A DNA stretch of 64,000 nt, from contig OZ250165.1 in the NCBI GenBank assembly GCA_965238005.1, positions 1-64,000 on the forward strand. The letters run 5' to 3'. The notes under the pieces were generated by a model. The model saw only the letters and a program-made list of their open reading frames with translations. It had not been told where the DNA came from and searched no databases. Position numbers and translations under genes: made by a program. Source of the stretch: Longimicrobiales bacterium. Lineage in GTDB: Bacteria; Gemmatimonadota; Gemmatimonadetes; Longimicrobiales; Gaopeijiaceae. This document shows, piece after piece, positions 1 through 64,000 of the stretch (position 1 is its first letter; the number at the start of each line of letters is the position of its first letter).

Positions 1-915
1 GGCGAGGAGCCGCCCGCCGTATAGCTGCACCATCGAGGCGCTCTTCCAGCGTCCGGCCTGCATGATGGCGGGGATCCCGATCCCCGATGCGACCATGTCC
101 TGAGCGGCCCCCACCCGGGGGCTGTGCCCGGAGATCCGGCGCACCATCTCGGCGGGGAGCCCGGCGCGTTCGGCCATCGCCCGGTAGATGCGCGGCACCT
201 GGCTCGCATCGAGGCTCTCGCCCACGGTGCCGTCTTTGTGGAGCGAACGGAAGAGCGGCCCGGCGGCGATCCCGCTCGCGCACAGCCACTCCCGCACCAG
301 CTTCACGGTGTCGAAGTGCAGGTACAGCATCGCACCGCCGCCCTCCGGATCGCTCTTCGCGCGGCGTACGAGGAGCGAGGCCGATCCTCCCCTATCTATC
401 GTCACATCAGCTACTTGCAGCGCGACCAGCTCCGAGCGGCGGAGCATGGCGTCGTAGGCGACGGCGAGCATCGCACGGTTCCGCACGTCGATGGTCCGGT
501 CGCCGCCGGCCGACGTCAGGCGTCGGCGGAGTTTCCAGGTCAGACCCTGCACCTGCGTCTGGCGGGCCCCCCTCCGCCGGAGCATGCGCTGTAGGGCCCG
601 CTGCACCGCGGCGCGCTCGAGCGGGCTCCGTTCCCCGGCCGCCTTGTGCATGGCGGCGATGCTGAATACGTAGCGGCGCACGGTGGCCGGGGCGCGGACG
701 CCCGCCATCGCATCGACGTACGCCGCCACCGTGGCCGCGCGCGCGGGGAGCGGAGAGAGTCCCCGCTCCGCGCACCATGCCGCGAACCCTTCCAGGTCCG
801 CTCGGAGGGCCCGGACGGTGTTCTCGCTGAGGGCGCCGGCGGCGTCCTGCAGGCACGCAGCGAGCCGTTCTCCGATTTGTGACCGCCTTGTGGTGGGACC
901 TGTAGGGCCGGACAC
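1..915 (-). CDS. Cre-like tyrosine recombinase (runs off window start)
   Basis: Manual translation from GTG at 915: ...SENTVRALRADLEGFAAWC...RNRAMLAVAYDAMLRRSEL...SGHSPRVGAAQDM...IMQAGRWKSASMVQLYG. Shows the R, HxxR, W and Y catalytic motifs of the Cre-like clade. Missing from the ORF track because there is no stop in the window. Confidence 0.9.
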   Translation of the reverse strand, partial: MSGPTGPTTRRSQIGERLAACLQDAAGALSENTVRALRADLEGFAAWCAERGLSPLPARAATVAAYVDAMAGVRAPATVRRYVFSIAAMHKAAGERSPLERAAVQRALQRMLRRRGARQTQVQGLTWKLRRRLTSAGGDRTIDVRNRAMLAVAYDAMLRRSELVALQVADVTIDRGGSASLLVRRAKSDPEGGGAMLYLHFDTVKLVREWLCASGIAAGPLFRSLHKDGTVGESLDASQVPRIYRAMAERAGLPAEMVRRISGHSPRVGAAQDMVASGIGIPAIMQAGRWKSASMVQLYGGRLLA

Positions 916-970
916 GACTACTGGGCCGAAATCGGCATAAGTGACTCCTCTACAACGATATACGTCAAAA

Positions 971-1010
971 CGTTTTACTCCCGATAACTACAGTTATCGC
1001 GAGTAAAACG
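971..1010. promoter_or_regulatory. lox-like palindromic site upstream of the recombinase
   Basis: CGTTTTACTCCCGATA-ACTACAGT-TATCGCGAGTAAAACG: 16-bp arms with one mismatch around an 8-bp centre. Confidence 0.6.
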
Positions 1011-1156
1011 GGAAGCTAACCGATTGTTAGTAAGCTTATTGTGACTTGCGGGCGAGTCTCATGGCCCGTTCGTGACTGTCCCCCGGAAACGCGCTATCCT
1101 CCACTCCGCTGCGGAGCCCGGCCGGCTCCGCCTCACCCCGCAGCGGGAGTGGAACA

Positions 1157-2602
1157 TTGAGCGATGGAGAGCTTGCGGGGCACGGGAGCAGGCCTTCCGA
1201 CAACCGCATCTCGCGGCTGAGCGCGGCGATCCTGCGCATCAGCCAAAGCCTCGACCTGGCCACGGTGCTTGAGGAGGTCGTCGACAGCGCCCGCGCGCTC
1301 ACGAGCGCCCGTCAGAGCATGATCACGACCGTCGACGACCGGGGACGGGTGCAGGACGTCGTCACCTCCGGCATGACGCCGGACGAGCGCCGGAATCTGA
1401 TGGACTGGCCCGACGGGCCTTGGCTCTTCGAGCACCTGAGGGACCTTCCGGCGCCGCTCCGGGTGGCGGACCTCCCCGGCTACCTTCGCTCGCTCGGCCT
1501 CTCGAACCCTTCGAGCTCGAAGACGCTGCAGGGGACCCCGATGCACCACCGGCGCGAGCATCTGGGGAACTTTTTCCTGGGCGACAAGGAGAACGGCGAG
1601 GCGTTCACCGCCGAGGACGAGGAGATCCTGCTGCTCTTCGCCTCGCAGGCGGGGACGGCGATCGCGAACGCGAGGACGCACCGCGACGTCGAGCGGGCGC
1701 GGGCCGACCTCGAGGCTCTGGTCGAGACCTCGCCGGTCGGGGTCGGGGTCTTCGACGCTGCCACCGGTCGCCCGGTCCTGTTCAACCGCGAGGCGCGGCG
1801 GATCGCCGAGGGGCTCCGCACCCCGGGCCGCCCGACCGAGCACCTTTTCGAGGTGTTGACGTGCAGGCACGCCGACGGGCGGGAGCACTCCCTCGAGGAG
1901 TTTCCCCTCGCGTGGCACCTCGAGGGCGCCACGACGATGCGCGCCGAGGAGGTCGTCCTATCGGTGCCCGACGGGCGGAGCGTCCGGACGCTCCTGAACG
2001 TCACCCCGATCCGCTCGGAGGAGGGGGAACTCGTGTCGGTCGTCACCACCGTTCAGGACCTGGCGCCGCTCGACGACCTCGAGCGGCAGCGGGCGGAGTT
2101 TCTCGGGATGGTGAGCCACGAGCTCCGCGCGCCGCTCACCTCGATCAAGGGCTCGACGGCGACCGTGCTCGGTGCCTCCCCCGTCCCGCCCCAGGCCGAG
2201 CTGCTCCAGTTCTTCCGCATCATCGACGGGCAGGCGGACCACATGAGGGGCCTCATCGCGAACCTCCTCGACGCCGGGAGCATCGAGGCGGGCACGCTCA
2301 CCATCGCGCCCGAGCCCTCCAGCGTCGCCGCGCTCGTGGATCGGGCCCGGACCACCTTTCTGAGCGGGGGCGGACGGCACGCCGTCGTCATCGACCTCCC
2401 GCCGGACCTCCCGCGGGTGATGGCCGACCGCGAGCGCATCGTCCAGGTGCTCAACAACCTCTTCTCGAACGCGGCCCGGCACTCGCCACCCCCGTCGGCG
2501 ATCCGCGTCGAGGCGGCCTATCGGCGGACGAACCTGTTCGAGCGCCGGCGTCAGCTCATGGACGCCTGGGCAGCCTACCTAGCCAGCGAGCCTCAAGACT
2601 AG
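1157..2602 (+). pseudogene. GAF-PAS sensor histidine kinase, HATPase truncated and fused in frame to a P4-type integrase C-terminal tail
   Basis: H-box SHELRAPLT and N-box QVLNNLFSNAARH are present, but the G1/F/G2 boxes are absent. The protein ends with VEAAYRRTNLFERRRQLMDAWAAYL, a typical P4-like integrase C-terminus. Confidence 0.85.
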
Positions 2603-2772
2603 GAGGTCCGCCCGATCCGGCGATGCGCTACGCTCTCCATCGGCGTGTCCGGCTACGTCCCGCATGGGGTATTGAGGCCAGGAGCAACCCTAGGGGTGAT
2701 TGTGCCCTTGACGAATAGTGGGCGGGCTCGTAGCATGGGGGGATGGGGAGATCTAGGCGTGTTCGTCGGGGC

Positions 2773-3126
2773 ATGGGTTCCTTTGGGGCCATCCTATCGT
2801 GGTACAAGCCGATTCTGGAGTTGCTGTCAATTCCAGGATACATCGACGATAGCGTGTCGTGGGTCATCATCTTGCAAGCCATCGGAGCTGTCATGAGCCC
2901 CATAGATTGGGTTATGGGGGTGGCCGGGCTGGCTTGCCTTGTATATGCGTGGTGGCCCGGGCGAGAGCGTAAGCGTAAGCGTAAGCCCGTACATCATAAG
3001 GTCGACGCCGGGGGCGCCCAATGGTCGTTCCACGTGTCCGAGCCAACGGTCACCCACACGAGAGCATCGTGGCACGTGCGGGCACGGAACCAGATCAAGA
3101 AGCTTAAGGAGATAGTGAGACGATGA
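2773..3126 (+). CDS. small membrane protein (IS1595 passenger)
   Basis: Hydrophobic segments followed by a basic RERKRKRK stretch. Start codon is uncertain (2743 or 2773). Confidence 0.5.
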   Translation: MGSFGAILSWYKPILELLSIPGYIDDSVSWVIILQAIGAVMSPIDWVMGVAGLACLVYAWWPGRERKRKRKPVHHKVDAGGAQWSFHVSEPTVTHTRASWHVRARNQIKKLKEIVRR

Positions 3127-3201
3127 AAGCCAGGCTGGTTCGAAGATTCCGGCGAAGAAGACACCGATGAGTGAGCCCAGGGGAGACCTGTGAATCCTCC
3201 T

Positions 3202-3735
3202 TCACGACCTGAACTCGAGACGGGCCGCCTGTACGGCCTTGGCGAACTTCCCAACGTGGCTCTTTAAGATGTTCTCCACCTTCATACCTGACAGGCCTGC
3301 ACCTAAGATCTCGATGGAACCAAATATCATTCCCGTTTTCTGGACTACCGAACTAATTGTATCCATCGGTATGTCAACCTGCTTAAGCCCGTAGATCAGA
3401 CCCTTGTCTATGAACAAGATGCGTCGGTGCGTGCATACTACCAGCCAAGTGTTCCCGTCCATCAAGCCGGATGTGATGGCCCTTATGGTCTCATCGGGAT
3501 CCATAACGTCAGGCAGATACTTGATCTCTTTCTTGGTTCCGAAGGTATCTGTTTCACCCAGGGCGTCTATTTGGGCGCGAATCTCCGGTTCGCGGGCGGC
3601 GCGCTGGGCGGCGCGCTGTGCCTTCTCGGTCCGGTTCGCGGCTTTCGTTGCATCGAGTTTCGCTTGTAGCTCGGCCCGTTTTGCCTCGTACTTCGCTTGC
3701 CGCTCGGCAATGCGAGATTCGCGATCAGCGGCCAT
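3202..3735 (-). CDS. bacterial PH-domain protein with N-terminal coiled coil (IS1595 passenger)
   Basis: RBS AGGAG precedes MAADRES. ETIRAITSG...WLVVCTHRRILFIDKGLIYG...IPMDTISSV matches a bPH_3-like pattern. Confidence 0.75.
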   Translation of the reverse strand: MAADRESRIAERQAKYEAKRAELQAKLDATKAANRTEKAQRAAQRAAREPEIRAQIDALGETDTFGTKKEIKYLPDVMDPDETIRAITSGLMDGNTWLVVCTHRRILFIDKGLIYGLKQVDIPMDTISSVVQKTGMIFGSIEILGAGLSGMKVENILKSHVGKFAKAVQAARLEFRS

Positions 3736-3818
3736 AGCGTTCTCCTTTGGGGGGGCGACTGTGAGAGGGAGTGTCAAGTATTCTGGATAATTCCCCTAGA
3801 TATTGGGGTCAGGAAGAG

Positions 3819-4703
3819 CTAGGCCACCAGCTCCCGGTAGGTGAGCGGGTCGGTGTTCACGATGCGGGCCAGGGTGTCGCGGAAGATGTGCGGGTTGTCT
3901 CGGTTGTTGTAGCGCCACTCCAGTTCTTCCAGGTAGCGGTCCATGTGCTTGGCGCTCATCTTGTGGAAAGAGCCGACGATGGATCGCTTGAAGAGGCTCC
4001 ACACGCCTTCGATCGAGTTGGTGTGAACGTCGCCGATCACCCATTCCTCGGCGGAGTGGTTCACCGTCTCGTGGCGCGTGTCGTCGTCTGCGATCCCGAT
4101 GTAGCTCTTGAGATCGTCTGTGTAGATCGCCTCGTCCTCGTCCTTCACGGTACGGCCGACGAAGTCATGGAGCGTGTCGCGCCGGACGTTGGGGATGCGC
4201 TCGACACGGACGCGGCCGCCGCGCTCGATTGCCCCGGCCACCCAGTGCTTGTTATCGCGCCAGTTCTCGCCCTTGCTCTTGCCGCCCACCATCGTTTCGT
4301 CCACTTCGATGATCCCGACGAGCGTCGGGCCGGTGAGCGGATCGTTGCCCATCGCCTTGCGGATGCGGTGACACAGGTACCATGCCGTCCGATAGGTGGT
4401 CCCGAGCGTCCGCTTGAGCTGGTTGGCCGAGATTCCCTTCTTGCTCTCGCACATCAGGTAGATGGCCAGGAACCACTTGCGGAGCGGCAGGTGGGAATCA
4501 TGCATGATCGTGCCGGCCGTCACCGTGAACTGATAACCGCATGACGCGCACTGCCACTTGCCGCCGCCCGGAAGCTCTGCCGGATCCACGACGCCACACC
4601 GGATGCATGCAACGCCTTTCGGCCAGCGGAGCCGCTCAAGCTCCGCTCGGCACTCGTGATCGCTGCCGTAGCGGTCGATCAACTTTACGAGGTTCATAGA
4701 CAT
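3819..4703 (-). CDS. IS1595-family transposase
   Basis: N-terminal Zn ribbon (CIRC...CASC), VEVDET, IYTDD, VNHS, HTNSIEGVW, YLEELEWRYN. Confidence 0.95.
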   Translation of the reverse strand: MSMNLVKLIDRYGSDHECRAELERLRWPKGVACIRCGVVDPAELPGGGKWQCASCGYQFTVTAGTIMHDSHLPLRKWFLAIYLMCESKKGISANQLKRTLGTTYRTAWYLCHRIRKAMGNDPLTGPTLVGIIEVDETMVGGKSKGENWRDNKHWVAGAIERGGRVRVERIPNVRRDTLHDFVGRTVKDEDEAIYTDDLKSYIGIADDDTRHETVNHSAEEWVIGDVHTNSIEGVWSLFKRSIVGSFHKMSAKHMDRYLEELEWRYNNRDNPHIFRDTLARIVNTDPLTYRELVA

Positions 4704-4866
4704 GGCTCAGACTCCCAAGAAGCGGCGGCCGAAGAAAGACGAAACGGACCACGACATGATGGAGCGACTGTTCGGCAAGCGGGTCATGAAAGAGGTTGAC
4801 CGCATCGTGGCCGAACGCTCGCAAGATGCTGATCCGAAAGAGGTTAGCGGCTCCATGCAATCATAA
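4702..4866 (+). CDS. small hypothetical protein inside IS1595 (54 aa)
   Basis: MAQTPKKRRPKKDETDHDMMERLFGKRVMKEVDRIVAERSQD..., divergent from the transposase. Confidence 0.45.
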   Translation: MAQTPKKRRPKKDETDHDMMERLFGKRVMKEVDRIVAERSQDADPKEVSGSMQS

Positions 4867-5051
4867 TAACGCCCACGTCTCTATTCGTCAAGGGCACAAT
4901 CACCACCCTAGGAGCGAGCTCCCTCCCGACGTCCCCCGAACCTCCTCAGTGCGGCGACGGCTACTCACGCCTCCCAGTTGGTGGCCCCACCACGAGGCCA
5001 GCGGGCCGTGTGAGCATATGATCTCCACTACTTGCCAATAGCTTGGCTGAT

Positions 5052-5257
5052 ATGACCTGCCCCGAAGAGCGGTACCACATCCTGCGGTTGCCGCGAGTGC
5101 AAGCCCGCACAGGGCTGTCGCGGAGCACGATCTACCTGCGGGTGGCCGACGGGAGCTGCCCGTAGCCCATGGCGCTCGGGCCGTCGGCTGGATCGAGTCG
5201 GAGGTGGATGCGTGGATCCGACAGCAGATCGCGACGAGCCGCAGCAGCGCGGCGTGA
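5052..5257 (+). pseudogene. alpA: AlpA-family excisionase/regulator pseudogene
   Basis: ILRLPRVQARTGLSRSTIYLRVADGSCP* then a frameshift, then AVGWIESEVDAWIRQQI. Similar to the intact copy at 15567. Confidence 0.85.
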
Positions 5258-5683
5258 TCTGAGACGACATTCATCTGAGAGTTCGTCATGAGAGTGGACA
5301 GGGGTCATCACCACCCTCCGCCAAGCTTCGCTCCTTCGGCCAGGTCGAGCTTTCAATCCATATCAGGGGTTGGGCGTTGCGACACGGTGAGTATTGCAGG
5401 AGCGATTCGAATAGCTTTGCGTTAAAGTGCAACGTCCCGGAACCTGCGCGATGACGGATTTGATGAAGCACCTAAACGGGGATTTGGACCGCCGCTCCAG
5501 GCGAGACTGATCAGGGTGCGGTGAGACACCGGCCGGCAGCTTGCCCGTGACCTCGATCACTTCTGCCGCACTTCCTTACTCCCGTCACTCCCTCATGACA
5601 CCACTTCCGAGGCAACAGCTACCGGATGCGCCATCATACCGAGCTCTCCAAAGTGCTCCACTCGCCTCCTGCGGAGTCGAGCT

Positions 5684-7140
5684 GAGGATGTCCCGCCCGT
5701 AGTTGAAGGTGGTGGCTCCGGGGAGTCTCCTTGTTAGCCTGCCTTTCTCATTTCGGCAACCGGTTCATGGTCGTCGAGGTGGGCCCTGAGCATCCAGAGC
5801 TGGTCGTAGCCGATGATCCTCCGGTAGCTCTTCTCGGTCTCCACGAACGAGGCCGCAGCCCAGCGCAAGGCCATCGCTCCGTTCTTCCAGTTGGTCACCC
5901 TGCGGGTCTTCTGTCTTACGCCCGAGTGGGTGCTGTCGATCAGGTTGGTCGAGCCCAGGCACTTCCTCAGCCGCGGCGGGAGGCCGAGCCGGTTGATCGT
6001 GAACATCTCGCTGAGGCCTTCGCGTAGGCTGGCCGAGGCCGAGGGGTGGTCGCGCTCGAGCCATCGGGCGAGCTGCTCGAGCTTCTGCTCGCCCTGCTTC
6101 GCGTCCAGCTTCATCGCCGCCCGGAACGCCGCCTTCACCTGAGGATGCTGATCCTTCGGCAGATGACCCAGCACGTTGCGGAGCTTGTGGTTGCGGCAGC
6201 GCTGGATGGGGTGACGTTGGCCGAACACCTTCTCGATCGCCTTCCTGAGCGCTTTCGAGCCATCGATCACGAACAGCCGCCGCCTGCCCGGGTCCAGGCC
6301 GCGCTCGACCAGATCCTCTAGGAGCGCGCTGGTCACCTCGGCGTTCTCACTCGCTCCTTCCCTCACGCCCAGCACGTGCTTCTTTCCGTCTGAGTCCACG
6401 CCTACCGCAGCAAGCACGTGGTGCGAGCCCATCTGGATCCCGTCCAGGTAGATCACCAGGAGGTCCCACGCATCCAGCCGGCGCTCCATCAGCTCCTTCA
6501 GCACGCGCTCCGAGGCCTCGACCGTCTCACGGCTCACCGCCGACTTGCTCACCCCGACCGTGTCGGCCATCTCACCGATCACACGGCCGTACTTCCGCGT
6601 GCTCACCCCCGCCATCAGGACCTCGAGCATCCGATCCGCCACGGCGCCCGGTCTCCGCATCGCTGCGTACGCCGGCACCTCGACCTCGCCACCCTCCCCG
6701 GCGCCCCGGCGCCTGAGCCGTGGCCGCTCCACACGCACCTTCCGGTCCGACAGGTAAACCACACCACCCTGCCGGCCATACCACACCGTGTCGTCTTCCG
6801 CTCGTGACCGACCTGCCTGCTTCACGCCTGCCACACCCTCGGCGCTCATCTCCAGCACCGCTTCGATCGTCGCTCGTCCCATCACCTGGATGACTTCGTC
6901 GATCACGACCTCCGTCTGCTCCACGAGCTCAAGCATCGGAAGCAGAAACTGCCCCTCCCGCTTCAGGAACTCCCTGATCGCGCGCTTGTCCGCCCGATCC
7001 CTTACCTCGTACGCCCTCTTCATCGTGGTGGCTCCGTGTTGGGGTTTTTGCCTACCCGAGCCTATCGGCCCGGGACCCCCGGAGCCACCACTTTTCTTTC
7101 CCCCCTATCAGGAACCTTCAACTACGGTTGGGACAGCTTC
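5684..7140 (-). mobile_element. IS256-family element (complete)
   Basis: Imperfect TIRs GAGGATGTCCCGCCCGTAGTTGAAGG and GAAGCTGTCCCAACCGTAGTTGAAGG. 8-bp TSD GTCGAGCT (5676-5683 and 7141-7148). Confidence 0.92.
5734..7023 (-). CDS. IS256-family transposase
   Basis: GVSTRK, IYLDG, GASEN, VIDGSKAL, QRCRNHKLRN, STNLID motifs. Confidence 0.95.
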   Translation of the reverse strand: MKRAYEVRDRADKRAIREFLKREGQFLLPMLELVEQTEVVIDEVIQVMGRATIEAVLEMSAEGVAGVKQAGRSRAEDDTVWYGRQGGVVYLSDRKVRVERPRLRRRGAGEGGEVEVPAYAAMRRPGAVADRMLEVLMAGVSTRKYGRVIGEMADTVGVSKSAVSRETVEASERVLKELMERRLDAWDLLVIYLDGIQMGSHHVLAAVGVDSDGKKHVLGVREGASENAEVTSALLEDLVERGLDPGRRRLFVIDGSKALRKAIEKVFGQRHPIQRCRNHKLRNVLGHLPKDQHPQVKAAFRAAMKLDAKQGEQKLEQLARWLERDHPSASASLREGLSEMFTINRLGLPPRLRKCLGSTNLIDSTHSGVRQKTRRVTNWKNGAMALRWAAASFVETEKSYRRIIGYDQLWMLRAHLDDHEPVAEMRKAG

Positions 7141-7252
7141 GTCGAGCTCTTCACCCCCTCGCAAGAGGAGGAGAACATCAAAGGAGACGACGACGACTTA
7201 GAGGCCCGTCACCTCCCCCCGATGTGTGACATTTTCAACCGGCGTTGACAAT

Positions 7253-7401
7253 GCGACCCGAATTCCCTCCATTTGATGCCGTTTTCCCGCCATTTCAGCC
7301 CGGACGAAACAGATGTGGTCCAATGGCAGGAGCGGCAGATCGTGCAGCCCTGGTTGAACTTAGAAGATTCCTTGCTGGAATCACATCATCCGTACCACGC
7401 C
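7253..7401 (+). repeat. structured island repeat, copy A
   Basis: Invariant GCAGATCGTGCAG at 7335-7347 with TTGAACTTA downstream and paired TTCCC(G/T)CCATTT boxes upstream. Aligns with copies B-F. Confidence 0.85.
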
Positions 7402-7499
7402 TGTGCAGCGTGCGGTCATTCGAGGGGCCCCTGGGGGGCAACGGGCGTGGCCATCGAACGCCACCGACCGTGATCGATCGAACGACTCGTTCGAGGGGC

Positions 7500-7668
7500 T
7501 GGGGGACCCGCCGGACGCTAAGTGCGCGACGGGGAAGTCGTTCGCGGCTGGGTCGTTCACACGCTCGTCGTGACGGCGCCCAATCAGCTCGGCGGCGAGT
7601 TCCGGGCATGGATCCGCTAGAGCTACAGCCTCATGGGGATGCGGGAGCGGCTCCAGAAGAAGCCGTAG
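7500..7668 (+). pseudogene. decayed gene fragment (possibly DUF5655-like C-terminus)
   Basis: WVVHTLVVTAPNQLGGEFRAWIR*SYSLMGMRERL with in-frame stops. Confidence 0.3.
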
Positions 7669-7801
7669 GCCCATCGCGGCGGGTGCTGGCTGGATAGGGC
7701 CTGCGCGCCGGGGCCGTGCCGAGGCTGGTTAGGCTCCGGTCGAGTGTCCGTGGCCGGGCGGCCGAGAAGACGGATTATGCCCGGAATGTGCGGTCTGCTT
7801 G

Positions 7802-8902
7802 CTACTGGGGCGGTGCTTCGTGACCAACGACGTTCAAGTGATGCTGGTATCGGAAAGTTCTTTCCTCCCCGTCGTCCGTGACGCGCTGTCTTGCCTTGAG
7901 GCGTATGGAGTACCCTAGACCTACCATCTCCGCTTCATCGAGAATGACTCTTGCGGCCTTTCCCAAGTCAAGCGCTCTCCCCGTATCGATCAACGCGGCG
8001 AAACCAGGTTCGCCTACATTTGTCTCGAAGTAGCGCCAATCGCCGAAGGTGTGCCTCGCGCGCTCCAATACCGTTCCTATCTCGGAGAAGTCAGCCTCGA
8101 TTCTCGCTCTGCTGTCCTCCGGTAGGTCATCGAATAGGCTGATCAGGTCGTGGCTCTTCCTGGCTTCATCCAATCGGGTCAAGCGGATCGCCTTCATCGC
8201 CAGCTCACAGGCGAATGCGGACATCATGCCGACCGTAATCGTAGAACCCAGGCGCTTCAGGAACTCGTATTCCCGGGCCGTGGAGTGCTTGCCTAGTTCC
8301 TCCTTTGAGATGTGGACGGTGGCCGAGCCGTCGTCGTTCAGGTCGAAGTCCGAGAACTGCGCGACGGTCATCTCGCGCGGTGTTCGCTCGACGCCCGAGA
8401 TCAGGACCCTGGCCTGCAGGAGGAAATACCCGGCGGATCCCGCGGGGAAGCCACTACGAGTGAGCCAGTCCCGCTTGGCGCCTGCGGCCGCCTTCATCTC
8501 GACGTGCTTCAGGAACCGTTCCTCGGGCGGGGGCGCGATCTCGGGGAACACCTTGTAGACGAACTTGGAGTCTTCCTTGTATCGGGGGACGTGCCCCAGG
8601 CCCATGTTTAGCATGTTGAACGTGCCTTCGTGCGACATCTGCCGACCCACGGCTTCCGCGTCCCGCCCCTGGACGAGCCGCCCGCAAACGCGGCACCGTA
8701 TACCCGTTAGAACATGCTTGTCATCTACTCTCCCGAGCAGTCTTCCCCAGCATCGTGTGCATCGCCCCTTCAGTGTTGCCCGCCCTGCGCTTCCGGGCCT
8801 AAAATCGCCCAGGTCAATCGACTCTTCGACATCCCAGTTCCACTCGATCCTGACTGAACCGGTCCTAAGCACGTTCGTCTGGTCGGGGGAGTTATTCGTC
8901 AT
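7802..8902 (-). CDS. hypothetical protein with N-terminal Zn-binding motifs and C-terminal HEPN-like domain
   Basis: CTRC...CRVC, then SAFACELAMKA...RKSHDLISLF...FGDWRY pattern. Confidence 0.65.
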   Translation of the reverse strand: MTNNSPDQTNVLRTGSVRIEWNWDVEESIDLGDFRPGSAGRATLKGRCTRCWGRLLGRVDDKHVLTGIRCRVCGRLVQGRDAEAVGRQMSHEGTFNMLNMGLGHVPRYKEDSKFVYKVFPEIAPPPEERFLKHVEMKAAAGAKRDWLTRSGFPAGSAGYFLLQARVLISGVERTPREMTVAQFSDFDLNDDGSATVHISKEELGKHSTAREYEFLKRLGSTITVGMMSAFACELAMKAIRLTRLDEARKSHDLISLFDDLPEDSRARIEADFSEIGTVLERARHTFGDWRYFETNVGEPGFAALIDTGRALDLGKAARVILDEAEMVGLGYSIRLKARQRVTDDGEERTFRYQHHLNVVGHEAPPQ

Positions 8903-9167
8903 CGTTGGTCGTTCCTTCGGTGGCACGGGCTGGTGGGTTCGCGTGTCCGACCGGTTGTCGAGTCTCAGCCATGGCCAGTATTGACCGACCGGGGGCGAGG
9001 AAACCCGTCCGTTGTCCGGCTCGCTGCGTCTGTGACCGAGGGGGCGGAAAGCGCGTCGGAAAGACCGAGCTGGGGAATAGCAGAGTCATCCAGCCCTTCT
9101 GCTTTCGGGGTCAATTCGCGTTCCCAGGGGCCGCACCGAGTTTTGTTGTCAGGTGCTTCCGGTCCGG

Positions 9168-10403
9168 TCATCGTCCCCCGAGTAACAGGCGCGCTGCGTT
9201 CCATACGCGATTCGGCAACATCGGAAAATACCACGACGCGTGGTCCGCAGTGGGCAGTCGTCGAAGCCGTGGCGGCGGGGAGGGAGCGGATGCAGCTCGC
9301 GAGCGACGCCCTGCAGAGACCGCACGTCCGTGCACGCATGCGGTCATTCGGGTGGCCACGTGGGGACATGCGCGTGGCCATCGGACGCCCGACGATGAGC
9401 GCGCGTCGCAGATTGCAGACTGACCCCGCCGACGTGGAAGCTGGCAGGGCTCCGAACAGTCTGTGAGACTGGTTTCTCGAAGAGTTGCCTTGGACAGATC
9501 CGCACTGCTCAGCTGTGCGCCCTTCAAGGTTCCTCCATCCCACGACGTCCGCGACAAATCTGCGTCCTCAAGATGGGCTTTGGTCAAATCAGGATTCGAG
9601 AATTCTGCTCTCGATATGTCAACAAAAGACAAGTTAGCCTCGGATAAGTTGACATTCTGAAAATGAACCTTCGACAAGTTAGCGCGCCTCTTGGGTCTAC
9701 TATCTATGAGCCTCCAAGATCGAAGGTCATATATGAAACTATGCACGTCGTCCATTCTGAAGGAGCTTAAATCTGATTCGATAATCACCAGATCGAACCC
9801 ATCTCTCTCTTCAAGCTCAATCCGGGCTCGGTCGCGCGTGCCGATGGCACGCAGAACAATTTGAGCGTCGGTCGGTGTCTTGGGATCGCCCGTGTCGATA
9901 GCGGCATCACGGCCAGCTTCGTCTTCAATATGGTCTGTAGTCTTTAGTCCCGTGGAATGGCTCAGGAATGCGCAGAAGAGTCGCATGACTTGTACGTGGT
10001 ACTGGGTCGGATACTCCTTTGCTAAGTGTTGTAGTGCATAGATTCCACCAACACGCACGGTCAAGGCCGAGTGGCCAAACATTTCAACTGCCTTCTGGTG
10101 TTTGTCGTTCCGCAGTGCCCTCTGCGCTATGTCTATCTGGCGTGCAGCTACGACAGTACGCCACATTGCGAATGGTAAGCCGATTAGTGCTACGACAAAG
10201 AGGCCGACGTTTCTCAATGTGGCGCTGCCCGATTCCCCTTCGCTTAACCAGTTCCAGAAGTAGTATCCACCAGGCGACGACACTGTGACATTGCTGAGAA
10301 ACAAGGTAAACAGAAGTCCCGCACCAACCAAAGTGGCAATCACACGAACAACGGTGCGTCGCCGAATTCCTCGTCTCTCTCGATCGCCGGCTAGTGTTAA
10401 CAT
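9168..10403 (-). CDS. membrane-anchored pentapeptide-repeat protein (C-terminus probably disrupted near 9460)
   Basis: Two TM helices, VRVGGIYALQHLAKE, and repeats ANLSK/VNLSE/ANLSF/ADLSR/AQLSS/ADLSK. Sequence after ETSLTD loses repeat character. Confidence 0.8.
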   Translation of the reverse strand: MLTLAGDRERRGIRRRTVVRVIATLVGAGLLFTLFLSNVTVSSPGGYYFWNWLSEGESGSATLRNVGLFVVALIGLPFAMWRTVVAARQIDIAQRALRNDKHQKAVEMFGHSALTVRVGGIYALQHLAKEYPTQYHVQVMRLFCAFLSHSTGLKTTDHIEDEAGRDAAIDTGDPKTPTDAQIVLRAIGTRDRARIELEERDGFDLVIIESDLSSFRMDDVHSFIYDLRSWRLIDSRPKRRANLSKVHFQNVNLSEANLSFVDISRAEFSNPDLTKAHLEDADLSRTSWDGGTLKGAQLSSADLSKATLRETSLTDCSEPCQLPRRRGQSAICDARSSSGVRWPRACPHVATRMTACVHGRAVSAGRRSRAASAPSPPPRLRRLPTADHASWYFPMLPNRVWNAARLLLGGR

Positions 10404-10868
10404 TGTCCTGATCCCAAGAACGCAAGGACCATGTCCTCGAGTTTACGGGAGCGGCATGCGGGCGGTAGCGGCACGGCCTGCTGAGTCCTTCGGGTTTGCC
10501 GAGCGGGAGAATCCAGTAGGATTACCGGTAGCCGCACGGTCGGTGATCCGAAGATAACCCGGTGCTCTCGGCTGCGGTACCGACCGGAAGAGGGCCCGTG
10601 CACCCGCATAAGTCATTGTACACACGGTACGCGACGAGGGCACCTAGCACAGAATGAATGGACTCGGGGCTCGAGTATCTTGGGCCGAAACATCCGAACA
10701 GGAGACAGGCCCACCCCACCCGAGGTTCCCCCCGAACTGGGCAGTCTCGCCAGCGGGAACTCTCTTCAGGCCACCTCCCGAGCCAGGTTGGTCGCTTCCC
10801 CGAGTCGCCACAGATCGGGTGGTGTTAGTTTCCCAATCTGCTGCAGTGCTCGAACCCTGCTGGAAGCC

Positions 10869-12326
10869 ATGGATAAACTTTTGTCACGGGAGCAACCTCC
10901 ACGCTCGACAGACGAAGAGGCAGATCGCTTTCTCGACTTGGTGAATCGCGCCGGGTTCTGGCAATCCATCGATCTACGGGTCTGCGCCATACGTCGCGGC
11001 CGCAGTTGGGTGAACCTCGTCACCCGCGGTTTCCTAGACCATCGCACCACTGGGTCAGTTCCGGCGTTTTCCTCGGTCGATCGGCAGGACTTCCGCGCCT
11101 GGCAGGTGGTCCTTCCGATCACCGACTTGCCCGGCGTCGTGCATGGGATGGTCAGCGGTGCGGCGAGGTTGGGGCCGTCCTCCGTCCGATGCATCGACGG
11201 ATCGGGACAGCCTGCGATGGAGATGAGATGCGTCTTCAGCGAGTTGGCCGCATCCTATCGGAGGGCCGAGTACGACCTTTGGAGCTGCCACGCCCTCGTG
11301 GGCCGTGGCTCCTCGATGTGGGAAGTTGTGAGGCAGGCTATTCCCGATCCGTTCGATCTGGACAACATCATTCGCAGTGGACCGAATGCATACGATGGGC
11401 TTTCCGATCTGGTGCGAAGATTCTGCGCGCGGCCCCGGGCACTGGGGGTTCAACGCGAGGAACTACAAGAGGTCCAAAGCAAGATTACCACCGTCGACTT
11501 GATCGCCCCGCTGGCCGTGAGTTTCGATCGCGGGAAGGTAAACGCTTCGCTCGACCACGTGCGCGTTGCCCTGCGGGCCGCCGCGGACGTCTTTGTCGCG
11601 AACGCGGAGCTTGTCTGGACCTTGGGCTCTTCGGGAGAGCCCCTGCGTCACGGATCGGCCAAGCTCGGCGAGCGCGATTGGGCGGAGGTTGGGAGTGCCC
11701 TCCACTCGCAACTGGACATCCCGATCCGGAAGGGTGACGCCACCGTTACGCTCTTCATTCTCGTCGGAGGCGGGTGTGTGGACTGCGTGTCTGTGCCTCT
11801 CGCAGGCTCCAATCCTCGGATTAGAGCTTACAACGTCTTAGACCCAGACGGTCACGAGTTCGTCGAGAAGCTGCGGGACGAAGAGTGGCGCAATGCGAAG
11901 GAGTTTGAGGCTGCCGTTGGTCAGCTATTCTTCTTCTTGGGCTTCCAGGTGGACCCCCTGTGCGCACAGAAAGGGCTGGGGAACGCTGTCGATCACCTCG
12001 CTCATGAACCGAGTTCTTCCATCATCCTGGCTATCGAATGTACGGTCGGGCCAGCAGACGGGGGCGGAAAGCTGAGCAAGTTGATTGCTCGGTCAAAAAA
12101 TTTGCGGAGCAGACTTCCCGACAGCGAAGTGATCGCGGTCCTCGCGACCGCCAGACCACATGCGGAGCTATCCAAGACCGAGGTGGAGAAGGCCGAGCGT
12201 GATGATGTTGTGCTTCTCGCCCAAGAGGATCTTCATGACCTTTGGACCGAGGCGCAGGCCGGAGAGACTAGTGCCCAGGCGGTCCGCCGGTTCCGCCACC
12301 AGCTTTTCCAACGAATGATGTCGTGA
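10869..12326 (+). CDS. hypothetical protein with C-terminal PD-(D/E)XK restriction-endonuclease-like domain
   Basis: EFEAAVGQLFFFLGF...AVDHLA...LAIECT resembles an Mrr-like nuclease motif. The frame is open from 10680, so the start is uncertain. Confidence 0.65.
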   Translation: MDKLLSREQPPRSTDEEADRFLDLVNRAGFWQSIDLRVCAIRRGRSWVNLVTRGFLDHRTTGSVPAFSSVDRQDFRAWQVVLPITDLPGVVHGMVSGAARLGPSSVRCIDGSGQPAMEMRCVFSELAASYRRAEYDLWSCHALVGRGSSMWEVVRQAIPDPFDLDNIIRSGPNAYDGLSDLVRRFCARPRALGVQREELQEVQSKITTVDLIAPLAVSFDRGKVNASLDHVRVALRAAADVFVANAELVWTLGSSGEPLRHGSAKLGERDWAEVGSALHSQLDIPIRKGDATVTLFILVGGGCVDCVSVPLAGSNPRIRAYNVLDPDGHEFVEKLRDEEWRNAKEFEAAVGQLFFFLGFQVDPLCAQKGLGNAVDHLAHEPSSSIILAIECTVGPADGGGKLSKLIARSKNLRSRLPDSEVIAVLATARPHAELSKTEVEKAERDDVVLLAQEDLHDLWTEAQAGETSAQAVRRFRHQLFQRMMS

Positions 12327-13264
12327 GAGCCAGTCAGACTTTCCGATTCCTCAAAGCGAGGCGACGAGTGATTGTTCAAGGAGCACGCTGGCTCAGACTT
12401 TGGCTTGGACCGATCTGGGTCGCAATAGTACTCGCCGTTGTCTCTGCAGGAGGTCTTTACGTCCTTGGTAGATGGTATGAAGAATTCAGCGATATGTACC
12501 AGGGAGTATTTGTGGAAGCTGTTGGAGCGGTGATGGATATCATTGTGTTTGGGATCATCATCGCTCTATTCGTTTTCATCAGAGAGCGCCGACGAGAAGT
12601 CTCCAGGCAGATGGAGTTGATAGACGACTTCAAGAAATGGAATTCAGAAGAAGCTCGCCATCGAATTGCCGGTGCGATCAAGAGGCTGAACCGATTGGGA
12701 CGAACTGCGATTGATTTCACCGGCATCGAGATAAGCCATTTCTCATTCCGGCGTCACGGTATAACTAGAATCGTGGGTTCGACATTTTTCGATGGTGTCT
12801 GGTACACTATAGGCGACAGAGATCATGTGAAGTTAGAGGATGTAGATTTTGCCGATGTGAATTGCCAGAACGTCATATTTTCAAGAGGTAACCCTTTTTA
12901 CAAAATAGGAAGAGCTTTTGCTTTGTTTAAGGATTGCAGATTTGTGAATGCTCAATTATGCGGTGCATTGTTTAGGGGTGCCCACATTGAATGGTCAGCG
13001 AAACCTCCGGAAGAGATGGGAGAATGGGAAGATATGGGCGATGGGACAAGAAGCTTTATACAGACATATATGCCACCGTTTATGGGGGCAAATCTTAAGG
13101 GGACATCTTTCGAAAAAGCGTCTTTCAAAAATGCGGACTTTCGAGATGCAAAGAATATTATGCACTGTGAGTTTCGTGGGGCTCGCGGTCTAGACAGATG
13201 TATGTTTGACGACGATGAAGTAAGAACATATGTGTTGGCCTCCGTTCGGCATGAGTCTCAATGA
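12323..13264 (+). CDS. membrane-anchored pentapeptide-repeat protein
   Basis: Two TM segments and repeats ANLKG/TSFEK/ASFKN/ADFRD. Visibly AT-richer than its surroundings. GTGA overlap with the upstream gene. Confidence 0.8.
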   Translation: MRASQTFRFLKARRRVIVQGARWLRLWLGPIWVAIVLAVVSAGGLYVLGRWYEEFSDMYQGVFVEAVGAVMDIIVFGIIIALFVFIRERRREVSRQMELIDDFKKWNSEEARHRIAGAIKRLNRLGRTAIDFTGIEISHFSFRRHGITRIVGSTFFDGVWYTIGDRDHVKLEDVDFADVNCQNVIFSRGNPFYKIGRAFALFKDCRFVNAQLCGALFRGAHIEWSAKPPEEMGEWEDMGDGTRSFIQTYMPPFMGANLKGTSFEKASFKNADFRDAKNIMHCEFRGARGLDRCMFDDDEVRTYVLASVRHESQ

Positions 13265-13645
13265 TTCGAGGGCTATCTGAGGTGGCGAAGCCTTTAGTGG
13301 ATGAGGCGTCGTGCTCGAGAGCGAGGGGCTCAGGCGTGTAGGACGCTCCGTCTGTTCTAATACGGTAATCACCTGACACCCAGCCTCGCCGCCGACAGCA
13401 GCAGGGACTCAAAGGCGAGGCCTTGTCACTGGGCCAGCCGACTGCTTCTGGTTCCAGGACACCCGCGACGGCTTGGACAAAGCGCCAGCACACCCTAACG
13501 CAATGGCGCATAAGTAAGTTCGGTCATGGCACGGACGGAAGCTCGAGGGCGTTGGATTCGAGCCCGCACTGACCCGCAGCGGCGCGCGGAGCGTGCCCAG
13601 ATCGTCCTGGGTTCGGGCGGTTTGGGTATCTAATGGCGTGGCAGT

Positions 13646-13788
13646 GATTCTCGCCAATCAATTCCGTATTCCCCGCCATAGGGACACGGTGGAGTCAGAT
13701 CTCGTCAAACGGCGAGGGTGGCAGATCGTGCAGTCCTGTATGAACTTATGCGATTCCTCGCTGTGATTTACGCTATCCGTGCTCCGCT
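13646..13788 (+). repeat. structured island repeat, copy B
   Basis: Invariant 13-mer at 13721-13733. Arms ACGGCGAGG and CCTCGCTGT. Confidence 0.85.
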
Positions 13789-14002
13789 GAAGGGACAAAC
13801 TGCTCGGGATCTTGCTGGGTTGCGCCCCCCCCTGGATTGCGGCCGCTCTGGGAGCGCTAAAGGCGGTTCAGATAACCGCGAGACGCCTCGCATCTTCCCC
13901 ATGATCCCGGGCCGGTGGCAGTCTGGGTATTGGAATGGCGCAAGGCCGCTAGCTAGCACGAAAGGCAGCGTTGTTTGACCTGTTGCGAAGCCACAGTGAG
14001 CA

Positions 14003-14279
14003 GCGCGAAGAGGACGGTATGGGCGTTTGCGGCCGGGCGTCGAGAATCTTCGACGCGGCGCGGAAGCTGGGCGACGGCAACAGTCCGATTATCTTCGACA
14101 ACGAGCGTGGTGGACAGCTGGACGGAAAGCCGGTTGGGGCGACTGCTGGAGAGGGGATCGCGACCGGGCGACATAGCCTCCGATCATCGTTCTGCGACTG
14201 GGCGACCGAGGAAGCGGACCATCCTCGAGAAGTCGTCGAGGCGGCCTTGCCGCGTGATCAGACTAAGGCCGAGGCGGCG
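14003..14279 (+). pseudogene. P4-type tyrosine integrase fragment
   Basis: CGRASRIFDAAR...RHSLRSSFCDWATEEADHPREVVEAAL...KAEAA. Ends just before the catalytic Tyr. Confidence 0.8.
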
Positions 14280-14315
14280 ATGATCCGCGCTGGCTGGAGA
14301 CACCGGCAGCGGCTC

Positions 14316-14458
14316 GGCCTCCCGCCATTTGATGCCGGTCTACTGCCATTCCGGTACGCTGGAATCAGATCCGGTCTAACGGCAAGAATGGCAGATCGTG
14401 CAGTCCCGGTTGAACTTACATGATTCCTTGCCGTGATTCAGACCACCGACAGTCCGCT
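14316..14458 (+). repeat. structured island repeat, copy C
   Basis: Invariant 13-mer at 14391-14403. Arms ACGGCAAG and CTTGCCGT, plus GAATCA/TGATTC. Confidence 0.85.
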
Positions 14459-14720
14459 GCCGATGCGGGAGACCTGCCGGGTGCGCTCGCGCTCGACCTC
14501 GGCCGCCGGGGCCGTCCACGTCCGCGTGCGCGCCATCGCCCGGCGTATCAGCGCCGACAGGGGCACGCCGGCGGCCGCGGCCTTGGCCCGCCAGTCGGCG
14601 AACTCGGTCGGCGAAACGCGGACGGCGACCATGACCGTGCGGCGCTTACCCATCGGGATGCGCCGCCACGGAGGGAAGGGGGGCGACGCCCCGGCGCGCG
14701 AACTCCACCGGAGCGCGGGT
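14438..14720 (-). pseudogene. mobC: MobC relaxosome accessory protein, truncated
   Basis: RRTVMVAVRVSPTEFADWRAKAAAAGVPLSALIRRAM...ERTRQVSRIG. Breaks off where the conserved NNLNQ motif should follow. No relaxase is present. Start approximate. Confidence 0.75.
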
Positions 14721-14744
14721 CTCTTGGGGTTCGAAGGGGCGGAG

Positions 14745-14790
14745 TCCCTCGCCAGCCCCTGTGTATGACACAGGGTAGGCTGGCTCTCGT
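14745..14790 (-). other. putative oriT
   Basis: Inverted repeat GCCAGCCCCTGTGT-ATG-ACACAGGGTAGGCTGGC directly upstream of mobC. Minus strand TACCCTG resembles the MOBP nic motif TATCCTG. Confidence 0.6.
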
Positions 14791-15273
14791 GCCTTAGGCG
14801 CGCCAAACACCCCCCGGCGCTGCGAACCTTGGGTCGTGGGAATCTCCATACCCGTACACGGAGAAGCCCGCACGGGGCCGTGTCAACAGCGCAAGAAGAG
14901 GCGTTGTCCGAGGGGTTCCAGCGCCGTCCCGAAGGGGAACGGGCCGCCGCCAGCGGCACCTCCATCGCTTCCCGAAGAGCCTGTTGGGGCGGCCGGTGGT
15001 GGCGGACCGGGTGTGTGCCTCAGGCCACACGCCGGAAGTCTGCTGCTGCTCCGATTGACGGTACAGAGTCGAGCCGTGGCGATGCCGACCGCCGAGTCGG
15101 AACCTGCCCTCTGACAAGATCTCCGCCGGGAGCCGACGGGTGGTGTCTTCCGCGCCACTGGCGGAGACCTCCGCCGGCTCGCGTACGTTCCCGGACATCT
15201 ACAGACAATACAAGCACTTAGGAGATTTCCTAAGAGTTGACGCGCCCGAAAACGGTGTTTCACCGTTACGGGC

Positions 15274-15555
15274 ATGAAGACGCTGGAGCAGCAGTTCAAC
15301 ACGCGGGTCAGCGCGTTCCTGGGGCGCACGGGCTTGAGCCCGACGGCGTTCGGCATGAGGGCGCTGGGAGACCCAAACCTGATGTGCCAGATCGGGCGAG
15401 GGCGTTCGCCGTCGCTGCGAACGGCGGATCGCGTTCTGGCGTTCATCTCCGACTACGACCGGGAGTCGGGCGGCGCGCGGGACCACCGCCCCGCCTTTCC
15501 GGGTGCCGGAGGCCTTCGTCAACAGCGGGGAGATCGAGGAGGAGCAGAGCGATGA
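15274..15555 (+). CDS. small Cro-like HTH regulator
   Basis: FLGRTGLSPTAFGMRALGDPNLMCQIGRGRSPSLRTADRVLAFI. Translationally coupled to alpA. Confidence 0.65.
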   Translation: MKTLEQQFNTRVSAFLGRTGLSPTAFGMRALGDPNLMCQIGRGRSPSLRTADRVLAFISDYDRESGGARDHRPAFPGAGGLRQQRGDRGGAER

Positions 15556-15566
15556 GAGACCAAACG

Positions 15567-15824
15567 ATGGACAAGAGAACGAACCCGCCGACCCGTTTCG
15601 TGCGGCTGCCCGAGGTGGTGGCCCGGACGGGCCTGTCGCGGAGCACGATCTACGTGCGGCTGGCCGAGGGGTGCTTCCCCCAGCCGGTCCCCTTGGGCGC
15701 GCGGGCGGTGGGCTGGATCGAGTCGGAGGTGGACAACTGGATCCGCGAGCGGATCGCCGAGAGCCGGGGCGAGGCCAGCCGTGCCGTCCACGCTCAGCCC
15801 TCACAGCGGCCTTTCGTCAGGTAA
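15567..15824 (+). CDS. alpA: AlpA-family regulator/excisionase
   Basis: FVRLPEVVARTGLSRSTIYVRLAEGCFPQPVPLGARAVGWIESEVDNWI. Confidence 0.9.
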   Translation: MDKRTNPPTRFVRLPEVVARTGLSRSTIYVRLAEGCFPQPVPLGARAVGWIESEVDNWIRERIAESRGEASRAVHAQPSQRPFVR

Positions 15825-16164
15825 CGTAGTCGCTCCACGCCTGCATGACTTCGGCGCGGCGCTCCAGCAAGCCGAGTTCATGCAGCGCGTCGACCTGCTC
15901 GCGCTTGACCGAGGGCTGGAAGGCGAAGTCGAAGTCCGCCAGGGTCCTCACGCACGGCAGCCGGCTGGAGCGCATCGCCGCCTCGAGGCGGCGGCTGTTG
16001 CGCAGGGTGATCTGACCCGCCAGCAGGCGCTCGACCGCTTCCGCGGCGGTCGTCCCGCCGCCTTCGACTCCGGCGAGGATCTCATCCAGCGCTTCCAAGG
16101 TGCCCGGCATCTTGAGGTCGGCGAGCTGGGCGGCGATGCGTTCCCGGCGCGACGGAGGTCTCAC
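15817..16164 (-). pseudogene. istB: IS21 IstB N-terminus fused to a P4-type integrase tail
   Basis: LADLKMPG...KTL-like RTLADFDFAFQPSVKREQVDALHELG, then LLERRAEVMQAWSDYVT. The Walker A motif is missing. Confidence 0.85.
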
Positions 16165-17369
16165 GATCCGCCTCCCGCGATCCGGGCGTACTCGGCCAGC
16201 GGGCGGTACTCGACGTCCACGAGCGGAAGGACCACCGCCTCGGCAGCCCGGCCCGGCGCCGCCTCCACGGGCCGGGGGGCCACTGGACGGTAAGTCCAAG
16301 GGGCCAAAGGCATCAGGTGAGGCCGCTCTGCCTCGAACCGCCGGGCCGGACGCTCCTTCAGGGTCCCGTGGATCCGGACGTTCGCCACGGTGTCGAGCCA
16401 CTGCACGACCTGGGCGTTCAGATCGTCGTCCGACGCGAAGCTGCGACCGTAGAAGAAGTTCTTCCGTAATGTAGCTGACCAGGCGTTCCACCTTGCCCTT
16501 GGTCTGGGCCCGGTACGGGCGGCACGCCCGGATGCGGAAGCCCAGTGCATGCTGAAGCGCAGGAACTCCGGGTTCTCGGCCAGCCGCCCGCCCTCGTCGC
16601 GCCGGTCGCCGAGGACCACGGCCTTCATCTGGTCGAACAGAAGCTCCGAGGGCACGCCGCCGAAGGACCGGAAGGCCGACTCCAGCCCCCGCATCACCGC
16701 GACCATCGTCTGCCGCTCGTAGTACTGCAGCCACATGTAGCGCGAGTAGCCCAACCACGATCAGCGCGTGCCGCTTGCCCCACGGCAGCCGGAACTCCGC
16801 GAAGTCCACCTGCGCCTGGTGGCCCGGCGGCGTCTCGAACCGCCGCACCGGCTCCTCCGGAGCCCGGGGCTGAACCTCGCGGACGTACCGCTTCACCTGG
16901 CCGTAGCCGCCCGGATAGCCCGCCGCCCGAACCTCGTCGAACAGGCGTGCGGCACTGAGCTCGGGATACTCGGCCAGACGGGCGTTGATGATCTCTTTGT
17001 ACGGATCAAGCTTCGAGGACCGCCCGCGCCTCGGCCCGTATCTTACAGCCTCGCCGTCCAACTCCCGGTCCAGCTGTCCCGCCGCGATCCAGCGGTGCAC
17101 CGTCCGCCGGTTGATGCCGAGCTGCCGCGCGATGGCGGACTTGCTCATCCCCTGCTCCAAATAGTGCCGCAACAGCACCCGCGTCTCTCTCCCGATCATT
17201 ACGCCTCCACCGCTCAGTGAAGACGCCAACGTATCAACTCCGCCGAAGACGCCTGGAGTGCCGTGACGGCGGGCTTGCAGCCTATGGCTTGCGACTTCCA
17301 CCGGCGAGATACGTGGCCCGGGTGTTTCGTCATTGGTTGAGGAGTTGCCTGATGGGACACCTATTGACC
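15870..17369 (-). mobile_element. IS21-family remnant
   Basis: istA-istB arrangement. The probable left end (GTCAATAGGTGTCCC) abuts a truncated lipoprotein gene. Confidence 0.75.
16161..17199 (-). pseudogene. istA: IS21 transposase IstA, frameshifted
   Basis: HTH N-terminus, RFETPPGHQAQVDF, GYSR, LLFDQMK and CRPYRAQTKGKVER are spread over several frames. Confidence 0.9.
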
Positions 17370-17533
17370 CGACCTCCCACCGTTGCCGCACTCGGCGAGA
17401 CCGACACCGTCGCAATTGCGTCGAGAGGGTCAGGGCCGGTCGGCCCAGAGGATTCTGATCCACTGCACGCGCCTACAAGAAGGCTCCCTGCGACAGCGAT
17501 TCCTGTGGTCCAGCTTGGAACCTGGCCCATCAC
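17370..17533 (-). pseudogene. lipoprotein N-terminus interrupted by IS21
   Basis: Lipobox LLVGAC followed by ATVSVSPSAATV, the start of an Ig-like domain. Confidence 0.55.
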
Positions 17534-18024
17534 ACGCCCCCTTCGCCGAGCTCACGCTCGATCGTGTAGCGGCCCTCGAGGGCAGCGTTCAGGCGGATGA
17601 TGGGATCGGACACGGGCGCACTCCGGGATCAGACCGAGGTCAACATCCGAGAGCGGGCCGGTAGGCGCAAGCAGAAGCCCGTCAGACGCCTACAAACACG
17701 TCCTGAGCGTCTTCGGGCTTTGGGGTAGGCTGGAGCGTCCTCGTGGCTTAGAGGGCCGTTATTGGCTCGCTGATCCGTAGGCGACTACAGCAGCACCAAT
17801 GGCAGCCCCAGCGCGAAGATCCCCGACACGATGAGCACGCTCACGAAGCCGCGCTCCACCTCCAAGTTTTCCGCGTTAGCAGCACTCGCTTGCGCGCTCT
17901 TGATTTCGGGGGGCTGATAGGTGTTTGGCGGTACAGCCCATCCCCACCGACCGATTGTCGCTCTCCGACCGTCCTTGGGCGCTAGCGGCGGCAACGACGA
18001 AGTCCATCGGAGGTCCCGTCGCGA

Positions 18025-18927
18025 TTAGGTGGGTCTCGTGAATTGCGCGATCGTGCCTTGCAGATGGGTTTCGGACATCCCGACGGCCGCGGAGATCTCC
18101 CCGATGAGGTTCTTCTCCTCTTCGGCCACAGCACCGTCCGCAAGCGCCACCATGAGCGCCGCCTTGACGACAATCTCCTTCCCTTCATCGTTGAGATGAG
18201 GCGACAATGCAGTGAGGGAGGCTAGGAGGTCCACCCCCCCTGACTGTGCGACTGCCGCCTCAGCTCGAATCGCGTCTTCCGGAAGTTCAACGCCCGTCAA
18301 TTGCTGATAGACCGCGGCGATCGTCGACACCTCATCGTCACCAACGCTGCCATCGGCCAGCATCATTCTCATCATGGCAAGCCTGATGGCCTGTTCGAAC
18401 TCCGCCGTCACCTCCTCCGCTGTCTTCCTGCCGGAGCCCATTCCGAAGGCGGTCACCATCCCGAGCCCAAAGAAGATGAAGTCCATTGGGGCGAAGCTTC
18501 CGAGAAACCCCCCTTGGGAGATCGCTGCCCGGATCTCCGGCAGGCTCGCTTCGACGTTTGCTCGTGTTTCCGCCTCCTTTCCCCGGCGGAACGTAGCGCG
18601 CTCGTCATCGCTCCATTCGCTCCAGCGTGGACCCGCCTCGGCCCATACCGCGGGGGGATAGTCCGACTGACTTGACGCGTTGGCCGGATCGACCCCCTGC
18701 GGCCAGACCATCTCACGGCCGGCGGATTGGAACTCGCCTGCAACGTCGTCTGCGAGGAACGAGACGACATACTCCTCGTCGTCGAAGCGCTCTGTGAACA
18801 TGCCGACCAGCTCGGCGTCGCTCGGCATGAGCATTTCGACAGCGGCGTACTCGATTCGAACCGGCGACCCCCTGAACCCCATTACGCTCAGTATATACGC
18901 TATATCACGGGAGATGCCTGGTTTCAT
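18025..18927 (-). CDS. TerB-like domain membrane protein (N-terminus uncertain)
   Basis: MMLADGSVGDDE and VALADGAVAEEEK TerB-type ADG motifs, preceded by a TM segment. Confidence 0.7.
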   Translation of the reverse strand: MKPGISRDIAYILSVMGFRGSPVRIEYAAVEMLMPSDAELVGMFTERFDDEEYVVSFLADDVAGEFQSAGREMVWPQGVDPANASSQSDYPPAVWAEAGPRWSEWSDDERATFRRGKEAETRANVEASLPEIRAAISQGGFLGSFAPMDFIFFGLGMVTAFGMGSGRKTAEEVTAEFEQAIRLAMMRMMLADGSVGDDEVSTIAAVYQQLTGVELPEDAIRAEAAVAQSGGVDLLASLTALSPHLNDEGKEIVVKAALMVALADGAVAEEEKNLIGEISAAVGMSETHLQGTIAQFTRPT

Positions 18928-19084
18928 TGGGGTTTTCGAGAAAATTTCCCGGAGTCGGAGTCCTGGATTCCAGGCTTTCAGCGGGGTTACGTAGTGGAGA
19001 AGGTATTGGAGTGCGGCTTGGATCCCGCTACATCACGTGGGCAATGCGGTGGCACTCCCCAAAACCCATCCCAAACTCCGGTAG

Positions 19085-21586
19085 TCAGAATAGATCGGCA
19101 TCGAGAAGCCGCAGCGCTTCTTCGTCATACTCGACCACGGCCTCGCGCACCCCATCCGACTCACTCGAAACATTGGCGATCTCATAACCCATGGCCCGGT
19201 AGCCCTTCAGGCGCTTCTCGAACATGCGGCGGAGCATAGGCACCTCCCGGTCTACGTAGTCGAAGATGCGAACGTCGGTCTTTCCATGGTGTCTACGGTG
19301 GAGGCGACCAGCGTACTGGACCAGGGTCCCTCTCCAAGCGACTGGCATGGTCAGGAACAGCGTGTCGAGGCGGGCGTCGTCGAAGCCCTCCCCCGCGAAG
19401 CGCCCGGTCGCGACGATCACTCGTTCCTCGGTGTCCGGAATCGATGCGAGCATCTCTGCGGCCGCACGCCTGCGCTTCTTCCCCATCCCTCCCTGCAGTA
19501 TCACCAGGTTCCGCGCCACTCGCCGGAGTTCTTCGGCAAAGTACTCGAGATGATTCTTTCGCTCGGTCAGCAGGATCGGAGACCGGCCGTCCTCCAGGGC
19601 GCGGATGACGTCGTCAACGATCATCCTGTTCCGAGCCGCATCGAGCGTGATCTTGCCATAGATCTCCTGGATCCCGGGCACTCCGCTCGAGGCATCGATC
19701 CGGAATCCGGTGTCCCGGACTACAAGTCGGTGCGGGAACGGACGGTCAGCGGCTTGCCTCTTGGCGTCAACGGAGTAACGGATGGGCCCGAGTTGGAACT
19801 CCAGAATCGGGTGATGCCCGTCCCTCCGTCTCGGGGTGGCAGTGAGGCCGGTCACATACCGGGCCCGCACCTCCCGCATTACGCGTTCGAAGGACACCGC
19901 AGGGACGTGATGGCATTCGTCCACAAGCACGTGGCCGTAGTTCGCCACGAGGTCTTCGACGTCCCCACGACGCACTAAGCTCTGGATCATGGCGACGTCC
20001 ACTGCCCCGGTGACGCTGCGCCTACCGCCCCCGATCTGCCCAATGTCGTCCGGCTTCAGATCGAGGAAGAGGGCGAGCTGCGCCCGCCACTGATCGACGA
20101 GCTGGGTGCGGTGGACGATGACGAGCGTGCTCCTGCCGCGACTCGCGATGAGGTGGGCGCCGACCACGGTCTTTCCGCTTCCGGGTGGAGCCACGAACAC
20201 TCCGATGTTCCCCTCGATTAGGGCTCGAACGGCGGCTTTCTGCAGATCCGTGAGCTCTCCGTGGAACTGCAAGTTCAGCGGCTCTCCCTCGATCCGCTGA
20301 TCATCGACCACGGGCTCGATGTCGTGATCCCGTAGTACCTCTTCCAGCGCCGACAGACAGCCCCGAGGCAAGCCGATGTGTCCCGGTAGGTTCTCCGCAC
20401 AACTGATGATTCGCGGGGTCAGGGCCGTCGAGAGCCGCATGGCCTGCTTCTCATAGAACTGCGGGTTCCGGAACGCGGCCAGGCGGTTGATCCGGTCGAT
20501 GAGAGCCGGCGGCAGGTCCGCCTTCTCCACGAAAACCTGTTGCGCGAGCACGGCCTTGACCTTGCGGGGGAAGGGGCCTTCGATGCGTGGTTCCGGTCTT
20601 GGTCCTGAGGTCGGGCGCAGCCAGGGGACTTCGTCTTCCTTGTCGATGGCCCCGGCGTCCCGCAAGCCCAGGACCTTTCCACTGGCCGACGCCTCGCGAG
20701 CGAGCTCCTCCACCCTATGCGGATTGATCCGAGGCAGTGCCGCGAGATACTCCCACTGCTCGGGGAAAGGCTCCCACCTGGCGTCGACGAACACTGTATT
20801 GCCACTCTTCCTGGCTTCGTACTGCAGAGGGAGCGCGATGAGGTTCCCGAACCCCCCGCGCGGCATCGTGTCCTGGTTCGGGAAAAAGCGGTCATAGGAA
20901 TGCATTGGAAGCCCCGGGCGGGCCGCCATCGTCTCCGTGAGCAGGTAGGACGCCATCTTGCGGGCATCGCTCGCTGGTAAGGGTGCTGAGAAGAAGAACC
21001 AGACGTGTGCTCCATCACCCGAGCGGGAGCGCTCGACCGCCGGGGTGAGCCCGAAGCGCCGGCCCGTCTCCACGTAGGCGGCTACATCCCCCTGCCAGTG
21101 CCCCTTGTCGAAGTCGACGGCGAGGAACCGGCAGGTCTCGTCCTCCATCAGCGGGTACACACCCGCGACGTGGCGGCCTTGAAGGTGGTCGAAGAGCACC
21201 TCATCCGTGACGTCCAAGAACGCTTGGTTTGGGCACTCCCCGCACTTGACCCGTGGCTTCTCGCAGACGCCGTGGACCCACTCATTCCCACAAGCCGGCG
21301 CGTAGCCCTGCTTCTTCGTCCTCGAGTTTCGCCAAAGCTTCGGAAAGACGTCCGTTCGTCCCGAGAAGAGGGAGCGGAAGAGAGCCACCTTCTCCAGCTT
21401 TGATCCAGGCGCCCTGCCCAGGTCGAGCACCGGAAGCTCCAAGATCGGACTCTCACCCGAGGCCAGGTCGTTCCGCAGCTCCTCAAGGCGATTTTGGACA
21501 TGAGTCCGCTCGCTGTCGAGCTCTGCAAGCCGAGCTTCGGCGGCGGCGATCTCCTTGCGAAGAGAGTCTTGGTCGGGACGAGGCAT
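19085..21586 (-). CDS. TOTE-type archaeo-eukaryotic primase domain fused to an SF2 (ResIII-like) helicase
   Basis: LFRSLFSGRTDVF, Cys cluster, FLAVDFD, ERSRSGDGAHVWFFF. Then APPGSGKT, DECHH, LTAT, GEGFD, QYAGRLHR. Confidence 0.88.
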   Translation of the reverse strand: MPRPDQDSLRKEIAAAEARLAELDSERTHVQNRLEELRNDLASGESPILELPVLDLGRAPGSKLEKVALFRSLFSGRTDVFPKLWRNSRTKKQGYAPACGNEWVHGVCEKPRVKCGECPNQAFLDVTDEVLFDHLQGRHVAGVYPLMEDETCRFLAVDFDKGHWQGDVAAYVETGRRFGLTPAVERSRSGDGAHVWFFFSAPLPASDARKMASYLLTETMAARPGLPMHSYDRFFPNQDTMPRGGFGNLIALPLQYEARKSGNTVFVDARWEPFPEQWEYLAALPRINPHRVEELAREASASGKVLGLRDAGAIDKEDEVPWLRPTSGPRPEPRIEGPFPRKVKAVLAQQVFVEKADLPPALIDRINRLAAFRNPQFYEKQAMRLSTALTPRIISCAENLPGHIGLPRGCLSALEEVLRDHDIEPVVDDQRIEGEPLNLQFHGELTDLQKAAVRALIEGNIGVFVAPPGSGKTVVGAHLIASRGRSTLVIVHRTQLVDQWRAQLALFLDLKPDDIGQIGGGRRSVTGAVDVAMIQSLVRRGDVEDLVANYGHVLVDECHHVPAVSFERVMREVRARYVTGLTATPRRRDGHHPILEFQLGPIRYSVDAKRQAADRPFPHRLVVRDTGFRIDASSGVPGIQEIYGKITLDAARNRMIVDDVIRALEDGRSPILLTERKNHLEYFAEELRRVARNLVILQGGMGKKRRRAAAEMLASIPDTEERVIVATGRFAGEGFDDARLDTLFLTMPVAWRGTLVQYAGRLHRRHHGKTDVRIFDYVDREVPMLRRMFEKRLKGYRAMGYEIANVSSESDGVREAVVEYDEEALRLLDADLF

Positions 21587-21604
21587 GACCGGGTGACCTC
21601 CGAG

Positions 21605-22207
21605 TCACCGCCCTGGGGCGGATTCGAGAAACCCTGCGCTTTCGAGGCGCTGCGCAAGACGCCGGAGGCCGGCCCGCGTCCGAAGCGCATCCAAGTATGC
21701 GACCGGTGCCAGAGGATCCCGCACAAGAGAGGTGCGATGAGCTTCTGCCGCCCCGACGATTCGCTCTGAGTCCATCGCCCAAAGCCGATCAAGGAAGCTG
21801 GGTGGTCGTATCGGCTCAAGGCCGAAGCCGGCGAGCAGGGCCTTCGGGAAGTGCTTGGTGTTCCAGGTCACGATCACATCCGCTTCATAGTGAACCGCTA
21901 GCGCAAGCACATGTCGGTCACCCTCATCGGGTACCTGCACGTCCTGCTCCGCACCGTGGAAGCGGCTCCCGCACGCTTCGGGGAAGGCCCGTTGCATCTG
22001 GGAATCCAGGTGATCGAGCTGCTCCTCCGTCAGATCGGCTTTGACACGCAGATTTCGGCGGACCTCATCCAGGATCAACTCGGACCAGAGCGGCTCGTAG
22101 AGCCCTGCCTGCGCAAGCCAGAGAAGGAGATTCCGTAGCTGGAATGGATACAAGACGTTTGCATCCAGAACGGCAAGGAGCTTCAGGTCAGTAGCCCTGG
22201 CCCGCAT
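21605..22207 (-). CDS. PIN-domain toxin (PIN_3/VapC-like)
   Basis: AVLDANVLY, WSELILDE, PDEGDRHVLA, IVTWNTKHF. Confidence 0.88.
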   Translation of the reverse strand: MRARATDLKLLAVLDANVLYPFQLRNLLLWLAQAGLYEPLWSELILDEVRRNLRVKADLTEEQLDHLDSQMQRAFPEACGSRFHGAEQDVQVPDEGDRHVLALAVHYEADVIVTWNTKHFPKALLAGFGLEPIRPPSFLDRLWAMDSERIVGAAEAHRTSLVRDPLAPVAYLDALRTRAGLRRLAQRLESAGFLESAPGR

Positions 22208-22652
22208 CGGCCGTGGTCTTCGCCATTTCGCGAAGAGCCGCGTCGCGCTCCCGTTGCGATGCCGCCTCCCCACCACGACGCATCGTCGCCTTGTATCGCT
22301 CCACGTCCGCCCGGAGGATGCGACGGTGCGTCCCCACCATTCTGTAGCTCAGTTCCCCCTGCTCAAGAAGGTCGATGAGTGTGGGGCGCGACATGCCGAG
22401 ATCCGACGCCGCTTGGCTGGTCGTGTACTCGGTGTCCTCGGCGCAACCCTCCACCAGAACTGCGTTCCCCTTGGCGAACTCACTTAGAATTCTATCCAGC
22501 GCCTTACCCGTACCGGCGGACAACTCCACCCCGGCGACCCGCGTGCTCCCACCACGACTTCGCTGCCTCCGAGCGGCTCGGAGGGCTTCCTTCATCCTCC
22601 TTGCGGTATCAACGTCCTGTGCGGAAGGCTCGATTCTGTTCTTGACTGCCAT
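22188..22652 (-). CDS. excisionase-family HTH_17 DNA-binding protein (antitoxin-like)
   Basis: YTTSQAASDLGMSRPTLIDLLEQGELSYRMVGTHRRI. Confidence 0.85.
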   Translation of the reverse strand: MAVKNRIEPSAQDVDTARRMKEALRAARRQRSRGGSTRVAGVELSAGTGKALDRILSEFAKGNAVLVEGCAEDTEYTTSQAASDLGMSRPTLIDLLEQGELSYRMVGTHRRILRADVERYKATMRRGGEAASQRERDAALREMAKTTADAGQGY

Positions 22653-22683
22653 GGTCTCTCCTAATCTGTCCGGCGGCCCGTAT

Positions 22684-22715
22684 ACGTAATAAACGAAATA
22701 AACGCAACATACGCA
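22684..22715. promoter_or_regulatory. AT-rich direct repeats upstream of the HTH-PIN operon (possible operator)
   Basis: ATACGTAAT AAACGAAAT AAACGCAAC ATACGCAAG: 9-bp periodic A(A/T)ACGNAA units. Confidence 0.5.
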
Positions 22716-22833
22716 AGATCACAGCCGTGAGGGTTTGTACGTGGTTCGTCCTGGAGCCTCGGCCTCGGTCGCTACAGGGCGGCGCGGGCTCTTCTCTTGT
22801 GGGATGGAGATTCCAGCGACCGGGTTCTCACGA

Positions 22834-23081
22834 AGGGTTCTTCACCGGTAAGGACACCCGCCGCAATCTGGAGCCTTCCTTAGAGGTGAGCCGCGTGAGG
22901 AACCAGCCCCGCTCAAGGTTCCGGCCTCCGCGAAGATAACAGGAAGGAGGCCCGCTAGCGGCATCGAGGACGATGCCCAGTTGCTGGGAGGGGACTCGTG
23001 CCGATTGGCTGTGCAAGCGCGCGTGGAGGCGACCCGGATTCCCGCCACTTGATGCGATTTCCCCGGCATTTCAGTACATTC
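22834..23081 (+). repeat. 248-bp inverted repeat, arm 1 (partner 28180-28427)
   Basis: Reverse complement of 28180-28427 with one mismatch that I could see. Confidence 0.9.
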
Positions 23082-23178
23082 TAATCAGACTCGGTCCAAC
23101 GGCAAGAACGGCAGATCGTGCAGTCCTAGTTTAACTTAGACGATTTCTTGCCGTGATTCACGCCACCGTTACTCCGCC
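23029..23178 (+). repeat. structured island repeat, copy D
   Basis: Invariant 13-mer at 23111-23123. Arms ACGGCAAGAA and TTCTTGCCGT. Confidence 0.88.
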
Positions 23179-23349
23179 TTGCGGGCATGCGGTGGCAGAT
23201 GTGCATCCTCTTGCTCGCATTGAACTTACGAGCGTGACGTGCCGGATTCCCGCCAATTGATTCCCGCTAATTGGGTTCAGGCCCGAACTCTGCGGCGGTT
23301 GTCGAGCGCGTTCCTGAGCTGGTCCTCGTCGGCGTGCTGGTAGCGCACG

Positions 23350-23488
23350 CCACGAGTGGTGTGAATCACGGCAGGATATCGTCTAAAGTCAACCAGGACT
23401 GCACGATCTGCGTTTCTTGCCGTTCGACCATGCCTGAGTCCACCGCACTAGAATGGCGGGGAAATCGCATCAAATCGCGGGAACCCCG
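23350..23488 (-). repeat. structured island repeat, copy E
   Basis: CTGCACGATCTGC at 23399-23411. Inverted relative to copy D. Confidence 0.85.
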
Positions 23489-23606
23489 ATCGGCTCGAAC
23501 TGCTAACGGTACCTGCCGGAATAGACGACCGGCGGCGACCGGAGAGGCCGCCAAGCCAAGATCGGTTGGCGATCTCTTCGCTCGCTAGGAGGGTCCAGTT
23601 TGAGTG

Positions 23607-23849
23607 TTATCCCCAATCTGGAAAGAATTGCTTCAGGACTCCATGCGCCCCACGAGTTTTCCCAAGAGCGTGCCAGCTCACCGAGAACGTGACGTGCAAT
23701 CCTGCCCCATCGGATTGCTGTGGGAAGTCGCGTCCCTTGACCTCTGTCACTTCGACATCGTCAAAATCTGTCGGAATGAGGTTACGTGTCGCAAACAGGC
23801 CCTCGCAGAATTTCAGGACTGCTCGCTTCTTGGCAAGATCGTCAATCAT
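23607..23849 (-). CDS. small hypothetical protein
   Basis: MIDDLAKKRAVLKFCEG... 80 aa with a plausible composition. No family recognised. Confidence 0.35.
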   Translation of the reverse strand: MIDDLAKKRAVLKFCEGLFATRNLIPTDFDDVEVTEVKGRDFPQQSDGAGLHVTFSVSWHALGKTRGAHGVLKQFFPDWG

Positions 23850-24045
23850 AGCAGTTTCTGTACCATCGTTAACGGTTCCAGGGAAAGCATGGAAGGGCAG
23901 GAGGGCGGCCCCGCTGGCTGGTGTGGATGTCCTGGCATCCCCGGGGAAGAGCCGCTGCAGCAACTCCGGGTGGGACCCCCGCTCTCCTGCCCCGTAAAGT
24001 TCGGGGGCTACGCTAGCGACCCTAGTGGGTTCTGGCAAGGACCTG

Positions 24046-25356
24046 CGGACAAGCGCGCGATCAGGGAGTTCCTGAAGCGGGAGGGGCAGTTTCTGCTTCC
24101 GATGCTTGAGCTCGTGGAGCAGACGGAGGTCGCGATCGACGAAGTCATCCAGGTGATGGGACGAGCGACGATCGAAGCGGTGCTGGAGATGAGCGCCGAG
24201 GGTGTGGCAGGCGTGAAGCAGGCAGGTCGGTCACGAGCGGAAGACGACACGGTGTGGTATGGCCGGCAGGGTGGTGTGGTTTACCTGTCGGACCGGAAGG
24301 TGCGTGTGGAGCGGCCACGGCTCAGGCGCCGGGGCGCCGGGGAGGGTGGCGAGGTCGAGGTGCCGGCGTACGCAGCGATGCGGAGACCGGGCGCCGTGGC
24401 GGATCGGATGCTCGAGGTCCTGATGGCGGGGGTGAGCACGCGGAAGTACGGCCGTGTGATCGGTGAGATGGCCGACACGGTCGGGGTGAGCAAGTCGGCG
24501 GTGAGCCGTGAGACGGTCGAGGCCTCGGAGCGCGTGCTGAAGGAGCTGATGGAGCGCCGGCTGGATGCGTGGGACCTCCTGGTGATCTACCTGGACGGGA
24601 TCCAGATGGGCTCGCACCCTTGCTGGTAGTGTCCCTAGATTTGGACTCAGACGGAAAGAAGCACGTGCTGGGCGTGAGGGAAGGAGCGAGTGAGAACGCC
24701 GAGGTGACCAGCGCGCTCCTAGAGGATCTGGTCGAGCGCGGCCTGGACCCGGGCAGGCGGCGGCTGTTCGTGATCGATGGCTCGAAAGCGCTCAGGAAGG
24801 CGATCGAGAAGGTGTTCGGCCAACGTCACCCCATCCAGCGCTGCCGCAACCACAAGCTCCGCAACGTGCTGGGTCATCTGCCGAAGGATCAGCATCCTCA
24901 GGTGAAGGCGGCGTTCCGGGCGGCGATGAAGCTGGACGCGAAGCAGGGCGAGCAGAAGCTCGAGCAGCTCGCCCGATGGCTCGAGCGCGACCACCCCTCG
25001 GCCTCGGCCAGCCTACGCGAAGGCCTCAGCGAGATGTTCACGATCAACCGGCTCGGCCTCCCGCCGCGGCTGAGGAAGTGCCTGGGCTCGACCAACCTGA
25101 TCGACAGCACCCACTCGGGCGTAAGACAGAAGACCCGCAGGGTGACCAACTGGAAGAACGGAGCGATGGCCTTGCGCTGGGCTGCGGCCTCGTTCGTGGA
25201 GACCGAGAAGAGCTACCGGAGGATCATCGGCTACGACCAGCTCTGGATGCTCAGGGCCCACCTCGACGACCATGAACCGGTTGCCGAAATGAGAAAGGCA
25301 GGCTAACAAGGAGACTCTCCGGAGCCACCACCTTCAACTGTCAGCGGGACACTATC
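24046..25356 (+). mobile_element. second copy of the IS256 element, 5'-truncated and frameshifted
   Basis: Nearly identical to the reverse complement of 5700-6993. Local rearrangement at about 24619-24642 splits the ORF. The right end differs in its terminal bases. Confidence 0.9.
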
Positions 25357-25401
25357 TTTCCGTGCAGAAAAGGGGATACAAGATGATCCCGGAGTGCGCC
25401 T

Positions 25402-25479
25402 ATGTCCGATGCCATCACACGCCTCAACGCAGCCCTCGAAGGCCGCTACGCCATAGAGCGTGAGCTAGGCGAAGGCGGG
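25402..25479 (+). pseudogene. Ser/Thr protein kinase N-terminal stub
   Basis: MSDAITRLNAALEGRYAIERELGEGG, broken off in the glycine-rich loop. Confidence 0.75.
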
Positions 25480-25575
25480 TGTGAGTGGACTGATTGATTG
25501 CCCTCATGGGTCTCGGGCCTATCGAGGCGCCCACCCCCATCGTTCGGAGGTGGAGCTGCTGAAATATTTCGTGCG

Positions 25576-25603
25576 ATATACGATCGCGATCGCGATCGTA
25601 TAT
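25576..25603. repeat. perfect 28-bp palindrome
   Basis: ATATACGATCGCGATCGCGATCGTATAT equals its own reverse complement. Confidence 0.9.
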
Positions 25604-25848
25604 ATCAGGGCAGATTGCCCCACCGGGCTACGCCTGAGCGCCCATTGTGTGAGAATGTGGCGACCCCAGGGATAGCGGAACTGCCATCACTGGCGCTAGG
25701 ATGATCCGCGGGAGCGATCTTCCCCCGGGTCCGGAGGTGGGCAGCCACTGTAGAAGAGGGAGCGGTCCTTGATAGGAAGAAAAGCGAAGCTGGAGCCAAA
25801 GCCGACGTTTCCGATCGCTGCCATCTTGAACAGATCTTCTTTCGTCGA

Positions 25849-26523
25849 ATGCTAGCCGGCTGGTGGCCCGAGTTGCCGAGCTGGCTAAGCGGACGGCATC
25901 CGCGCCTTGCGGTTTCTGGCGAGTTCGATCTTGATCAGGACACGTATCAAGAGATCTCGGGAAGGATCGAGACTGACGAAGATGGTGACATCCACCTCCT
26001 CTCTTTTTTCTCGCAGGCGGATGAGGGCCGGTCGCCGGAGCTAAAAGTCTCGCTTGGCATTCATGGTCCCGAGAATGGGGTCAGTCGAGTCCATTACCGA
26101 TTCGCGCATAGCGAGACGCCGCTCTTCACGTGGGAGGAGGATGAGGACACCGCAAACTTGGAGAAAATTCTGCCGGTGCTCGAAAGTGCCAGCATCGCTC
26201 ATGTCACTAACATTTCCTTAGCGGTCGTGGTGGACGATCCAGACGAGGAGTTCGTTTTTCCACTGCCGATCGACCTTAATGGATCTCCCGTGTCTGGTTT
26301 CACCCAGATCAAGGGGGTTCGCCTTGCCCAGTTGGATCCTGACGATCCCACGCAGGAGTTATACAGCGCTATACTTGACTTAGGCGATGGTCCGGAGGCC
26401 AAGGGGTCGGCGTCGATCTACACGACTATAGAAGCACCCTTCCAGGCAAGTCTCCTCACTGTGGCACTCGAGAGAGCAATACCGGTTATCATGTTGACAC
26501 TGCAGCAAGTCGCAGAGTCGTGA
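25849..26523 (+). CDS. hypothetical acidic protein
   Basis: 224-aa ORF, first gene of a compact three-gene operon. Confidence 0.65.
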   Translation: MLAGWWPELPSWLSGRHPRLAVSGEFDLDQDTYQEISGRIETDEDGDIHLLSFFSQADEGRSPELKVSLGIHGPENGVSRVHYRFAHSETPLFTWEEDEDTANLEKILPVLESASIAHVTNISLAVVVDDPDEEFVFPLPIDLNGSPVSGFTQIKGVRLAQLDPDDPTQELYSAILDLGDGPEAKGSASIYTTIEAPFQASLLTVALERAIPVIMLTLQQVAES

Positions 26524-26536
26524 GGGGGAGAACGGA

Positions 26537-27142
26537 ATGATCGAGACACCATCCGGGTGGATTCATGAGGAGGACCTCACGCGAGCTGAGGTTCTCGATC
26601 GCCGGGATAGCTTCGAGCTCAGGCAGGCATGCGTGGCGTACCTGAAGTCTCATCACACTCTAACCCGCCCGAAGTCGATTGGGGCTGCGAGCGACCGAAA
26701 TGTGCAGAAGGCACTCGTCCAGGCTTCAATACGACGGTTGGTCGGTATTAGGGCTCGTGATTCCGCACTACACTCATTACTCTCACAGCGAGAGGGCGTA
26801 ATCGAAGAGCAGTCCAAGACGATTGACCGGCTCCTTGCGTACATCCCAGCTCGCGCGGCACCCCTTTCGGATCAGCGCCTCCAGGAGATCGCCGGCTACG
26901 TTTCCGACTTCCTAACCAAGCGAGATCTATCGGCCAACGTCCATGTGGTCGACGAAACGGGACCGGATACGCTTGCATGCCATCGCCTCACCGTCATGCT
27001 CGACAAAGCAGACATCCGTACCATCTCACAGATCGAAGACGAACTCTTCGACCTCCTGGCGGAGATAGCGGAACCTGAAGAAGCTCCTTCGCTGAACCTC
27101 ACCGTCGCATCTGAAGCCGAGCAGGATGGACCCGCGGCGTAA
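26537..27142 (+). CDS. hypothetical protein (possible antitoxin partner)
   Basis: RBS GGGGGAG. Overlaps the downstream HEPN gene. Confidence 0.7.
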   Translation: MIETPSGWIHEEDLTRAEVLDRRDSFELRQACVAYLKSHHTLTRPKSIGAASDRNVQKALVQASIRRLVGIRARDSALHSLLSQREGVIEEQSKTIDRLLAYIPARAAPLSDQRLQEIAGYVSDFLTKRDLSANVHVVDETGPDTLACHRLTVMLDKADIRTISQIEDELFDLLAEIAEPEEAPSLNLTVASEAEQDGPAA

Positions 27143-27560
27143 TCTTGAGGTTGCCGAGGCCCTCAGGGATCCCGACTCTTCGGTGCACGCTGAGGCTTCA
27201 TACAGGGCGTCCTGTTCGAGGGCTTACTACGCTGCCTTCGGTCATGCACGAGAGGTTCTGGATCGTGCGGGTATCCCAACCGACGGGGCTCCCGGTATGA
27301 GTGCCCATGCCCGAGTGGCTTCAGCTCTCAAGGGTTCGACTGTTGGCCAGGTTCGGGCGGCCGGCTTCAGACTCGAAAGGCTACATAGCACCCGAAAGCA
27401 GGCAGACTACGATGTGGGAACCAGAGCAGCCAAGCTAAGACATCCAATTGATGAGACAGAGGCGGAGAGGGCTTCGGAGACTGCCGTGCGGATAGTCGAA
27501 CGTATCGAGAGAGCCCGCCCGAAGGATAAGGCTCTCGGCGTTCCCAACCCCGGGCCATAG
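27126..27560 (+). CDS. HEPN-domain protein
   Basis: SRAYYAAF and LHSTRKQADY motifs. Confidence 0.85.
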   Translation: MDPRRNLEVAEALRDPDSSVHAEASYRASCSRAYYAAFGHAREVLDRAGIPTDGAPGMSAHARVASALKGSTVGQVRAAGFRLERLHSTRKQADYDVGTRAAKLRHPIDETEAERASETAVRIVERIERARPKDKALGVPNPGP

Positions 27561-27594
27561 AGGGGCGCCAGCTCGGGACGGTGGGGCTCCCTCC

Positions 27595-28085
27595 CCGCCT
27601 CGATGCCGCGTGCCTTCAGATCCCGCAACACCTCCGACCAGGACTCGACCGACTCTCGGTAGCCCGATCTCAGGGCCAACACCTCCTTCGTCCCGTCTCG
27701 CATCGCGCCCAGCACCACCAGCAGCGCCGCCTTGTCCCGCTCGAGCCCTGCCTTCACGTAGATCCCGTCCGCCCATACGTAGACGACCTCACGGCCCTCC
27801 AGGCGACGCTGGCTCCATTCCTCGAACTCCGCCGTCCATCCCGCCCGCAGTCTCCGAATCGAAGACTTCGACAGCGGTGCCCCCTCGCCTAGCAGTCCCC
27901 GCATCGCCAGCTCGAAGTCTCCCTCCGCCAGCCCGTGCAGATACAGCTCCGGAAGCAGAGCGCCCAGCTCCTTCGTCCGCCTCGCGAACAACGGCAGCAC
28001 CCGACTCTCGAACCGCTCCTCGACGCCCCGAACCCGAGGGCGTCGGAGTGTGATCGTGCCCGAGCTCATCGCCAACCGCCTCGGC
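27595..28085 (-). pseudogene. IS256-family transposase internal fragment (different element)
   Basis: RRPRVR...FESRVLP...LYLHGLAEGDF...YVWADGIY...GYRESVESW. Truncated on both sides. Confidence 0.88.
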
Positions 28086-28232
28086 AGAGTACAGATGGTG
28101 TGAATCACGGCAAGTAATCGTCTAAGTTCAACCAGGACTGCACGATCTGCCGCACTTGCCGTCAGACCATGTCTGATTCGAATGTACTGAAATGCCGGGG
28201 AAATCGCATCAAGTGGCGGGAATCCGGGTCGC
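28085..28232 (-). repeat. structured island repeat, copy F
   Basis: CTGCACGATCTGC at 28138-28150. Arms ACGGCAAGT and ACTTGCCGT. Confidence 0.88.
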
Positions 28233-28427
28233 CTCCACGCGCGCTTGCACAGCCAATCGGCACGAGTCCCCTCCCAGCAACTGGGCATCGTCCTCGATGC
28301 CGCTAGCGGGCCTCCTTCCTGTTATCTTTGCGGAGGCCGGAACCTTGAGCGGGGCTGGTTCCTCACGCGGCTCACCTCTAAGGAAGGCTCCAGATTGCGG
28401 CGGGTGTCCTTACCGGTGAAGAACCCT
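28180..28427 (-). repeat. 248-bp inverted repeat, arm 2
   Basis: Reverse complement of 22834-23081. Confidence 0.9.
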
Positions 28428-28504
28428 CAGTCAAGCAGGCCGAGATCCTAGCGCGCCTCTAAAGCGAGAGAGAGGAAAGCCACACCATGCGCACTCAGAT
28501 CACT

Positions 28505-28875
28505 GGAGAGTCAGATCCAGGCCCTGGACCGGACCCAGCCGGGTCTCCCCCTGAAGAAGGGACGCGCCGGGACGATGACTCACGACTACAAGCGGCACGG
28601 CACCACGACCCTCTTCGCTGCACTCGACGTGGCCACCGGCGAGGTCATTCACCAGTGTCTCCCCCGGCACCGCCATCAGGAGTTCCTCCGCTTCATCCGC
28701 AGTGTCGAGCGGCGGGTCGACCCCGATCTGGAATTGCACTTCATTCTCGACAACTACGCGACGCACAAGCACCCTAAGGTCAAAGCCTGGCTCGACCGCA
28801 ATCCGCGCGTCCACTTCCACTTCCTTCCCACGTCCACGTCCTGGCTCAACCTCATCGAGCACTTCTTCAGCGACT
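28505..28875 (+). pseudogene. IS630-family transposase fragment
   Basis: [14 protein letters not shown]...[17 protein letters not shown]...ILDNYATHK...[11 protein letters not shown]. Confidence 0.9.
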
Positions 28876-28940
28876 TCGGAGGATGTCAGAGTCCTGATGG
28901 CGATAGGGGTCATGGCGTCCTCTTGCTGGTGGTGGTGGTG

Positions 28941-29270
28941 TTACTTCTTCGGATTGCCCCACATGTCAAGATTGCCTCGTGCCGTTTCGGCTATCCCGAA
29001 TCCGAATATCAAGATAAATGGCAGGGCGAGCACGATCCCGAAACCCCAATCTCCCAGGACCGCTCCTGCGGTGCCGGCGAGAAGCATCCATAATATGAAT
29101 CCGATAATACTGGCCAATATCCCGGGTATGGCATTCCACGCTCCCAAGAGGGTGACTAGGATGGCCGCGATAAGGATGACTATTATCACAAGCACGGTTT
29201 TTTCTCCCGACGCTTCTGCGCTCAAGGGATGTGGATGGGGGTCACAATGGCGCCGGGCCATTGTGACCAT
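28941..29270 (-). CDS. small membrane protein
   Basis: Three strongly hydrophobic segments. Start uncertain. Confidence 0.45.
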
Positions 29271-29475
29271 CGCGCAGAGGTATGCGGAGATGTCCCGCTT
29301 ATTAGCCCTGGCTCCGGGAGCTACCCTTCGTCATGTATTTGGGCTGTTGTATTCGGCAGGGAACCCGACATAGGGGTCTTTGCGCTGGTCACGAGGTCAA
29401 AGTGGTGGGATACGCACTGGGTGTCAAATGGTCTGGTGGTCAGTGGGCACACGCCCACGGCGGGGAGATGCTGAT

Positions 29476-29592
29476 ATGACGAAGCGGAAGCCATTCGATG
29501 TGAAGGCCGTGAATCCCTTCTACATGGGTGCGATGATGAGCGATGTGGCGCGGGCGCTTCTGCGTCCCAAGGAGGTCGCCAAGGCAGCCTAA
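29476..29592 (+). CDS. small hypothetical peptide (38 aa)
   Basis: RBS GGGGAG followed by MTKRKPFDVKAVNPFYMGAMMSDVARALLRPKEVAKAA. Confidence 0.35.
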   Translation: MTKRKPFDVKAVNPFYMGAMMSDVARALLRPKEVAKAA

Positions 29593-29600
29593 CCGAAGCA

Positions 29601-31278
29601 GAGGCCGTGTGAAAACTCACCATGATTGAACGGGGAGCGAGCACCTAGGGCGGTGAGCTTGACATTTTGCTGGGAGGGGCGGGAAAGTAGTCGGGTGGGG
29701 CGTTGCGGACCTGACAGGGCCGTCTGGAAGCGCCCCGAAGGGCGAAAAACGGCGCTGAGGACCCCCTCTACGCGAGGGCGTCCAGCAGCTGCGGGACCTC
29801 GACGATGTTGAGGACCCGCTTCAGGTTGTAGGCAAGCACGGTCAGGCTGAACTCGCCGCGGACCTTCCGCATGCCTTTGAGCAGAAAGTACCCCTGGTCC
29901 ATCCCGCGCTTCATCGTGCCAAACGGATGCTCCACTAGCGCTTTGCGCTGCGCGAAGCGCGCCTGCTCCCGCTGGAGCCGTTGCGCCATCTCCTCCATCA
30001 GGTGCTCGTCCGCCCACCGTGTGATCTTCCGCCCGTCTTTGTTGCGCGTACAGCGGGGCCTGAGTGGACACCGCTTACAGGCGGTGGTCCGATAGTTCTT
30101 GATGGTGCGCCCGAGCTCGACGGTGGTGGTGCGGTAGGTGAGCGTCTTCCCCGCAGGACAGCGATAGAGGTCCCGAGTCCGGTCGTAGACGAAGTCATCT
30201 TTGGTGAAGAGCCCGCGCTTGGCATTGGCCGAGGTGATCGGTCGGGGCACCAGCGGCGTGAGGCCCGCCTCCACACACGTCTTGATCTCGGCGCCGTGGT
30301 AGTAGCCCCGGTCGGCCACCACCACCGGCGTCACGTTCCCCAGTACCTCCTGGGCCGCCATGGCCATCGGACTGAGCTGATTCTGGTCGGCGGCGGCGTT
30401 GGTGACCGTCTCGGCCACAATCAACTTGTGCTTGGCGTCGACCGCGGTCTGGACGTTGTAGCAGATCTCGATGCGGCCCCCGCTCATCATCGGCCGACTG
30501 TCGGCATCGGTGAGTGAGAGCGCGCTCTCCCCACTCGCCGCCAGCTCTTGCTGGAGATCCTCGTAGCGCTCCCGGCGCTGCTTAAGCGCCGCAATCTTCT
30601 CGCGCAGGGCGTCGGCGCTCGGCCGCTCGGTGCCCGCCTCCGCCTCGTCCTGGCGCTCCAAGTCTCGCAGATAGCGCGCGATCGTGCGCTCGATGTCCCG
30701 TTGTAGCTTGGCCAAGCGGGCCGCGGTGTAGCTCCGATCCCGGGCATTGACCGCCCGGAACTTGCTCCCATCGATGGCGAGCAACTCGCCGCCAAAGAGG
30801 TCCAGCCGCTTGCACAAGAGAATGAACTCGCGGCATACGCCCTTCAGCGCCTGCGGGTGATCCCGGCGGAAGTCAGCGATGGTCTTGAAGTCGGGTCGCA
30901 GTCCTCGCACCAACCACATCAGCTCGATGTTGCGATGCGTCTCCTGCTCCAGCCGCCGGCTGGAGCGAATGCGGTGCAGGTAGCCGTATAGGTACAATCG
31001 CAGGAGATCACCGGGATCGTAGCCCGGGCGGCCCGTATCTGCAGGCACCGATCGCTGAAAACTGAGCGTGCCGAGATCGAGCTGCGCCACGAAGGCGTCG
31101 AGGAAGCGCACTGGGTTGTCAGCGGTGACGTAGTCGTCGAGGACCTCAGGGAGGAGCACCACTTGGGTGCGATCCCTGCCGGCGATATAGGCCATGGGCG
31201 AAGCTCCGAGCAAGGGGAGCACTGGCCAAAACACGGGACGTATAATATATGGCACGTCAGGAGTTTTCACACAGGCTC
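29601..31278 (-). mobile_element. IS1182-family element
   Basis: TIRs GAGGCCGTGTGAAAACTC (29601-29618) and GAGTTTTCACACAGGCTC (31261-31278). Marks the island/core boundary. Confidence 0.88.
29768..31195 (-). CDS. IS1182-family transposase
   Basis: GRPGYDPGDLLRLYLYGY...SSRRLE...PDFKTIADFR...IDGSK...ADRGY...VEHPFGTMK...AYNLKR. Confidence 0.95.
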   Translation of the reverse strand: MAYIAGRDRTQVVLLPEVLDDYVTADNPVRFLDAFVAQLDLGTLSFQRSVPADTGRPGYDPGDLLRLYLYGYLHRIRSSRRLEQETHRNIELMWLVRGLRPDFKTIADFRRDHPQALKGVCREFILLCKRLDLFGGELLAIDGSKFRAVNARDRSYTAARLAKLQRDIERTIARYLRDLERQDEAEAGTERPSADALREKIAALKQRRERYEDLQQELAASGESALSLTDADSRPMMSGGRIEICYNVQTAVDAKHKLIVAETVTNAAADQNQLSPMAMAAQEVLGNVTPVVVADRGYYHGAEIKTCVEAGLTPLVPRPITSANAKRGLFTKDDFVYDRTRDLYRCPAGKTLTYRTTTVELGRTIKNYRTTACKRCPLRPRCTRNKDGRKITRWADEHLMEEMAQRLQREQARFAQRKALVEHPFGTMKRGMDQGYFLLKGMRKVRGEFSLTVLAYNLKRVLNIVEVPQLLDALA

Positions 31279-31305
31279 CGATTGCAGCGGACGGGGTCGG
31301 TTCCC

Positions 31306-32190
31306 CTACCCGAGCTCGCAGGTCAGCAAGACTATGGAGGGCAGCGACGTGAACCCCGACTCGGAGCTCAGGATGATGCGCCCGTCCGGTAGGAACGCAA
31401 CGGCTTCCCCTTGGGGCTCCCGAAGAGTCCGGAGGTTCACCCGGCCGTCCTCTAGGGGGCGGAGCTCGTCGTTCTCCGTCACGGTGAAGAACTCCAGCGT
31501 CTCGTAGGTGCGGATCACCACCGTCGCGCCGTCCAGGGTGGCCGATGCGCCGGTCACGTAACGGGGGGGAGCGGCCGGGCCGCTGCTCATCACTTGGACG
31601 GGTTCCAGGGTGACCACCGCGTCGGGCCTGAGCGGGGGCGGATAGCGGTAGAGGGTGATAGGGTGGTTCCGCCCCTTGGTGACGAAAAAGATCCTCTCGT
31701 CCGGGAGTACGTACATGGCTTCAACGTCCCGGGGCCCGTCGGGAAGCCGCATCAGATAGCGGTCGGCGCTCGCGGTCCCGTCCACGCGGCCGTCGGGCTC
31801 GGGAACCCTGTAGAGGGACACCCGCGTGTGACCCTCCAGATTGTCCCCCGTGTCGGCCAGGTAGAGACAAGAGCCCGCGCCGCAGCGTCCCCGGTCCATG
31901 TCCTCCCAGTCCCGGTTCCTCTGGTCGACCTCGACGGTGGCTCGGAGCGCTCCGGCGTCGTCCAGGGCGTAGAGGTGGGGCTCGTGGCCCGAGTCGTTGT
32001 GGGTCCAGATGCGGCTCGGATCCCGGATCCCCACGGCCAGGCCGCTGGTCTCGTCCAGGATCTCGGGGAGCGCCACGGGCGGGCCGTCCAAACGGCACCC
32101 GGGGCCGTCTCCGATGGAAAGTCCGCAGGAGAGGATAAGGGGGAGGACGGCGAGTCCGGCCAGGAGGCCGGGGCGTCGGCGAAGCGTCAC
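31306..32190 (-). CDS. putative lipoprotein, beta-propeller (SdiA-regulated-like)
   Basis: Lipobox LILSC. ETSGL, WTHNDSG, DWED, ADTGDN and QGEAV motifs. Confidence 0.7.
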   Translation of the reverse strand: MTLRRRPGLLAGLAVLPLILSCGLSIGDGPGCRLDGPPVALPEILDETSGLAVGIRDPSRIWTHNDSGHEPHLYALDDAGALRATVEVDQRNRDWEDMDRGRCGAGSCLYLADTGDNLEGHTRVSLYRVPEPDGRVDGTASADRYLMRLPDGPRDVEAMYVLPDERIFFVTKGRNHPITLYRYPPPLRPDAVVTLEPVQVMSSGPAAPPRYVTGASATLDGATVVIRTYETLEFFTVTENDELRPLEDGRVNLRTLREPQGEAVAFLPDGRIILSSESGFTSLPSIVLLTCELG

Positions 32191-32201
32191 GGGCTTACGG
32201 G

Positions 32202-32387
32202 CTAGTGTCCCGTTACCAAAGTGTCTCGGCCAGTCGAGGGCACGGTGCATCCGTGGGCTCGGCGTTGGGACTCCTTGCGACCACGCTTCGCGCGGTGCCC
32301 GCGTGCGCTACGCCGCGTCGTCCCGCCTTGATCCCACGGCGCCCCGGCCCTCTTGGTGGCTCGCGAACTTCGGAAACGGAACACTAG
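32202..32387 (+). mobile_element. MITE copy 1
   Basis: CTAG-TGTCCCGTTACCAAAGT...ACTTCGGAAACGGAACA-CTAG. Homologous to copies at 35621 and 44317. Confidence 0.85.
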
Positions 32388-33190
32388 AGGTTATCGGCCG
32401 CCGCCTTCACGAGCACGGTGTCGATGATCTCCTCGAAGAGCTCGAGGGGAAGGGCGCCGGAGAAGGGCGCGTACCCTACCACGACGAACGTCGGGGTTGC
32501 CCTGACGCCGATCTGCCGGGCCAGAACGGAATGAGCCTGAACGCGCCACAGGAACTCCTCGCTGCTCATGCACGTCCGGTACACTTCCATGTCGAGGCCT
32601 AGCTCCTCGGCGATCCCTTCCAGGATCGGCTCCGGCTCGGAGGTCCGTTTCCACTCCGGCTGGCGCCCGAAGAGCGTCTCGGCCATCTCCTCGTAATGAC
32701 CCTGATCCAGGGCGCACTCGGCCGCCAGCGCCGCAGGGACGGAGTTGGCCCAGTTGCCGATGACGAAGGGGATCGCCTTCCAGAGGAGCTGTCCCCGGTC
32801 GATGTACTTGTCCGTCAGGGCGGGAAGGGTCTCCGCGTGGAACTCGCGACAGAACCCGCATCCGAAGTCGAAGAACTCCAGGATGCGCGCGGGAGCGTCA
32901 GGACCGCCGAATTCAACGCCCAGCATGTCGAGGTCGATCTGATCTCCGGGAGGGGTGTTCGGAGCCGGCCGGTTCAGGGCATCGAAGCCCGGCGATCCCG
33001 GAGTTGCCGGAGCCCCGGACGCGAGGAGCTCTCCCGCCCCGCGCGTCGTGAGGCGAGCCTCGTCGGTCGGGACTTCCTGATCACCGATGGCGCACGCACT
33101 GGCGAAGAGCGAGAAGGCGACGCCGAGGAGCACCGGGGCGGTGTAGGCTCTCAGCCCCGGCCTTCGGCTCGAAGCGCTCGAACGGGTCAT
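32384..33190 (-). CDS. DsbA/BdbD-like thioredoxin-domain lipoprotein
   Basis: FFDFGCGFC, GVRATPTF, GALP. Confidence 0.88.
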   Translation of the reverse strand: MTRSSASSRRPGLRAYTAPVLLGVAFSLFASACAIGDQEVPTDEARLTTRGAGELLASGAPATPGSPGFDALNRPAPNTPPGDQIDLDMLGVEFGGPDAPARILEFFDFGCGFCREFHAETLPALTDKYIDRGQLLWKAIPFVIGNWANSVPAALAAECALDQGHYEEMAETLFGRQPEWKRTSEPEPILEGIAEELGLDMEVYRTCMSSEEFLWRVQAHSVLARQIGVRATPTFVVVGYAPFSGALPLELFEEIIDTVLVKAAADNL

Positions 33191-33927
33191 CACATCTCCA
33201 AATCGATCCACTGCCCGAGGTCGGCCAGCGACGCCGAGACGGACGCGAACTTTCCAGTAACGAGGAGAACTCCTGCCACGATCAAAAGGATCCCGGCAAC
33301 TCTCTGGGCCGGCAGGGCCCAGCGGCGAACCGCCTCGAAGCTTGCAAGAAACCAATTGAACCCAACGGCGGCAACGAGAAACGGGACTCCCAGCCCCAGC
33401 CCGTACACGGCCAGGAGCAAGGTGCCCCGGGCCACCGTCGCCTCCATGGTGGCGTAGAAGAGGATGGTGGCGAGGATGGGACCGATGCATGGGGTCCATC
33501 CGGCGCCGAAGGCCACTCCCACGGCCAGGGAGCCGATTGCGCCCGAGGGCTTCGACCTCAGATGTACACGGAGGTCGCGCGCGAGTGCCGGAAGCCGCAC
33601 CCAGTCCAAGAGGAGGAGCCCGAAGAAGATCACCAGGATGCCGCCCAGCCGGGTGATGGTGGGAAGCATGCGATTGAACGCCTGGCCGGCGGCCGTGGCC
33701 GAGGCCCCCAGCGTCATGAAGACGAGTAGGAATCCGAGGATGAAAAGCGACGAGTGGAGGACAGCCTTCATCCTGGCTCCGCTGGGACCTTCCTGGGCGA
33801 GCTCGTCGAAGGTGAGCCCCGAAACGTAGGTGACGTAGGTGGGGACCACCGGGAGCACGCACGGCGACAGGAACGACACCAGGCCCGCGAGGAAGGCCAA
33901 GGGGAGCGAGATGCTGACGGTGTCCAT
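33190..33927 (-). CDS. ccdA: cytochrome c biogenesis protein CcdA
   Basis: FLSPCVLP and GWTPCIGPIL motifs, multiple TM helices. Confidence 0.92.
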   Translation of the reverse strand: MDTVSISLPLAFLAGLVSFLSPCVLPVVPTYVTYVSGLTFDELAQEGPSGARMKAVLHSSLFILGFLLVFMTLGASATAAGQAFNRMLPTITRLGGILVIFFGLLLLDWVRLPALARDLRVHLRSKPSGAIGSLAVGVAFGAGWTPCIGPILATILFYATMEATVARGTLLLAVYGLGLGVPFLVAAVGFNWFLASFEAVRRWALPAQRVAGILLIVAGVLLVTGKFASVSASLADLGQWIDLEM

Positions 33928-33969
33928 GGGGCGTTGGGCGCAGGTGCCGGGCTAGAGGCCGGGGGGCCA

Positions 33970-34875
33970 CTAGATCCGGAACTCCTTGAAGAGCCTCCGC
34001 TCCGTGTCGCCCAGCAGGACTGCCCGGAGCTCCACGTGAGCCTCCAGCCCGCTCCCCTTGAGCTTCTCACGGAAGAGCTGGTCGAGCTGGAAGATGCCCG
34101 CCGAGTTCGTGATCTCCACCGTGAGACAGACCGGGCGATCCGCCCCCGCGTCGATGGAGACGGACTCGATGGCCGCCGCCGAGACGGAGTGGATGCTCTC
34201 CGAGCCGGCCTCGAAGGGGATCCGCGAGCGTCCTTTGGCCATGTCCAGCGCGTCGGCGATCCGTACGATGCCTGCCTCGGGCGTCAGGGGCCTGCCCCCG
34301 GAGCGGTGGGCGATGATGGCGTGGAGGACCTCGCTCCGGAGGATGGTGGCGGTGGCCCGGTCGTAGAGCTGGGTGAGGATCGCCTCGAGCTTGTCCTGGG
34401 CGATGAAGAGCGAGTAGCCCTCGTGGTCTGACCGCTGGATGGACATGCCCACGTCGTGCAGCAGCGCCCCCAGCACGACCACCACCTCGGCGTCCTGCAC
34501 CTCGAGTCCGTAGTTCTCCACCACCGAGGGCTGGACGCCTGCCACCACCAGGAGGCGCAGCATCTTCAGCGCGATGTTCGTGACGATCTTCACGTGCACC
34601 GGGCCGTGGTCGGTCATCCCCAGCCGGTCGATGGCCACCACGTTGCTGGCGATCCACAGCGCGTAGAGATCGTCGTCGGCGTTCACGATGTTCATGAGGT
34701 CCCTGAGCTTGGTGCTGTGGTGGTCGGGCACCGTGATCCGGATGCGTCGGGCGAACCGCTCCTCCACGGTCTGCCCGGCGCTGCCGCCGGCCGAAAGCTC
34801 CTCGAGGTCCTCCCCTCCATCGTCGAGCTCGAGGTTCGCCATCTCCTCCTCGAGCTCTTCCAACTCTTCGGTCAT
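33970..34875 (-). CDS. HD-domain phosphohydrolase
   Basis: DHGPVH, LLHDVG, HAIIAH, ADALD. Confidence 0.85.
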   Translation of the reverse strand: MTEELEELEEEMANLELDDGGEDLEELSAGGSAGQTVEERFARRIRITVPDHHSTKLRDLMNIVNADDDLYALWIASNVVAIDRLGMTDHGPVHVKIVTNIALKMLRLLVVAGVQPSVVENYGLEVQDAEVVVVLGALLHDVGMSIQRSDHEGYSLFIAQDKLEAILTQLYDRATATILRSEVLHAIIAHRSGGRPLTPEAGIVRIADALDMAKGRSRIPFEAGSESIHSVSAAAIESVSIDAGADRPVCLTVEITNSAGIFQLDQLFREKLKGSGLEAHVELRAVLLGDTERRLFKEFRI

Positions 34876-34921
34876 GGGTCTCCGGGGGTGTCGGTGGTCT
34901 GTTCGTCCGAGTCCTGAGCGC

Positions 34922-35074
34922 CTAGATCCCATCGGCCGGGCCCCCTCCGGGAGACCGCCGAGCACACCCACGAGACCTGCGCGGAGGCGCCAGTGGCGTT
35001 CCCAGGAGCGGAGGGTCCACCGAGAACGCGTCGGGCGTGATGATGGTCCTGGGGTCTTGGGTGTAGGTGTGCAT
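34922..35074 (-). pseudogene. possible RDD-family protein N-terminal remnant
   Basis: DPRTIITPDAFSVDPPLLGTPLAPPRR, then loses coherence. Confidence 0.4.
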
Positions 35075-35091
35075 GTGCTTCGGGAGGCGGG

Positions 35092-35574
35092 TCAGGAGCG
35101 GCGTTGCCGCATGGCCAGGTAAAGCCCGGCGGCGGCGCCAAGGAGCGCGGAGCCCCAGAGCACGCGCTTCGAGCTCAGCCGCCTGCCCGCCGGGGCGGGC
35201 GCCTTGTCCGGGCCGGGCTCGGACGCTGCCGTAGGGGGTTGGACCGCCCGACGGGGTCGGGTCGCCGCCTGCCCGTTACCGGCGGTGCTCGCCGGTCCCG
35301 CCTTCGAAGTCGCCTCGCCGGGGGCTGTTCCCTCGAAGCCACACTCCGGGCACGAGACGAAGCCCTTCTCCATGGCGGTCCGATTGGGGAAGAAAAGCTC
35401 GGCCTGGCACTGGGGGCATGGGCTTCCGGCCGGCAAGGGTCGAACGAGGCCGTAGAGCCGGCTTTTCGAGAGGTCCATCTCCTCGACGATCTGATTCACG
35501 CTCCGCTCGGATCGCCAGTAGAGCTCGTTGGCTCGGTCGGAGAGTTTCTGGTCCTGGGTCTCCTTGGACGGCAT
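35092..35574 (-). CDS. hypothetical protein (HTH-like + Zn ribbon + C-terminal TM)
   Basis: CPQC...CPEC and a C-terminal hydrophobic anchor. Confidence 0.75.
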   Translation of the reverse strand: MPSKETQDQKLSDRANELYWRSERSVNQIVEEMDLSKSRLYGLVRPLPAGSPCPQCQAELFFPNRTAMEKGFVSCPECGFEGTAPGEATSKAGPASTAGNGQAATRPRRAVQPPTAASEPGPDKAPAPAGRRLSSKRVLWGSALLGAAAGLYLAMRQRRS

Positions 35575-35620
35575 CGGACAGCTCGCGGTTCAGGCCGGTG
35601 GCGGGGCCATGAATAGGGGC

Positions 35621-35787
35621 TTAGTGTCCATTACCAAAGTGTCTCGGCCAGTCGAGGGCACGGTGCATCCGTGGGTTCGGCGTTGGGACTCCTTACCGTA
35701 GCTTGCGCTACGCCGCGTCGTCCCGCCTTGATCCCACGACGCCCCGACCCTCTTGGTGGCTCGCGAACTGCGGCAACGGAACATTAG
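35621..35787 (+). mobile_element. MITE copy 2
   Basis: TTAG-TGTCCATTACCAAAGT...GGCAACGGAACA-TTAG. Confidence 0.85.
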
Positions 35788-35872
35788 AGTGGTGTCTCGA
35801 ACTCCATTCGGGGTCGCGCGAAGAAGATAGCGGGCCCGGTAGGCGCGTGCGAGACAACTCCTGGAGCCGTGC

Positions 35873-36499
35873 TTGAACATTCCCGCGCCCCATGGACATC
35901 TGGAGGCCGTCCTCCGCATGCCGCCCGGCCCGGCCCGCGGAGCCGGCGTCGTCTGTCACCCCCATCCCCTTCACGGCGGTACGATGCACACCAAGGCCGT
36001 GTTTCGCGCGGCTCAGGCCCTGGCCGACGCGAGCATTGCCGGACTGCGCTTCAACTTTCGAGGCGTGGGCACCAGCACCGGCAGGTACGAGGAGGGGATC
36101 GGGGAGAGGGACGATGTGGCCGCGGCGTTGGACTGGCTGGAGGAGCAGTATCCTGGCCGGCCCCTGTTGGCGGGCGGATTCTCCTTCGGGTCGATGGTGT
36201 CCCTGGGCTACGCCGTCACGGACCCGCGGGTCGTGGCGCTCTTCGGGATCGGCATTCCGGTGCGCCTGTACGACTATACCTTCCTGAAGGACGTGGATAA
36301 GCCGGTGCTCATCGTCCAGGGTGACGAGGACGAGTTCGGCTCGGGCCCGGAGGTGGAGCCGGTCGTGGCCGAGCTGGGATCCCACGTGACTCTGGTCCGG
36401 ATCCCGGGAGCGGATCATTACTTCAACGGGCACATCGACGAGATGAAGGGCGCGCTCACGGACTTCTTCCGAGGCGGCCCCGGGGGAAACGTGCTATGA
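35873..36499 (+). CDS. alpha/beta hydrolase
   Basis: CHPHPLHGGTM, RFNFRGVG, GFSFG, GADHYF. Confidence 0.9.
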   Translation: MNIPAPHGHLEAVLRMPPGPARGAGVVCHPHPLHGGTMHTKAVFRAAQALADASIAGLRFNFRGVGTSTGRYEEGIGERDDVAAALDWLEEQYPGRPLLAGGFSFGSMVSLGYAVTDPRVVALFGIGIPVRLYDYTFLKDVDKPVLIVQGDEDEFGSGPEVEPVVAELGSHVTLVRIPGADHYFNGHIDEMKGALTDFFRGGPGGNVL

Positions 36500-36741
36500 G
36501 AGATCGACAACGGATTCTCGACAACCTGGAAAAGCTCTATCGCGACGAGCTCGATCGGGGTGCGGGGGGCGAGGGTGCCGACGCCGGACGCCTCGATTTC
36601 GCGTTTCAGCGCGATCAGATCTATCTGGAGGTCATGCTGGACCTCCGGGACCTCTTGAGCGGTGCCCCCGAGGAGGCAAAGTCGACGTCCTCGCTTCTGG
36701 AGAAGGCTCAGAAGCTCCGGAACCTGACCCGGCTCCGCTGA
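36496..36741 (+). CDS. hypothetical protein
   Basis: ATGA overlap within an operon, helical composition. Confidence 0.7.
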   Translation: MRDRQRILDNLEKLYRDELDRGAGGEGADAGRLDFAFQRDQIYLEVMLDLRDLLSGAPEEAKSTSSLLEKAQKLRNLTRLR

Positions 36742-36745
36742 CGCC

Positions 36746-37300
36746 GTGAAGATCTACACCAAGACGGGGGACGACGGCGACACCGGACTCTTCGGCGGCG
36801 GTCGCGTACCCAAGAGCCACCCCAGGGTCGCCGCCTACGGGACGGTGGATGAGCTCAGCTCGTTCGTTGGCCTCGCGGTGGAGGCCGTGGCGGATGCGAC
36901 GGTCCGCCGGGGCCTGCAGGCCATTCAGCACGATCTCTTCGCCCTGGGGGCGATCCTGGCCACCACCCCGGCGGACGGGATCCGCCCCGAGCCCCAGACG
37001 CCCGATGTGCCCGTGGGACGGATCGGCGAGATGGAGGCGTGGATAGATGAGGCCACGAGCGAGCTCGAGGAGCTCAGGGACTTCATCCTTCCGGGCGGGA
37101 CCCGGGGGGCGGCTCTCCTCCATGTGTGCCGCACGGTATGCCGGCGGGCCGAGCGAGCGGTGGTGGGCCTGGCCGAGTCGGAGCGGGTAGAGGACGGAGT
37201 TCTGCCCTACCTGAATCGTCTCTCCGACCTCTTCTTCGTCTGGGCCCGCTTGGAGAATCACCGGGGAGGGGAGCCGGACCTCCTCTGGACGAAGGAGTGA
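36746..37300 (+). CDS. pduO: PduO-type cob(I)alamin adenosyltransferase
   Basis: KIYTKTGDDGDT, RTVCRRAER, YLNRLSD. Confidence 0.93.
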   Translation: MKIYTKTGDDGDTGLFGGGRVPKSHPRVAAYGTVDELSSFVGLAVEAVADATVRRGLQAIQHDLFALGAILATTPADGIRPEPQTPDVPVGRIGEMEAWIDEATSELEELRDFILPGGTRGAALLHVCRTVCRRAERAVVGLAESERVEDGVLPYLNRLSDLFFVWARLENHRGGEPDLLWTKE

Positions 37301-37301
37301 C

Positions 37302-38144
37302 GTGATCCACCGGAGGTTCGAGGTCGTCTCTCCTCACCTGAACAAGGGTGAGATCATTCGGGGCGACGTGCGCTACGCCGAGGGGCCGGCGCCCCGAACG
37401 GCCGTCATCGTGGTCCACGGATTCAAGGGCTACAAGGACTGGGGCTTCTTCCCCCATCTCTGCGAGCGGCTCGCCATCGCCGGCCATGCGGTTGTCTCCT
37501 TCAACTTCTCCCGGAACGGCGTCGGTGACGACCTCGACTCCTTCACCGAGCTCGAGCGCTTCGCCGCCAACACCTACGGCCGAGAGCTCGAGGACCTGCG
37601 CTGGATGGTGGATGCCGTGGCGGGTGGGGAGTTCCTCTCCCGGCGTCCCGAACGGATGGGGCTCATGGGACACAGCCGGGGCGGTGGGGCCGCCATCCTC
37701 CACGCCCGTAGCGACGAGCGACTGGCCGCCCTCGTGACGTGGGCCGCTGTCTCCCACTACGACCGCTGGACGGAGGAGACCAAGGCGGAGTGGAGGAAGT
37801 CGGGCCGCGTCCACGTCCTGAACTCCCGCACCGGGCAGCAGATGCCCTTGGACGTGTCCCTCCTTGAAGACTTCGAGGCGAACGCCGAGCGTCTCTCGAT
37901 TCTCGATGCGGCGAGGGAGGTGCAGGCTCCCTGGCTCATCGTCCATGGCCGAGACGACCTGACGGTAGCGGAGGCGGAGGCGCTGGAGCTGGCCCGGGTG
38001 TCGGGGAAGGCCAGGCTCGTTCTGGTGGAGAGGAGCGGTCACACCTTCGAGGTGGGCCACCCCTTCCAACGCTCGAGCCCCCAGCTCGCCGAGGCCATCG
38101 ACGCCACCACCGGGCACTTCGCCATCCACCTGGGCGAGGGGTGA
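37302..38144 (+). CDS. alpha/beta hydrolase
   Basis: HGFKGYKDWGFFP, GHSRGG, HGRDD, GHTF. Confidence 0.9.
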   Translation: MIHRRFEVVSPHLNKGEIIRGDVRYAEGPAPRTAVIVVHGFKGYKDWGFFPHLCERLAIAGHAVVSFNFSRNGVGDDLDSFTELERFAANTYGRELEDLRWMVDAVAGGEFLSRRPERMGLMGHSRGGGAAILHARSDERLAALVTWAAVSHYDRWTEETKAEWRKSGRVHVLNSRTGQQMPLDVSLLEDFEANAERLSILDAAREVQAPWLIVHGRDDLTVAEAEALELARVSGKARLVLVERSGHTFEVGHPFQRSSPQLAEAIDATTGHFAIHLGEG

Positions 38145-38737
38145 ACGAGGGGCCGCCCGGGGTTCCCACCCGCTGGGAGCGCATGATCGAGCGCCTCGAT
38201 CGGACGGCCCTGGTGCACGGCGTCGACGCGGGGGGACGGAGCCTGATCGAGGGGGCGTTCCGCGCGGCCATGGCCCCGAGGCTGGCCGTCATCCATGACG
38301 ACCATCATCCGGACTACCTGCACCCGGGCCGGACGGCAGCGATCCTCCTGGACGACGTGGGCCTGACCGAGCCCGTGGCCCTGGCGGCGGCTTGCCTGGT
38401 GGACAGCCAGCGACCAGAGCTCGAGCCCTCGGACTCGGAGGTGGAGGCCCAGGTCGGACGGGACGTCCTGGACTTTCGCGACCGCGTGCCACGGCCGGGC
38501 TCCGAACGCCTTCTGGAGGATCTGCTGGGGAGCGAGCCTCAGGTGGGGCTCGTGGCGCTTGCCGAGCGCCTGGACCATCTGCGCCACGCCCACCTCTGGG
38601 GGGATCTCGAGACGGCCTGTGCCGCCCACGCGGAGGGCTCGGCCGTGTACCTCGCCGTGGCGGAGCGCGCCCACCCGCTTCTCGCGCGCAGATACGCCCA
38701 CTGCTGCCGCATTTTCAGCATAAAATACGCTACTTGA
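38141..38737 (+). CDS. HD-like domain protein
   Basis: YLHPGRTA...[10 protein letters not shown]. Resembles a RelA/SpoT-type HD fold. Confidence 0.6.
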
Positions 38738-38841
38738 CGGCCCCGGCCTTTCCTGCCTTAATGATGGGTCGGCCAGGGACGATGTTTCACCCGGACCGAG
38801 AGGGTCCAGGTCCACGTGCCAGGCAAGATAAGCGGCAGTCC

Positions 38842-39078
38842 ATGACCTACATCATTGCCGAACCCTGCATCGGTACCAAAGACGCGAGCTGCGTAGAGGT
38901 ATGCCCCGTCGACTGTATCTATGAGGGGGACGACATGTACTACATACACCCGGACGAATGCATCGACTGTGGTGCCTGTGAGCCCGAGTGTCCGGTGACG
39001 GCCATCTTCCCGGACACCGACGTGCCACCGGAGTGGACGAGCTACCTCGAGAAGAACGCGGTCTTCTTCGACAAGTAG
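38842..39078 (+). CDS. fdxA: ferredoxin (FdxA-like)
   Basis: CVEVCPVDC and [12 protein letters not shown]. Confidence 0.93.
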
Positions 39079-39106
39079 GACTGAGCCTTCGACAGAAACA
39101 GGTGGA

Positions 39107-39148
39107 AAAAAGAGACGGAGGGACGCCGGCGCGCCCTCCGTTTTCTCA
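39107..39148. terminator. probable bidirectional terminator hairpin
   Basis: AAAAAGAGACGGAGGG...CCCTCCGTTTTCTC between convergent genes. Confidence 0.55.
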
Positions 39149-39199
39149 TGCCCCTCGACCGGGGGTTGCCCGGGCGATGCAATAAGCCGGATGCGAGTC

Positions 39200-39388
39200 T
39201 TAGATACCGAGCTCGCGAAGTCGCTCCAGGGAGATGCTCCCCGGAACGGCCTCACCCGCTGGCACGTCGACCGTCTCCTTGGGCGTGACCTGCTTCGTCT
39301 GACGAATGAGAAGCAGGCTCGCCACCGCGGCGGCGGCCCCAAGGATGCCCAGCGTCACCTTACGAATGATGCCCTCCTGTATGTGCAT
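39200..39388 (-). CDS. small membrane-anchored protein
   Basis: TM segment, ending ISLERLRELGI. Confidence 0.55.
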   Translation of the reverse strand: MHIQEGIIRKVTLGILGAAAAVASLLLIRQTKQVTPKETVDVPAGEAVPGSISLERLRELGI

Positions 39389-39732
39389 CGCTACTTACTG
39401 CGCCATCCCCACCTTACCCTAGGCACGAATCGTGCCGAGGCGGCCCGAAGCACGTTGCTGGTCCTCTAAGTGGTGGTCTACGAGTAAAATACGCTGGACC
39501 GGCCGATTAGTTTCACACCGACCATCATCCAAAATCCGACGGCGACTTGCCGGGAGTGCCGGAAAGTCCGTCTCTGTCGCCCGGTAAAGTTGGCACCGGG
39601 AACGGTGGGGGCTACTCTCACCGAGGCCGGTAGCGTCCGGTGCGCGGGGTGGATCGAGCCGGGTACACGGCGGGACGTTCGCCGCGGCTCAGGGGAGAAA
39701 AACGCATCAAAAAAGGGGAAAGGGATCGCAAC

Positions 39733-40926
39733 TTGAGTCAGGACACGAACTCATACTCGGACGCGGCTCGGCACGGGGACGCCCTGGCCATCGCCCAGGC
39801 CCTCGTCGCCACGCCCTCCGTGAACCCCATGCTGGAGGAGGGGGGCGCCGGTGAGGGGGCCATCGCCGAGCTGACGGCTGGGTGGCTCCGGGAGTGGGGG
39901 CTCGAGGTGGAGACGGTGGAGGCGTCGCCGGGCCGCTGGAACGTGCAGGCCCGCATGGGTGACCCCGGGGCGGGCCCTACGGTCCTCCTGAACGGCCACC
40001 TGGACACGGTGGGCGTGGCCGGCATGACCATCCCTCCCTTCGGCGCGGCGATCCGGGACGGCCGGCTGTGGGGGCGGGGCTCCTGCGACATGAAGGGCGG
40101 GGTGGCGTCCCTGCTCGCGGCGACGGCGAGGGTGGCCAAGGGGGATCCGCTCACCGGGTCGTTCGTCGTGGCGCTCACCGCCGACGAGGAGCACGCGAGC
40201 CTCGGCATGGACGCCGTGGTGCGCTCCGGCGTGCGGGCTGATGCCGCGGTCGTATGCGAGCCCACGAGCCTGGCCATCATGCCTGCCCACAAGGGCTTCG
40301 TGTGGGTCGATGCCCTCTTCCGCGGGAAGGCGGCCCACGGGTCGCGGCCCGAGGTGGGGGTGGACGCCATCGAGCACGCCGGGCGGTACTTGACCCGGCT
40401 CGGGAGCCTGCAGGCCGAGCTCAAGGAGGCGCATCCGCATCCGCTCCTGGCCCACGGCTCATTCCACGCGGGCACCATCAGCGGTGGCTCGGCGCCCTCG
40501 GTATACCCCAGCGAATGCAAGCTCGTCCTGGAGCGGCGGACCCTGCCCGGCGAGAACCCGGCCCGGGTCATGGAGGAATTCCAGGCCGTTCTGGACGGGC
40601 TGGCGGCCGAGGTCCCCCAGCTCGACGCCGAGCTGGTTCAAGGGCTCACGCGGCCGGCCACCGAGGTGCCCGAGGACTCCGCGCTCGTGCAATCGCTGAT
40701 CTCGGCGTGCTTGGTCCAGGGGGTGGAGCCTGTGGTGGAGGGCATGACCGCCTGGGTGGATGCGGCGTTCCTGAACGAGGCGGGCACGCCGGCCGTCTGC
40801 TTCGGCCCCGGCTCCATCGGCCAGGCGCACTCGGCCGACGAATGGATTGATCCGTTGCAGATCTCCACGTGCGCCGACGTGCTGCATCAGTTCGTCGGCG
40901 ACTTCCTGGGTGGGGGAGACGGATGA
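39733..40926 (+). CDS. ArgE/DapE-family M20 deacylase
   Basis: NGHLDTV, GRGSCDMKGG, DEE, CEPT, AHSADE. Confidence 0.92.
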   Translation: MSQDTNSYSDAARHGDALAIAQALVATPSVNPMLEEGGAGEGAIAELTAGWLREWGLEVETVEASPGRWNVQARMGDPGAGPTVLLNGHLDTVGVAGMTIPPFGAAIRDGRLWGRGSCDMKGGVASLLAATARVAKGDPLTGSFVVALTADEEHASLGMDAVVRSGVRADAAVVCEPTSLAIMPAHKGFVWVDALFRGKAAHGSRPEVGVDAIEHAGRYLTRLGSLQAELKEAHPHPLLAHGSFHAGTISGGSAPSVYPSECKLVLERRTLPGENPARVMEEFQAVLDGLAAEVPQLDAELVQGLTRPATEVPEDSALVQSLISACLVQGVEPVVEGMTAWVDAAFLNEAGTPAVCFGPGSIGQAHSADEWIDPLQISTCADVLHQFVGDFLGGGDG

Positions 40927-41618
40927 GCGAGGGGATGAACGTTCGGCAACAGGGCCTGAAAGCGGCGCGCCAGCGAGCGGTGGACACGCTCATGGAGCAC
41001 TTCGCCAACGACGTCCTGGACATGACAGAGTTCGAGCGGCGCCTCGACGTGGCGAACCGGGCCGCTAACGAGGCGGAGCTGAACGAGCTCCTCGCCGACC
41101 TGCCGGCAACGGATCTTCCGGTGCCTGCCCCGAGCGTGGTCCCGGCCCGGGGCGGTGCTCCCGTCGTCGTGTCCGCCGATCGGGTGAAAGAGCGCGCCTA
41201 CATGGTGAGCCTCATGGGGGGCAACAGCCGCACCGGCCGCTGGGTGCCGGCCCGCAGCAACTTCGCGATCGGGGTCATGGGCGGCTTCTCACTCGACTTC
41301 CGTGAGGCCATGCTGGGTCCCGGCGTGACCGACGTGAACGTGTTCGTTCTGATGGGTGGAGCCGAGATCATCGTGCCTCCGGAGATGGCGGTGGAGGCGA
41401 GCGGCTTCGCCATCATGGGTGGGTTCGATCACGAGACCGACGAGCCGCTCCGGACCGATCCCTATCGCCCCGTCCTCCGGATAAAGGGCTTCGCCATGTG
41501 TGGCAGGGTCGGTGTGGAGGTGCGGCTCCCCGGGGAGACCGCCAGGCAGGCCAAGAAGCGACGGCGGCTGGAGAAGAAGGAGCTTCAGCCGAGGCTGGCC
41601 CCGCCCAAAGAGGACTGA
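40923..41618 (+). CDS. DUF1707 / LiaF-like domain protein
   Basis: RQRAVDTLMEHFANDVLDMTEFERRL N-domain. MGG repeats in the C-domain. Confidence 0.8.
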   Translation: MSEGMNVRQQGLKAARQRAVDTLMEHFANDVLDMTEFERRLDVANRAANEAELNELLADLPATDLPVPAPSVVPARGGAPVVVSADRVKERAYMVSLMGGNSRTGRWVPARSNFAIGVMGGFSLDFREAMLGPGVTDVNVFVLMGGAEIIVPPEMAVEASGFAIMGGFDHETDEPLRTDPYRPVLRIKGFAMCGRVGVEVRLPGETARQAKKRRRLEKKELQPRLAPPKED

Positions 41619-41650
41619 CCGACAGAGTACAACCAACCAGGAGGACAACG

Positions 41651-42067
41651 ATGGAGAATGACGGCGCGCGCACGGGCGTGGCCCACTTCACCCATAACGC
41701 CATGCGGATCGTGGTGGGCTTCCTCTTCTGGCTCCACGGCCTCCAGAAGCTCTTGGGGATACTCGGTCGGGACGAGCCGGTGGAGCTCATGTCATGGCTC
41801 GGAGTTGCCGGCGTCATCGAGAGCATCGGTGGTGCCCTGATCATTCTTGGTCTGTTCACCCGGCCGGTGGCGTTCATCCTGGCCGGCGAGATGGCGATCG
41901 CCTACTTCAGGGTCCACATGCCGCGGGATCTGTGGCCCATCATGAACGGGGGGGAGCGGGCCGCGTTCTACTGCTGGACCTACCTCTTCTTCGCGGCGAA
42001 CGGCGCCGGGGCATTCAGCTTCGACGGACTCCTTCGCGCACGACGCCGGTCACGGGTAGCCGAATAG
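41651..42067 (+). CDS. DoxX-family membrane protein
   Basis: RIVVGFLFWLHGLQKL, GLFTRPVAF, NGGE. Confidence 0.9.
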   Translation: MENDGARTGVAHFTHNAMRIVVGFLFWLHGLQKLLGILGRDEPVELMSWLGVAGVIESIGGALIILGLFTRPVAFILAGEMAIAYFRVHMPRDLWPIMNGGERAAFYCWTYLFFAANGAGAFSFDGLLRARRRSRVAE

Positions 42068-42075
42068 AGTTGACT

Positions 42076-42492
42076 CTAGCAGTGCTCGTCGTACGCCGCC
42101 TTGAGGCTCTCGGCGATTTCGAAGTGATGCCGCCCCTCGATCTCATGGCGCTCCATCATATAGACGAGCTCGCCGTCCTTCAGCAGGGCGATGGAGGGGG
42201 AGGACGCGGGATAGCCCGTGAAGTAATCGCGCGCGCGGTCCGTTGCCTCCAGATCCTGCCCCGCGAACACGGTGGTGAGGACCTCGGGAACGTTGTCGTT
42301 GGACAGGGACAGGACCACGGCGGGTCTCATGGCGCCGGCGGCACAGCCGCAAACCGAATTGACGGCTACCATCGTCGTTCGTTTCTCGGTGCCCAGAACC
42401 TGGTCGACGTCCTCGGGTGTCCGGAGCTCTTTGAAGCCGACGCGCGCAAGGTCCTCGCGCATGGGCGCAACCAACATCTCGGGATAGGGCAT
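42076..42492 (-). CDS. BrxA/BrxB-family bacilliredoxin
   Basis: NSVCGCAAG, TVFAGQD, SSPSIAL. Confidence 0.93.
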   Translation of the reverse strand: MPYPEMLVAPMREDLARVGFKELRTPEDVDQVLGTEKRTTMVAVNSVCGCAAGAMRPAVVLSLSNDNVPEVLTTVFAGQDLEATDRARDYFTGYPASSPSIALLKDGELVYMMERHEIEGRHHFEIAESLKAAYDEHC

Positions 42493-42690
42493 TTACTGTG
42501 ACTCCTGTGGATGCCGGAATTCGGGGTTGGGCCAGGCATACCCCCCAGTCTCCGGAAAGTGCACCCGTTCCGGGTTGCTCGCCCATAGCCGACCCGTCAC
42601 CTTTCTTGCGTGCGTGCAATCCCGCACCCGCATCCGTCTCGCCGTTGAGTCGATTCTTACGGGAGCTCGCCGGGGGAGCCTGCGTCCAGC

Positions 42691-43050
42691 GTGTCCACAA
42701 GCACCGAGATCGTTCGCCTGAAGGTGAACGGGGACGTTTACGAGGCCGGCGTTCCCAGCCACTTCACGCTCCTGGAGACACTCCGGTACTCCCTCGGACT
42801 CACGGGCCCCCATCCGCTTCAGGACGAGTTCGACCTGAGGGGGGCCGCCCAATGCGGCTTCTGCACGCCGGGCATCCTGTGCTCTGCGGCCGCACTTCTG
42901 GAGCGCACCACGGAGCCCAGCCGTGACGAGATCCGGGAAGCCCTAGCCGGCAATCTCTGCCGGTGCACGGCTACACGAAGATCTACGACGCCATCGAGGC
43001 GGCGGCGGCGCGACTCGGGGAGTTCTAGGGATGTCATCCGAATCCCCTAA
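42691..43050 (+). pseudogene. xanthine-dehydrogenase-family (2Fe-2S) small subunit, internally deleted
   Basis: TLLETLRYSLGLTG joins directly to PHPLQ, so the first cluster motif is missing. QCGFCTPG and NLCRCT are retained, then a frameshift. Confidence 0.85.
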
Positions 43051-43210
43051 GTATCAGTCCGACTTCATGTTAATCGGATCACGACTCAGGAAGGTGGCGA
43101 CCGACGGCCCCTGGCGGGCTCTGGAATACGCCCGTGAAGCCGGCGCGTTGGGAGAGCCCGAAGCGGATGCCCGGCGAGTCCATGACGCGGCCATACCGGC
43201 GGACTGAGGG

Positions 43211-44320
43211 ATGATGATGCTTGCGGAGGATATGACGGAGGGTGTGACGGAGGATGTGACGGTGCGGATCGACGGTTCGGGAACTCGAGCAGGGCCCCGA
43301 GCCCACAACCACGTCCCGCTCCCGAGGACGGTCGGCTTTCTCTGGTGCCTGTTCGCGCTGGGGGCTGTGGTGGGGGCCTTGGCGGGCTGTGCGGGTGAGG
43401 CGGGCGAGGCGGGGGACCGCCAGGTGGACCGTCAGGTGGCCGGAGAGACCTCGACCGTCGAGGCAGGTGCCGACGTCTCGGCCGGTCCTGGACCCACCAC
43501 CCTCCCGGGCACCGACGAGGACTGGGGGATCATGGAGGAGCAGGCCCGTTGGGCCTACCGGAACGGTCTCGACACCCTGCCCATCGGCCAGCTCGTGGCA
43601 CGCATCGGCGAGAGGTTCGTGGGGACCCCCTATGCCCCGCACACGCTGGAGGTGGAGGGGGAGGAAGGGCTGGTCATCGAGCTCGAGGAGCTCGACTGCG
43701 TGACGTTCGTGGAGAACCTACTGGCACTGGCCCGCTTCGTCCGGAGCGTCCCCGAGGCCATGCTGGACGACCCGATGGGCCGGCACCGGCCCTTCTACTC
43801 CGGCATCCTCCAGAACATCCGGTACCGGGACGGGAATCTCGACGGATATCCCAGCAGGCTCCACTATTTTAGCGAGTGGATCACCGACAAGAACGCCATG
43901 GGTCTGGTCCGGGACCTTTCGCAGGAGCTCGGAGGGGTGGCCGACCACGAGCGCATCGACTTCATGACCACCCATCCGGACGCGTACCGGCAGCTCGGTG
44001 AGGATCCGGCATTCCTGCCCGCTCTGCAGGAGATCGAGGCCCGCCTCGGCAGCGAGCCCCGCCACTACATTCCGGAGGAGCGGATCGCAGAGGTCGCCGA
44101 CCGGATCCAGGACGGGGACATCATCGCCGCCACGAGTACGGTGGCCGGGCTGGACATCGCCCATACGGGGATCGCCCTGTGGAGGGATGGGCAGCTGCAC
44201 CTGCTGCACGCTCCCCTCGTAGGTGGGGTGGTCCAGGTGAGCGAAGTGTCCCTGGCGAACCGCATTCAGCGCATCGGAGGGCAGGACGGCATCATGGTCG
44301 CCCGGCCGCTGGATCCCTAG
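43211..44320 (+). CDS. DUF1460 / NlpC-P60-like amidase lipoprotein
   Basis: FVGTPY, LDCVTFVE, SRLHYFSEW, LDIAHTG, LLHA. Confidence 0.88.
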   Translation: MMMLAEDMTEGVTEDVTVRIDGSGTRAGPRAHNHVPLPRTVGFLWCLFALGAVVGALAGCAGEAGEAGDRQVDRQVAGETSTVEAGADVSAGPGPTTLPGTDEDWGIMEEQARWAYRNGLDTLPIGQLVARIGERFVGTPYAPHTLEVEGEEGLVIELEELDCVTFVENLLALARFVRSVPEAMLDDPMGRHRPFYSGILQNIRYRDGNLDGYPSRLHYFSEWITDKNAMGLVRDLSQELGGVADHERIDFMTTHPDAYRQLGEDPAFLPALQEIEARLGSEPRHYIPEERIAEVADRIQDGDIIAATSTVAGLDIAHTGIALWRDGQLHLLHAPLVGGVVQVSEVSLANRIQRIGGQDGIMVARPLDP

Positions 44321-44484
44321 AGTTCCGTTTCCGAAGTTCGCGAGCCACCAAGAGGGTCGGGGCGCCGTGGGATCGAGGCGGGACGACGCGGCGTAGCGCA
44401 AGCTACGCTAAGGAGTCACAACGCCGAGCCCGCGGATGCACTGTGCCCTCGACTGGCCGAGACACTTTGGTAACGGGACACTAG
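44317..44484 (-). mobile_element. MITE copy 3 (inverted)
   Basis: CTAG-AGTTCCGTTTCCGAAGT...ACTTTGGTAACGGGACA-CTAG. Confidence 0.85.
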
Positions 44485-44498
44485 AGGCGCCGTCACGT

Positions 44499-45222
44499 AT
44501 GCTTCGACTCCCTCCCTTCCGATATCACCGGCCCGACACGGTGCAGGACGCCGTGTCGCTGCTGGCGGAGTACGCTGAGAGCGCGATCCCGGTATCCGGT
44601 GGGACGGACCTGATTGCCAACATGAAGCACCGGCTCTTCACGCCGGCGCATCTGGTGGCCCTGAAGGGCATCGGAGAGCTCAAAGGGATCCGTGAGGAGG
44701 ACGGGGAGTTGGTCATCGGCGCCGCCGCGACGCTCACAGACGTATCGCTGCATCCTTCAGTCCGACGTCACTTTACGGCGTTGTCCGAGGCGGCGGGGCA
44801 CGTCGCTGGGCCCCAGCTCAGGAACTCCGGCACACCAGCCGGGGGGCCGGGGGAGATCGTCACGCGGATCCGGGTGTCGCTTCCCGCGCCCGAGCTACGC
44901 ACGGCCTACGTCAAGCTCCGTCAGCGCCAGTCCATCGACTTTCCGCTGCTCACGGTAGCCGTCAGCGGCCGACGTCGACCCCGAGAATCGGCTCCGCTCA
45001 TTGCGAGGAGTAGTGACGGCCCTGGGTGCGCGCCCCGAGGAGCTCACGGGGTGGGAGGAGCTCGCTGAGGGGGAGGTTCTCACCGACGAGTTCATCGAGA
45101 GACTCGCCGAGAGGGCGTTCAAGCAGTGTCATCCCCTGGAGAACCTCATCGGCGATGCCGAGTGGCGCCGGGCGATGGTGCCCGTGCACGTGGCACGAGC
45201 GCTGCGGAAGCTGAGGCGCTAG
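44499..45222 (+). pseudogene. xanthine-dehydrogenase-family FAD-binding subunit, deleted and frameshifted
   Basis: SGGTDL, IGAAATL, QLRNSGT, then a jump to PGEIVTRI. The C-terminus is in another frame (WRRAMVPVHVARAL). Confidence 0.85.
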
Positions 45223-45262
45223 CCCGATCTTCAGGACGTCACGCCGGGGACTCGAGGTCGCG

Positions 45263-45922
45263 ATGGCTCTGGGAACGCATTGGGAATGGAGGGGCTTCGG
45301 AGTTCTCTCCCATGCATTCCGAAAGCGCTTCGAGCCCCTCGAGGACCTTTTCCCGTCCGAGAGCATCGTGGACGAGTACATCTGGGTACCGGATCTCCCC
45401 ATCAATCTGAAGCTCCGACGTGGGACTGGAGGTCAGGATGGACTGAAGTTCAAACGGCCGGGACGCACGACGGGCGATTTGGAGGAGTGGCACGAAGATC
45501 CCAGCGAGATCTACGACTTTCCTTTGAGTACGGAGGCGTGGGACAGCCTCGGACGCGAGTTCGCCGACGTGAGCATCATCCTGCCGCCGTTCCCCGAGGA
45601 GCCCCTCGACCGAGATCTGACCCTCGATACTCTGAGAAGGAGCGACTCGAGCATTCGAGTCGTCACGGTCACGAAAGCGCGAGTGACCAAACTCTGGAGT
45701 GGCCGGGAAGGCGACGTCAGGGTGGAGGTGACCGAGATCTCCTCGCCGGACGAGGTCACGTGTCTCGGGCTGGAGAGCTCGGCCGGCGAAGAGGGTGAGC
45801 TAGCGGACGAGGCGGCGAGGTCGGCGATACGGAGTGCCAGAACGGTCTTGGGTATCGACAGTGAGAGCCTGGAAGTCATGAACTACCTGCAGGCCCTCAA
45901 TAGGTGGCTGAGTGTCCGATGA
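45263..45922 (+). CDS. hypothetical protein, possibly CYTH-like
   Basis: WEWR start, DEYI, NLKLR, LKFK, VTKAR, VEVTEI. Confidence 0.6.
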   Translation: MALGTHWEWRGFGVLSHAFRKRFEPLEDLFPSESIVDEYIWVPDLPINLKLRRGTGGQDGLKFKRPGRTTGDLEEWHEDPSEIYDFPLSTEAWDSLGREFADVSIILPPFPEEPLDRDLTLDTLRRSDSSIRVVTVTKARVTKLWSGREGDVRVEVTEISSPDEVTCLGLESSAGEEGELADEAARSAIRSARTVLGIDSESLEVMNYLQALNRWLSVR

Positions 45923-46119
45923 CCGACGCTATCGGCGGGATACCCTGACGCTGATCGGAGTGAGGACCGCGACCCGGAACGCGTCACCGGTGGACCAGCC
46001 CGACACCCCCAGCTTAGACTTATCCACACGGATCGGGACGCCCCTTTGCACCGAGACGAACGTCCCGGACCGGCCACACCCATATACCGCCCGCGGGGAG
46101 GGGCATCGCCGAGCATCCC

Positions 46120-46611
46120 ATGGCTGACAAAGACCTGACACCACGCAGCCCCGAGGGCTCCGCCTCCGAGATGACCGAGCTCATGATGCCCGGGCACGTG
46201 AACAACCTCGGTCACGTGTTCGGTGGAGTGCTCCTCTCCATGATCGACCGTGCGGCCGCGGTGGCGGCCATGCGGCATGCCGGCCAACCATGCGTGACGG
46301 TCTCCATCAACCAGGTGGATTTCCGGGAGCCCATCTACGCCGGCGAGCTCGTCATCTGCACGGCGCGGGTGAACTACGTGGGGAGCACGTCCATGGAGGT
46401 GGGGGTGAAGGTGATTGCCGAGCATCCCATCACCAGGACCCGTCGTCACACCAACGACTGCTTCCTGACCTTTGTGGCCATCGACGAGAACAGCCGGCCA
46501 GCTCGCGTGCCGCCGCTGGATCTCACCAACGACGAGGAGCGACAGCGCTTCGAGGAGGGCAAGCTCCGGCGCGAGCATCGAGAGGCTCTCGATCTCGAGT
46601 TGAGGTCCTAG
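46120..46611 (+). CDS. acyl-CoA thioesterase (hotdog fold)
   Basis: NNLGHVFGGVLLSMID, GSTSMEV, TFVAID. Confidence 0.93.
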   Translation: MADKDLTPRSPEGSASEMTELMMPGHVNNLGHVFGGVLLSMIDRAAAVAAMRHAGQPCVTVSINQVDFREPIYAGELVICTARVNYVGSTSMEVGVKVIAEHPITRTRRHTNDCFLTFVAIDENSRPARVPPLDLTNDEERQRFEEGKLRREHREALDLELRS

Positions 46612-46613
46612 GG

Positions 46614-47087
46614 ATGCCCCTCTCCGTCGGCACCCCCGCCCCCGACTTCGCTCTGCCCGTGAAGCCCAAGGAGGATCCACTGCTGCTCGCGGATTACAAG
46701 GGCGAGCGCAGCGTGGTCCTCATGTTCTTTCCTCTCGCGTTCTCCTCGACCTGCACTGCGCAGATGTGCACGGTGGCCGAGAACTACCGGGCTTGGGAGG
46801 CCCTCGACGCCGAGGTTATCGGGATCAGCGTCGACTCACCCTGGACGAACCAGAAGTTTGCGGCGGAGTGCGGGGCCACCTTCCCCATCGCGTCGGACTT
46901 CAACAAGGAGGTGTCGGCTGCGTACGACGCCCTCTACGACGAGTTGATGGGACTGAAGGGCGTCACCCGACGGGTCGTGTACGTCATCGACCGATCGGGG
47001 ACGATCGTCTACGCCTGGGAGGACGAGGACGCTGGGATCATGCCCGACTTCGACGAGATCATGGCTGCGGTGGAGGCCGCCGGCTGA
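46614..47087 (+). CDS. peroxiredoxin (AhpE-like)
   Basis: FFPLAFSSTCT, GISVDS, SDFN. Confidence 0.9.
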   Translation: MPLSVGTPAPDFALPVKPKEDPLLLADYKGERSVVLMFFPLAFSSTCTAQMCTVAENYRAWEALDAEVIGISVDSPWTNQKFAAECGATFPIASDFNKEVSAAYDALYDELMGLKGVTRRVVYVIDRSGTIVYAWEDEDAGIMPDFDEIMAAVEAAG

Positions 47088-47356
47088 GGGTTGAGCGTTG
47101 CTACGCGGCTTCGGAAAACCGTACTACGCGGCCCCGGAAGTGGTCGCCGTGTCCTCCAGAGCATCGAGCGCCCGCATGATGACGCTCGAGGGTATGTGGT
47201 CCTCGTGCTTGTACCGGGCCGAGCTCGTGAGGTAGTCGGGCTCGACGCCGCGAGCCTGGTTCTGATCTTATAAGGCGAAAGGCTGACCTCACTCGAGCGG
47301 GGCGTTACGCTGAACTTGCTCAAAGGCCTGCGGCACCCAACCCAAGGAGGCCAGCC

Positions 47357-48394
47357 ATGTTTGTCGCAGGCATCGACGCTCACGCAACGTATTCGGTGAT
47401 CGCCATCGTGAGCAACACAGGTCAGCTCGTACACGGACCCGCTCGGATCAAGAACAAGGAAGAGGATCGATTCGATGAACTGTTCAAGCAGTATCGGCCC
47501 CTCGAGGTGGTCGTCGAGACGAGTCCGGCCTGGCCCTGGCTCTTCGATCGACTGCAGGGCTGTGGGATCCACTTCGTGCTCGCCCACGCCAAGCGGCTTC
47601 GAGTCATCGCCGAGTCCAGCTACAAGAGTGACGACATCGACGCCGAGCTCTTGGCGCGTATGCGGCTCGCGGGCCTCATCCCCGAGGTCCATCCCAAGTC
47701 CATCGAGCAGAGAGAGCAGGCGGTGCTCCTACGCAACCGGGCGAGACTCGTACGGGAACGCACCCGAATGGTCAACCGCATCCACGCCCAGCTCCACAAC
47801 GTCGGACTTCACCTGGAGCGTGGGCGTCTGCTCACCCAGGATGGACGTCAGTGGGTGCGAGACGAGGCATGGCCCCGGCTCGGAGACGAGCGGCGTCTTT
47901 TCATCGACATGCAGTGGGCCCTCATCGACCAGCTCGTACCGATGATCAAAACCCTCGATCGCAGGGTCGAGCACATGGGCCGAGAGATCCCGGCCGTGGC
48001 GGTCCTCGAGACCATCCCCGGCATCGGTTCTTACCGGGCACTGCTCATTGCGACCGAAACATTGCCCATCGAGCGATTCCGCACTCCCGCTCACCTGGTG
48101 AGCTACGCCGGCCTCGCCCCGCGCTCTTCACAGTCCGGCCTGCGTCCCATCCGCCACGGATCGATCCCCGCCGGGGCCAACCGTTGGCTGAGGGGCACCT
48201 TCGTCCGGGCCGTCGTGAGCCACGTCGCTCACGCGCCCGACAGTTGGCTGTCCGAGTCCTACGACCAGATGAAGCAGCGTCTCGGGTGGCAGGTCGCCCG
48301 GGTCGCTACCGCTCGTCGCCTCGCCCGCGCCGTTCACGCGATGCTCCGCACAGGTGAGGTCTGGCGAGATGAACGCGTGTCCCAACAAAACTGA
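47357..48394 (+). CDS. IS110-family DEDD recombinase
   Basis: AGIDAH, VVET, KSDDIDA, TIPGIG, YAGLAP..SQSG, ATARRLA. Confidence 0.95.
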   Translation: MFVAGIDAHATYSVIAIVSNTGQLVHGPARIKNKEEDRFDELFKQYRPLEVVVETSPAWPWLFDRLQGCGIHFVLAHAKRLRVIAESSYKSDDIDAELLARMRLAGLIPEVHPKSIEQREQAVLLRNRARLVRERTRMVNRIHAQLHNVGLHLERGRLLTQDGRQWVRDEAWPRLGDERRLFIDMQWALIDQLVPMIKTLDRRVEHMGREIPAVAVLETIPGIGSYRALLIATETLPIERFRTPAHLVSYAGLAPRSSQSGLRPIRHGSIPAGANRWLRGTFVRAVVSHVAHAPDSWLSESYDQMKQRLGWQVARVATARRLARAVHAMLRTGEVWRDERVSQQN

Positions 48395-48424
48395 GGTGTC
48401 ACACCACGATGTATCGTACCACGA

Positions 48425-48600
48425 CAGGGGTGAGCTCCGCGCGCAGCATGTCGCTCGACGACCCTCAGATTCTGACTGAGCCCCCCGCTCGCATAGCAGA
48501 TCTTCGGACGTCCCCGCGTTGGGACGAAACCTGAATAGATGCCTGAGTTCCTCGTGAGAGGAGACTCGCCCAAGATCGGCCGCGACGTCGGTACCGAAGT
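48425..48600 (+). ncRNA. putative bridge/seek RNA of the IS1111 element
   Basis: Target-matching segments GCGCAGCA (48441-48448) and CAGATTCTG (48466-48474) flank a hairpin. Donor-matching AGATC (48498-48502) and ATAGATG (48535-48541) flank hairpin CGTCCC/GGGACG. Boundaries approximate. Confidence 0.65.
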
Positions 48601-48968
48601 TGAAAACAGGAAAATGATCACGCAGGCCTTGAGCTACAGCCTAGACGACCGAGCCACCCATCCACTTCCCCGGACGGGTAAGGGAGGGCTACGCCCTGTT
48701 GACTTTCTTCGCCTTATAGATGACTGAGCCCCCCGCTCGCATAGCAGATCTTCGGACGTCCCCGCGTTGGGACGAAACCTGAATAGATGCCTGAGTTCCT
48801 CGTGAGAGGAGACTCGCCCAAGATCGGCCGCGACGTCGGTACCGAAGTTGAAAACAGGAAAATGATCACGCAGGCCTTGAGCTACAGCCTAGACGACCGA
48901 GCCACCCATCCACTTCCCCGGACGGGTAAGGGAGGGCTACGCCCTGTTGACTTTCTTCGCCTTATAGA
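48473..48968 (+). repeat. 248-bp tandem duplication (48473-48720 and 48721-48968)
   Basis: Two apparently identical units, each beginning TGACTGAGCCCC and ending CGCCTTATAGA. Confidence 0.92.
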
Positions 48969-49517
48969 TGCTGCACGAGGGCCCCGACCGGCTTTGCGGG
49001 GAGTGGCGGGGGCGGGGGCGGCGCGTCCGGCAGCAGCCTCATCATCGGGTCGAGAAAGTAGAGCCTGCCGTCTAGGGAGTTCGGCCGCCGGTCCGGCGCA
49101 TTCGGCCGCCAGTCCGGTGCATTCGGCTGCGACCCGCATGAGCATCGCCCCCACCTCGGGGTCCAACCTGCCACGCACCAAGTACATGCCGTCCTCGTCC
49201 GGGAAGATCGAGAAGCACCTGGAGCGATGCCGCATCCTCTCGAGCTCCTGTTCGTCCCACCGGTTCAGCCGCCGCCACGCCCTTACCACCCGCTGAAGCT
49301 GGGCCGCTCCGACCGCCGCCCTCGTGCACCGGCCAAAGCTGCCGCTGGGCTGGATGGGACGCCGTTGGGGCCTGCTCGCGCTGGAATCCCGAACCGGACT
49401 CCGACCGCCGCCCTGGTGCACCGGGCAAGGGGCGCTGACGGGACGCCGTGGGAGCGCGTGGACCGCGCCAGATGGGCCCGACCTGACCACCCCGCCGTCT
49501 AGAGCCGCTCTACGTCC

Positions 49518-50798
49518 CTAGCTCCGCTCCACCACCATCGCGAACCCCAGCGCCCCGGCGGCGCACACCGTGATGAGTCCCAGCTCGGCATCCCTGCGCT
49601 TCATCTCGTTGAGGAGGGTCGTGGTCAGCCGGGCGCCGGTGGCACCGAAAGGGTGTCCGATGGCGATGGAGCCGCCCATAACGTTGATGACATCCACGTC
49701 GGGGTGGCCGACGGCCTCACTCCGTCCCAGCTCCTCCTGGGCGAACTTGTTGGACGACAGCGCCTGGAGGTTGGAGAGCACCTGTGACCCGAACGCCTCG
49801 TGCATCTCCATGAGGTCGATGTCCGCCATGGTGATTCCCGCCCGCTCCAGAGCGATGGGCGTCGCGTACGCCGGTCCCTGGAGGAGCTGGCCTTGTGGAT
49901 CCAGGCCGGAGAACGCGTAGCTCCTCACGTAGCCCATGGGCTCGATCCCCTCTGCCTTCACGCGCTCCTCCGACATGAGCATCACCGCCGAGCCTCCGTC
50001 GGTGAGAGGCGAGGCGTTGCCTGCCGTGACGCTTCCGTGGTTCCGGTCGAAGACCGGCCTGAGCTTGGCCAACGCATCGGCGCTCGTGTCGGTCCGGATG
50101 CCGTTGTCGGTCTCCAGCACCGTCTCGAAGCGCGGCGGGACGTAGAGCGGGGCGATCTCCGCTCGGAGCCTGCCGTCCTCCGTTCCCGCCGCGGCAAGGT
50201 GATGGGACCGGAGCGCCCAGGCGTCCTGGTCCTCCCGGGATATGCCGTTCTCTTTGGCCATCCGCTCCGCCGACTCGCCCATGCTCTCACCCGTGGTGGG
50301 CTCTGCGATCTTGGGGAAGTCGGGGATGAGGTCCTTGGGTCGGATCCTGGCGAGCCGCGCCAGGCGGGCTTTCACGCTCTTGGCCTTCGAGACGGCGATG
50401 AGGGTCTCCGACAGGGACTGCTTGATGGTGATCGGGATCTGCGACAGCGACTCGGCGCCCCCTGCCACCACCACATCGGCGTAGCCTCGCTCGATGAGGT
50501 TCACCCCGTCGGCGATGGCCTGGTTGGACGAGGCGCAGGCCCGGGAGACCGTCACCGCCGGAACGGTCTTGGGCAGGGTGGCCAGCCCCACCTCCCGCGC
50601 GATGTTCGGGGCGTGGGGATTGTGGACGACCGTGCCGTACACAAGGTGGTCCACCTCCTCCCCGGGAATCCCGCTCCGGTCCATGAGCTCCCGGACGGCC
50701 AGGGTCCCTAGCTCGATGGCCGTCATGTCCTTCAGCTCGGATCCGGATCGGACGAACGGGGTGCGGCATCCCGCTATGACAGCGGCGCGATTCGACAT
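49518..50798 (-). CDS. fadI: acetyl-CoA C-acyltransferase (FadI-type thiolase)
   Basis: PNIARE, SRACASS, HEAF, GHPFGATG, CAAG. Confidence 0.9.
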   Translation of the reverse strand: MSNRAAVIAGCRTPFVRSGSELKDMTAIELGTLAVRELMDRSGIPGEEVDHLVYGTVVHNPHAPNIAREVGLATLPKTVPAVTVSRACASSNQAIADGVNLIERGYADVVVAGGAESLSQIPITIKQSLSETLIAVSKAKSVKARLARLARIRPKDLIPDFPKIAEPTTGESMGESAERMAKENGISREDQDAWALRSHHLAAAGTEDGRLRAEIAPLYVPPRFETVLETDNGIRTDTSADALAKLRPVFDRNHGSVTAGNASPLTDGGSAVMLMSEERVKAEGIEPMGYVRSYAFSGLDPQGQLLQGPAYATPIALERAGITMADIDLMEMHEAFGSQVLSNLQALSSNKFAQEELGRSEAVGHPDVDVINVMGGSIAIGHPFGATGARLTTTLLNEMKRRDAELGLITVCAAGALGFAMVVERS

Positions 50799-51088
50799 AT
50801 GAATGGTCCGGCTGGCGTTGTAGGCGGACTGGAACGGATGCTACCCCAGCGTCACGTCCGGTTCCGGGCCGAGACAGGGGATCCCCGGTCGTGATCGGCC
50901 GCCCCCTCCGGTGGCTACGCGCATCCCGCCCCGCTAGACTGGGTGCCACTGGAATGCCCGCTTCGGCGCGACCCAAGGCTCGAAGTCGGAGCGTGGATGC
51001 GCCGAGGCCGGCGCTTGTCTGACATCGCGGACCAACGCTGCCTCGGTGTGTTCCGGGTGCACCCGACCATCTCGACCGGCTGGAGGCA

Positions 51089-52366
51089 ATGAAGGGAGTC
51101 ACCTTCGACGTATCCATCCCGCGCTTCATCCTGGCGAAGACCGCCGGGAGGGTGACCGACTCTGCCTTCTTCGGCGCCCTCAGCGGGCTCAGGATACGGG
51201 ATCTTCCCGACCTCGAGCTCCCGGGGCCAGGCTGGGTCGAGATCGAGGTCATCGCGGGCGGGATCTGTGGGAGTGACATCGGGAACCTCACCTACGAGTC
51301 CAGCCCGGCCATGGAGCCCTTCGGCTCGTTTCCCGCCGTCCTGGGACACGAGATCTTCGGCCGTGTGAAGTCCGTGGGGGGCGAGGTGACGAGGGTCGAA
51401 GTCGGGCAACGGGTGACCGTGAACCCCGCGATCTCCTGCACCACCCGAGGCTACTCGAGGAGCGATCGCTGCCCGTCGTGCTCGTGGGGGTACCACTTCA
51501 CCTGCGAGCGGGCGGGCGAGGAGGCGCGGACCATGGTGGCCGGCCGCTGCCTCTCTGCCGGCACCACGGTGGGCTACCACCGGGATCTCCGGGGAGGGTG
51601 GGGCGAGACGGTCATCGCCCACGAATCCCAGGTCTTCCCCGTCGACGATGCGCTGTCCGACAACGCGGCCGTCCTGATCGAGCCTCTCTCCATCGCCATG
51701 CACGCGGTGCTCCAGACGTCGCCCAAGGAGCACGAGCCTGTTCTGGTCATCGGAAGCGGCACCATCGCGCTGGCCACCATCTGGGCGGTTCGTGCCGTGG
51801 GATACCAGGGCTTCCTCCTGGCACAGGCGAAGCGGGACCACGAACAGGAGTCGGCTCTGAAGATGGGAGCCAGCGACGTGGTGACGCCGGGGCCCGAGGC
51901 CCGGCAGGCGTTGGTGGACACCGGATCCCTGGCCTATATGCCCATCGTTGGCCCCGAGGTCTTCGCCGGGGGCGGCTTCCCCCTCATCTACGACTGCGTG
52001 GGCAACGACTCGAGCCTGAGCCAGTCCCTCCGATTCGCGTCACCCCGGGGGCGTGTCGTCGTCATCGGATGTGTGGGGGAGCTCAAGAAGCTGGACCTGA
52101 CCTTCCTGTGGGCTCGTGAGCTCCGGCTTCGGGGGTCGGTGGGCTACGGACAGGAGACGTGGAGGGGCGAGCGCCGCCACACCTTCGAGATCGCCCACGA
52201 TCTGCTCCTCGAGACGGGGACGCCGGTCGAGGAGATGGTGACCCACGCTTTCCCGCTCCATCAGTACCGTGACGCGCTGAAGGCGGCTGCGAATCACCGC
52301 CGTAGCGGCGCGGTGAAGGTGATCCTGCGGCCCGGCGCGAGCAGCCCGCTGCCCCGCGCTCGGTGA
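51089..52366 (+). CDS. zinc-dependent medium-chain dehydrogenase
   Basis: GICGSD, LGHE, structural Cys cluster, GSGTIA. Confidence 0.9.
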   Translation: MKGVTFDVSIPRFILAKTAGRVTDSAFFGALSGLRIRDLPDLELPGPGWVEIEVIAGGICGSDIGNLTYESSPAMEPFGSFPAVLGHEIFGRVKSVGGEVTRVEVGQRVTVNPAISCTTRGYSRSDRCPSCSWGYHFTCERAGEEARTMVAGRCLSAGTTVGYHRDLRGGWGETVIAHESQVFPVDDALSDNAAVLIEPLSIAMHAVLQTSPKEHEPVLVIGSGTIALATIWAVRAVGYQGFLLAQAKRDHEQESALKMGASDVVTPGPEARQALVDTGSLAYMPIVGPEVFAGGGFPLIYDCVGNDSSLSQSLRFASPRGRVVVIGCVGELKKLDLTFLWARELRLRGSVGYGQETWRGERRHTFEIAHDLLLETGTPVEEMVTHAFPLHQYRDALKAAANHRRSGAVKVILRPGASSPLPRAR

Positions 52367-52393
52367 TCGGAGGGGTAGTGGCGGTGAACCACC

Positions 52394-52470
52394 ACCCCGC
52401 GGCTGATCAACGACCCCGCGCCTGATCAACCTCCCCGGCGGCCGATGATCCGCCGACCCCCGCGGCTGAT
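52394..52470 (+). repeat. four degenerate CCCCGCGGCTGAT units
   Basis: ACCCCGCGGCTGAT, ACCCCGCGCCTGAT, CCCGGCGGCCGAT, ACCCCGCGGCTGAT between convergent genes. Confidence 0.6.
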
Positions 52471-52477
52471 AATCGCC

Positions 52478-53035
52478 CTAGAGTGGCAGCCGCAGAACCT
52501 CCGGATGAACGCGACTCCCCGACCGGGGTCCGGCAACGTCCACACCCTCGATCCCAAGGAGGGTGACCTTGCGGTGCTGTCCCCCCGAGTATCCGCCCAG
52601 CTTGCCGTCGCTCCGGACCACCCGGTGGCACGGCACGACGATGGGGAGCGGATTGGCTCCCACGGCCTGGCCGACGGCCCGGGCCGCGCCCGGATCTCCC
52701 AACTCGTCGGCGATGTCGCCGTACGAGACGATGCGGCCGTAGGGGATGTGCATGAGCCGCTCGAAGATGCGCCTCTGAAAGGTCGTGGCGCCCGAGAAGT
52801 CGAGAGGCAGGTCGAAGCCCTTCCGGCGGCTCTCGAGGTACTCGCGGAGCTGCCGGAGCGCGAGGGCCAGGGTGGTGTCGCTGGCCGGGTCCCAGTGGCT
52901 CTCTTCGATCATGTCCTGCTGGATGTAGCCTACCCGACGAACGCCGTTGCGCGTGACCCAGACCGCCAGGGGCCCGAGGGGTGTGTCTTCGAGAACGCCG
53001 GACAAGACCGCAGAGGCACCGTCACGCCCAGGCAT
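52478..53035 (-). CDS. ogt: methylated-DNA-protein-cysteine methyltransferase
   Basis: IPYG, ARAVG, NPLPIVVPCHRV. Confidence 0.93.
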   Translation of the reverse strand: MPGRDGASAVLSGVLEDTPLGPLAVWVTRNGVRRVGYIQQDMIEESHWDPASDTTLALALRQLREYLESRRKGFDLPLDFSGATTFQRRIFERLMHIPYGRIVSYGDIADELGDPGAARAVGQAVGANPLPIVVPCHRVVRSDGKLGGYSGGQHRKVTLLGIEGVDVAGPRSGSRVHPEVLRLPL

Positions 53036-53541
53036 CAGTGCGCCGCCTCCCGCTCGCCAAGGACGCTGCCGCCGGTGCTTCCCTGGCTCTCGCTCGGTCC
53101 GGCCCTCCGCTCGTCACGCAGGGCCTCTCGCAGGGCGTCGAAGGCCAGGAGCGCGCACTTGATGCGAACGGGGAACTTGCTGACGCCCTGAAGAGCTCTC
53201 AGGTCCCCCATCGAACGGTCATTCGCCGCCTCCTCGCTGCCGTGCATCATCTCGGTAAAGCGGTCGGCCAGCTTGATGGCGTGGCTGCGGCTCCCCCCCT
53301 TAACGAGAGCCGTCATCATCGACACGGACGCCTGGGATATGGAGCAGCCCTGGCCCACGAAGCGGATGTCCTCTATTGCGTCCCCGTCCAGACGCAGTTG
53401 GACCGTGATTTCGTCTCCGCACACCGGGTTGCTCACGCGAGCCTCCACCGTGTGATCCGCCAGCTCCGACTTGTTCCGCGGATTGCGGTAGTGCTCGAGA
53501 ATGAGCTGCTGGTAGAGAGAGGTCAGCGAGGGTTCCGTCAT
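53035..53541 (-). CDS. sufU: SUF-system NifU-like protein SufU
   Basis: ILEHYRNPRN, NPVCGD, GCSISQAS, RIKCA. Confidence 0.93.
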   Translation of the reverse strand: MTEPSLTSLYQQLILEHYRNPRNKSELADHTVEARVSNPVCGDEITVQLRLDGDAIEDIRFVGQGCSISQASVSMMTALVKGGSRSHAIKLADRFTEMMHGSEEAANDRSMGDLRALQGVSKFPVRIKCALLAFDALREALRDERRAGPSESQGSTGGSVLGEREAAH

Positions 53542-53627
53542 CAGCTAGTCGCGAAATAGGGGAACTGAATCAGCTATAGTACTGCCTCGGTCCCGAGATT
53601 TCGAATTTGAGCTTCCGAGGCGGGTCG

Positions 53628-54875
53628 TCAGGCCGTGCCGAAAATCCCCTGGACCAGACCCAGGCCTTCGGCCAGCTGGTCCACGTCCTCCAGAGAATTG
53701 TAGAGGTAGAAGGACGCTCGCGCGGTGGCCGAGACGCCGAAGTGCTGCATGACGAGCTGAGCGCAGTGGTGGCCCGCGCGGATGGCGATCCCCTCGGAAT
53801 CGAGAATCGTGGAGATGTCGTGGGGGTGGGCGTCACCCATGAGGAACGACACGACTCCAGACCGCTCGTTCAGGTCGGTGGGGCCGAAGATCCGGACGTC
53901 ATCGACGTCGCTCAGCCGCTCGATGGCATAGGACATCACGTCCCGCCCGTGCTCGGCGATGGCGTCGAAGCCCAGCTCCTCCAGGAAGTCCACGGCGGCG
54001 GCGATGCCGATGGCCCCCGCGATGTTCGGGGTACCGGCCTCGAACTTGTGGGGCACCTCGGCCCAGGTGCTCTCCTCCCGACCCACGATCCGGATCATCT
54101 CGCCCCCGCCATGATACGGCGGCATGGACTCCAGGAGCTCCCTACGAGCCCAGAGTCCGCCGATGCCGGTGGGCCCGCACATCTTGTGGCCCGAGAAGGC
54201 GTAGAAGTCGCAGCCCAGCGCCTGGACGTCGACCCGGCGGTGGGGAACGGCCTGTGCTCCGTCCACCAGCACGAGAGCGCCAGCGGCTTTGGCCTGCTCG
54301 GCGATGTCACGGACCGGGTTGACGGTCCCCAGGGCGTTCGACACATGGGAGATGGCGACCAGCCGGGTGCGCTCGGTGAGCAGCTCCGGAAGGTGGTCGA
54401 GGATGAGCCGGCCCTCGTCGTCCATCTCGATGTACTTGAGCCTCGCGCCGGTGCGGCGCGCCACCAGCTGCCAGGGGACGATGTTGGAGTGGTGCTCCAT
54501 GGTGCTGAGGAGGATCTCGTCCCCCTCCCGGAGGTTCTCGAGTCCCCAACTGCCGGCGACCAGGTTGATGGCCTCGGTCGTGCCACGCGTCCACACCAGC
54601 TCGTGGGCCTCGGCGGCGCCGATGAAGCGGGCCACCCTGGCCCTGGCCTCCTCGTAGGCCAAGGTGGACCTGCGGCTCAGCTCGTGGATGCCCCGATGGA
54701 CATTGGCGTTGGTGTGCTCGTAGTACTCGTTCAGGGCGTCGATGACGCTCTGCGGCTTCTGGGAGGTGGCGGCGTTGTCGAGGTAGACGAGGGGCTTTCC
54801 ACCGACCTCTTCACGCAGGATCGGGAAGCGGTCTCGCACGGCGGCCCAGTCGAGCCGAGGGGTTGTGACAGGCAT
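53628..54875 (-). CDS. sufS: cysteine desulfurase SufS
   Basis: YLDNAATSQKP, SGHKM, FEAGTP, RAGHHCA. Confidence 0.96.
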   Translation of the reverse strand: MPVTTPRLDWAAVRDRFPILREEVGGKPLVYLDNAATSQKPQSVIDALNEYYEHTNANVHRGIHELSRRSTLAYEEARARVARFIGAAEAHELVWTRGTTEAINLVAGSWGLENLREGDEILLSTMEHHSNIVPWQLVARRTGARLKYIEMDDEGRLILDHLPELLTERTRLVAISHVSNALGTVNPVRDIAEQAKAAGALVLVDGAQAVPHRRVDVQALGCDFYAFSGHKMCGPTGIGGLWARRELLESMPPYHGGGEMIRIVGREESTWAEVPHKFEAGTPNIAGAIGIAAAVDFLEELGFDAIAEHGRDVMSYAIERLSDVDDVRIFGPTDLNERSGVVSFLMGDAHPHDISTILDSEGIAIRAGHHCAQLVMQHFGVSATARASFYLYNSLEDVDQLAEGLGLVQGIFGTA

Positions 54876-54897
54876 GGCGATAAGCCTTCAGGACATG

Positions 54898-55224
54898 CTA
54901 GATCTGTACGAAGATCTCTTGGTCCCTGACCTCAACGTCGAAGGATTTCACGGGCCGGATCGCGGGCAGCTGCGTGGCCCGTCCGGTGCATACGTCAAAC
55001 TTGGCACCATGGTACATGCATTCCAACTCGTTACCCTCGAGCTCTCCGTCGGAGAGCGGGAATTCCTGGTGTGAGCACTCATCCTTGAGGGCGTAGATGT
55101 TTCCGTCGACGTTGGCGAGAACGACCCTCACGTCCCCGACCTCCACGTCCAGGAGGTTCCCCGGTGGGCACTGATCGAGCTCGGCGACCTTCACCCACTC
55201 CGCTGCGCTGGCTTCATTGGACAT
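54898..55224 (-). CDS. Rieske (2Fe-2S) ferredoxin
   Basis: CSH...CMYH. Confidence 0.92.
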   Translation of the reverse strand: MSNEASAAEWVKVAELDQCPPGNLLDVEVGDVRVVLANVDGNIYALKDECSHQEFPLSDGELEGNELECMYHGAKFDVCTGRATQLPAIRPVKSFDVEVRDQEIFVQI

Positions 55225-56580
55225 GCGCCTGCAGCTTCTGCTCGATGGCCCGCGTGACCTTCTCCACGACGCCGCCCAAGGGCAGTCGGGAGATGACGTC
55301 GCCCAGGAACCCGAGGACCACCAGTCGCTCCGCCTGCTGGCGGCTGAGTCCCCGGCTCAGCAGGTAGAACAGCGCCTCGGCGTCGAGCTGGCCCACCGTG
55401 GCCCCGTGGGAGCACTTCACGTCGTCGGCCTCGATCTCGAGGTTGGGTAGCGAGTCCGCCCGTGCCTCGTCAGAGAGGAGCAGGTTGCGGTTCGTCTGAT
55501 ACGCGTCCGTCCCCTGGGCTCCGGGATGGACCCGGATGATCCCCCGGAACGCGGCGCGCGAGGCACCGTCCAGGGCGCCCTTGTACAGCAGGTCGCTCCT
55601 GGTGTTGGGAGCCACGTGATCCTGGCTCGTGTTGTGATCGAAGTGCTGGTCCTCGTCGCCGAAGTAAAGGCCCAGCATGTCGCTGTTGGCTCCGGGCCCC
55701 AGAAGCCGGGCATTCAAGTCGACTCGACTCACCGACCCACCCAGGCTCACGTTGAGCGTGTCGAGCGTCGAGTCACGGTGCGCAAGCGTCCGCTGGGCCG
55801 ACTGACAGAACACGCCGCGACCTGACCGCTGGATGGACACGTACTGAACTTGAGCGCCGTCCTTTGCGATGATCTCGACGGCGGAGGACGACAGCGTGCA
55901 CTCGTCGGCGTCCTGGGACAGGAGCTCCTCGACGTACGACACCTGGCTGCCGGCCTCTGCGATGACGAGGGTCCGGGTGCAGACGGCCGAGCCGGCCTGC
56001 GAGAGCCAGCGAGTGGCCCGCACCGGAAGCTCGAGACGCGCGCCGCGGGGAACGTAGAGGACGACTCCGTCCGTCCAGAGCGCCGCGTTCAGGGCTTCGA
56101 ACTTTCCCTGCTCGGGCGGGAGAGCGTCGACGGCGAGGTGCTCCTCCACCAGGTCTGCGTGATCCTCCACGGCGGACCGCAGGGAGGTGAGGATAATTCC
56201 CTGGGCCGCCAGATCCGCTTCCAGGTCGACGTGCACCGCCAGGCCGTCCACAAGCACCGAATGCCCCGACGCGGCCCGGTCCTCGCCCATGGCGTCCTCC
56301 AGGAGTTTGGGTCGTGGCGCGTCCGGGTCGGTATCCTCCGGCATGAGGAGCCTCAGCGACTCGAGATCGACGATCCGGGAGAGGTCGGTGTAGCGCCACT
56401 CCTCCGAGCGGGTGGTGGGAAGGGAGGTGTCCTCGTAGACGGACCACGCGTGCTCTCGGCGCCGGCACAGCCAGTCCGGGGCGCCTCGACCTCGACCCAG
56501 GCGCTCGACCGCTGCGCCGTCGAGGGAAGCCGTGGCGTCCTCCCGCTCCAGGGTCGACATGGCCCCGGTCGTGCTCGTCA

Positions 56581-56581
<1 letters not shown>
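55214..56581 (-). CDS. sufD: Fe-S cluster assembly protein SufD
   Basis: EEWRYT, PNLEIEADDVKCSHGAT, FYLLSRG. Confidence 0.95.
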
Positions 56582-57996
<1,415 letters not shown>

Positions 57997-58071
57997 GACC
58001 GTTGTCCTGCTGAAGTCGGCGGGTGATCCCGCTAGAAATCTAGTGTCTTACGTATCTTGGGTGTTAGGGGG

Positions 58072-58851
58072 CTATACCGAAACCTCTTCCCTTTCCTTCC
58101 AGTCTGAGTACCCCTGCTCCTCCAACTCCACCGCCACCTCCGGCCCACCGGTCCGCACGATCCGGCCGTCCACCATCACGTGCACCACATCGGGCGTGAT
58201 GTAGTTGAGGAGACGCTGATAGTGGGTGATGACCAGGACGGTCATCTCGGGGTCCTCCTCGCGCAGCTTGTTCACCCCGTTGGCCACGATCTTGACGGCG
58301 TCGATGTCCAGGCCCGAGTCGGTCTCGTCCATTACCGCCAGCGCAGGCCGTAGAACGGCCATCTGGAGGATCTCGTTTCGCTTCTTCTCGCCTCCGCTGA
58401 AGCCGTCGTTCACGGAGCGCTCGGCGAAGGCTGGCTCCATGTCCAGGAGCTCCATGCGGTCGATGAGCTCGTCCTGGAAATCGAAGAGGTCGAGATCCTC
58501 GTCGCCTCCCAGTCGAGCCTGGAGGGCGGTCCTCAGGAAGTTGGCGATGGAGACCCCGGGGATCTCGGCGGGGTACTGGAACGCGAGGAATATCCCCGCA
58601 AGCGCGCGCTCGTCCGGCTCCATCTCGAGGATGGACTCCTCACGGTATGTAACGTCGCCGGCCGTGACCTCGTGTCCGGGGTGGCCGGCCAGGACCTTGG
58701 CGAGGGTGCTCTTGCCGGAGCCGTTGGGCCCCATGATGGCGTGGATCTCGCCCCGCTGGAGCTCGAGATCCACCCCGTTCAAAATCGGGAGATCCTCGTC
58801 GACGACCTTGGCATGAAGGCCGGTAATCTTAAGAATTGGAGTGTCAGCCAT
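58072..58851 (-). CDS. sufC: Fe-S cluster assembly ATPase SufC
   Basis: GPNGSGKST, FSGGEKKR, DETDSGLD, ITHYQR. Confidence 0.97.
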   Translation of the reverse strand: MADTPILKITGLHAKVVDEDLPILNGVDLELQRGEIHAIMGPNGSGKSTLAKVLAGHPGHEVTAGDVTYREESILEMEPDERALAGIFLAFQYPAEIPGVSIANFLRTALQARLGGDEDLDLFDFQDELIDRMELLDMEPAFAERSVNDGFSGGEKKRNEILQMAVLRPALAVMDETDSGLDIDAVKIVANGVNKLREEDPEMTVLVITHYQRLLNYITPDVVHVMVDGRIVRTGGPEVAVELEEQGYSDWKEREEVSV

Positions 58852-58879
58852 GGGGGCGGAACTCTGGCGAATAGACCTT

Positions 58880-58898
58880 ATTGAGAATGATTCTTCTT
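58880..58898. promoter_or_regulatory. Fur-box-like site upstream of sufC
   Basis: TGAGAAT-G-ATTCTTC resembles the 7-1-7 Fur consensus. AT-rich patch in GC-rich DNA. Confidence 0.55.
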
Positions 58899-58966
58899 TT
58901 CATCAAAGCTAGAGAGGTGTGGATGTACCGTCAAGCTGAGCCACTGTTCCATGAGGTGGCTCGACC

Positions 58967-59863
58967 GTGACGACCTCCTTCGAGCACGGTGGTCCGAGCG
59001 GCGTGTCCCGCGACGTGTCCGGCGGCGTGTCCGGCGACGTGACCGGCGACGTGACGTGGCTGATCATGGGGGGCGGAGCCCTCAAGGGACTGGCCCACAT
59101 CGGAGCTTGGAAGGCCGTCCAGGAGGCTGGCGTTCCGGTAGCCGGAATCATCGGGACGAGCATCGGAGCCATGGTCGGGGCCGCCTTCGCGGGAGGCCGC
59201 AGCGTCGAGGAGATGGAGGCCTCTGCACGTAGCCTGAAGCGACGCGACCTCATCCGGCTGAACCGCCGGGCCGTGTGGATCAACGGCATCCGTGCCGCAA
59301 GCGTGTTCCAGGGAGGCCCTCTCAGGGAGTACATCCGTGGGCTCCTTCCAACGGAGCGTTGGCATGAGCTTCAGATTCCGATGGCCGTGAACGTGGTCGA
59401 CCTGGCGTCGGGCGAGACGGTCTGGCTCGGCCATCGGGGTGACACCGACATCCCTCTGGTCGACGCAGTATATGCGTCGTGTGCGCTTCCGGTTCTGTTT
59501 CCGTTGGCGGAGGTGGATGGTCGATTCCTCATGGACGGTGGTGTTCAGGAGACGCTGCCTCTGCAGCGGGCCTCGGACATGGGGGCCACCCGCATCATCG
59601 CCGTCGATGCCGGGGCGGGCCCGGACGCAGACGCCCGCCTGGTTGCCAAGGAGGGGCTGGTGGCGGTCCATCAGAGGGTCTTCGCCATCATGTCCGGTCA
59701 GAAGCGGAAGGACACGGTACGCGATTGGACAGGCGTCCCGTTGACCCTGGTGCGGCCCGATCTGGAGGCCCAGGGAGGCTTCGACTTCGACCGGATCGAG
59801 TACTTTCTGGAAGAGGGGTATCGGGCCACCCGAGAGGCTCTTTCCGTCAAGGTCGATGTCTGA
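58967..59863 (+). CDS. patatin-like phospholipase
   Basis: GGGALKG, GTSIG, DGG. Confidence 0.92.
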   Translation: MTTSFEHGGPSGVSRDVSGGVSGDVTGDVTWLIMGGGALKGLAHIGAWKAVQEAGVPVAGIIGTSIGAMVGAAFAGGRSVEEMEASARSLKRRDLIRLNRRAVWINGIRAASVFQGGPLREYIRGLLPTERWHELQIPMAVNVVDLASGETVWLGHRGDTDIPLVDAVYASCALPVLFPLAEVDGRFLMDGGVQETLPLQRASDMGATRIIAVDAGAGPDADARLVAKEGLVAVHQRVFAIMSGQKRKDTVRDWTGVPLTLVRPDLEAQGGFDFDRIEYFLEEGYRATREALSVKVDV

Positions 59864-60254
59864 CTCTTCACGACGGCCAGTATTCTCCAGGGCCCTCCTG
59901 TTCCTGGCGGTACTGCTGGGCGCCTCGGGCTGCGGAGACGTGGCGCCGGTCAGCGCACCCGGAACCCTGACCGCCACCGTCGAGTCGCCCAACGGGGCGG
60001 AGGGCGCGGCGCTGATCCGTCTCATCGGCGGGGGTGTCGCGTTCCTGGAGCCACTCACCGGCGATCTCCACAATAGCGTCGTGGGCGATACCACGAAGGT
60101 CCTCGTGGTCTTGGACACCCCGGGGGACGTTGCATTCCGCTTGAACGTTGCCGACACGACGCGACCGCCGGTGGCGACGCTGCTCCAGGTCGCCGACGGT
60201 CAGAACGAGCTGAGGGCCGGCTTGCTCGGATACAGCGTGAGGTTCACACCGTGA
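59856..60254 (+). CDS. hypothetical lipoprotein
   Basis: Lipobox ASGC, beta-rich sequence, overlaps both neighbours. Confidence 0.7.
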   Translation: MSDSSRRPVFSRALLFLAVLLGASGCGDVAPVSAPGTLTATVESPNGAEGAALIRLIGGGVAFLEPLTGDLHNSVVGDTTKVLVVLDTPGDVAFRLNVADTTRPPVATLLQVADGQNELRAGLLGYSVRFTP

Positions 60255-62143
60255 GCCGGTGGATGGTCCTCTGGGTATTCGCCGGGATGGCGTCGTGGGG
60301 GGCCTTGGGAGAGGCGCACGCCCAGGACATCGAGGCCCTCGCAGAGATCCGGGGCATCATGTTACCGCACGAGTACTACGATCGCGTTCTGCGGAACCCC
60401 GACGTCTTCGAGCTTCCACAAGTGTGGAGAGGCCAGAGGCCCCAGGCGGTGCACGGTCAGAGGATGCCGGTGGCCGGGCGGTTCCAACTCCTGGTCATTC
60501 CCGCGCTCTTTGCGGACTCGGAAGAGCCCCTGTTCCCCGTGGAGGACATCCGAAGAGTCATCTTCGACGGACCTTCGGAGGCCGGCACGCTCACGGACTT
60601 CTACCTCGAGGCGTCGGGTGGGCTCCTGGAGGTCGAGGGGGTCGTAGCCCCGTGGGTACGGACCAGCCTCACGGTTGCCGAGGTGGTGGGCGAGAGCTTC
60701 GGGCTGGGCGACAACACCGGGACCGGGAATTTCCTGGTGGAGGCCGTGACCCTGGCCGACGAGGTCATCGACTTCACGCAGTTCGACAACGACGGCGCGG
60801 ACGGCGTCCCGAACAGCGGTGACGACGACGGGATCGTCGACGTGGTGAACTTCGAGTTCCAGGAGGTCTCGGCGTCGTGCGGTGGGCCGGCCATCTGGCC
60901 CCACCGGAGCGCCATGTTCTTCTGGCTGGGCGACGCATTGGCGACCCAGGACGTGGGCTTCGACGGCACCCCCATACTCTTGTTGGGATACACGATCACG
61001 AGCGCGGCCGACTGCACGGGCGAGACCCTCCAGACTGCGGGCGTCGTCTCTCACGAGTTCGGGCACGTCCTGGGCCTTCCGGACCTTTATCATCCCATCG
61101 ACGGACTCGAGCCACAGTTCCGCCGGTGGGTGCTCGGATGCTGGGGCCTCATGGCCGCGGGCTCCTGGGGGTGCGGAGACGGAACCACGCGGGGAGACAG
61201 CTTCGGGCCCACGCACTTCAGCCCCTGGTCCAAGGAGCAGCTCGGCTGGGTCCAGTGGCTCGAGGTGGGAGACGTGTTCGACGAGGAGTACGTCATGGGC
61301 CCGGCTCAGCAGAGCCGCCAGGCGCTCTGGGTCCCGCTGGACGACGACGGCGTCGAGTTCCTGGTTCTCGAGTACCGTCCGCAGACGGGCTTCGACGCCA
61401 ACCTACCGTCCTCCGGTGTCCTCATGTACCACTGGGATACGGAGGGTTCACGACGTCCAGATCGGGGAACGGGCGTTCACTACCTCTTCGCCATGGTGGA
61501 GGCGGACGGCCGCACGGACCTCCGCCTCACGGCCCTGAACGGAGGCAATCGAGGCGGGGCCTCGGACGCCTGGGGGCTCGGCGCGTCTCCGGTGCTCCTG
61601 AACAACGAGACCAGCCCCGGGACGCGTCGTCACGCCGGATCCGCTCCGAGTCGCGTGACGGTCCACTCCATCGCCTTGGCCGGGGGCGAGGCCCGCGTTC
61701 GGCTCACCACCAGCCGAGTACCCGGCATCGTGGACGTGGGCGCCTTGCCGGACGGGAGCCAATTCAACCCCTACACGGGCCGGCTGACCATCGCCGGGGG
61801 GCTGATGCCCTACACGGCGTTCATAGATGACGCCCTGCCGTCTGGTGGCATGACCGTGGCCACGGACAGAATGGAGCTCGTCGTGGGCGGGGCGCCAGAG
61901 CTCATTGGCGACTTAGAGCTCAGCGTCGGCATCGAGGACTCCCAGGGCAACGTGCGCATCGTGGTCGTGCCTCTGACCGTGAGGGCGTTCGTGATGACCC
62001 TGGAGCGGGCTCTGACCCCGTTTCTCGATTCCGAGGCCGTGCCCCTCAATGCCGGTGAGCGGTTGATTCTCGACTCACGTGGGAACGACAACGGCTTCTA
62101 CGACATCGGGGATCTGCGGGCCTTCCTGCGAGGGGGCGCCTGA
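60251..62143 (+). CDS. M6-family (immune inhibitor A-like) metalloprotease
   Basis: Signal peptide, FDNDGADG, IWPH, HEFGHVLGLPDLY, LMAAGSW. Confidence 0.9.
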   Translation: MSRWMVLWVFAGMASWGALGEAHAQDIEALAEIRGIMLPHEYYDRVLRNPDVFELPQVWRGQRPQAVHGQRMPVAGRFQLLVIPALFADSEEPLFPVEDIRRVIFDGPSEAGTLTDFYLEASGGLLEVEGVVAPWVRTSLTVAEVVGESFGLGDNTGTGNFLVEAVTLADEVIDFTQFDNDGADGVPNSGDDDGIVDVVNFEFQEVSASCGGPAIWPHRSAMFFWLGDALATQDVGFDGTPILLLGYTITSAADCTGETLQTAGVVSHEFGHVLGLPDLYHPIDGLEPQFRRWVLGCWGLMAAGSWGCGDGTTRGDSFGPTHFSPWSKEQLGWVQWLEVGDVFDEEYVMGPAQQSRQALWVPLDDDGVEFLVLEYRPQTGFDANLPSSGVLMYHWDTEGSRRPDRGTGVHYLFAMVEADGRTDLRLTALNGGNRGGASDAWGLGASPVLLNNETSPGTRRHAGSAPSRVTVHSIALAGGEARVRLTTSRVPGIVDVGALPDGSQFNPYTGRLTIAGGLMPYTAFIDDALPSGGMTVATDRMELVVGGAPELIGDLELSVGIEDSQGNVRIVVVPLTVRAFVMTLERALTPFLDSEAVPLNAGERLILDSRGNDNGFYDIGDLRAFLRGGA

Positions 62144-62144
62144 G

Positions 62145-62933
62145 CTACAAGGAGGCGGCCGAGCTCTGCATCTCCTGGGACTCGAAGAACGACTGAAGCA
62201 CACGGGCCACCCCCTCCCGGGTGGATATGGCTGCGGGAGGACATCCCACGTACTGCTGAAACGCTCGACGGAGAGCCGAGTTCGTCGAGTATCCGAGGGC
62301 GTGGGCCACACCCTCCACCGTGGCGGTGTCCCCCTGGAGCAGGCGAGCCGCCTGGAATAGTCGTCCCCAGAGGAGGAGGGCTCGTGGCGACGGAAGACCG
62401 TGGCGACTCAGCTCCCTCGCGAGCTTGCTTCGGGACAGCCCCATGCTCTTCGCCAACTCGTCCACGCCGGGGCGCTCGAAGGAGTGCTCCATGGACCATC
62501 GGACGACGGCTACGCCCAAAGCCGCGAGGCGCCCCTCGAGCGCGGTCTCCACGGCCCCCGCGGCAGGCCGAGGCGAGCGAGCGGCTGAGGTGGCCCGAAT
62601 GGCCGGCGCCGAGTCTTCGAGGCCGGCCAGGATCACGGCATCGATCTGTTGCCGCCCCACCTCGAAGAGGTCCAGCTCCCGATCGGTGAAGTCCGGGTAG
62701 ACGACGATGGCCAGGTCGGGACGCCTCCGCCTCAGTCGTCCGAGCTTCGGAGGGGGAACGGCGCCGGTGGGAGGGTAGATGTCGATGATGCAGCCCGACC
62801 AGGGAGCTTTGGGGGCGGCGCTCCACAGCCTCGCCCAGGTCCGGTGGGACCGGAGCTCGTACTTGGATCCCAGCGCGTCGGCCAGCCGAGCCGTCGCGCG
62901 AGGATCGGGCTGGAGGACCGCTAGTGTCAACAC
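62145..62933 (-). CDS. AraC-family transcriptional regulator
   Basis: Receiver-like N-terminus. VEGVAHALGYSTNSALRRAFQQYVGCPP. Confidence 0.85.
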   Translation of the reverse strand: MLTLAVLQPDPRATARLADALGSKYELRSHRTWARLWSAAPKAPWSGCIIDIYPPTGAVPPPKLGRLRRRRPDLAIVVYPDFTDRELDLFEVGRQQIDAVILAGLEDSAPAIRATSAARSPRPAAGAVETALEGRLAALGVAVVRWSMEHSFERPGVDELAKSMGLSRSKLARELSRHGLPSPRALLLWGRLFQAARLLQGDTATVEGVAHALGYSTNSALRRAFQQYVGCPPAAISTREGVARVLQSFFESQEMQSSAASL

Positions 62934-62944
62934 GTTGTTGTGGG

Positions 62945-63268
62945 TCAGTCCTCCGGCTCGACGACCACGGCAGTCCCGTAACAGAGCATCTCGGCCGCGC
63001 CCGTTTGGATCATTGAAGTCTGGAAGCGGAGGCTCAGCACCGCGTTGCCTCCGAGGGCCTCGGCCTCTTCCACCAGCCGGTCGATGGCCTGCTCCCGCGC
63101 CTCGGCCAGCATCTTCGTGTACTCGTGGATCTCGCCACCGGCCAGGTTCCGCAGGACCGCCATGACGTCCTTGCCCACGTGACGTGCTCGAATGGTGTTT
63201 CCCCGAACGAGCCCCAGCATGCGCACGACCCTCATCCCGGCGATGTCGGGTGTGGTGACGACGATCAT
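62945..63268 (-). CDS. YbjQ/UPF0145-family protein
   Basis: VRGNTIRARHVGKD...GGEIHEYT...YGTAV. Confidence 0.92.
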   Translation of the reverse strand: MIVVTTPDIAGMRVVRMLGLVRGNTIRARHVGKDVMAVLRNLAGGEIHEYTKMLAEAREQAIDRLVEEAEALGGNAVLSLRFQTSMIQTGAAEMLCYGTAVVVEPED

Positions 63269-63684
63269 CTGTAGACGTCCCGGTAGGGATCGGTGAGCCA
63301 CTCCTTGTAGCGCTCGTAGATGACGCTGACGAAGAGGAACAGGATGCCCACGCCGATAGCCGAGGTGGCCAGCTTCTCCCAGGGATCGATGGCGGACACC
63401 AGGTACAGGTAGGACCCGTAAGTGGCCCAGACCGTGAATCCGACCAGGACGAGGAGCCAACCGATGGGTCGCGTCAGTCGCCTGTGCACCACGCTCCAGA
63501 CCGAATCGTCCCGGCTGAGTGTGAACGTCATGGCCTGAAGGTCCTCCTTCATGGCACCGAACACCGCCACGTCCCGCTGCAGCTCGGTGGACGCGGCGAC
63601 TGCGGACTCGACTCTTGCACGCTCCTCGGGCGCGACCTCGCCGTCGAGGTAGCGCATGAGCGTCTCGTGACTGACGCCTGTCAC
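63265..63684 (-). CDS. anti-sigma factor (membrane)
   Basis: LMRYLDGE N-domain, two TM helices, downstream of an ECF sigma gene. Confidence 0.8.
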   Translation of the reverse strand: MTGVSHETLMRYLDGEVAPEERARVESAVAASTELQRDVAVFGAMKEDLQAMTFTLSRDDSVWSVVHRRLTRPIGWLLVLVGFTVWATYGSYLYLVSAIDPWEKLATSAIGVGILFLFVSVIYERYKEWLTDPYRDVYR

Positions 63685-63708
63685 GACGTGATCCTCCCGG
63701 GACCGGGT

Positions 63709-64000
63709 CTACGGATACTCAGCGTTCATCTCCAGCAGCGCAGCACGCAGGGCGTTGCGGGCGTGATATAGCCGACTGGCCACAGTGCCTTCAGGGATAT
63801 CCAGAATGCTGGCGATCTCGGCATAACGAAAGCCCTCGAGCTCCTTCAGCACGAGAATCTCCCGGTACTCCTCTCCGATTTCATGGAGCGCGTCCCAAAG
63901 GGTCTCCTGGGCTTCGCTTCGCTGTCGCAGGCGCTCGGGATTCGTCGCAGAGCCGGCGGGCCGAAGCTCGAGCCGCTCGTCCCTCGTCTGGAGGCGTCCA
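63709..64000 (-). CDS. ECF sigma factor (C-terminal part, runs off window)
   Basis: Manual translation: YREILVLKELEGFRYAEIASILDIPEGTVASRLYHAR. Confidence 0.9.
   Translation of the reverse strand, partial: GRLQTRDERLELRPAGSATNPERLRQRSEAQETLWDALHEIGEEYREILVLKELEGFRYAEIASILDIPEGTVASRLYHARNALRAALLEMNAEYP

Follow-up and report, generated by a model that had tools for sequence, protein, structure and literature searches.

The stretch of DNA analysed here (64,000 nt, positions 1 to 64,000 of contig OZ250165.1), hereafter the window, carries six copies of a repeat, A to F, set among parts of integrase, transposase and mobC-like genes (Table 1). The six copies named in the original prediction were all found at the positions given there, and none lies beyond 28.3 kb within the window, as had been said of its other half. 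The 13-mer GCAGATCGTGCAG is exact in 6/6 window copies, where 0.13 would be expected and none of 100 shuffles reached six or more. Two TCCCGCC-type boxes, 21-22 nt apart, precede the core in the alignment and TTGAACTTA follows 3' of it in the window copies, both as predicted. The core had been described as 85 bp long and nearly gapless. The copies do align across about 145 nt with no more than one or two single-base gaps, but the conserved unit measures about 165 nt, not 85. A coding region was rejected, because the variation has no three-base periodicity (0.589/0.627/0.517) and most copies contain stops in most of their frames.

Table 1. Features of the window, named according to the attachment-site interpretation developed in the text (int2, tyrosine integrase gene; arm I, int2-adjoining arm; arm II, integrase-distal arm)
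Feature	Position	Strand	Remarks
25.8-kb int2 element, window part	1-14457		other end is int2 at genome 4,827,945-4,829,111 (minus) with arm I
Copy A, arm II	7261-7400	+	half-site CACGC, overlap CTGTGCA (7401-7407), then GCGTG
Copy B, arm II	13646-13787	+	overlap TGAAGGG (13788-13794)
P4-type integrase gene, 3' third only	14025-14312		downstream of copy B
Copy C, arm II	14317-14457	+	right end of 25.8-kb int2 element; overlap TGCCGAT (14458-14464)
mobC/NikA-like gene, 5' part	14465-14965	-	cut at the IG/NLNQ codons by the element ending with copy C
Copy D, arm II of unrecombined attP	23037-23177	+	overlap CTTGCGG (23178-23184)
Arm I of copy D's attP	23185-23282	+	35-nt spacer, TTGAACTTA (23220-23228), two ATTCCCGC boxes (23246-23267), then int2 end on the opposite strand
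int2 remnant, residues 367-386	23283-23342	-	80% identity to query int2; starts at catalytic-tyrosine codon
Copy E, arm II	23345-23485	-	overlap GCTACCA (23338-23344, minus strand)
IS256-family transposase gene without its first ~70 codons	27407-28076	-	target DNA joined to copy F
Copy F, arm II	28084-28224	-	overlap CGAGGCG (28077-28083, minus strand)

Distribution of the repeat

The repeat had been thought to be confined to the island, which proved wrong: a search of the 4.84-Mb genome with nhmmer gives 18 copies at E < 1e-3, of which 12 lie outside the window and 14 are close to full length. Of 36 other genomes from the same family, 7 also have copies, with 1 to 18 matches each. Genome-wide scatter with no link to rearrangement breakpoints had been named as an argument against a recombination site; the copies are indeed scattered, but every resolvable one sits at a recombination junction and the breakpoint link holds. 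In one relative (G007) 15 copies have no P4-type integrase gene within 6 kb, and only some copies lie near int2, where the relative orientation differs, so that many copies are taken to be relics.

Junctions at the fixed end

Forty-two copies were found for the comparison of junctions, and 38 were usable once two chance matches and two copies cut by another insertion had been dropped. All 38 have the same fixed end, GTGATTCA plus 17 nt, followed by a 7-nt segment (the overlap) and then by unrelated DNA. The last 5 nt before the overlap, the left half-site, are mostly TC(C/T)GC and end in GC in 28/38 copies, and the right side after the overlap begins with GC in 17/38. The half-sites are inverted: at least four of the five flanking positions are complementary in 16/38 copies, compared with 2/38 in a control shifted by 3 nt. 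Between them the 38 copies have 29 distinct overlaps. The crossover is 26 nt away from the palindrome described below, 3' of GTGATTCA, and outside all four proposed helices.

A copy may have its upstream or its downstream flank in common with others, but no two copies agree in both flanks around a bare unit, and the two flanks of one copy are unrelated and never form contiguous target DNA or one gene. Insertion of a small unit into integrase genes was rejected, since the two flanks of a copy never come from one gene. That the unit is a MITE or the end of an insertion sequence is scarcely credible, even though it is multi-copy, has sharp edges and adjoins IS256-, IS3- and IS21-type genes at some copies: neither terminal inverted repeats nor target-site duplications were seen, the flanks are never a contiguous target, the partner end is an int2 arm kilobases away, and the nearby IS genes are targets (copy F) or independent insertions.

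Matched element ends and their targets

Copy C and an arm I at 4,827,844-4,827,850 have the same overlap, TGCCGAT, and bound an element of 25.8 kb, a length that takes the single contig as circular across its ends. When the outer flanks of this element were joined, they gave a 227-aa mobC-like frame with the joint at residue 180, and residues 11-227 align across the joint with an independent copy (55% identity, E 7e-60); the 3' part of the mobC-like gene adjoins the int2 arm at genome position 4,827,844. Nested within this element are copies A and B as well as several IS copies. A second pair, copy r669076 and the site at 680,909, has the overlap TGGGCCA in common and delimits an element reckoned at about 11.8 kb, the joined flanks of which give a 231-aa mobC-like frame that aligns across the joint with an independent copy (residues 77-223, E 3e-11). 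In genome G061 arm II and an int2 arm I lie about 5 kb apart, both with the overlap CGGGCTG. The overlap was thus identical from end to end in 3/3 closely examined pairs, and the split target was rebuilt for two of the three.

Other overlaps are less simply arranged. TGATCCA occurs at r794923, 701351 and 848176 and CTGATAA also recurs, and neither forms a simple pair. In the tRNA-Ile gene at 2,838,657 the anticodon loop serves as the overlap and the 5' half of the tRNA makes up the 35-nt spacer. The reciprocal junction at 891 kb, 1.9 Mb away, consists of the tRNA 5' half, the overlap and the reverse complement of the repeat end. Rearrangements must be assumed for the overlaps that do not pair, that is, for TGATCCA and the tRNA-Ile junctions.

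In most cases the target is formed by the most highly conserved codons in genes of other mobile elements, namely the catalytic tyrosine region of two integrase families and the IGxNLNQ and ARWAN codons of mobC. Further targets are tRNA anticodon loops, including that of tRNA-Arg(CCT) in G026, and the IS256 transposase; the junction between copy F and the IS256-family transposase gene is also present in G005. The flank of copy A was compared with both tRNA-His genes and matches neither. The overlap of copy E falls within the C-Y-Q codons of the int2 gene at the attP of copy D, and the rest of that gene was removed by the element ending with copy E.

The partner arm and int2

The genome has exactly 20 occurrences of TTGAACTTA: 8 in repeat copies, 8 beside the 3' end of int2 together with two ATTCCCGC boxes, and 4 elsewhere. 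The arm that adjoins int2 (arm I) carries the same boxes and TTGAACTTA motif as arm II, and the spacer from overlap to motif is 35 nt, or 34 at one site (sites counted by eye). Two unrecombined attP sites were found. In the first, copy D, the overlap, 35 nt, the motif, the boxes and the int2 C-terminus are contiguous. The second consists of copy r675460 and the int2 gene at 676 kb, and its 35-nt spacer is the 3' half of tRNA-Ile. A crossover at TTGAACTTA in the loop had also been considered and was abandoned, since the overlaps 35-39 nt away proved to be common to the element ends. Co-variation of TTGAACTTA between the two arms was too weak to use; the motif is identical in G000 and G005, agrees at 8/9 positions in G007 and at only 6/9 in G061.

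The int2 product is a 387-aa tyrosine integrase with a Phage_integrase catalytic domain at residues 203-371. Pfam gave no match for an arm-binding domain in it, and a sequence search of the PDB gave no solved relative at E up to 0.01. The P4-type integrases of this genome carry Arm-DNA-bind_3 and Phage_int_M domains, whereas int2 has the Phage_integrase domain alone, with half-sites of the form ..GC N7 GC... Three P4-type islands sit inside the repeat. The repeat as an integration target for P4-type integrases, in the way that a tRNA gene can be one, was rejected, because the unit's own 3' edge is the att junction of int2 elements, and the P4-type islands are a secondary use of it.

The 16-mer GCAGATCGTGCAGTCC is found exactly 22 times in the genome, 12 times in repeats and 10 times just upstream of the int2 start codon, and it sits 22 nt 5' of every int2 start codon. 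The same two contexts recur in G005 and G007. In public genomes 81 of the 121 loci listed with the exact 16-mer belong to neither context, which is about the chance expectation for a 16-mer in 596 Gb. The 16-mer could be read as the nick region, and the palindrome as the relaxase hairpin, of an oriT or other cis mobilisation site, as would suit an inverted repeat combined with an invariant core and the mobC/NikA-like genes and MobA/VirD2-like relaxase near some copies. This is very unlikely, since the mobC genes beside copy C, r2700094 and r669076 are interrupted targets and no partners, no relaxase gene stands at the second context 5' of int2, and the att architecture covers every part of the unit.

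Proposed attachment site

The repeat is most probably the integrase-distal arm (arm II, about 165 bp) of the attachment site used by integrative elements with an int2 gene, and we put the probability of this interpretation at roughly 0.85. The earlier idea of a recombination site that shuffles island modules was right in that the repeat is a recombination site marking module boundaries; the site is, however, a conventional double-stranded attP/attR of tyrosine-integrase elements and not a folded-strand site, as indicated by the 7-nt overlap, the inverted half-sites, the arm motifs on both sides and the integrase gene beside the other arm. The repeat marks the edges of nested islands and is an ordinary kind of site in an unusually elaborate form.

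In the unrecombined attP, read in the orientation of the repeat, arm II has two ATTCCCGCC boxes, then the imperfect palindrome CGGCAAGA ... TCTTGCCG, which encloses the 16-mer GCAGATCGTGCAGTCC and TTGAACTTAG, and last GTGATTCA and the 17 nt of which the final 5 are the half-site (mostly TC(C/T)GC), before the 7-nt overlap. Arm I follows. Its half-site (mostly GC...) lies inside the 35-nt spacer, after which come another TTGAACTTA, a further two boxes and, on the opposite strand, the 3' end of int2. Int2 is predicted to exchange strands within the overlap, and an integrated element has arm II, the overlap and target DNA at one end and int2 with arm I at the other. Lineages differ in overlap and half-sites and hence in target; the arm stays conserved. 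Int2 or accessory proteins may bind the boxes and TTGAACTTA as arm-type sites. The same factor may bind the 16-mer in arm II and upstream of int2, which would couple recombination to int2 expression, and the palindrome is probably a protein-binding or DNA-bending feature.

Compensatory stems and folding

The compensatory stems of the original prediction do exist, and both their pairing and their double-sided changes exceed the controls. In the 17 copies of G000, 87.3% of cells pair, compared with 27.8-50.4% when the partners are slid, and 9 cells are changed on both sides, compared with 4.0 +/- 1.6 in shuffles (0/500 reach 9). In 50 copies from several genomes, which are related and whose alignment was fitted to the model and so favours structure, 86.0% of cells pair against 23.5-55.0% slid, and 53 cells carry changes in both partners, where shuffles give 19.4 +/- 4.2 (0/500 reach 53). 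On the plus strand G-T mismatches outnumber A-C mismatches, 83 to 38, and the variable side hairpin retains its hairpin potential in G007. A palindrome bound by protein explains the compensatory changes, but not obviously the G-T excess.

These counts are what a structured RNA would call for, be it a small RNA or a regulatory element in the 3' part of the int2 transcript, with the position at element ends then being secondary. The multi-stem ncRNA offered as an alternative in the original prediction nevertheless has no direct support, and we consider it quite unlikely. RNAalifold gives only -6.04 kcal/mol for the copies, with a covariation term of 0.06. Single-strand folds are weak (z -0.65 to -2.26) and alike on both strands; copy D, for instance, folds at -12.7 kcal/mol on each strand (z -2.26 on plus, -1.79 on minus). 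The 3' end of the unit is a recombination junction and no terminator, the motifs recur in the double-stranded partner arm, and the pair counts come from related copies in a model-fitted alignment. Rfam gave no family: Rfam 15 had 0 matches over the whole window at gathering scores, and 7000-28600 had at E up to 5 only three chance-level matches to eukaryotic or archaeal RNAs, none on a copy. The only RNA-labelled run, a metatranscriptome in the form of contigs, covers 23176-23344 with a single contig, which is no evidence for transcription, strand or ends. The DNA runs are metagenome contigs, in which joints at copies are indistinguishable from repeat-induced chimeras.

The original prediction also likened the logic of the repeat to that of attC. 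For some group II introns, attC or terminator hairpins are the homing sites, and three copies of the repeat in G001 carry a group II intron, always at the same point; the imperfect palindrome is also of attC-like size and its wobble pairs are strand-biased. A cassette-shuffling site that recombines in folded single-stranded form is still highly improbable here. The core in which the crossover takes place is of the duplex type, has a 7-nt overlap and lies outside the palindrome, and the partner site is no palindrome. The NCBIfam model integrase_gron reached 20.1 bits against a cut-off of 265, so there is no integron integrase, and there are no cassette arrays of the one-gene-one-site kind, the elements being 5 to 26 kb long with the integrase at one end.

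Within the attachment-site interpretation, arm II might also act as a state-dependent regulator of int2 in a manner that recalls lambda sib, which we consider unlikely. In the excised or unrecombined form, int2 transcription would run toward the overlap and into arm II, and the read-through transcript would carry the reverse complement of GCAGATCGTGCAGTCC and the palindrome. If the leader included the sense 16-mer, the transcript could pair its 5' end with its 3' end over 16 bp, and integration would abolish this duplex by separating int2 from arm II. If true, this would explain the invariance of the 16-mer at both places across genera as well as the compensatory variation of the palindrome.

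Comparison with known attachment sites

The lambda-type attP is served by a heterobivalent integrase and has arm-type sites on both arms, inverted core half-sites and a 7-bp overlap, in about 240 bp. The int2 attP resembles it in total length (about 250 bp), in the repeated motifs on both arms, in the 7-nt overlap between inverted half-sites, in the integrase gene beside one arm and in the overlap common to the ends of integrated elements. It differs in that Pfam matches no arm-binding domain in int2, in the conserved palindrome of arm II (45-bp span) and in the repetition of the arm II 16-mer at the 5' end of the integrase gene. Related literature includes the eLife 2016 Holliday-junction paper (PMC4880445).

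Some islands integrate in tRNA genes at the anticodon loop and bring with them a copy of the tRNA part that they displace. As in such islands, the int2 overlap can be the 7-nt anticodon loop (tRNA-Ile, and tRNA-Arg(CCT) in G026), the tRNA stem supplies the inverted half-sites and the 35-nt spacer of the int2 element copies a tRNA half. Unlike such islands, the int2 arm family also uses overlaps in mobC, two integrase families and the IS256 transposase. Islands integrating in tRNA genes reportedly have a sublocation preference (Williams 2002); related literature includes the Islander database paper (PMC4383910). With the integron attC the repeat has in common an imperfect palindrome of about 60-140 nt and a position at the edges of gene modules; it differs from attC in having no IntI, no cassette array and a crossover outside the palindrome. 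Among the texts open to full-text search, no paper on the int2 element was found.

Significance

The repeat may serve as a practical marker in these Gemmatimonadota (Longimicrobiales-type) genomes, in which each copy would show where an int2 element ends on the side away from its integrase gene, and the next seven bases would name the target of that element. The marker lets the nested island of the window be taken apart into a 25.8-kb element in a mobC gene and an unrecombined attP, the integrase gene of which was in turn interrupted at the catalytic-tyrosine codon by a further element of this family. The 29 overlaps on one conserved arm form a natural data set on the change of target by tyrosine integrases.

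Results

The window contains exactly six occurrences of the 13-mer GCAGATCGTGCAG, all where the original prediction had placed the copies of the structured repeat (chance expectation 0.13, with none of 100 shuffles reaching six). Repeat finding and alignment of the copies gave a nearly gapless unit of about 145-165 nt, with two TCCCGCC-type boxes on its 5' side and TTGAACTTA directly 3' of the core. The window comprises bases 1-64000 of one 4.84-Mb contig, and the further claim that the repeat is confined to the island had to be given up, because a profile search found 18 copies genome-wide at E < 1e-3, 14 near full length and 12 outside the window. With a covariance model, the family was detected in 7 of the 36 other genomes that belong to this family-level group, whereas the 24 genomes searched from two sister families gave none. 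The 16-mer GCAGATCGTGCAGTCC was found exactly at no fewer than 121 public loci; among the matches listed, 25 had the context of the repeat, 15 that of the start of an integrase gene, int2, and 81 neither. Titles were available for 28 of the listed loci of the first two kinds, 25 of them labelled Gemmatimonadota, Gemmatimonadetes, Longimicrobiales, Gemmatimonadaceae or Candidatus Palauibacter, and the other three carried other labels.

Alignment with flanks showed that similarity among the copies ends at one fixed point, beyond which lie pieces of unrelated genes. These targets include the 3' half of tRNA-Ile(GAT) starting at the anticodon loop and, in a different genus, the 3' half of a tRNA-Arg(CCT). 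Others are a P4-type integrase, of which the final ~35 codons are present, an IS256-family transposase that lacks the first ~70 codons (copy F, with an identical junction in the relative G005), and a mobC/NikA-like gene cut at the IGxNLNQ codons (copy C and the copy at genome position 2700094). The junction was measured on 38 of 42 copies found, two chance hits and two copies cut short by another island having been left out. All 38 run GTGATTCA, 17 nt, 7 nt and then target DNA; 29 different 7-mers were present, and in 28 copies GC closes the left side. The 5 nt on either side of the 7-mer are complementary at four or more positions in 16/38 copies, as against 2/38 in a shifted control. Such an arrangement has the form of a tyrosine-recombinase core, with a 7-nt overlap between two half-sites.

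Of 22 exact genomic copies of the 16-mer, 12 lie within the repeat and 10 some 22 nt ahead of the start codon of int2, which encodes a 387-aa tyrosine integrase (Phage_integrase catalytic domain, residues 203-371) and is present in about eight full-length copies; the int2 orthologues of the relatives G005 and G007 are preceded by the same 16-mer. Directly after the int2 stop there are two GGCGGGAAT boxes, which are those of the repeat in reverse complement, followed by ~17-20 nt, then CTAAGTTCAA, the reverse complement of TTGAACTTAG in the repeat, then 35 nt and a 7-mer, beyond which the copies diverge. TTGAACTTA occurs exactly 20 times in the genome, eight times each in the repeat and in the int2 arm and four times elsewhere. 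int2 is strongly multiplied in some relatives (G062 and G061), a 4.2-Mb draft genome having 41 matches and a second genome 10. Between the 16-mer and the int2 start an inverted repeat, CATCATCGA/TCGAATGATG, was noticed by eye, which as RNA would loop the AAAGGAA ribosome-binding stretch and pair the start codon.

The two arms could be matched across whole elements. Copy C ends in TCCGC followed by TGCCGAT, the 7-mer that also ends an int2 arm near the other end of the contig. Joining the outer flanks computationally gave one 227-aa mobC-like frame. Its residues 11-227 align, across the joint at residue 180, with a mobC-like copy that is independent of it (55% identity, E 7e-60). On a circular contig the predicted element would measure 25.8 kb; it takes in the opening 14.4 kb of the window. 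TGGGCCA is common to a second pair of arms, by reckoning the ends of an element of ~11.8 kb, and the outer flanks restore a mobC-like frame of 231 aa, whose alignment likewise crosses the joint. CGGGCTG is shared by a third pair, ~5 kb apart, in the relative G061. Unrecombined sites were also present. Copy D is the integrase-distal arm (arm II) of an unrecombined attP, in which CTTGCGG, 35 nt, TTGAACTTA, two boxes and the last 20 codons of int2 follow one another. After the copy at 675460 come CTGATAA, the 35-nt tRNA-Ile 3' half, the motif, both boxes and an int2 that has decayed. Upstream of the intact tRNA-Ile gene there is an int2 with its arm; here the spacer of 35 nt is the 5' half of the tRNA and the overlap its anticodon loop. 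The reciprocal junction is the odd partial repeat copy found at 891 kb.

Copies A and B belong, as arms, to older elements that are nested within the 25.8-kb element, whose end, inside mobC, is copy C. A further element ends in copy E; it integrated into the int2 gene of the attP of copy D, exactly at the C-Y-Q codons with the overlap GCTACCA, which recurs in an int2 gene of G005. The element that ends in copy F has the overlap CGAGGCG; this overlap lies in the A-E-A-A-Y codons of P4-type integrase genes (copies at 2818351 and 4790720) and is also found in an IS256 transposase gene (copy F and two G005 copies). The modules between the copies are therefore nested, truncated integrative elements. 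The primase-helicase region between copies C and D is cargo or a replication module of the island; its 833-aa protein carries both a TOTE-type archaeo-eukaryotic primase domain and a helicase, and its neighbours are TerB-domain, PIN_3 and HTH_17 (excisionase-type) proteins. Further IS256-family copies lie near other arms (loci L041, L088 and L089).

Positions of the repeat copies and associated features
Feature	Position	Strand	Remark
Copy A	window 7261-7400	+	
Copy B	window 13646-13787	+	
Copy C	window 14317-14457	+	
Copy D	window 23037-23177	+	
TTGAACTTA beside copy D	window 23220-23228		
Two boxes beside copy D	window 23246-23267		
Last 20 int2 codons beside copy D	window 23342 to 23283		80% identity
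Copy E	window 23345-23485	-	
Copy F	window 28084-28224	-	
int2 arm paired with copy C	genome 4,827,844-4,827,850		7-mer
Second pair of arms	genome 669076 and 680,909		repeat copy and int2 arm
int2-type element in catalytic-tyrosine codons of another integrase gene	window 23283-23344; locus L091 (G005) near 6000		
P4-type integrases hit at A-E-A-A-Y	genome 2818276-2818368; 4790652-4790732		
IS256-family element	window 5689-6993		intact 429-aa transposase gene
IS256-family element, inverted copy	window 24045-25351		99-100% identical; two frames via small indel near 24618-24642
833-aa primase-helicase	window 19085-21586	-	neighbours 18025-22652
CATCATCGA/TCGAATGATG inverted repeat, example	genome 846944-846975		
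P4-type integrase paralogues, examples	genome 857266-858558; 996566-997846		
Group II intron (G001)	1283-1500 of loci L053, L058, L064		
Tandem duplication	window 48473-48968		248 bp, two copies, 100% identical
Three-copy repeat, ~160-190 nt	window 32202-32389; 35628-35789; 44317-44484		93-97% identical; two direct, one inverted; core-genome-like half
tRNA gene arrays	genome 1035994-1037821; 4451264-4453598		dense; 17 genes each
tRNA-Val 5' fragment	genome 112136-112175		lone, 40 nt

The arm is itself a target of other elements. A P4-type island is inserted directly after CTTGCCGT of the arm in this genome and in the relative G002, and two other P4-type islands directly after TTGAAC. Three copies of the relative G001 carry a group II intron between CCTTGC and GTGCG, which matches Rfam group-II-D1D4-4 directly after the break (49.1 bits against a cut-off of 49); the DNA downstream of these introns is 99.9-100% identical over 1485 nt. 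P4-type integrase paralogues (Arm-DNA-bind_3, Phage_int_M and Phage_integrase) number more than 20 in the 4.84-Mb genome, and one adjoins tRNA-Val(TAC), with an 80%-identical paralogue within a repeat copy. Many arms of G007 (loci L072-L086) lie beside defence-type genes, including nSTAND NTPases, Schlafen/AlbA_2, Abi_alpha, AAA_15/AbiEii-like, an E2/ThiF/JAB/patatin protein, a cytosine methylase and a TIR protein, and one arm subfamily there has a 250-nt IS3-type transposase gene fragment at its 5' side.

Discussion

Our results indicate that the repeat is very probably (about 0.85), on sequence grounds, the integrase-distal arm of the att site of int2 elements. It behaved as a tyrosine-integrase att site in every sequence-level test, and not as attC, a MITE or any Rfam family in the tests that define these. 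The stems of the original prediction, which read the repeat as an attC-like site or a structured RNA, are indeed present: 87.3% of cells pair on 17 copies of this genome, compared with 27.8-50.4% when the partners are slid. In 50 copies from several genomes, which are related to one another and were aligned by fitting to the structure model, 86.0% pair and both sides have changed in 53 cells, versus 19.4 +/- 4.2 in shuffles (0/500), e.g., CGGCAAG/CTTGCCG to CGGTAAG/CTTACCG in G007. Such compensatory changes are what inverted half-sites co-evolving with one protein would show. G-T mismatches outnumber A-C mismatches 83:38, with few independent events behind the excess; co-evolving half-sites leave it unexplained, and arm II may have a folded-strand or RNA role. 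The window search of Rfam matched no family to the repeat, folding of the single strand is modest and similar for the two strands (copy D, -12.7 kcal/mol each, z -2.26 and -1.79), and the RNAalifold consensus is weak (-6.04 kcal/mol). A coding region was ruled out, as the variation lacks three-base periodicity and most frames contain stops.

With the repeat taken as an att arm, its parts can be compared with the lambda paradigm, the model for arm-type sites on attP arms. By this analogy the boxes and TTGAACTTA, which have the same orientation on both arms, would be arm-type sites for Int2 or accessory proteins, and the palindrome may help to bend or organise the arm. Because a second 16-mer stands in front of int2, one factor is suggested to act at both places, coupling recombination to integrase expression. 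Integrases and directionality factors acting at the int promoter have precedents in P4 Vis and the KplE1 system. The listings of a literature search contained no paper on the int2 element.

The att series of int2 forms a clean natural set of retargeted overlaps on one arm, and the palindrome and duplicated 16-mer of arm II are among its points of interest. In rival mobile elements int2 targets the codons that are most conserved, among them that of the catalytic tyrosine in two integrase families. The hits on integrase genes at this tyrosine may reflect competition between elements or the mere use of conserved sequence.
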